Assembly: GCF_006345805.1 (NCBI RefSeq)
Contig: NW_021834378.1
Coordinates: forward strand, 1 to 58,488
DNA length: 58,488 nucleotides
Source: Octopus sinensis
Taxonomy: Eukaryota
Direction of reading: 5' to 3'
Shown: positions 1 to 58,488 of the stretch, one piece after another
How positions within the stretch are numbered: the stretch's first letter is position 1
How the letters are laid out: every line of letters begins with the position of its first letter
Notes under the pieces: model-generated
Told to the model about the DNA's origin: nothing
The model's input: only the letters and a program-made list of their open reading frames with translations
Databases searched by the model: none
Program-made: the position numbers and the translations under genes

Positions 1-924
1 TGTTTCAGTTATTTGACTGTGGCAGGTTGGAGCAACGCCTTTAGTCGAGCAAATAAACCACAGGACTTATTCTTTGTAAGCTTAGCAATTACTCTATCGG
101 TCTCTTTGCCGAACCGCTAAGTAACGGGGACGTAAACACAACAGTATCGGTTGTCAAGCAATGTTGGGCTGACAACACGACACACAAAACATACACACAT
201 AAATAAATAATACAACATAAATACATACCACATATATATATATACATACATAATACATAATAAATACATACATACATACATACATATATATATACATACA
301 TACAACATACATATATATATATACATTACATACATACATATATATATATATACATACATACATAATATATATATATATAATACATACATACACATACATA
401 CATATATATATATATACATACATACATACATATATATATATATACACATACATACATACATATATATATATATTATACATAACAACATACATACATACTA
501 TATATATTTACATACATACATATATATATCTCCATATATAAAACTGAAATGCGTTTTTACCGCTTGGATCGCTTTCAATGCCACTACATCCCGTCCGATT
601 CGCTCCAAAATTTACAGGGACATGTAGAACGAGGTGACGATGCTCGTGGGCTACCTGAAAAGGTGTTGTTGCTAGGGGCCATCTTCCTCACTCACCCTAT
701 TTCCTCCTTTCCCTCTCTTACTCCTCTTCATAACTTTCAGAAGTCCACTACCGTTATTTAAAGTATCTGTCACTATCGCTATTTCCTTTCTTTTTCACTG
801 ACTCTGTTTCCTACCTTCCTATCACTTCGGCGGCGTTCTTTTAAGTATATGTCTGTCACCAGCAAACAACACACGAGCATGAGAACAAATATTATGAATC
901 AGATATTATTGCGTTCATTTATAT

Positions 925-1765
925 GTGTGTGTGTGTGTGTTTCTATATATAAATATGTATATTATATGATGGGTGGTGTGTGTGGTTCTATATATAAATA
1001 TGTATATATAATGTATGTGTGTGTGTGTGTGTGTGTTCTATATAAAATGTATATATAATGTAGTGGTGTGTTGTGTGTGTGTTCTATATATAATATTATA
1101 TATAATGTAGTGTATGGTGTGTGTTCTATATATAAATATGTATATATAATGTATGTGTGTGTGTGGTGTGTTCTATATATAAATATGTATATATAATGTA
1201 TGTGTGTGGTGTGTGTGTTCTAATATAAATATGTATATATAATGTATGTGTGTGTGTGTGTGTTCTATATATTAAATATGTATATATAATGTATGTGGTG
1301 TGTGTGTGTGTTCTAATATAAATATGTATATATAATGTATGTGTATGTGTGTGTTTTGTGTTCTATATATAAATATGTATATATAATGTGTGTGTGTGTG
1401 TGTGTGTGTTATATATATAAAAGTAATATAATGTATGTGTGTGTGTGTGTGTGTTCTATATATAATATGTATATATAATGTATGTGTGTGTGTGTGTGTT
1501 CTATATATATAAATAGTATATATAATGTATGTGTGTGTGTGTGTGTGTGTTCTATAGAAAATGTATATATAATGTATATGGTATGTGTGTGTGTTCTATT
1601 ATAAATATGTATATATAATGTATGTGGTGTGTGTGTGGTTCTATATAAATATGTATATATAATGTATGTGGTGTGTGTGTGTTGTTCTATATATAATATG
1701 TATATATAATGTATGTGTGTGTGTGTGTGTTCTATATAAATATGTATATATAATGTATATATACA
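925..1765 (+). repeat. Compound minisatellite of about 40-45 bp: (GT)n TCTATATATAAATATGTATATATAATGTAT
   Basis: About 17-19 visible recurrences. Confidence 0.85.
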
Positions 1766-1904
1766 AAGTGTATATATCTGTATTTATGTATATTAAACTT
1801 TTTCATACTTTTTCTAGTATATATATTTTTAAACAAATTATAAATAGAGATTTATAATTTTTATTTTCAATTTAAATAATTTAAAGTTTTCAATTTTATA
1901 TTTA

Positions 1905-2303
1905 CTAGCAGTATCGCCCGCGTTGCTCGGGTTTGTAAGGGAAATAACTATATAAGCATTTTTAGTGAGTTATAGCAAAAAAAAAATAGCAAAAAATGCA
2001 TTAAAAATGGAAAAAAAAAATGATAGTAATTTTTTTTAAATCGTTGACTCATCGTAGACATTTTAGAGAGTATTCCCTTATATAATAGCGAAAAAAATGC
2101 ATTAAAATGGAATAAAAAATGATGGTAAATTTTTTTTTTAATCATAGACTCATCGTAGACGCGCGCTAATACGGAAGGGCCGATATGAATCACGACTATA
2201 GTTACCCGGTTTTGGTGGGGAACTGCACCGCAAAATGTGGGGTAGTAGTTAGGAATCTAAATCGTAGGAGACAGACACACAATCTTACTTTTATATATAA
2301 AGA
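1905..2303 (-). mobile_element. Non-autonomous Helitron
   Basis: On the minus strand: 5' TC, GC-rich 3' hairpin (CCCGAGCAACGCGGG), CTAG end, inserted between A and T. Confidence 0.8.
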
Positions 2304-2304
2304 T

Positions 2305-2820
2305 TTGTGCAACAACTAAAAACATTCGGTTGTGCAAATTTTTGCACAGGAACCTGCCCTTGTGTGGCGGGGTTTTTGCCGTTTTTGTGGATCTGTTTCA
2401 GCTTTTTTAGCGGTTTCTGTTTTGGCGACTTCAAGCTATGAAATCGTTGGTCTAAAAGAACGCTGGTCTCCTTCACAACGCATTACGACGTTGATTTCCT
2501 TACACTCCCTTCCCCACAGCTTCACGAGGGAGGGAAGAAGAGGGGGAGAAGCAAACAGGTGCAGGTGTGACCATGGACGCCAACTCCGCCGCCATCGACA
2601 CACGAAAAATTATGCATTAAAATGAAAAAAAATGATGTTAAATTATTTTTAAAATCGTAGACTCATCGTAGACGCGCGCTAATACCCAGACGGGCTCGAT
2701 ATGAATCACGACTATAAGATACCCGAATTTGGTTAAACTGCACCGCAAAATGTGGTAGTAGTTAGGAATCTAAATCGAAGGGGACAGACACTCACACAAC
2801 TACAGTTTTATATATATAGA
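2305..2820 (-). mobile_element. Helitron copy lacking its own CTAG end, fused upstream of 1905-2303
   Basis: Has the 5' TCTATATATATAAAACTGTAG end and the internal segment shared with 3035-3546. Confidence 0.65.
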
Positions 2821-3034
2821 TATATTTTCTATGTTATATTTTCTTTTTTTATGTTTTTGTTTTCGGTTTTTCACTGTTTGATTTGCCTATTAGTGGTTTT
2901 ATCTCTAATTTAATTTATAGATATATATCTCATTTGTATACATTTGTATATATAATGCGTGCACACACACACACACACACAGACACACACACACACACAC
3001 ACACAAATATATATATACACATATATATATATAA

Positions 3035-3546
3035 CTAGCAGTATCGCCCGGCGTTGCTCGGATTTGTAAGGGAAATAACTATATAAGCATTTTTAGAGAG
3101 TTACTTCCCTTATAGATGACAATTCGGGCTTTCTTAGCCATTTCTGTTTTGGTGTCATCAAGCCATGAAGTCGTTGTTCTAAAAGAACGCTGGTCCTTCA
3201 CAACGCATACGACGTTGATTTCTTACACTCCTTCCCCACAGCTTCACGGGGAGGGAAGAAGGGGGGAGAAGCAAACACAGGTACAGGTGTTTGAGCGTGG
3301 AAGCCAACTCCGCCGCAATCGACACACGAAAAATTATGCATTAAAATGGAATAAAAAATGATGTTAAATTATTTTTAAAATCGCAGACTCATCGTAGACG
3401 CGCGCTAATACTCAGACGGGCTCGATATGAATCACGACTATAAGATACCCGAATTTGGTTAAACTGCACCGCAAAATGTGGGAGTAGTTAGGAATCTAAA
3501 TCGAAGGGGACAGACACTCACACAACTACAGTTTTATATATATAGA
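3035..3546 (-). mobile_element. Non-autonomous Helitron
   Basis: A|CTAGCAGTATCGCCCGGCGTTGCTCGG ... TATATAGA|T. Confidence 0.85.
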
Positions 3547-4351
3547 TGTGTGCATTACGTAGTCGGTCGATTCAGCTGAAAATATGCACACCTATGTTAA
3601 AGGTGCTGACAAGTTTGCATGACAACTATTTTGTTCCTCAAATGAAAGGCGTCACCTCTACGACAAAATTCCTCATCTTATAAAATGTGGCCCCAGTAGA
3701 CCCGAATGAAATCGGGTTATATTAACCAAAATGTGAAAAGGGATCTAAATGGGGCTGGAAGGGGATTAAAATTTCAAGGAGCGGGTGTTTAGGAATTCTG
3801 TTACATCAAGCTAAAAAATTTGCGCCAGCCTTTTAATCGTCAATGTGTTGCCGTCCATGATAAAGAAGTTTTGAATGCTTGCCATGGTGAGTCTACTGTC
3901 ATGAGAAAGAATCACTTCAAAACTTGGTGTTTACGAATTTCTTTTCATTAAATTCAAAATTATACGCCAGCCGTTAAACTGTCACTACGTTGCTGTCCGT
4001 CGTTAACAAATGCCAGCCATGGTGACTCTACTATCCTCAGATTCTATCCCTTCAAACTTTGTTTTCCAATATTTTATTATTTTTATTCAGCTCGCAAGTT
4101 CGTCTGTCCCTTTTAAATGTTACGTTTTGATGTCTGCCTGAAGCAGACCTTTCCATTGACACTGCCTCATATTTCTGATTGATCTTTCTAAATATTTTAT
4201 TTCTCAACTTACTCAAGATCTTCTGTTGTTTATAAATGGGAGAGAGATAGATAAAGATAGAGAGTAAGAGAAAGCGAGGGAGAGTCGGAGAGAAAAGAAA
4301 AGTAAGAGAGTGGGAAAGTGAGAGAGAAGGAGAGAGAAACAAATACGGAGA

Positions 4352-4665
4352 ATCATCATCATCATATCGTTTAACGTCCGTTTTCCGTGCTAGCACGGGT
4401 TGGGCAGTGTGACCGGGGTCTCGGAAGCCTGGAGGCTGCACCAGCTCCAGTCTGATCTGGCAGTGTTTCTACAGGTGGATGACCTTCCTAACGCAACCAC
4501 TCTGTGAGTGTAGTGAGTGCTTTTTTCGTGCCGCCGGCACTGGTGCCAGGGGGCTCCAGTGGCAACGATCGGTTGGTGCTTTTTACGTGCCACCGGCACA
4601 GAAGCAAGTCAAGGCGGTGCTGCAATCCGCCACGTTCGGATGGTGCTTTTTTTAGGCTGAAAGAA
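4352..4665 (-). mobile_element. RTE-type LINE 3' UTR/tail (other copies about 49400-49590, 50445-50730, 51190-51580, 53010-53365, all +)
   Basis: Matches 24600-24940: CCAACCCATGCTAGCATGGAAAACGGACGTTAAACG(ATG)n. Confidence 0.75.
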
Positions 4666-4724
4666 GCAACAGAAAGTAACTCCCACAATCTTACCCGCGC
4701 GTAGAGCGGGTCACCTTCAGCTAG

Positions 4725-4759
<35 letters not shown>

Positions 4760-4770
4760 TAATATACATA

Positions 4771-4828
<58 letters not shown>

Positions 4829-4998
4829 CAAATATACGACGGGCTTTTTTTCTGTTTCCGTCTACCAAATCCACTCACAAAGCTTTGGTCGGCCCGAAGC
4901 TATAGTAGAAGACACTTGCCCAAGGTGCCACACAGTGGGAGTGAACCCGGAACCACGTGGTTGGTAAACAAGCTACTTACCACACAGCCACTCCTACG

Positions 4999-5041
<43 letters not shown>

Positions 5042-5058
5042 CATACATACATATATAT

Positions 5059-5103
<45 letters not shown>

Positions 5104-5270
5104 AAATATACGACGGGCTTTTTTTCTGTTTCCGTATACCAAATCACTCACAAGGCTTTGGTCGGCCCGAAGCTATAGTAGAAGACACTTGCCCAAGGTG
5201 CCACACAGTGGGAGTAACCCGGAACCACGTGGTTGGTAAACAAGCTACTTACCACACAGCCACTCCTACG

Positions 5271-5316
<46 letters not shown>

Positions 5317-5319
5317 TTT

Positions 5320-5525
5320 TATCTAGTTTCAGTTCACGAGCAGTGGCCATGCTGGGGCACCGCCATTCGGTGTTGCTACATGATTTTACTTCACGAATGC
5401 TTGTTAGTAATTGACATTTGGTGCATGAGAGAGTCCGATGCAGCTGCTCTCATCTGCTGTGAAGTTGGTACATCTGGGACACCTGACAGGAAGAGATCCA
5501 GTTTTATTTTAAATACCTCTGCATT
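5320..5525 (-). mobile_element. CR1/L2-group LINE 3' end
   Basis: VFKIKLDLFLSGVPDVP..MRAAASDSL matches the FKxKLDxFLxxVPDxP C-terminal motif. Confidence 0.55.
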
Positions 5526-5589
5526 TATTTTATTTTATATATATATATATATGTATTTATATATATATATAAATAAATATATATATATA

Positions 5590-5877
5590 TCACGTGATCA
5601 CGTGACCGAACCAGACCATCAGATGTTGTTACACATCGCTGGTCACAATGCGTTCGCATTGTTTTAGCCTTCAAATGACGTTACCCCGCTGGCTAAGCAA
5701 GCAGGCCAACAGAAGAAAGAGTGAGAGAAAGTTGTGGCGAAAGAGTACAGCAGGGATCACCACCATCCCCTGCCGGAGCCTCGTGGAGCTTTTTTAGGTG
5801 TTTTCGCTCAATAAACACTCACAACGCCCGGTCTACGACCACGAGTCCGCTGCCCTAAATACTAGGCCATTTAGCCT

Positions 5878-5880
<3 letters not shown>
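5590..5880 (-). mobile_element. SINE-like element, further family
   Basis: tRNA-like head (AATGGCCTAGTATTTAGGGCAGCGGACTCG) on the minus strand, next to a (CA)n tract. Confidence 0.5.
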
Positions 5881-5913
<33 letters not shown>

Positions 5914-5916
5914 ATA

Positions 5917-6515
5917 TCTTTATATATAAAAGTCAAGTTGTGTGTCTGTCTCCTACGATTTAGATTCCTAACTACTCCCACATTTTGCGGTGCAGTTCCA
6001 CCAAAACCGGGTATCTTATAGTCGTGATTCACATCGAGCCCTTCTGGGTATTAGCGCGCGTCTACGATGATTCTATGATTAAAAAAAAATTACCGTCATT
6101 TTTTTCCATTTTAATGCATTTTTTCGCTATTATATAAGGGAAGTAACTCTCTAAACTTGTCTACGATGAGTCAACGATTTAAAAAAAAAATTACCATCAT
6201 TTTTTTCCTTTTTAATGCATTTTTCGCTATTATATAAGGGAAGTAACTCTCTGAAAATGTTTACGATGAGTCAACGATTTAAAAAAAAATTTACCATCAT
6301 TTTTTTTCCATTTTAATGCATATTTTCGCTATTATATAAGGGAAGTAACTCTCTAAAAATGTCTACGATGAGTGAACGATTTAAAAAAAAATTTACCATC
6401 AATTTTTTTTCCATTTATAATGCATTTTTTTGCTATTTTTTGGCTATAACTCTCTAAAAATGCTTATATAGTTATTTCCCTTATAAACCCGAGCAACGCC
6501 AGGCGATACTGCTAG
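5917..6515 (+). mobile_element. Non-autonomous Helitron with internal tandem repeats of about 80 bp
   Basis: A|TCTTTATATATAAAAG ... CCCGAGCAACGCCAGGCGATACTGCTAG|T; the TCTACGATGAGTCAACGATTT unit repeats 4-5 times. Confidence 0.85.
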
Positions 6516-6794
6516 TATATATAAATCAGTAAACTCTTGGTGTCATTCACAGTTTGACTGTGGGTACTTAGCGCAGTTTGTCATTCATACGATAGTACAG
6601 ACGACAACGGATTAAGTCGACAGAACTGAAGAGTGAGACACTATCTTGTGTTGCTTTATTAAATGCTTTTTTCAAAGTTCCCACTCGCTTTGACGAGTTG
6701 CTTGTGCTCCAGTTAGCAGATTTCATTTCTCCCTCCCCGTTTTCTCGACAGGAATTTTATAACAAAAAGCATTACTGCAATAATTAAAATACCC

Positions 6795-7425
6795 GGATGT
6801 TTTCGGTTTGAACGGCAGTTTTTTCTAGCGGTGTCATATGAAATTGTCACCCATAATTATGACCTTAGTATCGATCTATTGCATTTCTATCTGTTTTAGG
6901 GTTAGGGTTATGAGTGGGGGAAGGGTATCTTTTTTTCTTCACAAATGTAAATAAACCGAATCTGTTTCTTAAACGAGAGACATATTCATACGGCACAGAA
7001 TGTTGTTTACCTCAATAGGCGTCAGTGATTGGTTGAAATTGCAGAAATTGAAGAAAAAAAGCAACAACAAATATCTTACAAACTATAGAATTTTCTCATT
7101 AAAGCCAAGAGAAAAAGATGTTTTATAAACACATTCTACCAGTATACGAAGTTTTAAATTTTTTATTTACCTAGAAATTATGTTAAAAGCTGCCGTTCAA
7201 ACCGAAAAGATCCTGTTTTTTTACTGAATAGATGTCATTGATTGGTTGAAATTGCAGAAATTGAAGAAAAAAAAACAACAAATATCTTTTAAACTTTAGA
7301 ATTTTCTCAATAAAGCCAAGAGAAAAGGATGTCTTATAAACACATTCTACCAGTATACGAAGTTTAAAATTTTTTAGTTACCTAGAAATTATTTTTAAAA
7401 ACTGCCGTTCAAACCGAAAAGATCC
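6795..7425 (+). mobile_element. Small non-autonomous element of the same family (631 bp)
   Basis: TIRs GGATGTTTTCGGTTTGAACGGCAG and CTGCCGTTCAAACCGAAAAGATCC. Perfect 8-bp TSD AAATACCC (6787-6794, 7426-7433). Right end duplicated (internal TIR near 7190-7214). Confidence 0.85.
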
Positions 7426-7782
7426 AAATACCCTTTATATATATATAAATATGTAGGTGATAAGTTGCTGTCTAGTTTCCTGTTCTAATTATTTATTATT
7501 CACCAACATAGTTTCTTTTTGTTATATCAGCAGCCTCGCCTTTATTCGTTATCGTTATTATTAACATAATTTATGCTTTGCCATGCTGGTATTGAAATAT
7601 AAAGCATGCATCATAACATTTCGAATTTGAATTTGCTTCTATCAATCCCTGTGTGAAAACTAACACTTCCTTTTTTTACCGAGATGAGATTCGAAATCGA
7701 ATCTAAGGATTCTCGTTCGTCTGATCCACCACTGGTCAAAAAAGCGCGAAAGAAATTTGGTTGTCCTGTCAAGAAGTGATGG

Positions 7783-7817
<35 letters not shown>

Positions 7818-8212
7818 TGTATGTATGTATGTATGTATGTATATACATATATATATATATATATATACATAAATTCGGGGTGAGAACTTGATAATTAAAG
7901 CACCTGTGTATACCGTTTGGTGGTGTAGGTGGTGGAGTAAATTGATCAAAATAAAAACATGATGCCAATGATTCAGCGGTACATATGTTTCGGGCCTTTA
8001 TTAGACAGATTTATAACAATGCATAATGTATGTCTGTGGCCTGTATATATATATATATATGTGTGTATATACATATACATGTATATATTATATATCTATA
8101 TATAATATATATATATATTATATATATATGTATATATTATATATAATATATAATATATATAACTATATATATTATATATATATATATATATGTATATATA
8201 ATATATATTATA

Positions 8213-8263
<51 letters not shown>

Positions 8264-8772
8264 GTGTGTGTGGTGTGTGTGTGTGGTGTGTGTTTGTGTG
8301 TGTGTATCACTCTGTTAATTGTTTCGGTCATTTAAGTGTGCAATGCTGGACGCACCGCTTTTTAGTTCGAGAAATCGACCCCTGGACTTATTCTTTGTAA
8401 ACCAGGAACTTATTCTATCGATATCTTCTGCCGAACCGCTAAGGTATGAGGACATAAACACACCAACATCGGTTTCTAAGTGATGGTGAGGGAAACAAAC
8501 ACACTCACACACAGAGGATAGACTTCTTTGAGTTTCCGTCAACCAAATCCACTGACATGGCTGTGGTCAGCCTGGGGCTATAGTAGAAGACACAGACACG
8601 ATAAAGTGATGGTTTGTTGCCAGCTTAATGTGGCAGTCCCAGGAAAGGGAAGATTGCTACTGTTGTTTAGCCCCAGGAAACAACGTTTCCAGTTGGCTAG
8701 GTGAGACAAGCGTTCTGTACCCACAAGTTTTCAAACAGGAGAGGTAAGCACCTCCACCCAGCAAAGCCAGCT

Positions 8773-8815
8773 TCCAGAGACTAGTTTCAGACTCATTGCT
8801 CTTCGTCAGTCTGGA
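8773..8815 (-). ncRNA. Minimal type I hammerhead ribozyme (Penelope/retrozyme type)
   Basis: Minus strand reads UCCAGA-CUGACGA-AGA(GCAAUGAG)UCU-GAAA-CUAG-UC^-UCUGGA: 6-bp stem I, intact core, 3-bp stem II, palindromic ACUAGU stem III, GUC cleavage triplet. Confidence 0.75.
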
Positions 8816-9027
8816 GTAGCTTGGCTTGCTAGCTGTCGATGCTTATTCGCCTTTGAAAACTTATATATATATATATATAATTATATTTAATCACCCCACA
8901 TTATTGTATGGTTAATACCATATAGTTTTCTGGTGCATCTAAGTTAAGTACCGCATTCAAGTGAATTCATTAGAACTGACTTGAATCTTAATTGCTTTTA
9001 CTGTATATATATATATATATATATAAA

Positions 9028-9092
<65 letters not shown>

Positions 9093-9104
9093 CATACATA
9101 TATA

Positions 9105-9305
9105 TTCAAAATGTGACCGCGTGTGTACCGTTTGCGATTTTTTTCCTCTGTCTTCCTTCTCTGGATCTTTCCTTCTCCTATGTTTCCGACGAAGAGCTCC
9201 GCCCGAAACGTTAAACCCTCCTTCTTTCCTTCTTTCCTGAGCGTCCAATAATACTATATTTGTTCCACGTCCTCGCGTTGTTGTGTTTTTTTGTGCTTTC
9301 TTGCT
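9105..9305 (+). mobile_element. Penelope-like LTR-type fragment (deleted copy 58360-58445)
   Basis: GTTTCCGACGAAGAGCTCCGCCCGAAACGT motif; the 58360 copy lacks the centre between CTTCCTTCT direct repeats. Confidence 0.4.
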
Positions 9306-9391
9306 TGGATTAACTATATATATATATATATATTATCCCTTATAATTTAACACGCTCACCGGTAAAATTTCCACTTATTTCTTATTTTTTA

Positions 9392-9892
9392 CTAGCAGTA
9401 TCGCCCGGCGTTGCTAGGGTTTGTAAGGGAAATAACTAGATAAGCATTTTTAGAGTGTTACTTCCCTTATAGATGCCAATTCGGGCTTTCTTAGCCATTT
9501 CTGTTTGGGTGTCTTCAAGCCATGAAGTCGTTGTTCTAAAAGAACGCTGGTCTCTTTGACAACGCTTTACGACGTTGATTTCCTTACACTCCCTTCCCCA
9601 CAGCTTCACGAAGGAGGGAAGAAGGGGGAGAAGCAAACAGGTGCAGGTGTGACCATGGACGCCAACTCCGCCGCCATCGACACACGAAAAATTATGCATT
9701 AAAATGGAATAAAAAATGTTTTAAAATCGTAGACTCATCGTAGACGCGCGCTAATACTCAGACGGGCTTGATATGAATCACGACTATAAGATACCCGAAT
9801 TTGGTTAAACTGCACCGCGAAATGTGTGAGTAGTTAGGAATCTAAATCGAAGGGGACAGACACTCACACAACTACAGTTTTATATATAGAGA
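9392..9892 (-). mobile_element. Non-autonomous Helitron
   Basis: Same termini and body as 3035-3546. Confidence 0.85.
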
Positions 9893-10508
9893 TTTTCCTA
9901 AAATTATCGTCGCGTCTTGCAACCTTTTCAATAGTCTTGACCACCGAGTATAGTCCGTCCTTGAGTATGATACGCAGGGAATTTTTAGGGGGCTCTACCT
10001 CTGAAAAACCTAAAACTTGTGTATAATACGCACCCCTTCTCAAACTTGAGTCGTGCGTAATTAAGCCAGTAGCACCTAGTTGAACAAACACTTTCGCACA
10101 TGCGTAATACAATAATGGTGATGTTCTTAACTGTGATATGGGAATGTAAATATGTTTGCAAATTGTTTTTGTTACATGTTATTCTGTGTTCTGAATACTT
10201 TTATTTTAATAAATGTTGCTTACTACAAATTATGGATGATTATTTTATGACTTCATTGCTTTCAGGCTTAGCTTAAGGTATTTTCGCGCCCGACATCACA
10301 AAATACGTCTGAATAAACATTGCCGGACAGCAAATAGAGGCTCGGACATTGCCTAGAAAATAATTTTCATTTTTAACCTTGTATATAGTACACACTAGGG
10401 ATTTTGACCTTTAAATTTTGGGGGAAAATGCGGATTATACTCGAGGATTTACGGTAGTCAAAACTATTGAAAAGGTTGCAAGATGCAACGAAAATTTTAG
10501 GAAAAATA
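9893..10508. mobile_element. MITE-like inverted-repeat element
   Basis: ATTTTCCTAAAATTATCGTCGCGTCTTGCAACCTTTTCAATAG pairs with CTATTGAAAAGGTTGCAAGATGCAACGAAAATTTTAGGAAAAAT; an inner TACCGTAAATCCTCGAGTATAATCCGCA resembles pogo/Tigger-like ends. Confidence 0.55.
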
Positions 10509-10539
10509 AAAAATAAGAAATACGTGGAAATTTTGCCAG

Positions 10540-11170
10540 AGGAGGAGGGGGCTCTTCCACAGCCAACTGCTCCAGGACCCTACTTTGGTCCTGAGGACAG
10601 TTCTTTTTGATGTGGACTGACTCCACACAGGTGACACTTGGTAGGGGGCGTCCCTCAAGAATCACTGGGTACCTGCACCCGGCCATTTTCAAAAACTCTG
10701 AGAAAACCAGATTCTTGGCTGATTGGGTCCACAGGGTCAAAATATCTTTTGACACCACCCAATCAACCGCAGGCAACATTTTCACATTGAGGAGGTTGAC
10801 TCCGCTGCCACCCAGACTCAAGCGGATAGTCTCTTCTATCCACTCGGGTTCTGTCCCTGGTGGCAACCCGCAGAGCCAAGCTCTTGTCAAATTCTTCCCA
10901 CAATACGTGGGAAGGAACAAAATCTCTTTGCCCTCCAAGGGCTGGCTCGCAAATTTACGAGCCTCCTCAGGGGTGTCAATAGCAACCACACCGTTGCACA
11001 TTTGACCCCACGGGAGATGAATTTAATAGTTGGCAGATACTCAACCAACAGTCTTTTGAAATAGAGCGATGGTGTCGAGCGACTTGGAGTGAATCCTCAA
11101 CACCACCGCCTTCTCTTCGAAGTCTTTCAACCACTGTTTTCCCTCTAATAAACATTGTCCTTGTTCTTTG
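10540..11170 (-). pseudogene. Decayed LINE ORF1 (gag-like) with CCHC zinc knuckle
   Basis: ORF 10435-11001 contains YPVILEGRP followed, across two small frameshifts, by C-H-L-C-x4-H-IKKN-C (CX2CX4HX4C). Confidence 0.55.
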
Positions 11171-11293
11171 TCATGTTTTTTTTTTAAATAAAAACTCCAA
11201 AAACAGTTCAGATAAGAATTCAAAAAAAGAAGGAAGAAAAAGAAAGAAATAAAAAAAAGTCACAATAAAACGGACAGAAGAAAAAAAAAGAAA

Positions 11294-11712
11294 ATAGGCG
11301 CAGGAGTGGCTGTGTGGTAAGTAGCTTGTTTACCAATCACACGGTTCCGGGTTCAGTCCCACTGCGTGGCACCTTAGGCAAGAGTCTTCTGCTATAGCCC
11401 CGGGCCGACCAATGCCTTGTGAGTGGATTTGGTAGACGGAAACTGAAAAAAGCCTGTCGTATATATGTATATATATATATATATATGTGTGTGTTTGTGT
11501 GTCTGTGTTTGTCCCCCTAGCATTGCTTGACAACCAATGCTGGTGTGTTTATGTCCCCGTTACTTAGCAGTTCGGCAAAAGAGATCGATAGAATAAGTAC
11601 TGGGCTTACAAAAAGAATAAGTTCCCAGGGTCGAGTTACTCGATTAAAGGCGGTGCTCCAGCATGGCGGCAGTCATATGACTGAAACAAGTAAAAAGAGT
11701 AAAAAAGAGTAA
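11294..11712 (+). mobile_element. tRNA-derived SINE family 1 (also 1-180 -, 4832-5003 -, 5106-5272 -, 8305-8590 -, 11983-12340 -, 51586-52015 +, 52385-52540 +, 52840-53000 +, 58465-end +)
   Basis: A-box-like TGGCTGTGTGG, B-box-like GGTTCAGTCCC, conserved body with an internal (TA/TG)n tract. Confidence 0.8.
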
Positions 11713-11924
11713 AGAGTTCAATAAAAAGAAAGTCACAAAAAAGGATTGAAGAAGGAAAGGAAACAGCCTACATTTCAAAAAAACACAGTAAGCAAAAAAT
11801 CTTCTGACCCCCTCGGTAATCCAGACCTATTTGGTAATCGAACTTGAACCCGGAACGCCACAACTTGGAACAGCTCGCCGCCTTCTTGCCACACAAGCTA
11901 CGTCTCTCTCTCTCTCTCTCTCTC

Positions 11925-11970
<46 letters not shown>

Positions 11971-12429
11971 ACACACACATATACTCTTTTACACTTTTAC
12001 TTGTTTCAGTCATTTGACTGCGGCCATGCTGGAGCACCGCCTTTAGTCGAGCAAATCGACCCCCCGGGACTTATTCTTTTGTAAGCCCAGTACTTATTCT
12101 ATCGGTCTCTTTTGCAGAACCGCTAAGTGACGGGGACGTAAACACACCACACATACATATATATATACGTATATACGACAGGCTTCTTTCAGTTTCCGTC
12201 TACCAAATCCACTCACAAGGCTTTGATCGGCCCGAGGCTATAGTAGAAGACACTTGCCGAAGGTGCCACGCAGTGGGACTGAACCCGGAACCGTGTGGTC
12301 GGTAAGCAAGCTACTTACCACACAGCCACTCCTGCGCCTAAAAGAACTTGTAGATGCAAGTGCTACAATTTAATAGTTCCACATACCGGATGGTAGCAAG
12401 CTTATGGGGTCATCAGAAGAGAATGTGTG

Positions 12430-12843
12430 CGGCGAGCTGGCAGAAACGTTAGCACGCCGGGCGAAATGCTAAGCGGTATTTCGTTTACCGCTACGTTCTG
12501 AGTTCAAATTCAGCTGAGGTCGACTTTGCCTTTCATCCTTTCAGGGTCGATTAAATAAGTACCAGTTACGCACTGGAGTCGATATAATCGACTTAATCCG
12601 TTTGTCTGTCCTTGTTTGTGGTCTCTGTGTTTAGCCCCTTGTGGGCAGTAAAGAAATAGGTATTTTGTCAGCCGGTACGTTCTGAGTTCAAATTCCGCCG
12701 AAGTCGACTTTGCCTTTCATGTTTCGGGGTCGATAAATTAAGTATCGGTTACGCACTGGGATCGATGTAATCGACTTAATCCCTTTGTCTGTCCTTGTTT
12801 GTCCCCCTCTGTGTTTATCCCCTTGTGGGCAATAAAGAAATAA
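12430..12843 (+). mobile_element. SINE family 2, body duplicated in tandem
   Basis: GGCGAGCTGGCAGAAACGTTAG head, GAGTTCAAATTC B box; the body repeats at about 12660. Confidence 0.75.
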
Positions 12844-12844
12844 G

Positions 12845-13230
12845 GGAATGTGTGCCGTTTCGAGGCATTCCTCTCGACGGCATCTTTGTGCACCGGCGCC
12901 GTCTCATTGAGATGAAATCCCGCTTTCTAGATCTGCTGGTTACTAGGTTTCACTCAATATTATCCCAGCCATTGCTCATCGTCTCTTTTTAACCAAATCC
13001 CGTGGCTTTCCTTTTCTACTATATACACTCTGGATATCCTTCATGGTGGTATTTGCTTTACGATGAGTTAGGACTAACGATAGCAACAATCGCCTCACGC
13101 TGTGTTCAACGAATCCTCTACACCCGACTTCAATTAGAAAATGCTCTGATTTTCAGCCTACGTCTTCACATTCCTCAAGAATTTTTTTTATAACGGTCAA
13201 TCTTTCATGAGAGACCGTCAACTCGACTAT
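12845..13230 (-). mobile_element. HERO-like (R2 group) non-LTR 3' end with restriction-like endonuclease remnant
   Basis: IVELTV...EECEDVG*KSEHFLIEVGCRGFVEHSVRRLL... then, after a frameshift, VEKESHGIWLKRDDEQWLG*; ELTV, IEVGCRGF and WLKR motifs. Confidence 0.65.
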
Positions 13231-14445
13231 ATTTACCATTTTCTTTCACACCATACTACTCTTAGCTACCGGGATGGGTAATGTACGTGGTCACTTGACC
13301 TGCAAGAAATAGTAACCAAATTTCTTCAAATCACACCTTGATATCTTTAAAAAGAAGAGAGTTGAACTTTGAACCTTGTGACTGTGGGATGGTCACATCT
13401 GGTGCGTCGTTTATGGTAAGTCTGCTTAATCGGGTTGATTTCGGTTTATGCTGCACTAACAAGAATATTAGCAGCAACAACAGCATCCCCGACTTCCTAC
13501 GCAACCGCTGAGCCTGGATGCGCATTCATCCATCCGTCGATGCTCTCGGTGTCGGGGGTTGACCTACTCTCTCTTCTGCGGGTCTTACGAATAGCAAAGA
13601 ACCACGTTTCGGACTTCTCCCACTGCAGACATGGGACGAAGACCGCTTCGCTCAACAAACAAACAAATAAACAAGCAACCACAGCAAAGACGGTTTCTCC
13701 CGCGGGAACAATGCCTAAAATCTGAGGGAGGTGGGTATCGATAACATCGATCACAGTGCTCTGCTGGTATTTATTTTATCGAACCCCAAAGGATGAATGG
13801 CAAAGTGAACCCCCAGCGGGATTCGAACTCAAAGCATAAAGACGGAAGAAATTCCGCTAAGCGTTTCTTTTCTTTTTTTCCGGCGTACTAACGAATCTAC
13901 CAGCTCGCTCGACCCCCTTTTTTTTTTTTGAAAAGTGCGACAAATCTTCCAACAGGAATTGTACCACGTATCCGTCAAATATTTTTGAATCACGACAACC
14001 ATTGGCCTAAGATACTTCCTACAACAGCAATAACAAGAATGGTTACAGAAACAACAACAACAACACCACCACCTACAACAAAATTTTCCCCTTTGAAATG
14101 TCACGCACGATTTCAAAGCCACTTAGTAACAAGTGCCATAAAGTCGATTTCTTTGTGAATGCCTTTGGAAATTAAAACCTTTCAAATATCCAGCCGTGTC
14201 GCACCAAAGAGGAAATTCATTCAAAACTTATCCTTAAGAAATTTCTAAGAAACGAAGAGTTACGCAGTGCTGCTTTGTTGTTATAATTTATAAACGCTTC
14301 AATGACGAAAAAAAAAACCCCTGCTAATAATACATTGACGATTGAATACAATCATACAGTCGTTATGACTGATAGATTGTCGCTTTGAGTGATCCTCATG
14401 AACCATTTGGTTACCCAAATCATTTTTATAAGCTTGTCCTAAAAA

Positions 14446-15164
14446 GGATCTTTTCGGTTTGAACGGCAGTTTTTAAAATAATTTCTAAGTAACTAAAAAA
14501 TTTTAAACTTCATATACTGGTAGAATGTGTTTATAAAACATCTTTTTCTCTTGGCTTTACTGAGAAAATTCTATAGTTTGTAACATATTTGTTGTTGTTT
14601 TTCTTCCATTTCTGCAATTTCAACCAATCACTGACGTCCATTGAGGTAAAAGCATTCTGTGCCGTATGAATATGTCCCTCATTTAAGAAACAGATCGGGT
14701 TTATTTACATTTGTGAAGAAAAAAAAAGGGATCTTTTCGGTTTGAACGGCAGTTTTTAACATAATTTCTAGGTAACTAAAAAATTTTAAACTTCGTATAC
14801 TGGTAGAATGTGTTTATAAAACATCTTTTTCTCTTGGCTGTATTGAGAAAATTCTATGGTTTGTAAGATATTTGTTGTTTTTTTTTCTTCAATTTCTGCA
14901 GTTTCAACCAATCACTGACGTCCATTGAGGTAAAAAAAAACACTCTGTACCGTATGAATATGTCCCTCGTTTAAGGAACAGATTCGGTTTATTTACATTT
15001 GTGAAGAAAAAAGATACCCTTTCCCCCACCCCTAACCCTAACCTTAACCCTAACTAACCCTAAATCAGATTGAAATGCAATAGATCGATACTAGGGTCAT
15101 AATTATGGGTGACAATTTCATATGACACCGCTAGAAAAAACTGCCGGTCAAACCGAAAAGATCC
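14446..15164 (-). mobile_element. Small non-autonomous element of the same family (719 bp)
   Basis: Same TIRs. TSD CCTAAAAA / CCTAAAAG (7 of 8). Terminal segment duplicated (second GGATCTTTTCGG near 14728). Confidence 0.8.
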
Positions 15165-15593
15165 CCTAAAAGTCCATGCTTGCCTTTTGATTTTTAATTA
15201 ATCCTTGTTTCATAGGTTCTGAATAATATAAAACTTACCCTTAAAAAGTCTCGGGTTACTCTGGTGGTTGAAAAAAGATTGGAAATGCGTAGCATATGGT
15301 TCATGGAGGTCAGGGAAGTATTATTTGCGCATTTTACATCATAGACAGGACTGGCAAACGGCTAAGTAGATCTGTTAGAAGAAACAGTTTAATGAGACAT
15401 TAGTGAGCTTACGATCGTGAGGTTGTGAGCTCGAATCCCGGACCGGGATGCGTGTTGTGTTCTTGAGCAAGACACTTTATTTCACGTTGCTCCAGTTCAC
15501 TCAGCTGTAGAAATGAGTTGCGACGTCACAGGTGCCAAGCTGTATCGGGGCCCCTTTTGCCTTTCCCTTGGACAACATCGGTGACGTGGGCTT

Positions 15594-15723
15594 CGAGCTG
15601 GCAGAAACGTTAGCGCCCCGGGCGAAATGCTTAGCGGTATTTCGTCTGCGTTACGTTGTGAGTTCAAATTCCGCCGAGGTCGATTTTGCCTTTCATCCTT
15701 TCGGGGTCAATTAAATAAGTACC
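15594..15723 (+). mobile_element. SINE family 2, 5' part, interrupted by the giant element; continues 41015-41485 as 3 tandem bodies
   Basis: Sequence continuity across the TSD; period of about 182 bp downstream. Confidence 0.85.
15716..15723 (+). repeat. Left target-site duplication TAAGTACC
   Basis: Directly precedes the GGATC terminus; identical to 41015-41022. Confidence 0.9.
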
Positions 15724-16140
15724 GGATCTTTTCCATTTGAAGGCTTGATTTCAACACAATTTCTAGTTAACTAAACTCTTTAAAACTTCGTATACTGGTA
15801 GAATATGTGAAAATAAAACATTTTTGGATCTTTTCCGTTTGAAGGCCAGATTTCAACACAATTTCTAGTTAACTAAACACTTTAAAACTTCGTATACTGG
15901 TAGAATGTGTCAAAATAAAAATTTTTTGGATCTTTTCCGTTTGAAGGCCAGATTTCAAAACAATTTCTAGTTAACTAAACTCTTTAAAGCTTTGTATACT
16001 GGTAGAAGGTGTCAAAATAAAACATTTTGGATCTTTTCCGTTTGAAGGCCAGATTTCAACACAATTTCTAGTTAACTAAACACTTTAACACTTTAAAACT
16101 TCGTATACTGGTAGAATGTGTCAAAATAAAACATTTTTTT
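15724..16140 (+). repeat. 102-bp tandem repeat x4 (outer terminus multimer)
   Basis: GGATC recurs at 15724, 15826, 15928 and 16029; mirrored at about 40598-41014. Confidence 0.85.
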
Positions 16141-16231
16141 TCTCTTGGCTTTCTTGAGAAAACTGTAATTTGTTTGTTTAACGTAGTTTAATTTTTCGAA
16201 TTTTAACCAATCCTATGCTCTCTTTTGAGCT

Positions 16232-16495
16232 AAAATCATTTGCTGCGTCTAAAACAGAGACAACATTCTGTAACTAACCCTAAACCTCCCCCATAACCCT
16301 AACCCAAACCCTAAGTTTATTTTTCTTAATTGTTAAATTAATTTAATAGTTACGCGTGTAAAAAAACTAAAGCAAAGGAATTACATTAATTTAACAATTA
16401 AGAAAAAAAATGTTAGGGTTATGGTTGGGGTTAGGGGGGAGGTTTAGGGTTAGTTACAGGATGTTGTCTCAGTTTTAGACGCAGCAAATGATTTT
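16232..16495. repeat. Hairpin core of E1 with degenerate TTAGGG/CCCTAA motifs (mirror copy 40250-40513)
   Basis: AAAATCATTTGCTGCGTCTAAAAC...TAACCCTAAACCTCCCCC pairs with GGGGGAGGTTTAGGGTTA...GTTTTAGACGCAGCAAATGATTTT. Confidence 0.8.
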
Positions 16496-16561
16496 TGTTG
16501 AATGGAGGTAATCGATTGGTTAAAATTGCCGAAATGCTCGGATTTTCAGACGAAATATCTT

Positions 16562-17886
16562 ACAAACTATAGAATTTTCTCAATAAAGCCAATGATGTTT
16601 TATAAACACATTCTACCAGTATACGAAGTTTAAAAAGGTTTAGTTACGTGGAAATTATTTTAAAAAGCTGCCGTTCAAACCGAAAAGATCCTAGAATTTT
16701 CTCAATAAAGCCAAGAGTAAAAGAGGTTTTATAAAAACATTCTACCAGTATACGAAGTTTAAAAGTGTTTAGTTACGTGGAAATTATTTTTAAAAACTGC
16801 CGTTCAAGCAGAAAAGATCCTAGAATTTTCTCAATAAAACCAAGAGAAAATGATGTTTTATAAACACATTCTACCAGTATACGAAGTTTAAAAGTGTTTA
16901 GTTACGTGCAAATTATTTTAAAAAACTGCCGTTCAAACAGAAAAGATCCTAGAATTTTCTCAATAAAACCAAGAGAAAATGATGTTTTATAAACACATTC
17001 TACCAGTATACGAAGTTTAAAATTGTTTAGTTACGTGGAAATTATTTTAAAAAACTGCCGTTCAAACAGTAAAGATCCTAGAATTTTCTCAATAAAACCA
17101 AGAGAAAATGATGTTTTATAAACACATTCTACCAGTATACGAAGTTTAAAAGTGTCTAGTTACGTGGAAATTATTTTTAAAAACTGCTTTTCAAACAGAA
17201 AAGATCCTAGAATTTTCTCAATAAGACCAAGAGAAAATGATGTTTTATAAACACATTCTACCAGTATACGAAGTTTAAAAGTGTCTAGTTACGTGGAAAT
17301 TATTTTTAAAAACTGCCTTTCAAACAGAAAAGTTCCTAGAATCTTCTCAATAAACCAAGAGAAAATGATGTTTTATAAACACATTCTACCAGTATACGAA
17401 GTTTAAAAGTCTTTAGTTACGTTGAAATTATTTTAAAAAACTGCCGTTCAAACAGAAAAGATTCTAGAATTTTCTCAATAAAACCAAGAGAAAATGATGT
17501 TTTATAAACACATTCTACCAGTATACAAAGTTTAAAAGTGTTTAGTTACGTGGACATTATTTTAAAAGACTGCCGTTCAAACTGATAATGTCCTAGAATT
17601 TTCTCAATAAAACTAAGAGAAAAGTTCCTAGAATCTTCTCAATAAAACCAAGAGAAAATGATGTTTTATAAACACATTCTACCAGTATACGAAGTTTAAA
17701 AGTGTCTAGTTACGTGGAAATTATTTTAAAAATCTGCCGTTCAAACAGAAAAGATCCTAGAATATTCTCAATAAAACCAAGAGAAAATGATGTTTTATAA
17801 ATACATTCTACCAGTATACGAAGTTTAAAATTGTTTAGTTACGTGGAAATTATTTTAAAAAACCGCCGTTCAAACAGAAAAGATCC
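16562..17886 (+). repeat. 129-bp tandem array, about 10 units
   Basis: GATCCTAGAA recurs at 16816 and 16945 (period 129). Each unit carries the terminal motif ACTGCCGTTCAAACAGAAAAGATCC. Confidence 0.9.
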
Positions 17887-18305
17887 AAATCATCTCCTGT
17901 TGTTCAGGACGAATGGCGGCCCGAATCGCAGGATGAACCTCAGTGCTTACCTCCATGGAGTGCCACAGGACTCATGGCAGCGGAGGATGAGTACTGCGAA
18001 AATCCGATAACAGACACTAAAATACAAGTAAAATAAACGAGGAGCAAATCAACTAATTCAGGTATGCTTCTTCTGAAACAGTGGAGGCGTCAGCATCATG
18101 ATCGTAAGATTGTGGTTTCGATTCCTGGACCGGGCGACGCGTTGTGTTCTTGAGCAAATCACTTAATTTCACGTTTCTCCAGTCCACCCAGCCGGCAAAA
18201 ATGAGTAACGCTGAGATGGACTGGCGTCCCATCCAGCTGGGGAACACATACGCCATTGAAACCGGAAAACTGGGCCCATGAGCCTGGCTAGGCTTTAAAA
18301 GGGTG

Positions 18306-19349
18306 TGTAGCAATAACCATTTTAGCCATTTTGAAATGTGGCCTGAATTGGCAATATGACGTAATGTCGTATTGCCGAAGAATTATCCTTTTCGTTCTTT
18401 TTTCCATTGGTTAATATAACTGCTCATATAAAGATTCTAAAAGTTTCGTAAATAATATTTGTCATGGATTTCGATTCTTTTTAGTCAAGTTGAGCAGTTA
18501 TAAAAACCCTGGATTTTGGGAAAAATTCCAGTGTTTGTTGGATGTCACTGACCTCCACGACACTCACTCTTTGAGACATCGGTAATTTTCATGCCATGTC
18601 TAGAGTTAATCACAAATCTATTTGCTAGAATTGAGAAATTAGTAATGAAATTATAGTCGTTCTTCTTCTTCACGACAAAGTTATCTTTCCTACTGTAAAT
18701 AATATAAAATGTTATATTTATTAATAAAACTAATTAAAGAAATGTTTCTCTTCACTTCAGTTTGCTATGAATATTAACGACATGTATGTTAAATATTTTC
18801 TTCGTGTCCTTTAAACCGCTAAAAGAAAACATAAATTAAGGATTACAGAAATGCATCCTTATCTATGCTCAGTTGAAAAACAAACGTGAAGAGAACATTT
18901 TCTTTAATTAGTTTTATTATATAAATATAACATTTTATATTATTTACAGTAGGAAAGATAACTTTGTCGCGAAGAAGAACGACTATAATTTCATTAAATA
19001 ATTTCTCAATTCTAGCTAATACATTAACCAACAAATCAAAATAGATTTGTGATTAACTCTAGACATGGCATGAAAATTCCCGATGTCTCAAAAGAGTGAG
19101 TGTCGTGGAGTTCAGTGACATCCAACAAACACTGAAATTTTTCCCAAAATCCAGGGTTTTTATAACTGCTCAACTTGACTAAAAAGAATCGAAATCCATG
19201 ACAATATTCTTTACGAAACTTTTAGAATCCTTATATGAGCAGTTATATTAACCAATGGGAAAAATGAAAATGATAATTTCGGCAATACGACATTACGTCA
19301 TATTGCCAATTCGGCCACATTTCAAAATGGCTAAAATGGTTTTGCTACA
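18306..19349. mobile_element. Foldback element with TGT..ACA ends and 4-bp TSD (GGTG), Ginger-like ends
   Basis: TGTAGCAATAACCATTTTAGCC...GGCTAAAATGGTTTTGCTACA, with GGTG on both sides and arms of about 450 bp. Confidence 0.7.
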
Positions 19350-19353
19350 GGTG

Positions 19354-19600
19354 CAATGAAGGCGCGTGGCTTAGTGTTTAGGGCGTCAGCATCATGATCG
19401 TAAAGGTTGTGGTTTCGATTCCTTGAACGGGCGACGCGTTGTATTCTTGAGCAAAACACTTCCTTTCCCGTTGGCTCCAGTCCACTCACTGGCAAAAATG
19501 AGTAACACTGCGATGGACTGGCGGCCCGTCCACTGGGTAACACATGCGCCATAGAAACCGAGAAAACGGGCCCATGAGCCTGGCTAGGCTTTAAAAAAAA
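19354..19600 (+). mobile_element. SINE family 3 (also 18075-18305, 15400-15590, and mirror copies 25530-25770, 26105-26330, 29620-29840, 30180-30430, 35110-35356, 36645-36870)
   Basis: GGCGCGTGGCTTAGTG A box, GGTTTCGATTCC B box, TTCTTGAGCAA..CAC core-like segment. Confidence 0.7.
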
Positions 19601-20361
19601 GGGCGTATTTGTTTATTTTTATTCTTCTCAAACACTGCGTTTAAATGACAGACTTGATTGATGACATTTAACAGATATCCAGCAACTGGCAATAAAACGA
19701 GAAAATTACCATTTCTGTGATCCAGAAAGTGGTGGCATTGCTGAAAGCAGACGCCAATAATGGGAACCATATCTGTAATTTCAGCCTAAAATTCGGCTAA
19801 TTGCGAAGCGAAAAAATTAACTCAAGTGTTAGCACAGATATTAACGCTTGTCATTATTGTTCTGGTCGGTGATTCGTCGCAGATATTCACCATCCTGAAT
19901 AGATCTCCTTACAAAAATTCTACTCATGTCATATGACAGAGGGAGTGGTTGAGGAACATGGCATGGCTGGGACCTAAACCAGTTTAGAAGAAACAAAAGC
20001 ATTCGAATGAGTCGCTCACCGATAATTGGCGACTGTCCTCACAAAGTCGCTTTCAGTCACGTCTTTCGGAGTTGGATTTGCCGCAATGTGCAATATCTTC
20101 TTGGTTGCCAGAGTAAAAGTCCACCTATGAGAACCGTTTATATATGACCAATCTACCATAGGTCACACTTCATCAGTAAATTTGATTAAATTAAGCTAGT
20201 TTATCATTTAACAACACAGAAACGATGCATCGTCTAAAAGATGAATTAGGGTAAATGTTTTTAAATTTTCACCTAATTTCTGAATTGATACTGCTTGCGG
20301 TTTGAGTTCTGGCTGCTCTCTCTAGTGGACGAATGGCCTGTTAAGGCCACTCCTAAATTGT

Positions 20362-20394
<33 letters not shown>

Positions 20395-20471
20395 TATATA
20401 TAGATGAGTGTATTTTACCTTGTTAACAATTAACACGGATAAATGAATGAATATATATATATATATATATA

Positions 20472-20521
<50 letters not shown>

Positions 20522-20797
20522 TGTATGTATATATATATATATAATGTATGTATATAATATATTATATGTATAGTATATTATATGTATGTATGTATGTATG
20601 TATATATCTATATATATATATTATAATATATATAATATATTATACACATATATATTTATCTTTTACTGTTTCAGTCACTAGACCACGGCCATACATGCAT
20701 ATATATATAGATATGTTGTATGTATGTATGTATGTATTATGCTTGTATATAATCATTCGATTAAAACATATACACATATACATGTATATATATACAC

Positions 20798-20836
<39 letters not shown>

Positions 20837-20837
20837 G

Positions 20838-20951
<114 letters not shown>

Positions 20952-21044
20952 CAACAAAATTTATTACAATCATGAACATAATTATAACATAATGGAGGTG
21001 CGGTGAAGCAATGTTGCTAAGCTCTAATTAGAAATATGTTCATA

Positions 21045-21625
21045 ATGGTAATATAAACTGAAGTTGTCTGTTTATGGCAGTTTGGTAGCCTTCAACTAAT
21101 TTTTTGGTGTATTTCCACCAGAAAAATGGTCACTTAAAGAGAATATCAATCTACATAATGCAAAAGTTTTATTTTCAAAAATTCCAATTCTAAAGGGTCG
21201 AAACAAACCCGAGCAATGCCGGGCGATACTGCTAGTATATATATAAAGCTGAAGTTGTTTGTGTAAGGCCGGTTTGATAGCCTTCAACTAACACTATCTC
21301 CTCCGAGACCCTGCGGCACAAGTTGACCAAAATTGAGAGTATGATAGAAGAAAGCTTGCTCTTCCTACCGTAGAAGAAAAAATTCAAATTGGACCCGTGT
21401 TAACACCAAAAATTATTTATATCAAAAAGGTGCTTTTTTCTATGAAAATCTCTATTTTTTTTTACGGTTTTTTTAACTGCTGTTCGCCATTTTTTGTGGT
21501 ATTTCAACCAGAAAATTTTCACTTAAGAGAATATCAAGCTACATAATGCAAAATTTTTATTTTCAAAACTTCCAATTCTAAAGAGTCGAAAAGAAAAGAA
21601 ACCCGAGCAATGCCGGGCGATACTT
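21045..21625 (+). mobile_element. Two tandem Helitron copies of a second subfamily (single copy in the mirror arm, about 33040-33425)
   Basis: The first ends AAACCCGAGCAATGCCGGGCGATACTGCTAG|T at 21235. The second starts ATATATAAAGCTGAAGTTG and loses CTAG at about 21625. Confidence 0.65.
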
Positions 21626-23286
21626 TTGAAATGTATTTCTTGCAACATCGTGTTAAAAAAATCATACAAAAATTCTCCTCTCTCTCGGTTCACTAAGCAG
21701 AAGCATTATTTAAGAGTTGCCTACGCAAGCAAAGTGATTCACGACATATATATATCTGCTGTCTTTTGTTATATTTGTTCGTTTCTGGGTTACTCGATAC
21801 AAAATGGAAAAGCTATTCAGAAGTGACATTTCAGATTTTCCAAAATGCATTTTTTTTTTTCACTGAAATAAAACCTGTCTACACTCCCTCCCTAGAAACA
21901 AATAAAGAAGATGATACGCTTGTATATAATTCATAAGAAAGACATTGTTGTGTACGGAATCAAACACTGCACCTAAAACCTGACCACCAATTATGATTCT
22001 GTGAACCATGGTTGCGTTGCAGCAATGCATGCACCTGGCAATGTAAAAAAATTCTTTTGAAATATATTTTTTGCACTATCCTTAAAAAACATCATACAAC
22101 AAACTCTCTTTCCTCGGGTTCACAAAGCAGAAACTTATTTAAGAGTTTTTTACAATAGGCAAAAGTGACTCACGACATATATAAGCTTCTCGAAATCCGG
22201 TTTCAGAATTGTCCAAATGCATTTTATTTTACACCGCGGATTTTAAATGTCTACACCTCCAACGAAACACATTACAAGTGGATCTTAAACAGATAGATAA
22301 TTCACAATAAAGACTAAATCGTGTCAAAATTTTACGCCAGCCGTTAAACTGCACTATGTTACTGTCCGTCGTTAAGAAATGCCAGCCATGGTGAACCCTA
22401 CTATCTTCAGATTCTATCCTTTCTGGAAAATGCAAAATACTGCATAACTAAAAGGATTTTTTATACATCAAAAACTCCAGCTGGGCCAAATTTCACTTTT
22501 CCTCTTTGTGAAGATGGAATAAGGCCAGCCATTTAGGAGAAAAAGTGTAGTCCGTACCAATGACTTGAGTCATTTTGTTGATTTATTATTGTATTGACAT
22601 TTAAAAGGTGAACATAAATAATCGGAAGAAATGCCAGTAAGCAGTTGGTCCGGCTTGCGAACCATTCTGTCACTTTGCCGCCTTTGGTTTCAACGATGGC
22701 ATAGGGTTATAATTTTAAGTAAAGGGAGTTAATTGATTACATCGACCCCCAGTGTTTAACTGGTACATATTTTAATCGACACAGCCTCTTTTCAACAGTG
22801 CTGATCAATTCTATGTCCCTGGGCTCTGACACAGTGACATCCTACCTCACGCAGAAATATTCCTCATGTCCCCATTTTCCGCAGTAGTAGCTTTAGAGTC
22901 TGTAAATAGAGAACGAATGGGTAAGAGAAAGCCTTGGAAATGAACGGTTCTCATTGGGACTTTTACTCTGGCAACCAAGAAGATATTGCACATTGTGGCA
23001 ATCCAACTCCGAAAAAGTATAGAGTATGTATGTATATATATATATATATATATATATAAATATAACATTTAGGAATGGCCTTAACAGGCCATTCGTCCAC
23101 CAGAAAGAGCAGCCAGAAACTCACACACCGCCAAGTAGTGCAATTCGGAAATAAGGGAAAATTTAAAACGTTTACCCTAATTCATCTTTTATACGAATGC
23201 ATCGTTTCAGTATTAATTGATAATATATATATATATATATATATAAATATATATATATATTATATAATATATATATATATATATAT

Positions 23287-23517
23287 TAAATTAGGATAAA
23301 ACCACTATTAGGCAAATCAAACAATGAAAAACATAAGCCAATACATAAAAGTAATTAATTTATATTATTTTAAATATATATCAAAAGTATTAAAAGTCTA
23401 ACTAAACTTTTAAAACTTTTGATATATATTTAAAATATATAAATTAATTATTTATGTATTGGCTTCTTATGTTTTTCATAGTTTGATTTGCCTAATAGTG
23501 GTTTTTATCTTAATTTA
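23287..23517. repeat. AT-rich hairpin with arms of about 105 bp (mirror 31332-31567; half copy 2860-2915)
   Basis: ATAAAACCACTATTAGGCAAATCAAAC pairs with GTTTGATTTGCCTAATAGTGGTTTTTAT. Confidence 0.7.
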
Positions 23518-23831
23518 ATATAATATAATATTTTACTATAAAATTGGATTTAATCCTAAATCCTGATTTTTCCCTGTAAGTTTGATTTTTCCCTAATATT
23601 TATCATATTATAATATATATATATATATATATAATATATATATATATATATTATATAACAATAAGATTCTTTGCAACATAAGGGTCAAGCAACTTGTTGC
23701 AAAGACCCTTATTGTTATAATTATATAAACTTTTACCGAATATGGTCCTTTCCATATCGGAGTGCTACTAGGTGAAATTTGTTAATTTTATTAAATTAAT
23801 TTATTTCACCCTTTATCTGTATATATAATAT

Positions 23832-24940
23832 AGCTTGGGCAAAGTTCAGAGAGCTCTTATACCTCTGCTGGTGACAAAGGCCTCTCGCACAGAGTGAAGG
23901 CAGACTGTATGATGCGTGTGTACGAACAGCCATGCTACATGGCAGTGAAACATGGGCCGTGACTGCTGAGGATATGCGTAAACTCGCTAGAAATGAAGCC
24001 AGTATGCTCCGATGATGTGTAATGCCGTTACTCACACTCGGCAGAGTGTAAGTACCTTGAGAGAAAGCTGGACCTAAGAAGCATCAGTTGTGGTGTGGCA
24101 AGAGAGACGTTTGCGCTGGTATGGTCCATGTGGCGAGAATGGATGAAGATAGTTGTGTGAAAAAGTGCCACACCCTAGCGGTTGAGGGAACCTGTGGAAG
24201 AGGCAGACCCAGGAAAACCTGGGACGAGGTGGTGAAGCACGACCTTCGAACTTTAGGTCTCACTGAGGAAATGACTAGAGACCGAGACCTCTGAAGTGTG
24301 CTGTGCGCGAGAAGACCCGGCAGGACATGAGTCCATAACCCGTTGCCTTCTACATGGGATGGAGCCCAGCCTACGTATGCATACCTTCCCTTCTTGGACA
24401 CAAAACTCTATTTGTGAAGACGTGATGAGGCAAGTGAGGATCAGAATCGAAATCGATCAATGGAAATTGCTGATTGCTACCAGTGCGGCCTGTGGCATGT
24501 CAAAACTCTGCTTGTGAAGACCCGTTGAGGCAAGTGACGATCAGAATCGAATCGATCAATGGAAATCGATCAATGGAAATTGCAGATGTGTTACCAGTGC
24601 CGGTGGCATGTAAGAGAACTTTCCGTTTCGCGACCGTTGCCAGCACCGCCCCGTTTCGTGTCCGTTGGCAGCCTCGCCTGGCCCTCGTGCCGGTGGCACT
24701 AAAAGCAACCATCCGTCGTCGTGGCCGTTTGCCAGCTCTGTCTGGCACCAGTGCGGGTGCACGTAAAAAGCACCCACTACACTCACGGAGTGGTTGGCGT
24801 TAGGAAAGGCATCCCAGCCGTAGAAACACTGCCAGATTTGACTGGGCCTGATGAAGCCTTCTGGCTTCACAGACCCCAGTAGAACCGTCCAACCCATGCT
24901 AGCATGGAAAACGGACGCTAAACGATGTTGATGATGATGA
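23832..24940 (+). mobile_element. 5'-truncated RTE-type LINE (end of ORF2, 3' UTR, (ATG)n tail)
   Basis: Frameshifted RLYDACVRTAMLHGSETWAVTAEDMRKLARNEASMLR ... HVARMDEDSCVKKC..VEGTCGRGRPRKTW; LHGSETW and GRPRKTW are RTE hallmarks. Confidence 0.8.
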
Positions 24941-25775
24941 TATATATATATATATATAATATATATATATTATATATTATATAAACGTTTCTCATAGGGG
25001 ACTTTTACTCTGGCACCAAGAAGATATTGCACATTGCGGCAATCCAACTCCCGAAAGAACGTGACTGAAAGCGACTTTTGTGAGGACAGTCGCCAATTAT
25101 CGGTGAGCGACTCATTCGAATGCTTTTGTTCTCTTCTAAACTGGTTAGGTCCCAGCCATGCCATGTTCCTCAACCACTCCCTCTGTCATATGACATGAGT
25201 AGAATTTTTTGTAAGGAGATCTATTCAGGATGGTGAATATCTGCGAATCACCGACCAGAACAATAATGACAAGCGTTAATATCGTGCTACACAACTTGAG
25301 TTAAATTTTTTCGCTTCGCAATTAGCCGAATTTAGGCTGAAATTTACAGATATGGTTCCCATTATTGGCGTCTGCTTTCAGCAATGCCACCACTTTCTGG
25401 ATCACAGAAATGGTAATTTTCTCGTTTTATTGCCAGTTGCTGGATATCTGTTAATATGTCATCAATCAAGTCTTCATTTAAACGCAGTGTTTGAGAAGAA
25501 TAACAATAATAAATATGCGCCCTTTTTTTTTAAAGCCTAGCCAGGCTCAGGAGCCCTTTTCCCTCGGTTTCTATGCGCATGTGTTACCCAGCTGGACGGG
25601 CCCGCCAGTCCATCGCAGTGTTACTCATTTTTGCCAGCTGAGTGGACTGGAGCACGTGAAAGGAATGTTTTGCTCAAGAATACAACGCGTCGCCCGTTCC
25701 AGGAATCGAAACCACAACCTTTACGATCATGATGCTGACGCCATAAACACTAAGCCACGCGCCTTCATTTGCACC

Positions 25776-26100
25776 TGTAGCAATAACCATTTTAGCCATT
25801 TAAATGTGGCGTGAATTGGCAATATGACGTAATGTCTTTGCCGAAGATTATCATTTTCATTTTTCCCATTGGGTATATAACTGCTCATATAAAGATTCTA
25901 AAAGTTTCGTAAAGAATATTTGTCATGGATTTCGATTCTTTTTAGTCAAATTTCTTTACGAAACTTTTAGAATCTTTATATGAGCAGTTATATTAACCAA
26001 TGGAAAAAAAACGAAAAGGATAATTCTTCGGCAATACGACATTACGTCATATTGCCAATTCACGCCACATTTCAAAATGGCTAAAATGGTTATTGCTACA
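25776..26100. mobile_element. Same foldback element, centre-deleted state (325 bp)
   Basis: Same termini and CACC flanks; only about 160 bp of each arm remain. Confidence 0.7.
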
Positions 26101-26503
26101 CACCCTTTTAAGCCTAGCCAGGCTCATGAGCCCAGTTTTCCCGTTCAATGGCGTATGTGTTCCCCAGCTGGATGGGACGCCAGTCCATCTAAGCGTTACT
26201 CATTTTTGCCGGCTGGTGGACTGGAGAAACGTGAAATTAAGTGATTTGCTCAAGAACACAACGCGTCGCCCGGTCCAGGAATCGAAACCCACAATCTTAC
26301 GATCATGATGCTGACGCCTCCACTGTTTCAGAAGAAGGCATACCTGAATTAGTTGATTCTCCTCGTTTGCTCCTGTCTGTTATCGGATTTTTCGCAGTAC
26401 TCATCCTCCGCTGCCATGAGTCCTGTGGCACTCCATGGAGGTAAGCACTGAGGTTCATCTTGCGATTCGGTCCGCCATTCGTCCTGAACACAGGAGATGA
26501 TTT

Positions 26504-29437
26504 GATCTTTTCCTTTTGAACGGCAGTTTTCAACACAATTTCTAGTTAACTAAACACTTTTCAACTTCGTTACTGGTAGAATGTGTTTATAAAACATCAT
26601 TTTCTCTTGGTTTTATTGAGAAAATTCTAGAATCATTTCTGTTTGAACGGCATTTTTTTAAAATAATTTCCACGTAACTAAACACTTTTAAACTTCGTAT
26701 ACTGGTAGAATGTATTTATAAAACATCATTTTCTCTTGGTTTTATTGAGAAAATTCTAGGATCTTTTCTGTTTGAAAGGCAGTTTTTAAAAATAATTTCC
26801 ACGTAACTAAACACTTTTAAACTTCGTATACTGGTAGAATGTTTTATAAAAATCATTTTCTCTTGGTTTATTGAGAAGATTCTAGGACTTTTCTGTTTGA
26901 AAGGCAGTTTTTAAAAATAATTTCCACGTAACTAAAAACACTTTTACTTCGTATACTGGTAGAATGTGTTTTAAAACATCATTTTCTCTTGGTTTTATTG
27001 AGAAAATTCTAGAATCTTTTTCTTTTGAACGGCAGTTTTTTAAAATAATTTCCACGTAACTAAACAAACTTTTAAAACTTCGTATACTGGTATGAATGTA
27101 TTTATAAAACATCATTTTCTCTGTTTTATTGAGAAAATTCTAGGATCTTTTCTGTTTGAAAGGCCGTTTTTAAAATAATTTCCACGTAACTAAACACTTT
27201 TAAACTTCGTATACTGGTAGAATGTGATTATAAAACAAAAAATCATTTTCTCTTTGTTTTATTGAGTAGATTCTAGGAACTTTTCTGTTTGAAAGGCAGT
27301 TTTTAAAAATAATTTCCACGTAACTAAACACTTTTCAACTTCGTATACTGGTAGAATGTGTTATAAACATCATTTTCTCTTGGTTTTATTGAGAAAATTC
27401 TAGAATCTTTTCTGTTTTGAACGCAAGTTTTTTAAAATAATTTCCACGTAACTAAACCTTTTAAACTTCGTTACTGGTAGAATGTATTTATAAAACATCA
27501 TTTTCTCTTGGTTTTATTGAGAAAATTCTAGGATCATTTCTGTTTGAAAGGCAGTTTTAAAAATAATTTCCACGTAACTAAACACTTTTAAACTTCGTAT
27601 ACAGGTAGAATGTGTTTAAAAACATCATTTTCTCTTGGTTTTATTGAGAAGATTCTAGGAACTTTTCTGTTTGAAAGGCAGTTTTTAAAAATAATTTCCA
27701 CGTAACTAAACACTTTAAACTTCGTATACTGGTAGAATGTGTTTATAAAACATCATTTTCTCTTGGTTTTATTGAGAAAATTCTAGAATCTTTTCTGTTT
27801 GAAAGGCAGTTTTTTAAAATAATTTCCACGTAACTAAACACTTTAAACTTCGTATACTGGTAGAATGTGTTATAAAACATCATTTTCTCTGGTTTTATTG
27901 AGAAAATTCTAGGATCTTTTCTGTTTGAACGGCAGTTTTTTAAAATAATTTCCACGTAACTAAAAACTTTTAGTTACGTGGAAATATTTTTAAAAAACTG
28001 CCGTTCAAACAGAAAAGATCCTAGAATTTTCTCAATAAAACAAGAGAAAATGATGTTTTATAAACACATTCTACCAGTATACGAAGTTTAAAAGTGTTTA
28101 GTTACGTGGAAATTATTTTAAAAAACTGCCTTTCAAACAGAAAAGATTCTAGAATTTTCTCAATAAAACCAAGAGAAAATGATGTTTTATAAACACATTC
28201 TACCAGTATACGAAGTTTAAAAGTGTTTAGTTACGTGGAAATTATTTTTAAAAACTGCCTTTCAAACAGAAAAGTTCCTAGAATCTTCTCAATAAAACCA
28301 AGAGAAAATGATGTTTTATAAACACATTCTACCTGTATACGAAGTTTAAAAGTGTTTAGTTACGTGGAAATTATTTTTAAAAACTGCCTTTCAAACAGAA
28401 ATGATCCTAGAATTTTCTCAATAAAACCAAGAGAAAATGATGTTTTATAAATACATTCTACCAGTATACGAAGTTTAAAAGTGTTTAGTTACGTGGAAAT
28501 TATTTTAAAAAACTGCCGTTCAAACAGAAAAGATTCTAGAATTTTCTCATAAAACCAAGAGAAAATGATGTTTTATAAACACATTCTACCAGTATACGAA
28601 GTTGAAAAGTGTTAGTTACGTGGAAATTATTTTTAAAAAACTGCCTTTCAAACAGAAAAGTTCCTAGAATCTACTCAATAAAACCAAGAGAAAATGATGT
28701 TTTATAATCACATTCTACCAGTATACGAAGTTTAAAAGTGTTTAGTTACGTGGAAATTATTTTTAAAAACTGCCTTTCAAACAGAAAAGATCCTAGAATT
28801 TTCTCAATAAAACCAAGAGAAAATGATGTTTTATAAATACATTCTACCAGTATACGAAGTTTAAAAGTGTTTAGTTACGTGGAAATTATTTTAAAAAACT
28901 GCCGTTCAAACAGAAAAGATTCTAGAATTTTCTCAATAAAACCAAGAGAAAATGATGTTTTATAAACACATTCTACCAGTATACGAAGTTTAAAAGTGTT
29001 TAGTTACGTGGAAATTATTTTTAAAAACTGCCTTTCAAACAGAAAAGTTCCTAGAATCTTCTCAATAAAACCAAGAGAAAATGATGTTTTATAAACACAT
29101 TCTACCAGTATACGAAGTTTAAAAGTGTTTAGTTACGTGGAAATTATTTTTAAAAACTGCCTTTCAAACAGAAAAGATCCTAGAATTTTCTCAATAAAAC
29201 CAAGAGAAAATGATGTTTTATAAATACATTCTACCAGTATACGAAGTTTAAAAGTGTTTAGTTACGTGGAAATTATTTTAAAAAACTGCCGTTCAAACAG
29301 AAATGATTCTAGAATTTTCTCAATAAAACCAAGAGAAAATGATGTTTTATAAACACATTCTACCAGTATACGAAGTTTAAAAGTGTTTAGTTAACTAGAA
29401 ATTGTGTTGAAATCTGGCCTTCAAACGGAAAAGATCC
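26504..29437. repeat. Head-to-head 129-bp arrays (about 11 + 11 units) at the centre of the inner palindrome
   Basis: Orientation flips at GTAACTAAAA-AC-TTTTAGTTAC (loop 27966-27967). Confidence 0.9.
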
Positions 29438-29842
29438 AAATCATCTCCTGTTGTTCAGGACTAATGGCGGCTCGAATCGCAAGATGAACCTCAGTGCTTA
29501 CCTCCATGGAGTGCCACAGGACTCATGGCAGCGGAGGATGAGTACTGCGAAAATCCGATAACAGACAGGAGCAAACGAGGAGCAAATCAACTAATTCAGG
29601 TATGCTTCTTCTGAACAGTGGAGGCGTCAGCATCATGATCGTAAGATTGTGGTTTCGATTCCTGGACCGGGCGACGCGTTGTGTTCTTGAGCAAATCACT
29701 TCATTTCACGTTTCTCCAGTCCACCCAGCCGGCAAAAATGAGTAACGCTGAGATGGACTGGCGTCCCATCCAGCTGGGGAACACATACGCCATTGAAACC
29801 GGAAAACTGGGCTCATGAGCCTGGCTAGGCTTTAAAAGGGTG

Positions 29843-30174
29843 TGTAGCAATAACCATTTTAGCCATTTTGAAATGTGGCGTGAATTGGCAATATGACGTA
29901 ATGTCGTATTGCCGAAGAATTATCCTTTTCGTTTTTTTTCCATTGGTTAATATAACTGCTCATATAAAGATTCTAAAAGTTTCGTAAAGAATATTTGACT
30001 AAAAAGAATCGAAATCCATGACAAATATTCTTTACGAAACTTTTAGAATCCTTATATGAGAAGTTATATTAACCAATGGGAAAAATGAAAATGATAATTC
30101 TTCGGCAATACGACATTACGTCATATTGCCAATTCACGCCACATTTCAAAATGGCTAAAATGGTTATTGCTACA
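29843..30174. mobile_element. Same foldback element, centre-deleted state (332 bp)
   Basis: Mirror of 25776-26100, with GGTG flanks. Confidence 0.7.
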
Positions 30175-30965
30175 GGTGCAAATGAAGGCGCGTGGCTTAG
30201 TGTTTAGGGCGTCAGCATCATGATCGTAAAGGTTGTGGTTTCGATTCCTGGAACGGGCGACGCGTTGTATTCTTGAGCAAAACACTTCCTTTCACGTTGC
30301 TCCAGTCCACTCAGCTGGCAAAAATGAGTAACACTGCGATGGACTGGCGGCCCGTCCAGCTGGGTAACACATGCGCCATAGAAACCGAGAAAACGGGCCC
30401 ATGAGCCTGGCTAGGCTTTAAAAAAAAAAGGGCGTATTTATTTATTTTTATTCTTCTCAAACACTGCGTTTAAATGACAGACTTGATTGATGACATATTA
30501 ACAGATATCCAGCAACTGGCAATAAAAGGAGAAAATTACCATTTCTGTGATCCAGAAAGTGGTGGCATTGCTGAAAGCAGACGCCAATAATGGGAACCAT
30601 ATCTGTAAATTTCAGCCTAAAATTCGGCTAATTGCGAAGCGAAAAAATTTAACTCAAGTGTTAGCACAGATATTAACGCTTGTCATTATTGTTCTGGTCG
30701 GTGATTCGCAGATATTCACCATCCTGAATAGATCTCCTTACAAAAAATTCTACTCATGTCATATGACAGAGGGAGTGGTTGAGGAAAATGGCATGGCTGG
30801 GACCTAAACCAGTTTAGAAGAAACAAAAGCATTCGAATGAGTCGCTCACCGATAATTGGCGACTGTCCTCACAAAAGTCGCTTTCAGTCACGTCTTTCGG
30901 AGTTGGATTGCCGCAATGTGCAATATCTTCTTGGTTGCCAGAGTAAAAGTCCACCTATGAGAACC

Positions 30966-31055
<90 letters not shown>

Positions 31056-31574
31056 AGATAAAGGGTGAAATATAATTAATTTAATAAAATTAACTAATTT
31101 CACCTAGTAGCACTTCGATATGGAAAAGGACCATATTCGGTAAAAGTTTATATAATTATAACAATAAGGGTCTTTGCAACAAGTTGCTTGACCCTTATTG
31201 TTGCAAAGAATCTTATTGTTATATATATATATATATATATATGATAAAATATTAGGGAATAAATCCAAACTTACAGGGAAAAATCAGATTTAGGATTAAA
31301 TCCAATTTTATAGTAAAATATTATATTATATTAAATTAGAGATAAAACCACTATTAGGCAAATCAAACAATGAAAAACATAAGAAGCCAATACATAAAAT
31401 TAATTAATTTATATTATTTAAAATATATATCAAAAGTTTTAAAAGTTTAGTTAGACTTTTAATACTTTTGATATATATTTAAAATAATATAAATTAATTA
31501 CTTTTATGTATTGGCTTATGTTTTTCATTGTTTGATTTGCCTAATAGTGGTTTTATCTCTAATTTAATATAATA

Positions 31575-31620
<46 letters not shown>

Positions 31621-33522
31621 TATATATACATACTCTATACTTTTTCGGAGTTGGATTGCCACAATGTGCAATATCTTCTTGGTTGCCAGAGTAAAAGTCC
31701 ACCAATGAGAACCGTTCATTTCCAAGGCTTTCTCTTCCCATTCGTTCTCTATTTACAGACTCTAAAGCTACTACTGCGGAAAATGGGGACATTGAGGAAT
31801 ATTTCTGCGTGAGGTAGGATGTCACTGTGTCAGAGCCCAGGGACATAGAATTGATCAGCACTGTTGAAAAGGAGGCTGTGTCGATAAAATATGTACCAGT
31901 TAAACACTGGGGTCGATGTAATCAATTAACTCCCTTTACTTAAAATTATAACCCTATGCCATCATTTGAAACCAAAGGCGGCAAAGTGACAGAATGGTTC
32001 GCAAGCCGGACAAACTGCTTACTGGCATTTCTTCCGATTATTTATGTTCACCCTTTAAATGTCAATACAATAATAAATCAACAAAATGACTCAAAGTCAT
32101 TGGTACGGACTACACTTTTCTCCTAAACTGGCTGGCCTTATTCCATCTTCACAAAGAGGAAAAGTGAAATTTGGCCCAGCTGGAGTGTTTTTGTATGTAT
32201 AAAAAATCCTTTTAGTTATGCAGTATTTTGCATTTTCCCAGAAAGGATAGAATCTGAGGATAGTAGGGTCACCATGGCTGGCATTTCTTAACGACGGACA
32301 GTAACATAGTGGCAGTTTAACGGCTGGCGTAAAATTTTGACACGATTTAGTCTTTATTATGAATTATCTGTCTGTTTAATATCCTCTTTGTAATGTGTTT
32401 CGATGGAGGTGTAGACATTTTAAAATCTCGGTGTAAATAAAATGCATTTTGGAAATTCTGAAACCGGACCTTCGAGGAGCTTATATATATGTCGTGAGTC
32501 ACTTTTGCCTATAGTAAACAACTCTTAAATAAGTTTCTGCTTTGTGAACCGAGGAAAGAGAGTTTTTTGTATGATTGTTTTTTTAAGGATTTTGCAAAAA
32601 ATATATTTCAAAAGCATTTTTTTTACATTGCCAGGTGCATGCATTGCTGCAACGCAACCATGGTTCACAGAATCATAATTGGTGGTCAGGTTTTAGGTGC
32701 AGTTGTATTGATTCCGTACACAACAATGTCTTTCTTATGAATTATATACAAGCGTATCCTCTTCTTTATTTGTTTCTAAGGGAGTGTAGACAGGTTTTAT
32801 TTCAGTGAAAAAAAAAATGCATTTTGGAAAATCTGAAATGTCACTACTGAAACGCATTTCCTTTTTGTATCGAGTAACCCAGAAACGAACAAATATAACA
32901 AAAGACAGCAGATATATATACGTCGTGGATCACTTTTGCTTGCGTAGGCAACTCTTAAATAATGCTTCTGCTTAGTGAACCGAGAGAGGAGAATTTTTGT
33001 ATGATTTTTTTAACGATGTTGCAAGAAATACATTTCAAAAGTATCGCCCGGCATTGCTCGGGTTTCTTTTCTTTTCGACTCTTTAGAATTGGAATTTTTG
33101 AAAATAAATATTTTGCATTATGTAGCTTGATATTCTCTTTAAGTGAACATTTTTCTGGTTGAAATACACCAAAAAATGGCGACACAGCAGTTAAAAAACC
33201 GTAAAAAATAGGGATTTTCATAGAAAAAAGCACCTTTTTGATATAAATAATTTTTGGTGTTAACACGGTCCAATTTGAATTTTTTCTTCTACGGAAGGAA
33301 GAGCAAGCCTTCTTCTATCATACTCTTAATTTTGGTCAACTTGCGCAGCAGGGTCCCGGAGGAGATAGTGTTAGTTGAAGGCTACCAAACCTGCCATACA
33401 CAGACAACTTCAGTTTTATATTACCATTATGAACATATTTCTAATTAGAGCTTAGCAACATTGCTTCACCGCACCTCAATTATGTTTATAATTATGTTCA
33501 TGATTGTAATAAATTTTGTATG

Positions 33523-33580
<58 letters not shown>

Positions 33581-33599
33581 GATATATATATATATATAT

Positions 33600-33644
<45 letters not shown>

Positions 33645-33712
33645 ATATGTGTATATATATATATATAGATATATATATATATATATAATATATATTATAT
33701 ATATATATATAT

Positions 33713-33744
<32 letters not shown>

Positions 33745-33964
33745 TATGTGTATATATATACATGTATATGTGTATATGTTTTAATCGAATGATTCAATAT
33801 ACAAGCATATATACATACATACATACATACATATCTATATATATATGCATGTATGGCCGTGGTCTAGTGACTGAAACAAGTAAAAGATAAATATATATGT
33901 GTATATATATATACGTATATATATATATATATATATATAGATATATATATATATACATACATAC

Positions 33965-34063
<99 letters not shown>

Positions 34064-34093
34064 TATATTATATATATATATATATATACACAC

Positions 34094-34165
<72 letters not shown>

Positions 34166-34236
34166 TACATACATATATATATATATATAATATATATTAT
34201 ATATATATATAATATATATACATATATATATATTAT

Positions 34237-34267
<31 letters not shown>

Positions 34268-34312
34268 TCATTCATTTATCCGTGTTAATTGTTAACAAGG
34301 TAAAATACACTC

Positions 34313-34343
<31 letters not shown>

Positions 34344-35360
34344 ACAATTTAGGAGTGGCCTTAACAGGCCATTCGTCCACTAGAGAGAGAGCATCCAGAA
34401 CTCAAACTGCAAGCAGTATCAATTCAGAAATTAGGTGAAAATTTAAAAACATTTACCCTAATTCATCTTTTAGACGATGCATCGTTTCTGTGTTGTTAAA
34501 TGATAAACTAGCTTAATTAAATTAAATTTACTGATGAAGTGTGACCTATGGTAGATTGGTCATATATAAACGGTTCTCATAGGTGGACTTTTACTCTGGC
34601 AACCAAGAAGATATTGCACATTGCGGCAATCCAACTCCGAAAGACGTGACTGAAAGCGACTTTTGTGAGGACAGTCGCCAATTATCGGTGAGCGACTCAT
34701 TCGAATGCTTTTGTTTCTTCTAAACTGGTTTAGGTCCCAGCCATGCCATGTTCCTCAACCACTCCCTCTGTCATATGACATGAGTAGAATTTTTTGTAAG
34801 GAGATCTATTCAGGATGGTGAATATCTGCGAATCACCGACCAGAACAATAATGACAAGCGTTAATATCTGTGCTAACACTTGAGTTAAATTTTTTCGCTT
34901 CGCAATTAGCCGAATTTTAGGCTGAAATTTACAGATATGGTTCCCATTATTGGCGTCTGCTTTCAGCAATGCCACCACTTTCTGGATCACAGAAATGGTA
35001 ATTTTCTCGTTTTATTGCCAGTTGCTGGATATCTGTTAATATGTCATCAATCAAGTCTGTCATTTAAACGCAGTGTTTGAGAAGAATAAAAATAAACAAA
35101 TACGCCCTTTTTTTTAAAGCCTAGCCAGGCTCATGGGCCCGTTTTCTCGGTTTCTATGGCGCATGTGTTACCCAGCTGGACGGGCCGCCAGTCCATCGCA
35201 GTGTTACTCATTTTTGCCAGCTGAGTGGACTGGAGCAACGTGAAAGGAAGTGTTTTGCTCAAGAATACAACGCGTCGCCCGTTCCAGGAATCGAAACCAC
35301 AACCTTTACGATCATGATGCTGACGCCCTAAACACTAAGCCACGCGCCTTCATTTGCACC

Positions 35361-36640
35361 TGTAGCAATAACCATTTTAGCCATTTTGAAATGTGCCGTG
35401 AATTGGCAATATGACGTAATGTCGTATTGCCGAAGAATTATCATTTTCGTTTTTTCCATTGGTTAATATAATTGCTCATATAAAGATTCTAAAAGTTTCG
35501 TAAAGAATATTTGTCATGGTTTTCGATTCTTTTTAGTCAAGTTGAGCAATTATAAAAACCCTGGATTTTGGGGAAAATATCAGTGTTTGTTGGATGTCAC
35601 TGAACTCCACGACACTCACTCTTTTGAGACATCGGTAATTTTCATGCCATGTCTAGAGTTAATCACAAATCTATTTTGATTTGTTGGTTAATGTATTAGC
35701 TAGAATTGAGAAATTAGTTAATGAAATTATAGTCGTTCTTCTTCGCGACAAAGTTATCTTTCCTACTGTAAATAATATAAAATGTTATATTTATATAATA
35801 AAACTAATTAAAAGAAAATGTTTCTCTTCACGTTTGTTTTTCAACTGAGCATAAATAAGGATGCATTTCTGTAATCCTTAATTTATGTTTTTTTATAGCG
35901 GTTTAAAGGACACGAAGAAAATATTCAACATACATGTCGTCAATATTCATAGCGTTTCATGCGTATATGTCTATATGACGATATAACTGTAGTTAGGGTT
36001 TTAGGTATAATGATAACACTTTAGTATAAGTGATGTTGAATCATTATATTCTCCCTTACTCAGAGAAAAGCCAAATAAAATAATAAAAACTAAGAGAAAG
36101 CTTAAGGTTTAAAACAAAAACCGCCAACTGAACATAAATTAAGGATTACAGAAATGCATCCTTATTTATGCTCAGTTGGAAAACAAACGTGAAGAGAAAC
36201 ATTTTCTTTTAATTAGTTTTATTATATAAATATAACATTTTATATTATTTACAGTAGGAAAGATAACTTTGTCGTGAAGAAGAACGACTATAATTTCATT
36301 TACTAATTTCTCAATTCTAGCAAATAGATTTGTGATTAACTCTAGACATGGCATGAAAATTACCGATGTCTCAAAAGAGTGAGTGTCGTGGAGTTCAGTG
36401 ACATCCAACAAACACTGATATTTTTCCCAAAATCCAGGGTTTTTATAACTGCTCAACTTGACTAAAAAGAATCGAAATCCATGGCAAATATTCTTTACGA
36501 AACTTTTAGAATCTTTATATGAGCAGTTATATTAACCAATGGAAAAAAGAACGAAAAGGATAATTCTTCGGCAATACGACATTACGTCATATTGCCAATT
36601 CACGCCACATTTCAAAATGGCTAAAATGGTTATTGCTACA
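35361..36640. mobile_element. Same foldback element, longest state (1280 bp)
   Basis: Flanked CACC/CACC; arms about 530 bp, spacer about 240 bp. Confidence 0.7.
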
Positions 36641-37059
36641 CACCCTTTTAAAGCCTAGCCAGGCTCATGGGCCCAGTTTTCCGGTTTCAATGGCGTATGT
36701 GTTCCCCAGCTGGATGGGACGCCAGTCCATCTCAGCGTTACTCATTTTTGCCAGCTGGGTGGACTGGAGAAACGTGAAATTAAGTGATTTGCTCAAGAAC
36801 ACAACGCGTCGCCCGGTCCAGGAATCGAAACCACAATCTTACGATCATGATGCTGACGCCTCCACTGTTTCAGAAGAAGCATACCTGAATTAGTTGATTT
36901 GCTCCTCGTTTATTTTACTTGTATTTTAGTGTCTGTTATCGGATTTTCGCAGTACTCATCCTCCGCTGCCATGAGTCCTGTGGCACTCCATGGAGGTAAG
37001 CACTGAGGTTCATCCTGCGATTCGGGCCGCCATTCGTCCTGAACAACAGGAGATGATTT

Positions 37060-40000
37060 GGATCTTTTCTGTTTGAACGGCGGTTTTTTAAAATAATTTC
37101 CACGTAACTAAACACTTTTAAACTTCGTATACTGGTAGAATGTGTTTATAAGATATCATTTTCTCTTGGTTTTATTGAGAAAATTCTAGAATCTTTTCTG
37201 TTTGAACGGCAGTTTTTTAAAATAATTTCCACGTAACTAAACACTTTTAAACTTCGTATACTGGTAGAATGTATTTATAAAACATCACTTTCTCTTGGTT
37301 TTATTGAGAAAATTCTAGGATCTTTTCTGTTTGAACGGCAGATTTTTAAAATAATTTCCACGTAACTAGACACTTTTAAACTTCGTATACTGGTAGAATG
37401 TGTTTATAAAACATCATTTTCTCTTGGTTTTATTGAGAAGATTCTAGGAACTTTTCTCTTAGTTTTATTGAGAAAATTCTAGGACATTATCTGTTTGAAC
37501 GGCAGTTTTTTAAAATAATGTCCACGTAACTAAACACTTTTAAACTTCGTATACTGGTAGAATGTGTTTATAAAACATCATTTTCTCTTGGTTTTATTGA
37601 GAAAATTCTAGAATCTTTTCTGTTTGAACGGCAGTTTTTTAAAATAATTTCCACGTAACTAAACCCTTTTAAACTTCGTATACTGGTAGAATGTGTTTAT
37701 AAAACATCATTTTCTCTTGGTTTTATTGAGAAGATTCTAGGAACTTTTCTGTTTGAAAGGCAGTTTTAAAAATAATTTCCACGTAACTAGACACTTTTAA
37801 ACTTCGTATACTGGTAGAAGTTGTTTATAAACATCATTTTCTCTTGGTCTTATTGAGAAAATTCTAGGATCTTTTCTGTTTGAAAAGCAGTTTTTAAAAA
37901 TAATTTCTACGTAACTAGACACTTTTAAACTTCGTATACTGGTAGAATGTGTTTATAAAACATCATTTTCTCTTGGTTTTATTGAGAAAATTCTAGGATC
38001 TTTTCTGTTTGAACGGCAGTTTTTTAAAATAATTTCCACGTAACTAAACACTTTTAAACTTCGTATACTGGTAGAATGTGTTTATAAAACATCATTTTCT
38101 CTTGGTTTTATTGAGAAGATTCTAGGAACTTTTCTGTTTGAAAGGCAGTTTTTAAAAATAATTTCCACGTAACTAGACACTTTTAAACTTCGTATACTGG
38201 TAGAATGTGTTTATAAAACATCATTTTCTCTTGGTCTTATTGAGAAAATTCTAGGATCTTTTCTGTTTGAAAAGCAGTTTTTAAAAATAATTTCCACGTA
38301 ACTAGACACTTTTAAACTTCGTATACTGGTAGAATGTGTTTATAAAACATCATTTTCTCTTGGTTTTATTGAGAAAATTCTAGGATCTTTTCTGTTTGAA
38401 CGGCAGTTTTTAAAAATAATTTCCACGTAACTAAACACTTTTAAACTTCGTATACTGGTAGAATGTGTTTATAAAACATCATTGTCTCTTGGTTTTATTG
38501 AGAAAATTCTAGGATCTTTTCTGTTTGAACGGCAGTTTTTTAAAATAATTTCCACGTAACTAAACACTTTTAAACTTCGTATACTGGTAGAATGTGTTTA
38601 TAAAACATTTTCTCTTAGTTTTATTGAGAAAATTCTAGGACATTATCTGTTTGAACGGCAGTTTTTTAAAGTAATTTCCACGTGACTAAACACTTTTAAA
38701 CTTCGTATACTGGTAGAATGTGTTTATAAAACATCATTTTCTATTGGTTTTATTGAGAAAATTCTAGAATCTATTCTGTTTCAACGGCAGTTTTTTAAAA
38801 TAATTTCCACGTAACTAAACACTTTTAAACTTCGTATACTGGTAGAATGTGTTTAAAAAACATCATTTTCTATTGGTTTTATTGAGAAGATCCTAGGAAC
38901 TTTTCTGTTTGAAAGGCAGTTTTTAAAAATAATTTCCACGTAACTAGACACTTTAAGCTTCGTATACTGGTAGAATGTGTTTATAAAATATCATTTTCTC
39001 TTGGTTTTATTGGGAACATTCTAGGATCTTTTCTGTTTGAACGGCAGTTTTTTAAAATAATTTCCACGTAACTAAACACTTTTAAACTTCGTATACTGGT
39101 AGAATGTGTTTATAAAACATCATTTTCTCTTGGTTTTATTGAGAAAATTCTAGGATCTTTTCTGTTTGAACGGCAGTTTTTTAAAATAATTTCCACGTAA
39201 CTAAACAATTTTAAACTTCGCATACTGGTAGAATGTGTTTATAAAACATCATTTTCTCTTGGTTTTATTGAGAAGATTCTAGGATCTTTTCTGTTTGAAA
39301 GGCAGTTTTTAAAAATAATTTCCACGTAACTAGACACTTTTAAACTTCGTATACTGGTAGAATGTGTTTATAAAACATCATTTTCTCTTGGTTTTATTGG
39401 GGAAATTCTAGGATCTTTTCTGTTTGAACGGCAGTTTTTTAAAATAATTTCCACGTAACTAAACACTTTTAAACTTCGTATACTGGTAAAATGTGTTTAT
39501 AAAACATCATTTTCTCTTGGTTTTATTGAGAAAATTCTAGGAATTTTTCTGTTTGAACGGCAGTTTTTTAAAATAATTTCCACGTAACTAGACACTTTTA
39601 AACTTCGTGTACTGGTAGAATGTGTTTATAAAACATCATTTTCTCTTGGTTTTATTGAGAAAATTCTAGGATCTTTTCTGTTTGAACGGCAGTTTTTTAA
39701 AATAATTTCCACGTAACTAAACACTTTTAAACTTCGTATACTGGTAGAATGTGTTTATAAAACATCATTTTCTCTTGGTTTTATTGAGAAAATTCTAGGA
39801 TCTTTTCTGTTTGAACGGCAGTTTTTTAAAATAATTTCCACGTAACTAAACACTTTTAAACTTCGTATACTGGTAGAATGTGTTATAAAAACATCATTTT
39901 CTCTTGGTTTTATTGAGAAATTCTAGGATCTTTTCTGTTTGAACGGCAGTTTTTAAAATAATTTCCACGTAACTAAACACTTTTAAACTTCGTGTACTGG

Positions 40001-40165
40001 TAGAATGTGTTTATAAAACCTCTTTTAATCTTGGCTTTATTGAAAAAATTCTAGGATCTTTTCTGTTTGAACGGCAGCTTTTTAAAATAATTTCCACGTA
40101 ACTAAACCTTTTTAAACTTCGTATACTGGTAGAATGTGTTTATAAAACATCATTGGTTTTATTGA
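37060..40165 (-). repeat. 129-bp tandem array, about 24 units
   Basis: Reverse complement of the 16562-17886 unit. Confidence 0.9.
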
Positions 40166-41014
40166 GAAAGTTCTATATTTTGTAAGATATTTCGTCTGAA
40201 AATCCGAGCATTTCGGCAATTTTAACCAATCGATTACCTCCATTCAACTAAAATCATTTGCTGCGTCGAAAACTGAGACATCATCCTGTAACTAACCCTA
40301 AACCTCCCCCCTAACCCCAACCATTAACGTAACATTTTTTTTCTTAATTGTTAAATTAATGTAATTCCATTGCTTTAGTTTTTTTACACGCGTAACAATT
40401 AAATTAATTTAACAATTAAGAAAAATAAACTTAGGGTTTGGGTTAGGGTCATGGGGGAGGTTTAGGGTTAGTTACAGAATGTTGTCTCTGTTTTAGACGC
40501 AGCAAATTATTTTAGCTCAAAAGAGAGCATAGGATTGGTTAAAATTCGAAAAATTAAACTACGTTAAACAAACAAATTACAGTTTTCTCAAGAAAGCCAA
40601 GAGAAAAAAAATGTTTTATTTTCACACATTCTACCAGTATACGAAGTTTTAAAGAGTTTAGTTAACTAGAAATTGTTTTGAAATCTGGCCTTCAAACGGA
40701 AAAGATTCAAAAATGTTTTATTTTGACACATTCTACCAGTATACGAAGTTTTAAAGAGTTTAGTTAACTAGAAATTGTGTTGAAATCTGGCCTTCAAACG
40801 GAAAAGATTCAAAAATGTTTTATTTTGACACATTCTACCAGTATACGAAATTTTAAAGAGTTTAGTTAACTAGAAATTGTGTTGAAATCTGGCCTTCAAA
40901 TGGAAAAGATCCAAAAATGTTTTATTTTGACACATTCTACCAGTATACGAAGTTTTAAAGAGTTTCGTTAACTAGAAATTGTGTTGAAATCTGGCCTTCA
41001 AATGGAAAAGATCC
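37060..41014 (-). mobile_element. Right component element E2 (inverted copy of E1, about 24x129-bp units)
   Basis: Reverse complement of E1 with a longer 129-bp array. Joined to the same flank (GATGATTT|GGATC) as E1 (GATCC|AAATCATC). Confidence 0.75.
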
Positions 41015-41022
41015 TAAGTACC
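41015..41022 (+). repeat. Right target-site duplication TAAGTACC
   Basis: Directly follows the GATCC terminus; the SINE body resumes (AGTTACGCACTGGGGTCG). Confidence 0.9.
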
Positions 41023-42009
41023 AGTTACGCACTGGGGTCGATGTAATCGAGTTAATACCTATATCTGTCCTTGTTTGTCCCCTCTATGTTTAGCCCCTTG
41101 TGGGTAATAAAGAAATAGGTATTTCGTCTGCGTTACGTTGTGAGTTCAAATTCCGCCCAGGTCGACTTTGCCTTTCATATTTTCGGGGTCGATAAATTAA
41201 GTACCAGTTCCGCACTGGGGTCGATGTAATCGACTTAATACCTATGTCTGTCCTTGTTTGTCCCCTCTATGTTTAGCCCCTAGTGGGTAATAAAAAATAG
41301 GTATTTCGTCTGCGTTACGTTGTGCGTTCAAATTCCGCCAAGGTCGACTTTGCCTTTCATCCTTTCGGGGTCAATTAAATAAGTACCAGTTACGCACTGG
41401 GGTCGATGTAATCGACTTAATACCTATGTCTGTCCTTGTTTGTCCCCTCTGTGTTTAGCCCCTTGTGGGTAATAAAGAAATAGGTATGCATGGGCGACTG
41501 CTGGTCTTCCATAAAACAACCTTGCCCAGACTTGTGCCTTAGATGGTAACTCTCTAGGTGCAAACCCATGGTCAGTGTCTAACCGTAGGGGGTCACCACC
41601 AGTGAGCTATATTACGTAAAATATAACTTTAAAGCGAGCCTGTGGCATTAATTCTTTGCCTGTCTAAAGCATTTTTATAAGTTTACCCTAAGTGTTCATG
41701 CAGAGGGTTAATGCATTAAAACTTATGCATTATATTTGATGCAGTCACATTACGGAAAGCCAAATTAACAGTGCTCTTCGTCCGGCGATATCTCTTGTAG
41801 ACCTACTATGTTAAATAACCAGTTACATATTTATAAGATGAGTTACAGTGGCGAGCTGGTGGAGCTATCGATAAAATATAGTACCAGTCATATACTAGGG
41901 TCGATGTCATCTACGAAGCCCCTTCCTCGAAAAATCATTTCCGTCTTTAACTTGGCCATAAACGTGAAATTATTTTATAAGATAAATTCCAGTTGAAGAA
42001 TGAACCACA

Positions 42010-42191
42010 CGTGTATGTATATATATATATATATATTATATATATATATAATATATATATATATATTATATATATATATATATACATATATATATACATA
42101 CATACACACACCCATATATATATATATATATTATATACATACATATATATATATACATATATATATACACACATACACACACACACACACC

Positions 42192-42257
<66 letters not shown>

Positions 42258-42517
42258 GTATGTATATAAATATATTATATATATATATATGTATGTATGT
42301 ATGTATATATATATGTTATGTATGTATATATATATGTATGTATATATATATAATATATATATATATTATAATATACATATTCATTATATATATATATATT
42401 TATATATATACATACATACATATATATATATACATACATACATATATATATATAATATACATACATACATATATATATACATATATATATACATACATAC
42501 TATATAATATTACATAC

Positions 42518-42550
<33 letters not shown>

Positions 42551-42825
42551 CATATATAGATACATACTACATACATACATATATATATACATACATACAT
42601 ACATATATATATATATACACACACATATATATATACATTATATATATATATCACACACACACACACCATATATATATATATTGTGTGTGTGTATATATAT
42701 ATATATACATATGCATTTATAATATATATATATATACATACCTATATATATACATACATACATACATATATATATACATACATACACACATACATATATT
42801 ATATATATATATACATACATATATA

Positions 42826-42859
<34 letters not shown>

Positions 42860-42887
42860 CACACACACACACACACCACACACACAC

Positions 42888-42945
<58 letters not shown>
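42010..42945. repeat. (TA)/(TACA)/(CA) microsatellite (others at 205-540, 4725-4830, 7790-7870, 8045-8290, 9000-9100, 20360-20950, 30972-31033, 33520-34340, 55170-55530)
   Basis: Direct reading. Confidence 0.95.
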
Positions 42946-42946
<1 letters not shown>

Positions 42947-43740
42947 CTGATCAGCACCGCGGAAAAGGAGACAGTGTCGATAAAATATGTACCAGTTAAA
43001 CACTGGGGTCGATGTAATCAACAAACTGCTTTCACTTAAAATAATAATCTTGTGACATTTGAAACCAAAGGCGGCAATGTGACAGAATCGTTAGCAAGCC
43101 GGACAAACTGCTTAGTGGCATTTCTTCCGACTGTTTATGAACTCCTCTCAAATGGCGCCGAGGTCGACTTCGCATTTCACCCTTTAGATATCGATAAAAT
43201 AAATTAAATAATTAAAGACATTGGTATCGACCACCCTCTTCCCCTAAAATTTCTGGCCTTGTGCCAACATTTCAAACCATGATCCCACCTTCACAAAGAG
43301 GAAAAGAGAAAATTGGCCCAGCTGGAGTGTTTTTGTATATATATAATAATCCTTTTAGTTAAGCAGTATTTTGCATTTTCACAGAATCATGTGTGGTGTT
43401 CATGTTTTAGGTGCAACTGCATTGATTCCGTACATAATAATGACTTTATTATGAATTGTGCCTACATGCATTTAACACCCTCTTTGTAATTTGTTTCGCT
43501 GGGAGTGTAGACATGTTTTAATCTTGGTGTGAAGAAAAGGCATTTTGGAAATTCTGAAACACGACCTCAGAGAAGCTTTTCTTTTTTGTATTAAATGGAA
43601 TAAAAACGAACAAATATAAAGAAAAAGAAAGGAAAAGAAAAGCGTGGAAGATGGGGAAACTATTTATTGTATTTGTTATTGTTATTTGGGGGAAGAAACT
43701 CTTAAAAAAGATTTTTAACGAAACTTCAAGAAATACATTG

Positions 43741-46700
43741 AAAGGAATTTTATTTCTTTATTGCCAAAGTACAGTGGCTTGCAAAAGTCTACAACCCCCT
43801 TTGAAAATTTATATATTTTGTATAATTTAACAGGGAACAACTCCTTTTTTTCAATTCCTCTGATTGTTAAATAATAATCAGATCCATCAAACATTTAAAA
43901 GAATTTTATTTATTTATTGCCAAAGTACAGTGGCTTGCAAAAGTCTACAACCCCTTTTGAAAATTTATATATTTTGTATAATTTAACAGGGAACAACTCC
44001 TTTATTTTAATTCCACTGATTGATAAATAATAATCAGATACATCAAACATTTAAAAGAATTTTATTTATTTATTGCCAACGTACAGTGGCTTGCAAAAGT
44101 CTACAACCCCTTTTGAAAATTTATATATTTTGTATAATTTAACGGGGAAAAACTCCTTTTTTTCAATTCCACTGATTGTTAAATAATAATCAGATACATC
44201 AAACATTTAAAAGAATTTTATTTATTTATTGCCAACGTACAGTGGCTTGCAAAAGTCTACAACCCCTTTTGAAAATTTATATATTTTGTATAATTTAACA
44301 GGGAACAACTCCTTTTTTTTAATTCCACTGATTGATAAATAATAATCAGATACATCAAACATTTAAAAGAATTTTATTTATTTATTGCCAACGTACAGTG
44401 GCTTGCAAAAGTCTACAACCCCTTTTGAAAATTTATATATTTTGTATAATTTAACGGGGAAAAACTCCTTTTTTTCAATTCCACTGATTGTTAAATAATA
44501 ATCAGATACATCAAACATTTAAAAGAATTTTATTTATTTCTTGCCAACGTACAGTGGCTTGAAAAAGTCTACAACCCCTTTTCAAAATTTATATATTTTG
44601 TATAATTTAACAGGGAACGACTCCTTTTTTTCAATTCCACTGATCGTTAAATAATAATGAGATCCATCAAACATTTAAAAGAATTTTAAATATTTATTGC
44701 CAACGCACAGTGGCTTGCAAAAGTCTACAACCCCTTTTCAAAATGTATATATTTTGTATAATTTCACAGGGAACAACTCCTTTTTTTCAATTCCACTGAT
44801 TGTTAAATAATAATCAGATCCATCAAACATTTAAAAGAATTTTATTTATCTATTGCCAACGTACAGTGGCTTGCAAAATTCTACAACCCCTTTTGAAAAT
44901 TTATATATTTTGTATAATTTAACAGGGAACAACTCCTTTTTTTCAATTCCACTGATTGTTAAATAATAATCAGATCCATCAAACATTTAAAAGAATTTTA
45001 TTTATTTATTGCTAACGTACAGTGCCTTGCAAAAGTCTACAACCCCTTTTGAAAATTTATATATTTTGTATAATTTAACAGGGAACAACTCCTTTTTTTC
45101 AATTCCACTGATTGTTAAATAATAATAGATCCATCAAACATTGAAAAGAATTTTATTTATTTATTGCCAACGTACAGTGGCTTGAAGAAGTCTACAACCC
45201 GTTTTGAAAATTTATATATTTTGTATAATTTAACAGGGAACAACACCTCTTTTTCAATTCCACTAATTGTTAAATAATAATCAGATCCATCAAACATTTA
45301 AATGAATTTTATTTATTTATTGCCAACGTACAGTGGCTTGAAAAAGTGTACAACCCGTTTTGGAAATTTATATATTTTGGATAATTTAACAGGGAACAAC
45401 ACCTCTTTTTCAATTCCACTGATTGTTAAATAATAATCAGATCCATCAAACATTTAAAAGAATTTTATTTATCTATTGCCAACGTACAGTGGCTTGCAAG
45501 AGTCTACAACCCCTTTTGAAAATTTATATAATTTGTATAATTTAACAGGGAACAACTCCTTTTTTTCAATTCCACTGATTGTTAAATAATAATGAGATCC
45601 ATCAAACATTTAAAAGAATTTTATTTATTTATTGCTAACGTACAGTGCCTTGCAAAAGTCTACAACCCCTTTTGAAAATTTATATATTTTGTATAATTTA
45701 ACAGGGAACAACTCCTTTTTTTCAATTCCACTGATTGTTAAATAATAATAGATCCATCAAACATTGAAAAGAATTTTATTTATTTATTGCCAACGTACAG
45801 TGGCTTGCAAAAGTCTGCAACCCCTTTTGAAAATTTATATATTTTGTATAATTTAACCGGGAACAACTCCTTTTTTTCAATTCCACTGATTGTTAAATAA
45901 TAATCAGATCCATCAAACATTTAAAAGAATTTTATTTATTTCTTGCTAACGTACAGTGGCTTGCAAATGTCTACAACCCCTTTTCAAAATTTATATATTT
46001 TGTATAATTTAACAGGGAACAACTCCTTTTTTTCAATTCCAATGATTGTTAAATAATAATCAGATCCATCAAACATTTAAAAGAATTTTATTTATTTATT
46101 GCTAACGTACAGTGCCTTGCAAAAGTCTACAACCCCTTTTGAAAATTTATATATTTTGTATAATTTAACAGGGAGCAACTCCTTTTTTTCAATTCCACTG
46201 ATTGATAAATAATAATCAGATACATCAAACATTTAAAAGAATTTTATTTTTTTCTTGCCAACGTACAGTGGCTTGCAAAAGTCTACAACCCCTTTTGAAA
46301 ATGTATATATTTTGTATAATTTAACAGGGAACAACTCCTTTTTTCCAATTCCACTGATTGTTAAATAATAATCAGATCCATCAAACATTTAAAAGAATTT
46401 TATTTATTTATTGCCAACGTACAGTGGCTTCAAAAAGTCTACAACCCGTTTTGAAAATTTATATATTTTGTATTATTTAACAGGGAACAAGACCTCTTTT
46501 TCAATTCCACTAATTGTTAAATAATAATCAGATCCATCAAACATTGAAAAGAATTTTATTTATTTATTGCCAACGTACAGTGGCTTGCAAAAGTCTACAA
46601 CCCCTTTTGAAAATGTATATATTTTGTATAATTTAACAGGGAACAACTCCTTTTTTTCAATTCCACTGATTGTTAAATAATAATCAGATCCATCAAACAT

Positions 46701-48590
46701 TTAAAAGAATTTTATTTATTTATTGCCAACGTACAGTGGCTTGCAAAAGTCTACAACCCCTTTTGAAAATTTATATATTTTGTATAATTTAACAGGGAAC
46801 AACTCCTTTTTTTCAATTCCACTGATTGTTAAATAATAATCAGATCCATCAAACATTTAAAAGAATTTTATTTATTTATTGCCAACGCACAGTGGCTTGC
46901 AAAAGTCTACAACCCCTTTTGAAAATGTATATATTTTGTATAATTTAACAGGGAACAACTCCTTTTTTCCAATTCCACTGATTGTTAAATAATAATCAGA
47001 TCCATCACACATTTAAAAGAATTTTTTATTTATGCCAACGTACAGTGGCTTGCAAAAGTCTACAACCCCTTTTGAAATTTTATATATTTTGTATAATTTA
47101 ACAGGGAACAACTCCTTTTTTTCAATTCCAATGATTGTTAAATAATAATCAGATCCATCAAACATTTAAAAGAATTTTATTTATTTATTGCCAACGTACA
47201 GTGGCTTGAAAAAGTCTACAACCCGTTTTGAAAATTTATATATTTTGTATAATTTAACAGGGAACAACACCTCTTTTTCAATTCCACTGATTGTTAAATA
47301 ATAATCAGATCCATCAAACATTGAAAAGAATTTTATTTATTTATTGCCAACGTACAGTGGCTTGCAAAAGTCTACAACCCCTTTTGAAAATGTATATATT
47401 TTGTATAATTTCACAGGGAACAACTCCTTTTTTTCAATTCCACTGATTGTTAAATAATAATCAGATCCACCAAACATTTAAAAGAATTTTATTTATTTAT
47501 TGCCAACGTACAGTGGCTTGCAAAAGTCTACAACCCCTTTTGAAAATTTATATATTTTGTATAATTTAACAGGGAACAACTCCTTTTTTTCAATTCCACT
47601 GATTGTTAAATAATATCAGATCCATCAACATTTAAAAGAATTTTATTTATTTATTGCCAACGTACAGTGGCTTGCAAAAGTCTACAACCCCTTTTGAAAA
47701 TTTATATATTTTGTATAATTTAACAGGGAACAACTCCTTTTTTTCAATTCCACTGATTGTTAAATAATAATCAGATCCATAAAACATTTAAAAGAATTTT
47801 ATTTATTTATTGCCAACGTACAGTGGCTTGCAAAAGTCTACAACCCCTTTTGAAAATTTATATATTTTGTATAATTTAACAGGGAACAACTCCTTTTTTC
47901 CAATTCCACTGATTGTTAAATAATAATCAGATCCATCAAACATTTAAAAGAATTTTATTTATTTATTGCCAACGTACAGTGGCTTGCAAAAGTCTACAAC
48001 CCGTTTTGAAAATTTATATATTTTGTATAATTTAACAGGGAACAAGACCTCTTTTTCAATTCCACTAATTGTTAAATAATAATCAGATCCATCAAACATT
48101 GAAAAGAATTTTATTTATTTATTGCCAACGTACAGTGGCTTGCAAAAGTCTACAACCCCTTCTGAAAATTTATATATTTTGTATAATTTAACAGGGAACA
48201 ACACCTTTCTTCAAGTCCACTGATTGTTAAATAATAATCAGATCCATCAAACATTTAAAAGAATTTTATTTATTTATTGCCAACGTACAGTGGCTTGCAA
48301 AAGTCTACAACCCCTTCTGAAAATTTATATATTTTGTATAATTTAACAGGGAACAACAACTTTTCTTCAAGTCCACTGATTGTTAAATAATAATCAGATC
48401 CATCAAACATTTAAAAGAATTTTATTTATTTATTGCCAACGCACAGTGGTTTGCAAAAGTCTACAACCCCTTTTGAAAATGTATATATTTTGTATAATTT
48501 AACAGGGAACAACTCCTTTTTTTCAATTCCACTGATTGTTAAATAATAATCAGATTCATCAAACATTAAAAAAAATTTTATTTATTTATT
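43741..48590 (+). repeat. 156-bp satellite, about 31 units, unit starts with a Tc1-like terminus
   Basis: CAA(A/C)GTACAG recurs at 43921, 44077 and 44233 (period 156). The unit contains TA-CAGTGGCTTGCAAAAGTCTACAACCCC, resembling the TA|CAGTG(G/C)CTTGCAAAAGT start of Tc1-like TIRs. Confidence 0.9.
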
Positions 48591-48596
48591 ACTCAC

Positions 48597-48653
48597 AAGG
48601 TGGCTTCCAAGGAATTATTGCTGTTTCGATGACGTCAGGTAGGCAAGGAGACC
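48597..48653 (-). CDS. BLOC1S1: Possible BLOC1S1 exon 3 start or aberrant 57-nt exon
   Basis: Follows a clean 63-nt GT..AG intron (48654-48716) with a strong pyrimidine tract. G GTC TCC TT GCC TAC CTG reads G-V-S-(L)-A-Y-L versus conserved GVAQAY(M/L) only if 1 nt is restored; homology then stops. A GTGAGT donor lies at 48591-48596. Confidence 0.4.
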
Positions 48654-48716
48654 CTAAAACAATTTAAAGAGATTTAAAACAAACAAATAAAGAAATGAAA
48701 ATAAAATGGTATTCAC

Positions 48717-48786
48717 CCCGAATTCAGATGGTCAACCAGAGCATGGGTGAGGGCAGTTGCTGATGCCATACTTCTGCTTTCCTTTT
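48717..48786 (-). CDS. BLOC1S1: BLOC1S1 coding exon 2, (E)KESRSMASATALTHALVDHLNS(G)
   Basis: Acceptor TTTGTTTATCACAG|, donor GG|GTGAAT, phase 1 to phase 2. ATALTHALVDHLNSG matches human ATCLTEALVDHLNVG. Intron 1 is 48787-55713 (6927 nt). Confidence 0.85.
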
Positions 48787-49080
48787 CTGTGATAAACAAA
48801 AAAAAGAAAAAAAAGAAATAGAAATTAATCTCTCAAAATTTAAGATATTGTTTTACTTTTTCTTTTATTGTTATTATTATTACAATATAAAAAATGTAGG
48901 GTTGGACAGGTTGTAAATTCAATCCCGATCTCAAAACTTCTGGTGCGTATGGTTTGTCAGTGCAAGGGAGATCACTGTTTATGTGGCTGTCAAATTTGTA
49001 CACAGTAACAGACCTTGATGTCCAGGTGCTACTGTATATATATATTTCAATATATATATATATATTTCAATATATATATA

Positions 49081-49345
49081 TATTAGAAGAAATGGGGTAC
49101 TCAGAAGATCGGATGGTTTATATTTACAGATATTTATTTGTATATTACATTTTTTATATATATATCATATCACTGAGATCATTAGTTTGATCACAGTTTG
49201 ATTTGAAAACCCCACTAGAATGGGAGAAAGCGCTAATGATCTAAGTGATATGATATATATATATATATTAAAAAAATGTAATATACAAATAAATATCTGT
49301 AAATATAAACCATCCGATCTGCTGAGTACTCATTTTCTTCTAATA
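49081..49345. repeat. Inverted repeat with arms of about 75 bp
   Basis: GTACTCAGAAGATCGGATGGTTTATATTTACAGATATTTATTTG pairs with CAAATAAATATCTGTAAATATAAACCATCCGATCTGCTGAGTAC. Confidence 0.75.
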
Positions 49346-49686
49346 TATAATACCTGTACATCATCTCCAAACCTCCAATATAATATATCTATATATCTGG
49401 CAAGGTTTCTACAGTTGGATGCCCTTCCTAACGTGTGGTTGGCGTTAGGAAGGGCATCCACCTGTAGAAACATTGCCAGATAAGACTGGAGCCTGGTGCA
49501 GCCTTCTGGCTTCCCAGATCCCCGGTCGAACCGTCCAACCCATGCTAGCATGGAGAACGGACGTTAAACGATGATGATGATGATGAAATATATATATATA
49601 TATATAATACACACACACACACACACATACATATATATATATATTATACACCACACACACACACATATATATATATAATCTATATA

Positions 49687-49756
<70 letters not shown>

Positions 49757-49764
49757 TATATATA

Positions 49765-49835
49765 CTAGCAGTGATCGCCCAGCGTTGCTCGGGTTTATTT
49801 CGACCCTTTAGAATTGAAGTTTTGAAAGTAAATAT
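49765..49835 (-). mobile_element. Helitron 3' end fragment
   Basis: A|CTAGCAGTGATCGCCCAGCGTTGCTCGGG. Confidence 0.6.

Positions 49836-58488: not shown

Follow-up and report, generated by a model that had tools for sequence, protein, structure and literature searches.

A 25.3-kb mirror-image insertion in the Octopus sinensis genome that appears to have moved as a composite transposon

The insertion and its target repeat

The window (the whole stretch of DNA analysed, 58,488 nucleotides) is an entire unplaced 58-kb contig made only of repeats, and no recognisable gene was found across it. An insert of 25,291 bp (15724-41014) interrupts one of these repeats and is bordered on both sides by a perfect 8-bp target site duplication (TSD), TAAGTACC. 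The left junction (15716-15740) reads ...gtcaattaaaTAAGTACC followed by GGATCTTTTCCATTTGA, and the right junction (40998-41032) ...TCAAATGGAAAAGATCC followed by TAAGTACCagttacgcac. The probability that 8/8 bases agree by chance between two fixed positions is 4^-8 = 1.5e-5. The insert begins at its outermost left with GGATCTTTTCC and ends at 41014 with the inverse, GGAAAAGATCC. Sequence reading at both junctions thus confirms the identical 8-mers and inverted termini of the original prediction. The target, the two elements at the ends of the insert (E1 and E2) and two relatives of these elements are as follows.

6795-7425, minus strand: independent family relative, TSD AAATACCC (8 bp, perfect; sequence comparison)
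14446-15164, plus strand: independent family relative lying 560 bp to the left of the insert, TSD CCTAAAAA/CCTAAAAG (sequence comparison)
15594-15723, plus strand: left part of the interrupted target, including the left TSD TAAGTACC at 15716-15723 (sequence, genome-wide alignment)
15724-16138, plus strand: outer arm of E1, the terminal 102 nt repeated four times head-to-tail, with GGATCTTTTCC at the start of the outermost repeat (TRF, sequence)
16139-16590, plus strand: E1 spacer, the internal MITE region, about 75-80% self-complementary (92-94% identity to at least 40 genomic MITE copies)
16591-17886, minus strand: inner arm of E1, the terminal 129 nt repeated head-to-tail about 10 times, up to ...GAAAAGATCC at 17886 (TRF)
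37060-41014, minus strand: E2, mirror of E1, ending GGAAAAGATCC (sequence, TRF, self-comparison); it comprises a 129-bp array of about 24 units (37060-40154; TRF), the spacer (40155-40606; self-comparison) and a 102-bp array of four units (40607-41014; TRF)
41015-41487, plus strand: right TSD TAAGTACC (41015-41022), then the remainder of the target with 2.6 units of 182 bp (sequence, TRF, genome-wide alignment)

Joined end to end, the two flanks restore a single copy of the target repeat with no gap. Intact target units in the window (12556, 41198 and 41380) read tttcatcctttcggggtcaattaaaTAAGTACCagttacgcactggggtcgatgtaat, in which a single octamer connects the left-flank to the right-flank sequence, and the joined flanks are colinear and gap-free over the junction with more than 40 other genomic copies (90-94% identity). 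The repeat is about 595 bp long, is built of units of about 183 bp, has 11,917 first-look candidates in the genome and behaves as a tandem repeat. The prediction that the flanks reunite into a single repeat copy therefore stands, and its further claim that this repeat is a SINE is unproven, given the 183-bp-unit structure and a target in which ARAGORN identified 0 tRNA genes and Rfam gave 0 matches at gathering scores. Tests for a tRNA-derived SINE, which has a tRNA-related head with a recognisable cloverleaf or polymerase III promoter boxes, gave no support for that class.

The right flank is a direct continuation of the left flank and not its mirror image, which rules out an in-situ fold-back or read-through chimaera as the origin of the insert ends. 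The contig is unplaced and palindromic chimaeras occur in long-read data, so that a chimaeric contig, or a palindromic long read from a missed adapter, has to be considered for the feature as a whole. A read-through chimaera, however, would have mirrored the flank too, whereas here exactly one octamer is duplicated, flank continuity is reproduced by the intact target copies, and the insert termini match the family termini to the base. We regard an artefact of this kind as barely credible. Lacking from the assembly are a second copy of the 25-kb composite, an empty or filled allele of this site and an allelic contig; the searches for other copies and for the empty site that had been proposed as checks yielded empty sites at the level of the repeat family only.

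The bracketing elements and their family

E1 (15724-17886) and E2 (37060-41014) each run from GGATC to GATCC and are mirror images; their spacers (16139-16590 versus 40606-40155) are 97% identical when inverted and 80% in direct orientation. This confirms the predicted pair of complete, end-to-end elements facing each other around mirror-image cargo. In each, the terminal 102 nt of one end and the terminal 129 nt of the other are amplified head-to-tail, giving tandem-subrepeat arms (102 x4; 129 x10 and x24) in opposite orientation around a 452-bp spacer. This amplification defines a foldback-type architecture. Coding capacity was not detected in the element (no ORF >160 aa, no Pfam match). Both outer ends of the composite are the same, 102-type end, with spacer polarity equal relative to the terminus.

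The termini belong to a family of non-autonomous MITEs of about 650 bp, with GG...CC ends, terminal inverted repeats (TIRs) of about 100 bp and 8-bp TSDs, and with at least 2,000 candidate copies in the 2.72-Gb genome. The terminal ~100 nt of the simple MITE are inverted repeats, and the GGATCTTTTCC...GGAAAAGATCC termini recur in 23 simple copies. Among 23 full copies the TSD is perfect in 13 and one base off in six (19/23 together); the perfect TSDs have A at position 2 in 10/13 and T at position 7 in 8/13 (pattern nAnnnnTn). A phylogeny of the spacers is a star, in which E1 and E2 are not specifically joined to the copies on another contig, C8325. Amplified 102-bp arms are also present at other genomic loci. 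The terminal unit of the MITE serves elsewhere as the monomer of satellite arrays of up to about 12 kb (on contig C9699).

The cargo and an earlier insertion site

Between E1 and E2 lies a two-level palindrome with its axis at 27966/27967. Its mirror pairs are 17887-18755 / 37059-36189 (98.3%), 18764-20361 / 35953-34344 (97.2%), 21241-23024 / 33421-31633 (94.9%) and 24984-26503 / 30968-29438 (96.4%). The following features were identified.

17887-17894, plus strand: AAATCATC, the retained half of E's earlier TSD and the first bases of donor flank a (comparison with C8325)
17887-20361, plus strand: left outer cargo arm, with segments a (17887-18461), p (18306-19349; a palindromic sub-element bordered by x, a high-copy repeat of 215 bp), c (19175-20138) and e (to 20361) (self-comparison, genome search)
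20362-20951, no strand: (AT)n microsatellite, mirrored at 33519-34267 (TRF)
20955-23819, plus strand: segment d, mirrored at 33518-31055, containing common repeats (self-comparison, genome search)
23820-24977, plus strand: segment u, 1.16 kb, about 50% GC, in the left half only (self-comparison)
24978-26503, minus strand: inner inverted copy of c and a (short version of p), ending GATGATTT at 26496-26503 (self-comparison)
26504-29437, no strand: E3, a head-to-head fusion of two 129-bp arrays, of 11.5 and 11.4 units (TRF, self-comparison)
29438-30968, plus strand: inner direct copy of a and c, starting AAATCATC (self-comparison)
31055-33518, minus strand: d', mirror copy of d (self-comparison)
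34331-37059, minus strand: right outer cargo arm with e', c', p' (35361-36640) and a', ending GATGATTT at 37052-37059 (self-comparison)

At the point matching u, the right half has (TA)42 (30969-31053). Outside segment a, the cargo is pieced together from unrelated high-copy repeats and microsatellites. All four junctions between an array and segment a are identical, with GAAAAGATCC abutting AAATCATCTCCTGTTG. The axis of E3 (CCACGTAACTAAAA-AC-TTTTAGTTACGTGG) lies inside the 129-bp array, where the sequence naturally contains a short inverted repeat (AACTAAA/TTTAGTT, 2-nt spacer), a position that marks a snap-back or fork-collapse junction. Over 1,467 nt its arms differ by 13 substitutions and 31 small gaps and are otherwise mirror-identical in register; unit by unit, substitution identity is 99% in register and 92-94% out of register.

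The original prediction had cited arm divergence as an argument against an artefact. The roughly six differences in 70 nt (22255-22323 versus 32341-32410) are real to the sequence (five substitutions and one indel), and the argument drawn from them is weak: over all mirror segments substitution divergence is 1.56% (ts:tv 40:64), 94 of 111 gap events are of 1 bp, and the arm differences look largely like long-read consensus noise. The direct continuation of the flanks is the stronger argument.

The same features bear on the interior. Since the arm differences are dominated by 1-bp indels and transversion-biased substitutions, the internal layout, with its second-level palindrome, unit counts and segment u, is unproven. 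The junctions and the insertion could be real and the interior partly mis-assembled, the true element being an E-cargo-E' of about 12 kb or less. The 129-bp arrays occur in both orientations and offer ambiguous paths, and an assembler that walked twice through opposite arrays would have produced E3 and duplicated halves. An unplaced, repeat-only contig, with mirror-arm differences that are mostly 1-bp indels at a ts:tv of 0.6, is consistent with this. Against it are block differences between the halves (u on the left only; 10 versus 24 129-bp units; p of 713 versus 944 bp), inner copies of a that differ by about 10% from the outer ones over the first 200 bp, and a last unit beside a that resembles the 102-nt unit in the inner arms but the 129-nt unit in the outer ones. 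The four arms are thus not the same sequence read twice, and we consider such a mis-assembly unlikely. It would change the size and layout of the insert and leave its composite nature intact.

Evidence on origin comes from C8325, which carries the same amplified element with AAATCATC on both sides. In the window, AAATCATC and flank a are confined to the inner ends of these elements (E1, E2 and E3). The predicted restriction of a shared TSD to the outermost ends is accordingly borne out, the inner ends all abutting AAATCATC or, on the other strand, GATGATTT. The first 200 bp of a are found on C10849 (four copies) and C8325 (two copies) only, from which we conclude that a belongs to the donor flank rather than to the family. 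On the other side of E on C8325 is a sequence, L, that is limited to this contig (all 16 first-look candidates scored). A paralogue on contig C23 (75% identity) is colinear across L and a without the insert. The identification of AAATCATC as an older TSD draws on one insertion event (two tandem copies) and one distant paralogue. On C8325 E is in tandem rather than inverted, the cargo order differs from that of the window, and there are tandem duplications. The expected donor scar (L joined to inverted L) was absent.

Could the insert be one long foldback element, an ordinary large member of the family whose normal interior is a-c-d and which holds no host DNA? Foldback elements vary widely in length, and the amplified 102-bp arms at other loci are compatible with this. 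Segment a, however, is confined to two contigs, on one of which (C8325) it sits beyond the TSD that flanks E, the remaining cargo consists of unrelated high-copy repeats and microsatellites, and the 25-kb unit has no second copy. This possibility is highly improbable.

Thus, two complete inverted elements bracket non-family DNA (a); TAAGTACC borders the outer ends, and the inner ends keep AAATCATC, which on C8325 is a two-sided TSD. Retention of AAATCATC and a at the inner ends alone indicates that movement involved the outer ends and left the inner ends where they were, and inner AAATCATC combined with outer TAAGTACC is the signature of composite (macro)transposition with donor flank. We therefore think it probable that the insert is a composite (macro)transposon carrying donor flank DNA: two inverted foldback-type copies and about 19 kb of DNA, on this reading carried over from the elements' earlier location, appear to have jumped as one 25.3-kb mirror unit into a short repeat. 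The predicted use of the outer ends of two non-autonomous elements by a transposase acting in trans is supported by the family TSDs, AAATCATC on C8325 and the empty paralogue on C23. Counting against the composite reading are the single copy of the unit, its position on an unplaced contig of repeats, the tandem E and missing scar on C8325, the star-shaped spacer tree and, among the 14 transposase loci described below, the lack of one that shares the TIR.

The course of events begins with the ~650-bp non-autonomous MITE and its member E with amplified 102-nt and 129-nt ends. E inserted at ...cgcaccgAAATCATCtcctgttg... between L and a, a state that survives on C8325. Subsequently E and its right-hand flank may have been duplicated inversely, leaving two E facing each other with 102-nt ends outward. 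A transposase in trans may then have paired both outer ends and cut them from L, and the whole 25.3 kb would have integrated into the 183-bp-unit repeat, generating the new 8-bp TSD TAAGTACC. We propose that the inner ends were never cut, and they therefore still abut AAATCATC and a. The mirror duplication may have preceded transposition, or occurred during it if the same end was paired on two sister chromatids near a stalled fork.

A different route to the same structure is recombination, in which a simple member inserted (with the TAAGTACC duplication) and its interior was later replaced from the L-E-a locus by E-a...a'-E', via ectopic recombination, break-induced replication or gene conversion. 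Thousands of homologous copies could act as substrates, the region is rearrangement-prone (the C8325 tandem duplications and reordered cargo), and elsewhere in animals foldback-type elements such as Galileo reportedly cause ectopic recombination. A simple insertion, however, has one left and one right end, whereas both outer ends here are 102-type; a single crossover would put the right flank beside a 129-type end, and at least two coordinated events would be needed, with both termini and the TSD exactly preserved. Recombination is very unlikely to account for the insert.

Transposase superfamily and known systems

The transposase that would have acted is probably Merlin-like, an assignment that is unproven. 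hAT elements have 8-bp TSDs with an nTnnnnAn preference and termini starting (C/T)A; the TSD length fits, but the termini found here start with GG, and the A2/T7 TSD pattern is the opposite of the hAT preference. Drosophila FB and MuDR-Foldback proper are partnered by a MULE-type transposase and have 9-bp TSDs. Here the TSD measures 8 bp, and PF10551 gave only nine matches at E<=1e-8, none linked to the element. Merlin elements have a terminal 5'-GG, 8-9-bp TSDs and TIRs of 24-462 bp (PMC8101967), and here we identified terminal GG, 8-bp TSDs (TAAGTACC, AAATCATC and AAATACCC besides the 19/23) and TIRs of about 100 nt. The PF12762 (DDE_Tnp_IS1595) profile has at least 150 genome matches over the cut-off, many in open frames of about 300 aa, and some lie in elements with long TIRs containing tandem subrepeats. 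Similarity to the composite's TIR or MITE was absent from all 14 Merlin transposase loci fetched, drawn from different score groups. The original suggestion of Merlin agrees with the ends and TSDs; at these 14 of at least 150 matches, the anticipated GGATCTTTTCC-bounded elements with a Merlin DDE ORF did not appear.

In Drosophila, Foldback (FB) elements have subrepeat arms, and two of them, flanking the giant TE transposons, can mobilise large intervening host DNA. Shared with FB are long inverted arms of head-to-tail subrepeats of variable number, little or no coding sequence and, on the reading proposed here, large DNA moved as a unit. In contrast to FB, the TSD is 8 bp rather than 9 bp, the sequences are unrelated, the subrepeats are the element's exact terminal 102 or 129 nt, and the cargo itself is mirror-duplicated.

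Tetris of Drosophila virilis and the tandem-repeat-containing MITEs of bivalves are elements that seed satellite DNA. As in these, the terminal unit doubles as a satellite monomer elsewhere; unlike in these, the array units start exactly at the terminal base and the amplified member joined a composite insertion. Merlin (IS1016/IS1595-related) elements and their MITEs share the terminal 5'-GG, the 8-bp TSD and a TIR within 24-462 bp (PMC8101967), but the assignment here is by end and TSD features, GGATCTTTTCC-bounded transposase being missing from the 14 loci.

The parallel drawn in the original prediction with Tn10-type composites and maize composite insertions holds for outer-end use in the bacterial case and for the 8-bp TSD and duplicated donor flank in maize. 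In bacterial composites of the Tn10/Tn5 type, two inverted complete insertion elements bracket cargo, the outer ends are used, and only those share a TSD. The same arrangement is found here, but with eukaryotic non-autonomous elements, a proposed transposase in trans and non-coding palindromic cargo. Maize Ac/Ds elements form macrotransposons and composite insertions and undergo sister-chromatid transposition (PMC4270019; PMC9910405), and alternative transposition yields composite insertions in which termini flank duplicated donor DNA with 8-bp TSDs (PMC4270019). Common to both are the joint use of termini of two separate non-autonomous or fractured elements, ends that flank duplicated donor DNA, an 8-bp TSD and an internal junction of broken or re-replicated segments. 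Whereas maize pairs 5' and 3' ends with cargo from different sides, the octopus insert has the same end twice and one side mirrored; it is not hAT (GG termini, target pattern nAnnnnTn) and is known as a genomic fossil, without a genetic pedigree. Composite transposition is known from fruit flies, maize and bacteria, and this insert would be a rare natural case of it in an animal.

Insertion site and layout of the 25.3-kb insert

The contig (C10849, 58,488 bp) is unplaced in the assembly, which comprises 2.72 Gb in 13,516 sequences, and contains only repeats, with (AT)n tracts and interspersed repeats throughout. Very long (AT)n or AT-rich tracts occupy 42014-42943, 55160-55540 and 56000-58000 (GC is 6-17 % at 56-58 kb), and positions 1001-2000 combine low GC with a strong G skew. 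The whole window gave no Rfam matches and no Pfam-recognisable ORFs; given these tracts and the lack of genes, we regard the contig as pure repeat. ORFs longer than 160 aa were not found within 15-42 kb, and 13 ORFs from the cargo and the remainder of the window had no Pfam match. Thus, the 25-kb unit is non-autonomous and carries no captured gene.

The octamer TAAGTACC stands at both ends of the insert. At the left junction (15716-15734) TAAGTACC is followed directly by GGATCTTTTCC, and at the right junction (41004-41022) GGAAAAGATCC is followed by TAAGTACC. Three unbroken units of the target repeat in the window (12556, 41198 and 41380) read ...ttcggggtcaattaaaTAAGTACCagttacgcactgggg..., which is exactly the left flank, a single octamer and the right flank, and the joined flanks align without a gap across the junction with more than 40 further genomic copies (90-94 % identity). 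This confirms the original prediction of an 8-bp target site duplication (TSD) and of flanks that rejoin into one repeat copy. This target repeat is ~595 bp long, occurs in high copy number and is built of ~183-bp units. The prediction had called it a SINE, a label that we do not adopt because ARAGORN and Rfam (at gathering thresholds) identified no tRNA or Rfam family in it. The empty site is represented by unbroken repeat copies colinear with the joined flanks, but not by an allele: a search of the assembly with 1.4 kb of joined flanks returned only other copies of the target repeat, and no allelic empty or filled site.

The order of the insert was read with arrays and microsatellites masked.

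Components of the insert (a, c, d, e, p and u, cargo segments; prime, inverted copy)
15724-17886: E1, complete element
17887-20361: a, p, c, e
20362-20951: (AT)n
20955-23819: d
23820-24977: u, left half only
24978-26503: c', a'
26504-29437: E3, 129-bp array (+), axis, 129-bp array (-)
29438-30968: a, c
30969-31053: (TA)n
31055-33518: d'
33519-34267: (AT)n
34331-37059: e', c', p', a'
37060-41014: E2, complete element
18306-19349 and 35361-36640: p, long form, outer arms
25776-26100 and 29843-30174: p, short form, inner arms

E1 and E2 are complete, mirror-oriented copies of one amplified MITE (E) and, as predicted, bracket mirror-image cargo. Each half is itself a partial palindrome (E a c ... 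c' a' E-arm), and the halves mirror one another. The palindromic sub-element p lies at the a/c boundary and is bordered at each end by a high-copy repeat of 215 bp, of which the genome has at least 40 copies at ~94 %.

E3 has no insertion of its own and consists of two 129-bp arms in head-to-head fusion, which are in register, unit by unit, with 13 substitutions and 31 small gaps over 1,467 nt. The axis (27966/27967) reads CCACGTAACTAAAA-AC-TTTTAGTTACGTGG, where a normal unit reads AACTAAACACTTTTAAAC; this comparison places the strand switch at a short, naturally occurring inverted repeat that has a 2-nt spacer and TTT(T)A microhomology, and the axis reads as the classic form of a snap-back (fold-back) junction. 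At its left end (26504), E3 is missing the initial G of the terminus (GATGATTT meets GATCTTTT), owing to a 1-bp deletion or to an error in the consensus.

An in-situ fold-back of a simple insertion, or a palindromic read with a missed adapter, would have mirrored the flank. Both are excluded, since the right flank, instead of mirroring the left one, continues it directly, with one duplicated octamer. Partial mis-assembly of the interior is a separate matter, which we consider improbable. The mirror arms differ by 104 substitutions in 6,647 aligned positions (1.56 %; ts:tv 40:64) and by 111 gap events, 94 of them single-base. Such a pattern resembles consensus error left over from long reads, so that arm divergence is a poor clock and a poor argument against mis-assembly, which is also favored by the unplaced, repeat-only nature of the contig. 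Against it, and in favor of four distinct arms, stand block differences between the halves (u, 10 vs 24 units, and p of 713 vs 944 bp), a divergence of ~10 % between inner and outer copies of a over the first 200 bp, and a last unit beside a that differs between inner and outer arms. Thus, the original argument that one molecule had not been read twice is weak as regards substitutions, but the block differences do argue for distinct arms. Mis-assembly of the interior would make the composite smaller without abolishing it.

The MITE family and its terminal arrays

A search with the E1 spacer (16100-16620) returned 2,025 first-look candidates genome-wide, of which 40 were scored and match at 91-97 %. 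All scored copies are simple elements of 636-654 bp, with the exception of the two in the window and two amplified copies on another unplaced contig, C8325. The simple copies have termini GGATCTTTTCCTTTTGAACGGCAG... and a palindromic interior. Among full-length copies (n=23), the TSD is a perfect 8 bp in 13, has one mismatch in 6 and is degraded in 4. Perfect TSDs of simple copies (loci L003-L030) have A at position 2 in 10/13 and T at position 7 in 8/13, a weak palindromic target preference (nAnnnnTn). Two relatives in the window, both with a short telomere-like (CCCTAA)n tract, are independent insertions.

Family relatives in the window
6795-7425: 8-bp TSD AAATACCC
14446-15164: 8-bp TSD CCTAAAAA/CCTAAAAG; 282-bp internal tandem duplication

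Because 8-bp TSDs and these termini recur family-wide, the 25-kb unit has the ends and TSD length that are typical of this abundant MITE family. The spacer phylogeny is a star (median distance 3.6 %) and is therefore uninformative as to whether E1 and E2 are tied to the C8325 copies.

The outer side of both E1 and E2 consists of the terminal 102 nt repeated four times head-to-tail. The inner side repeats the terminal 129 nt, ten times in E1 and about 24 times in E2, in the opposite orientation to the outer array. At every unit boundary (within 15724-16138, 16591-17886, 26504-29437 and 37060-41014) an internal base (nt 102 or nt 129) meets the terminal GGATC, and thus the duplicated segment begins exactly at nucleotide 1 of the element. 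The boundaries point to a transposition-linked origin of the arrays rather than random slippage: element ends may have been joined to, or inserted into, the sister TIR, with later growth by unequal exchange. The 129-bp unit as a TIR plus 29 bp of flank was rejected, as the relatives at 14446 and 6795 show the 29 nt to be internal to the element.

Had a simple insertion undergone one ectopic crossover, a 129-type end would lie beside the right flank. This origin is excluded, as both outer ends are 102-type, and the spacer that follows them has the same polarity (97 % inverted vs 80 % direct).

The 102-bp unit is also the monomer of satellite arrays elsewhere in the genome (79-88 % identical to the window units), mostly on small chromosomes and unplaced contigs. 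Relatives of the 129-bp unit form clustered arrays of slightly longer period (79-85 % identical), and units at 90 % or above occur only on C10849, C8325 and in a 3-unit array on C12022.

Arrays related to the terminal units
102-bp unit, C9699: 130654-142790 (~12 kb, the longest), 148706-150655, 187029-191410
102-bp unit, C10405: 17849-21323
102-bp unit, C27: 7.298, 9.63, 10.68, 10.84 and 14.0 Mb
102-bp unit, C29: 14786037-14788836
102-bp unit, C20: 17025142-17026611
129-bp unit, C30: 9.60-9.64, 13.41-13.56, 14.22-14.26 and 14.89 Mb
129-bp unit, C27: 16980378
129-bp unit, C3314 and C13072
129-bp unit, C12022: 20932-21313

Other amplified-arm elements (L048-L050), taken as independent TSD tests, gave no clean TSD. 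L049 (C28:10164277-10164682) and L050 (C10157:14699-15309) are one amplified-arm insertion in the same 180-bp tandem repeat on two contigs. This shared insertion has 4 vs 6 of the 102-bp units, and thus unit number changes after insertion.

The terminal GG, 8-bp TSD and TIR length of the family agree with the published definition of Merlin (PMC8101967), the superfamily originally proposed. The genome contains at least 150 matches to DDE_Tnp_IS1595, many in open frames of ~300 aa. We scanned 14 of these transposase loci for TIRs and for similarity to the MITE, a family-2 element and E1, and none of the 14 has GGATCTTTTC termini or MITE similarity; the one weak match, at L043, involves the short telomere-like (CCCTAA) tract of the query and a stretch of L043 without a TIR relationship. 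We treat Merlin membership, suggested by the termini, as a lead and not a finding. The GG ends and a target pattern opposite to that of hAT disfavor a hAT assignment, and the TSD length disfavors a Drosophila-type FB/MuDR assignment; the MULE transposase profile PF10551 has 9 strong matches genome-wide. Merlin copies at L034, L036 and L043 have long TIRs (~0.4-0.9 kb) of 150-316-bp tandem subrepeats. Head-to-head inverted pairs of DDE_Tnp_IS1595 frames, 1.3-1.7 kb apart, occur at four sites.

Inverted Merlin frame pairs
C5: 62817868/62819541
C18: 28004992/28006665
C4: 59165423/59166794
C18: 14979478/14981186

An older insertion and retained inner flanks

The junction between the 129-bp array and a is the same in all four cases in the window (GAAAAGATCC meets AAATCATCTCCTGTTG). 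For the first 200 bp of a, the assembly has four copies on C10849, two on C8325 and none elsewhere. The amplified element on C8325 (eight or four 102-bp units, spacer, three 129-bp units) lies in the context ...cgcaccgAAATCATC, GGATC...GATCC, AAATCATCtcctgttg. These junctions show AAATCATC as an 8-bp TSD, with L (the left flank on C8325) and a (the right) as the two sides of an older target. In a search of the assembly, with all 16 candidates scored, L was found only on C8325. No close empty L-a site is present in the assembly; there is only a paralogue on C23 (75 % identical), which runs colinearly from L-like to a-like sequence with a single octamer region and no kilobase insert.

In the window, the outer side of E1 abuts TAAGTACC and its inner side abuts AAATCATC plus a, and E2 is the mirror of this. 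The 102-nt ends would therefore have been cut and re-integrated while the inner ends stayed with their old neighbors, as composite transposition predicts. The new TSD is confined to the outermost ends, as originally described, and the retained flanks strengthen the composite interpretation with evidence that it needed but that the original prediction could not provide. It is unlikely that the insert is a single long family member with interior a-c-d, given that a is confined to two contigs and on C8325 falls outside the TSD of E, and that the remaining cargo is a patchwork of unrelated high-copy repeats.

Within C8325:79329-91073 (L024, L031), 79329-83324 is tandemly duplicated with 83912-87500 (98-99.4 %; 8 vs 4 102-bp units), and 87854-89493 with 89426-91073 (99 %). 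After a-p, segments d' and e follow in an order and orientation unlike those of the window. The locus looks like a rearrangement hotspot and, with E in tandem and a different cargo order, is not a simple donor. An L-L' donor scar was not found in the assembly.

Proposed transposition mechanism and related systems

We conclude that the 25.3-kb insert probably arose by composite transposition (macrotransposition), using paired ends of foldback-type non-autonomous elements. A transposase acting in trans would have paired two 102-nt ends and integrated all the DNA between them. Large duplications, inversions and gene shuffling are proven outcomes of composite or alternative transposition; to our knowledge, nearly all of the evidence is from IS pairs of bacteria, FB elements of Drosophila and maize Ac/Ds. 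The unit described here is a new case of this known kind, in a family that also seeds satellites. Its history is unusually legible: the fossil still has its new TSD, the two complete end elements and, on their inner ends, the old-TSD halves, so that the event can be reconstructed by sequence alone. It implies that MITEs of a high-copy family can transport tens of kilobases within a large invertebrate genome and, as the terminal unit is also a satellite monomer, links MITE bursts, satellite birth and palindrome formation in one family. If long reads validate the locus, it would supply defined substrates (two same-polarity ends) for tests of the transposase and of palindrome timing.

Two routes fit the data equally well. 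The palindrome may have formed first: once the inner 129-bp array had broken, the folded-back end would have primed synthesis back across a and E, and the preformed palindrome would then have been excised from L...L'. Alternatively, after replication of the donor, transposase may have paired the same 102-nt end of E on both sister chromatids and integrated both ends into the target repeat; the fork could have stalled in the inverted 129-bp arrays, the sister arms being sealed at 27966/27967 by the snap-back junction with its 2-nt spacer. The sister-chromatid route would explain the missing L-L' scar. That the mirror duplication was absent before the jump and made by the transposition event itself is a possibility we hold only tentatively, and think rather unlikely. 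We know of no genetic demonstration of transposition-coupled re-replication or sister-chromatid rearrangement so far except in maize. The sister-chromatid route resembles the maize system, in which transposition-coupled re-replication and composite insertions are described (PMC4270019). If the duplication did occur during transposition, the octopus insert would be a natural animal counterpart of the re-replication and sister-chromatid rearrangements of maize.

What the first reader, a model, noticed from the sequence alone, without database searches (positions are those of the whole stretch)
16562..17886. Satellite arrays made of the transposon's own terminus, with intermediates visible
Every 129-bp unit contains the full terminal motif (ACTGCCGTTCAAACAGAAAAGATCC), and every 102-bp unit the other terminus. 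Copy number runs from 2 (duplicated ends in the small elements at 7190-7425 and 14446-14750) to about 10, 11+11 and 24. This looks like a series showing a transposon end turning into a satellite. Inference: dozens of potential transposase-binding and cleavage sites per element could enable alternative-end transposition, or could titrate transposase as a decoy.
Basis: partly seen in the sequence, partly recalled or inferred. Interest (0 to 1): 0.7.

Follow-up and report, generated by a model that had tools for sequence, protein, structure and literature searches.

The report
Transposon-end satellite inside giant palindrome
In an octopus genome, the end of a miniature DNA transposon has been copied head-to-tail into 129-bp arrays, but the four arrays here are mirror-image parts of one 25-kb mobile element rather than separate evolutionary stages, making this a new example of a known route from transposon to satellite DNA.

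Summary
[quoted passage not shown] The array consensus is 93% identical to the last 129 bp of the MITE's right end.

The interpretation needs correcting in three places:
- **The 102-bp unit.** It is a diverged inverted copy (about 80%) of the same right end, not the MITE's other end.
- **The "series" 2, 10, 11+11, 24.** It is not a series. The 102-, 129-, 211- and 283-bp repeats are four independent duplications, each with one breakpoint exactly at the terminal nucleotide.
- **The four 129-bp arrays.** They are not separate elements. All lie in one 25.3-kb nested palindrome (15724-41014). It has 102-bp arrays at both tips and a perfect TSD (TAAGTACC) inside a SINE whose empty site can be reconstructed. 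All four arrays abut the same flank.

No transposase is present. The 5'-GG TIR plus 8-bp TSD point to Merlin rather than hAT.

Nothing here supports use as alternative ends or as a decoy. The terminal motif is the most variable part of the unit.

The closest known analogues are foldback elements such as Tetris and Galileo. This is a new member of a known kind.

The parts
15716..15723 (.). Left target-site duplication TAAGTACC of the 25.3-kb block, inside a SINE
   Evidence: Read from the sequence. The flanks, joined with one TSD copy, align without a gap to intact SINE copies.
15724..16138 (-). B array: 102-bp unit x4. The outermost unit supplies the left terminus of the block (GGATCTTTTCC...).
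   Evidence: TRF. Unit alignment gives the B consensus 80% identity to A and 82% to the MITE right end.
16139..16590 (.). Spacer. An imperfect palindrome (arms 16193-16347 and 16380-16534, 82% complementary) containing degenerate TTAGGG repeats. It is homologous to the interior of the small MITE's right half.
   Evidence: and (16194-16527 matches its own mirror copy at 80%).
16562..17886 (+). A1 array, the finding itself: 129-bp unit x10, each ending in the TIR. The last unit ends ...AAAAGATCC at 17886.
17887..26503 (.). P: 8.6 kb of non-coding carried DNA (SINE fragments, microsatellites). Its own ends are inverted repeats: F+G at 17887-18461 plus 19175-20138, against 26503-24984.
   Evidence: Self-BLAST. 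No ORF above 121 aa, and the longest ORFs are microsatellite. There are 134 and 151 stop codons in the two frames tried, one on each strand.
26504..27966 (-). A2 array: 11.5 units. The terminal unit is an A/B chimera. It has many 1-bp indels.
27952..27981 (.). Centre of the palindrome: CCACGTAACTAAAA-AC-TTTTAGTTACGTGG, with the axis between 27966 and 27967. It falls inside a unit at a short natural inverted repeat (TAAA-CAC-TTTA).
   Evidence: Sequence. A 160-nt hairpin folds at -80.2 kcal/mol, z = -22.9.
27967..29437 (+). A3 array: 11.4 units, mirror of A2, with a 3-unit higher-order repeat. The terminal unit is an A/B chimera.
   Evidence: identity 0.969 at lag 3 against 0.947-0.949 at lags 1 and 2.
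29438..37059 (.). P': inverted copy of P. It lacks the 1.16-kb segment 23820-24983.
37060..40154 (-). A4 array: 24 units, mirror of A1 with about 14 extra units.
40155..40606. Spacer', mirror of 16139-16590 (97.1% identity).
40607..41014 (+). B' array: 102-bp unit x4. It supplies the right terminus of the block (...GGAAAAGATCC).
41015..41022 (.). Right target-site duplication TAAGTACC, followed by the rest of the interrupted SINE.
6795..7425 (+). Small MITE M1. The TIRs match at 28/29 positions. The last 211 bp, including the terminus, are duplicated in tandem. Perfect 8-bp TSD AAATACCC at 6787-6794 and 7426-7433.
14446..15164 (-). Small MITE M2, in the opposite orientation. The last 283 bp, including the terminus, are duplicated in tandem. 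TSD CCTAAAAA / CCTAAAAG (7 of 8).
57793..57859 (+). Truncated left-end fragment of the same family. Internal MITE sequence sits directly 5' of the terminus.

Best explanation
The array at 16562-17886 is a module of the long inverted terminal region of a non-autonomous, foldback-type DNA transposon of an octopus. It is probably mobilised by a Merlin-superfamily transposase.

**Shown**
- A roughly 420-bp MITE family exists with 29-nt TIRs starting GG and with 8-bp TSDs.
- The 129-bp (A) and 102-bp (B) units are the last 129 and 102 bp of that MITE's right end, repeated head-to-tail with no filler.
- A 2.2-kb element E (B x4, palindromic spacer, A x10) is a right-end/right-end foldback of the MITE. 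Its arms have diverged by about 20%.
- Two E copies in mirror orientation close off a 25.3-kb two-level palindrome carrying about 8.6 kb of non-coding DNA twice.
- That whole block sits in a SINE between perfect 8-bp TSDs. It, or a simpler E-P-E' precursor, was therefore inserted by transposition using the outer B-type termini.

**Inferred**
- Each array began as a dimer, formed when a cleaved or inserting terminus was joined to an internal site of a copy of the same element. Routes include self or double insertion followed by deletion between the direct repeats.
- This would explain why four independent duplications (102, 129, 211, 283 bp) all have the terminal nucleotide as a breakpoint.
- The dimers then grew and shrank by unequal exchange. 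The evidence is the 3-unit higher-order repeat, 10 against 24 units in mirror arms, and a unit deleted between two AGAAAA repeats.
- The palindromes arose by two successive inverted duplications. The last was a fold-back (hairpin or template-switch) event at a 4-bp inverted repeat inside a unit.

No present function is demonstrated. The likely consequences are structural (hairpin or cruciform-prone DNA) and possibly small-RNA production if the locus is transcribed.
For: - **Repeat structure and motif counts:**
- **Unit homology:** A is 120/129 identical to the MITE right end, and B is 82/103 identical to A.
- **Junction positions:** 100, 128, 213 and 287 bp from the terminus, with the alignment starting at base 1 (base 4 for M2) after the internal terminus.
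- **TIRs and TSDs of M1 and M2:**
- **Palindrome map:**
- **Same flank at all four array ends:**
- **Empty-site reconstruction across TAAGTACC:**
- **Centre of symmetry:**
- **Higher-order repeat:**
- **Divergence hierarchy in substitutions:**
  - B arrays 4.4%
  - spacer 2.9%
  - first two A units 2-5%
  - inner F pairs (J1 or J4 against J2 or J3) 1.6-1.8%
  - mirror pairs J1/J4 0.5% and J2/J3 1.1%
  - three A1 units identical to A4 units
- **No coding capacity:**
- **Same family in Octopus sinensis:**
- **Merlin hallmarks** (5'-GG TIR, 8-9 bp TSD) and 191 Merlin sequences in O. bimaculoides: PMC8101967.
- **Precedents:** Tetris, PMC4079207, and transposon dimers growing into arrays, PMC5932611.
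Against: - Only one window, plus 21 kb of O. sinensis, could be examined. Family copy number, the existence of other arrays and the autonomous partner are all unknown.
- The terminal unit at J2 and J3 is B-type while at J1 and J4 it is A-type. This needs an extra conversion step.
- The self-insertion origin of the dimers leaves no unique scar, so it is not proven.
- The divergence gradient could also come from arm-to-arm gene conversion.
- The left inner arm is rich in 1-bp indels, so some divergence figures may include consensus errors.
- The superfamily call rests on two structural hallmarks and three or four TSDs.
Confidence: 0.6

Rival explanations
1. The arrays are kept, or were selected, as batteries of transposase-binding and cleavage sites. 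They would let the element transpose from alternative internal ends, or soak up transposase as a decoy.
For: - About half of the units keep the exact terminal 8 nt, and 12 keep the exact 25-mer.
- Galileo's TIR repeats are reported to carry secondary transposase-binding sites, and the Tetris authors suggest a similar benefit (PMC4079207).
- The B-type outer termini were evidently used for transposition.
Against: - No copy in the window ends at an internal unit with its own TSD. All four A-array ends share one flank.
- The most variable columns of the unit lie in the terminal motif, while an internal 22-mer is nearly invariant.
- The array consensus has CAG where every TSD-flanked copy has CCG.
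- Length differences between the mirror arms look like neutral unequal exchange.
Confidence: 0.15
2. The 25.3-kb block is a composite insertion made in one step by alternative transposition, as described for maize Ac/Ds. Two termini on sister chromatids insert together into an unreplicated site. The element and its donor flank are re-replicated from both ends, and the two stalled forks fuse head-to-head.
For: - Composite insertions are described as bordered by transposon copies and carrying donor-flank DNA.
- They contain inverted transposon fragments and have perfect 8-bp TSDs (bioRxiv 10.1101/2020.01.07.897926).
- The block has all four features.
Against: - The centre is symmetric to within 2 nt. 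Fusion of two independently aborted forks would rarely give that.
- The outer parts (B arrays, spacer) are more diverged than the inner parts, which fits at least two events better than one.
- The mechanism is documented for hAT elements, not for Merlin.
Confidence: 0.15
3. The satellite came first. A pre-existing 129-bp host satellite supplied the right end of the MITE, and the arrays here are just that satellite.
For: Satellite-to-MITE capture is discussed in the literature on transposons and satellites (reviews listed). Direction cannot be proven from one window.
Against: - Four different periods share the terminal nucleotide as a breakpoint.
- Every array ends exactly on the terminus.
- The last 29 nt are an inverted repeat with the left end of TSD-flanked copies.
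- All 129- and 102-bp units in the window lie inside one TSD-bounded element.
Confidence: 0.05
4. The central palindrome is an assembly artefact, for example a fold-back chimeric long read, and the true locus is a simpler E-P-E'.
For: - The centre is perfectly symmetric.
- The left inner arm carries 30-40 one-base gaps per 1.5 kb relative to its mirror, which suggests a poorly polished stretch.
Against: - The flanks are not mirrored. They continue the SINE across a TSD.
- The arms differ by 14 array units, a 1.16-kb segment and 0.5-4% substitutions.
Confidence: 0.05

Closest known systems
Tetris foldback transposon of Drosophila virilis (TIR-220 repeats, satellite-like arrays), PMC4079207
   Same: - Non-autonomous, with long TIRs containing tandem repeats derived from the TIR end.
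- A non-coding middle domain and 8-9 bp TSDs.
- A related short MITE (DAIBAM).
- Repeat number varies between copies, which the authors attribute to unequal crossing-over.
   Different: - TIR-220 shares only a 37-bp stretch (about 80%) with the terminal domain. Here each unit contains the whole 29-nt TIR and ends on the terminal base.
- Here two array types of different period sit in one TIR.
- Here the element is a two-level palindrome of 25 kb.
- Whether kilobase arrays exist outside the element, as they do for Tetris, is unknown here.
Galileo (P superfamily) and Drosophila FB elements
   Same: Long, internally repetitive TIRs, great structural variability, and tandem repeats in the TIRs that may carry extra transposase-binding sites (as cited in PMC4079207; see also PMC3573991, listed).
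   Different: - The TIR sequence is different and the superfamily is probably different.
- No transposase is present here.
- The terminus-exact unit phase seen here is not a described feature of those repeats.
Transposon tandem dimers growing into arrays (McGurk and Barbash 2018, PMC5932611)
   Same: Transposition itself creates head-to-tail junctions at transposon ends. These can expand, as with hobo at about 16 copies. This is the mechanism proposed here for the dimer stage.
   Different: - There, whole elements are repeated. Here only the last 102-283 bp are repeated, which implies insertion into, or joining to, an internal site of the same element followed by deletion.
- The event was not observed directly here.
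Ac/Ds composite insertions from alternative transposition (Wang et al., bioRxiv 10.1101/2020.01.07.897926)
   Same: Bounded by an 8-bp TSD, bordered by transposon ends, carrying donor-flank DNA and inverted transposon fragments. Such loci produce hairpin RNA and siRNAs.
   Different: - That system is hAT.
- Fusion points there are not expected to be symmetric.
- Here the divergence pattern suggests at least two events.
- No expression data are available here.
Merlin superfamily MITEs (Feschotte 2004, as summarised in PMC8101967)
   Same: TIRs of 24-462 bp starting 5'-GG, and 8- or 9-bp TSDs. Merlin is unusually abundant in Octopus bimaculoides, with 191 sequences.
   Different: No DDE_Tnp_IS1595 transposase has been linked to these TIRs, so membership is not established.

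Membership tests
MITE / non-autonomous TIR (class II) transposon | Terminal inverted repeats | tested here: met
   The left and right ends of M1 and M2 match at 28/29 nt (GGATCTTTTCGGTTTGAACGGCAGTTTTT).
MITE / non-autonomous TIR (class II) transposon | Target-site duplication of fixed length | tested here: met
   8 bp in every case: AAATACCC (perfect), TAAGTACC (perfect, with the empty site reconstructed) and CCTAAAAA/CCTAAAAG (7 of 8)..
MITE / non-autonomous TIR (class II) transposon | No coding capacity | tested here: met
   No ORF of 190 aa or more in the window. The long ORFs are microsatellite translations. No Pfam hit for the five ORFs scanned, of which only one (24556-24897) lies inside the block..
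Merlin superfamily | 8- or 9-bp TSD and TIR beginning 5'-GG (PMC8101967) | tested here: met
   All termini read GGATC..., and all TSDs are 8 bp.
Merlin superfamily | Mobilised by a DDE_Tnp_IS1595 transposase whose element carries matching TIRs | not testable with these tools
   There is no autonomous copy in the window, and no searchable octopus genome was available.
hAT superfamily | 8-bp TSD | tested here: met
hAT superfamily | TIR beginning YARNG and target consensus nTnnnnAn (from general knowledge of the family) | tested here: not met
   The termini begin GGATC. None of the three TSDs has both T at position 2 and A at position 7. The sample is small.
Foldback-type transposons (FB, Tetris, Galileo-like architecture) | Long TIRs made largely of tandem repeats, around a variable non-coding middle domain, with a TSD | tested here: met
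   One search gives the map, another the arrays and the TSD. This is an architectural class, not a phylogenetic one.
Satellite DNA | Head-to-tail arrays of a monomer of about 100-200 bp reaching kilobase length, with homogenisation or higher-order structure | tested here: met
   Arrays of 1.3-3.1 kb, 94% matches, and a 3-unit higher-order repeat.
Satellite DNA | High genomic abundance, or long blocks independent of the parent element | not testable with these tools
   The invariant core 22-mer gave no hit in the metagenome or prokaryote collections. The 21 kb of O. sinensis examined held one 100-bp MITE and no array.

The most novel reading that the evidence does not exclude
The transposase itself makes these satellites. 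Repeated joining of a cleaved terminus to internal sites of sister or nearby copies (self-insertion or one-ended events) would generate terminus-exact dimers, which then expand. The resulting multi-terminus foldback modules would remain active ends that can capture and move 10-25 kb of host DNA as palindromic composites. The window would then be a natural record of transposase-driven satellite birth coupled to palindrome amplification, in a Merlin-type element. Neither alternative transposition nor satellite formation is described for Merlin in the papers read here.
Probability: 0.2. Interest if true: 0.65.

Novelty: new member of a known kind. Interest (0 to 1): 0.42.

Why it matters
How dispersed transposons turn into tandem satellites is still argued mostly from end states. 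This locus offers two useful things.

First, there are four independent tandem duplications of one transposon end, all with the terminal nucleotide as a breakpoint. That points to the transposition machinery, rather than random slippage, as the maker of the first dimer.

Second, it is a clean, TSD-bounded example of array-bearing foldback modules enclosing and duplicating about 8.6 kb of ordinary DNA. Such modules could be a source of large palindromes, inversions and fragile sites in the very repeat-rich cephalopod genomes.

The locus also shows that nearby arrays of different length are not necessarily evolutionary intermediates. Here they are mirror copies of one another.

Tried and rejected
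- **Public collection scans.** I scanned the JGI metagenome and GTDB genome collections for the invariant core 22-mer, hoping for further copies. Both gave 0 hits, as expected for an animal repeat.
- **Rfam scan of the window.** Nothing found.
- **Search for a transposase.**
  - No ORF of 190 aa or more in the window.
  - No Pfam domain in the five ORFs scanned.
- **Sampling more octopus DNA through proteins.**
  - One ORF led to Octopus sinensis LOC115225585 and 21 kb of its genome. That stretch held one 100-bp derivative of the MITE and no array.
  - A SINE-derived ORF found nothing, and the window ORF itself is not on record.
  - ORFs inside the arrays are under 40 aa, so a protein route to other arrays is closed.
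- **P as an ordinary transposon inserted between two termini.** Rejected, because no TSD can be read at its borders.
- **E (15724-17886) or the central pair (26504-29437) as independent insertions.** Rejected, because their flanks do not form TSDs (TAAGTACC against AAATCATC, and GATGATTT against AAATCATC).
- **The 102-bp array at 6060-6462.** It has the same period but is unrelated.

Full report
**1. What is at 16562-17886**

The window is animal DNA, full of microsatellites, SINEs and TTAGGG-like tracts. An ORF at 10435-11001 is 73% identical to an uncharacterised protein of Octopus sinensis, so the source is an octopus or a close relative.

Tandem Repeats Finder reports a 129-bp array at 16591-17623 (8.0 copies, 94% matches). 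It continues at 17618-17886 (2.1 copies). One unit carries an extra 35 bp, which is itself a unit deleted between two AGAAAA repeats.

The 25-mer ACTGCCGTTCAAACAGAAAAGATCC occurs 60 times in the window at 3 mismatches or fewer, against none in shuffles.
- 26504-27972 (- strand)
- 27969-29437 (+ strand)
- 37060-40154 (- strand)
- 102-bp arrays at 15724-16138 and 40607-41012

**2. The unit is the end of a MITE**

Two small elements, M1 (6795-7425) and M2 (14446-15164), have 29-nt terminal inverted repeats (GGATCTTTTCGGTTTGAACGGCAGTTTTT, 28/29 between the ends). Their 8-bp target-site duplications are AAATACCC (perfect) and CCTAAAAA/CCTAAAAG.

The consensus of 55 full 129-bp units is 120/129 identical to the last 129 bp of the MITE's right end.

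The 102-bp unit is not the MITE's other end. It aligns over its whole length to the same right end (82%) and to the 129-bp unit (80%). The MITE's true left end shares only the 29-nt TIR.

The 2.2-kb stretch 15724-17886 (which I call E) is therefore a foldback of two right halves:
- 102-bp array x4 pointing left
- a 452-bp spacer that is itself an 82% palindrome and resembles the MITE interior
- 129-bp array x10 pointing right

A 100-bp deletion derivative of the same family, with an exact TIR, lies in the O. sinensis genome.

**3. The 'series' is four independent events**

I aligned the 50 nt that follow an internal terminus to the MITE for each repeat type. The four types restart at 100, 128, 213 and 287 bp from the right terminus, with no filler bases.

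The two-copy elements (periods 211 and 283 bp) are therefore not precursors of the 129-bp array. They are separate duplications.

All four have one breakpoint exactly at the terminal nucleotide. Random slippage or unequal exchange would rarely do that four times. Joining a transposase-defined end to an internal site of another copy of the element would do it every time. Self-insertion or double insertion, followed by deletion between the direct repeats, gives L…x…R|x…R.

This is inference. The precedent is the finding that transposition regularly makes transposon dimers that can expand (PMC5932611).

Later growth by unequal exchange is supported by three observations:
- a 3-unit higher-order repeat in the central arrays (identity 0.969 at lag 3 against 0.947-0.949 at lags 1 and 2)
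- 10 against 24 units in mirror arms
- a unit-by-unit matrix in which A1 units 5, 6 and 9 are identical to A4 units 15, 16 and 22, while A4 has blocks of extra units

**4. The four 129-bp arrays belong to one element**

Self-BLAST with arrays and microsatellites masked shows that 15724-41014 is one palindrome:

| Left arm | Right arm (inverted) | Identity |
|---|---|---|
| 16139-16590 | 40606-40155 | 97.1% |
| 17887-18755 | 37059-36189 | 98.3% |
| 18764-20353 | 35953-34352 | 97.2% |
| 21241-23024 | 33421-31633 | 94.9% |
| 24984-26503 | 30968-29438 | 96.4% |

The '11+11' pair is simply its centre. The axis lies between 27966 and 27967: CCACGTAACTAAAA-AC-TTTTAGTTACGTGG. The 160-nt hairpin around it folds at -80 kcal/mol, z = -22.9.

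Each arm contains a second inverted repeat: 17887-18461 plus 19175-20138 against 26503-24984.

All four arrays end on the same junction...AAAAGATCC|AAATCATCTCCTGTTGTTCAGG. They are copies of one junction, not four insertions.

The outer ends of the block are different. The left flank ends ...AAATAAGTACC and the right flank starts TAAGTACCAGTTACG... Joining the flanks with one copy of TAAGTACC gives a sequence that aligns without a gap across the junction to uninterrupted copies of the same SINE, including the next one 350 bp away.

The block, or a simpler precursor with the same two outer 102-bp termini, is therefore a bona fide insertion with a perfect 8-bp TSD.

It carries no gene. The longest ORFs are microsatellite, and the two frames tried (one on each strand) have 134 and 151 stops in 2,872 codons.

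**5. How the palindrome probably formed**

Substitution divergence is not uniform:

| Comparison | Divergence |
|---|---|
| 102-bp arrays | 4.4% |
| Spacer | 2.9% |
| First two 129-bp units next to the spacer | 2-5% |
| Inner inverted repeat (J1 or J4 against J2 or J3) | 1.6-1.8% |
| Mirror pair J1/J4 | 0.5% |
| Mirror pair J2/J3 | 1.1% |

This ordering fits an older composite E-P-E' that later underwent inverted duplications. The last would be a fold-back at the short natural inverted repeat TAAA-CAC-TTTA in a unit. If the copying strand returned to the original template through the homologous array of E', the original right flank and TSD would be preserved.

Arm-to-arm gene conversion could produce a similar gradient, so this remains a model.

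A one-step 'composite insertion' by alternative transposition with re-replication, as shown for Ac/Ds, has the same outward features: transposon-bordered, donor flank included, inverted fragments, 8-bp TSD. It is a serious rival. The 2-nt-exact symmetry and the stepped divergence argue against it.

The terminal unit at J2 and J3 is an A/B chimera, while at J1 and J4 it is pure A-type. Any model has to add a conversion event to explain this.

**6. Which transposase**

None is present in the window. The structural hallmarks are an 8-bp TSD and TIRs starting 5'-GG. These are the ones given for Merlin (TIRs of 24-462 bp with terminal GG, TSDs of 8-9 bp). Merlin is unusually abundant in Octopus bimaculoides, with 191 sequences (PMC8101967).

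hAT also makes 8-bp TSDs. From general knowledge, however, its TIRs start YARNG and its targets fit nTnnnnAn, and neither is seen here. I rate Merlin more likely than hAT, but membership is untested.

**7.

About half of the units keep the exact terminal 8 nt, and 12 keep the exact 25-mer. Many potential sites therefore exist. The evidence otherwise points away from maintained function:
- The most variable columns of the unit are in the terminal motif (minor variants at 40%, 25% and 20%).
- An internal 22-mer, CATTCTACCAGTATACGAAGTT, is nearly invariant across the A, B and MITE copies.
- The array consensus has CAG where every TSD-flanked copy has CCG.
- No element in the window ends at an internal unit with its own TSD.

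The ends that were demonstrably used are the outermost B-type termini. Use as alternative ends, or as a decoy, remains possible but unsupported.

**8. Comparison with known systems, and novelty**

The architecture matches foldback-type elements. Tetris has long TIRs with 220-bp repeats partly derived from the TIR end, a non-coding middle, 8-9 bp TSDs and a related MITE. Galileo and FB have internally repetitive TIRs.

Differences here:
- Each unit contains the whole TIR and ends on the terminal base.
- Two array types of different period sit in one TIR.
- There are four independent terminus-exact duplications.
- There is a 25-kb two-level palindrome.

No description of this family in octopus turned up in the paper library.

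I file it as a new member of a known kind. It is a good natural example, of moderate interest. Its main value is the mechanistic clue of the terminus-exact breakpoints.

**9. Caveats**

- The evidence comes from one window plus 21 kb of a related genome.
- There is no read-level validation.
- The left inner arm (about 21-28 kb) has many 1-bp gaps relative to its mirror, which suggests local consensus errors.
- A fold-back chimeric-read artefact is unlikely, because the flanks are not mirrored and the arms differ by 14 units and a 1.16-kb segment. It should still be excluded with raw reads.

Noticed in passing
window 43735-48590: A separate 156-bp satellite of 31 units at 95% identity. Every unit carries TACAGTGGCTTGCAAAAGTCTACAACCCC on the + strand (31 hits). 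From memory this resembles the TA + CAGTGCCTTGCA... inverted repeats of Tc1-like transposons. It may be a second, unrelated 'transposon-end satellite' 2.7 kb from the first.
   Followed up: partly
window 6887-6905, 15020-15065, 16268-16315, 16413-16450, 40290-40330, 40430-40470, 57703-57744: Every copy of the MITE family carries a short degenerate telomere-type tract, (TTAGGG)3-6 or its complement, in its interior. The family therefore scatters interstitial telomere-like repeats.
   Followed up: no
window 21200-28000 against 28000-33400: The left inner arm of the palindrome has 30-40 single-base gaps per 1.5 kb relative to its mirror copy, many more than the outer segments have. This looks like a poorly polished stretch of a long-read assembly.
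   Followed up: partly
window 23820-24983: A 1.16-kb GC-rich segment (about 50% GC) is present only in the left arm. Related copies lie at 4352-4651 and 53061-53368. It is probably a later insertion of another repeat family, or a deletion in the right arm.
   Followed up: no
window 6060-6462: A tandem array of the same 102-bp period (4 copies) but unrelated sequence. It is inverted-homologous to 1895-2309. It could easily be confused with the 102-bp arrays of the element.
   Followed up: partly
window 41015-41487 and 12488-12842: The SINE that was hit by the insertion is itself arranged in short tandem runs (182 bp x2.6 and 184 bp x1.9).
   Followed up: no
L001 5377-5477 (Octopus sinensis CM016886.1, 4502328-4523173 reversed): A roughly 100-bp deletion derivative of the same MITE. 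One end is an exact TIR and the other is decayed, with no recognisable TSD. It shows that the family is shared with O. sinensis.
   Followed up: partly
window 57793-57859: A truncated left-end fragment of the MITE. Internal MITE sequence sits directly upstream of the terminus, which may be a fifth 'internal|terminus' junction, this time at the left end.
   Followed up: partly
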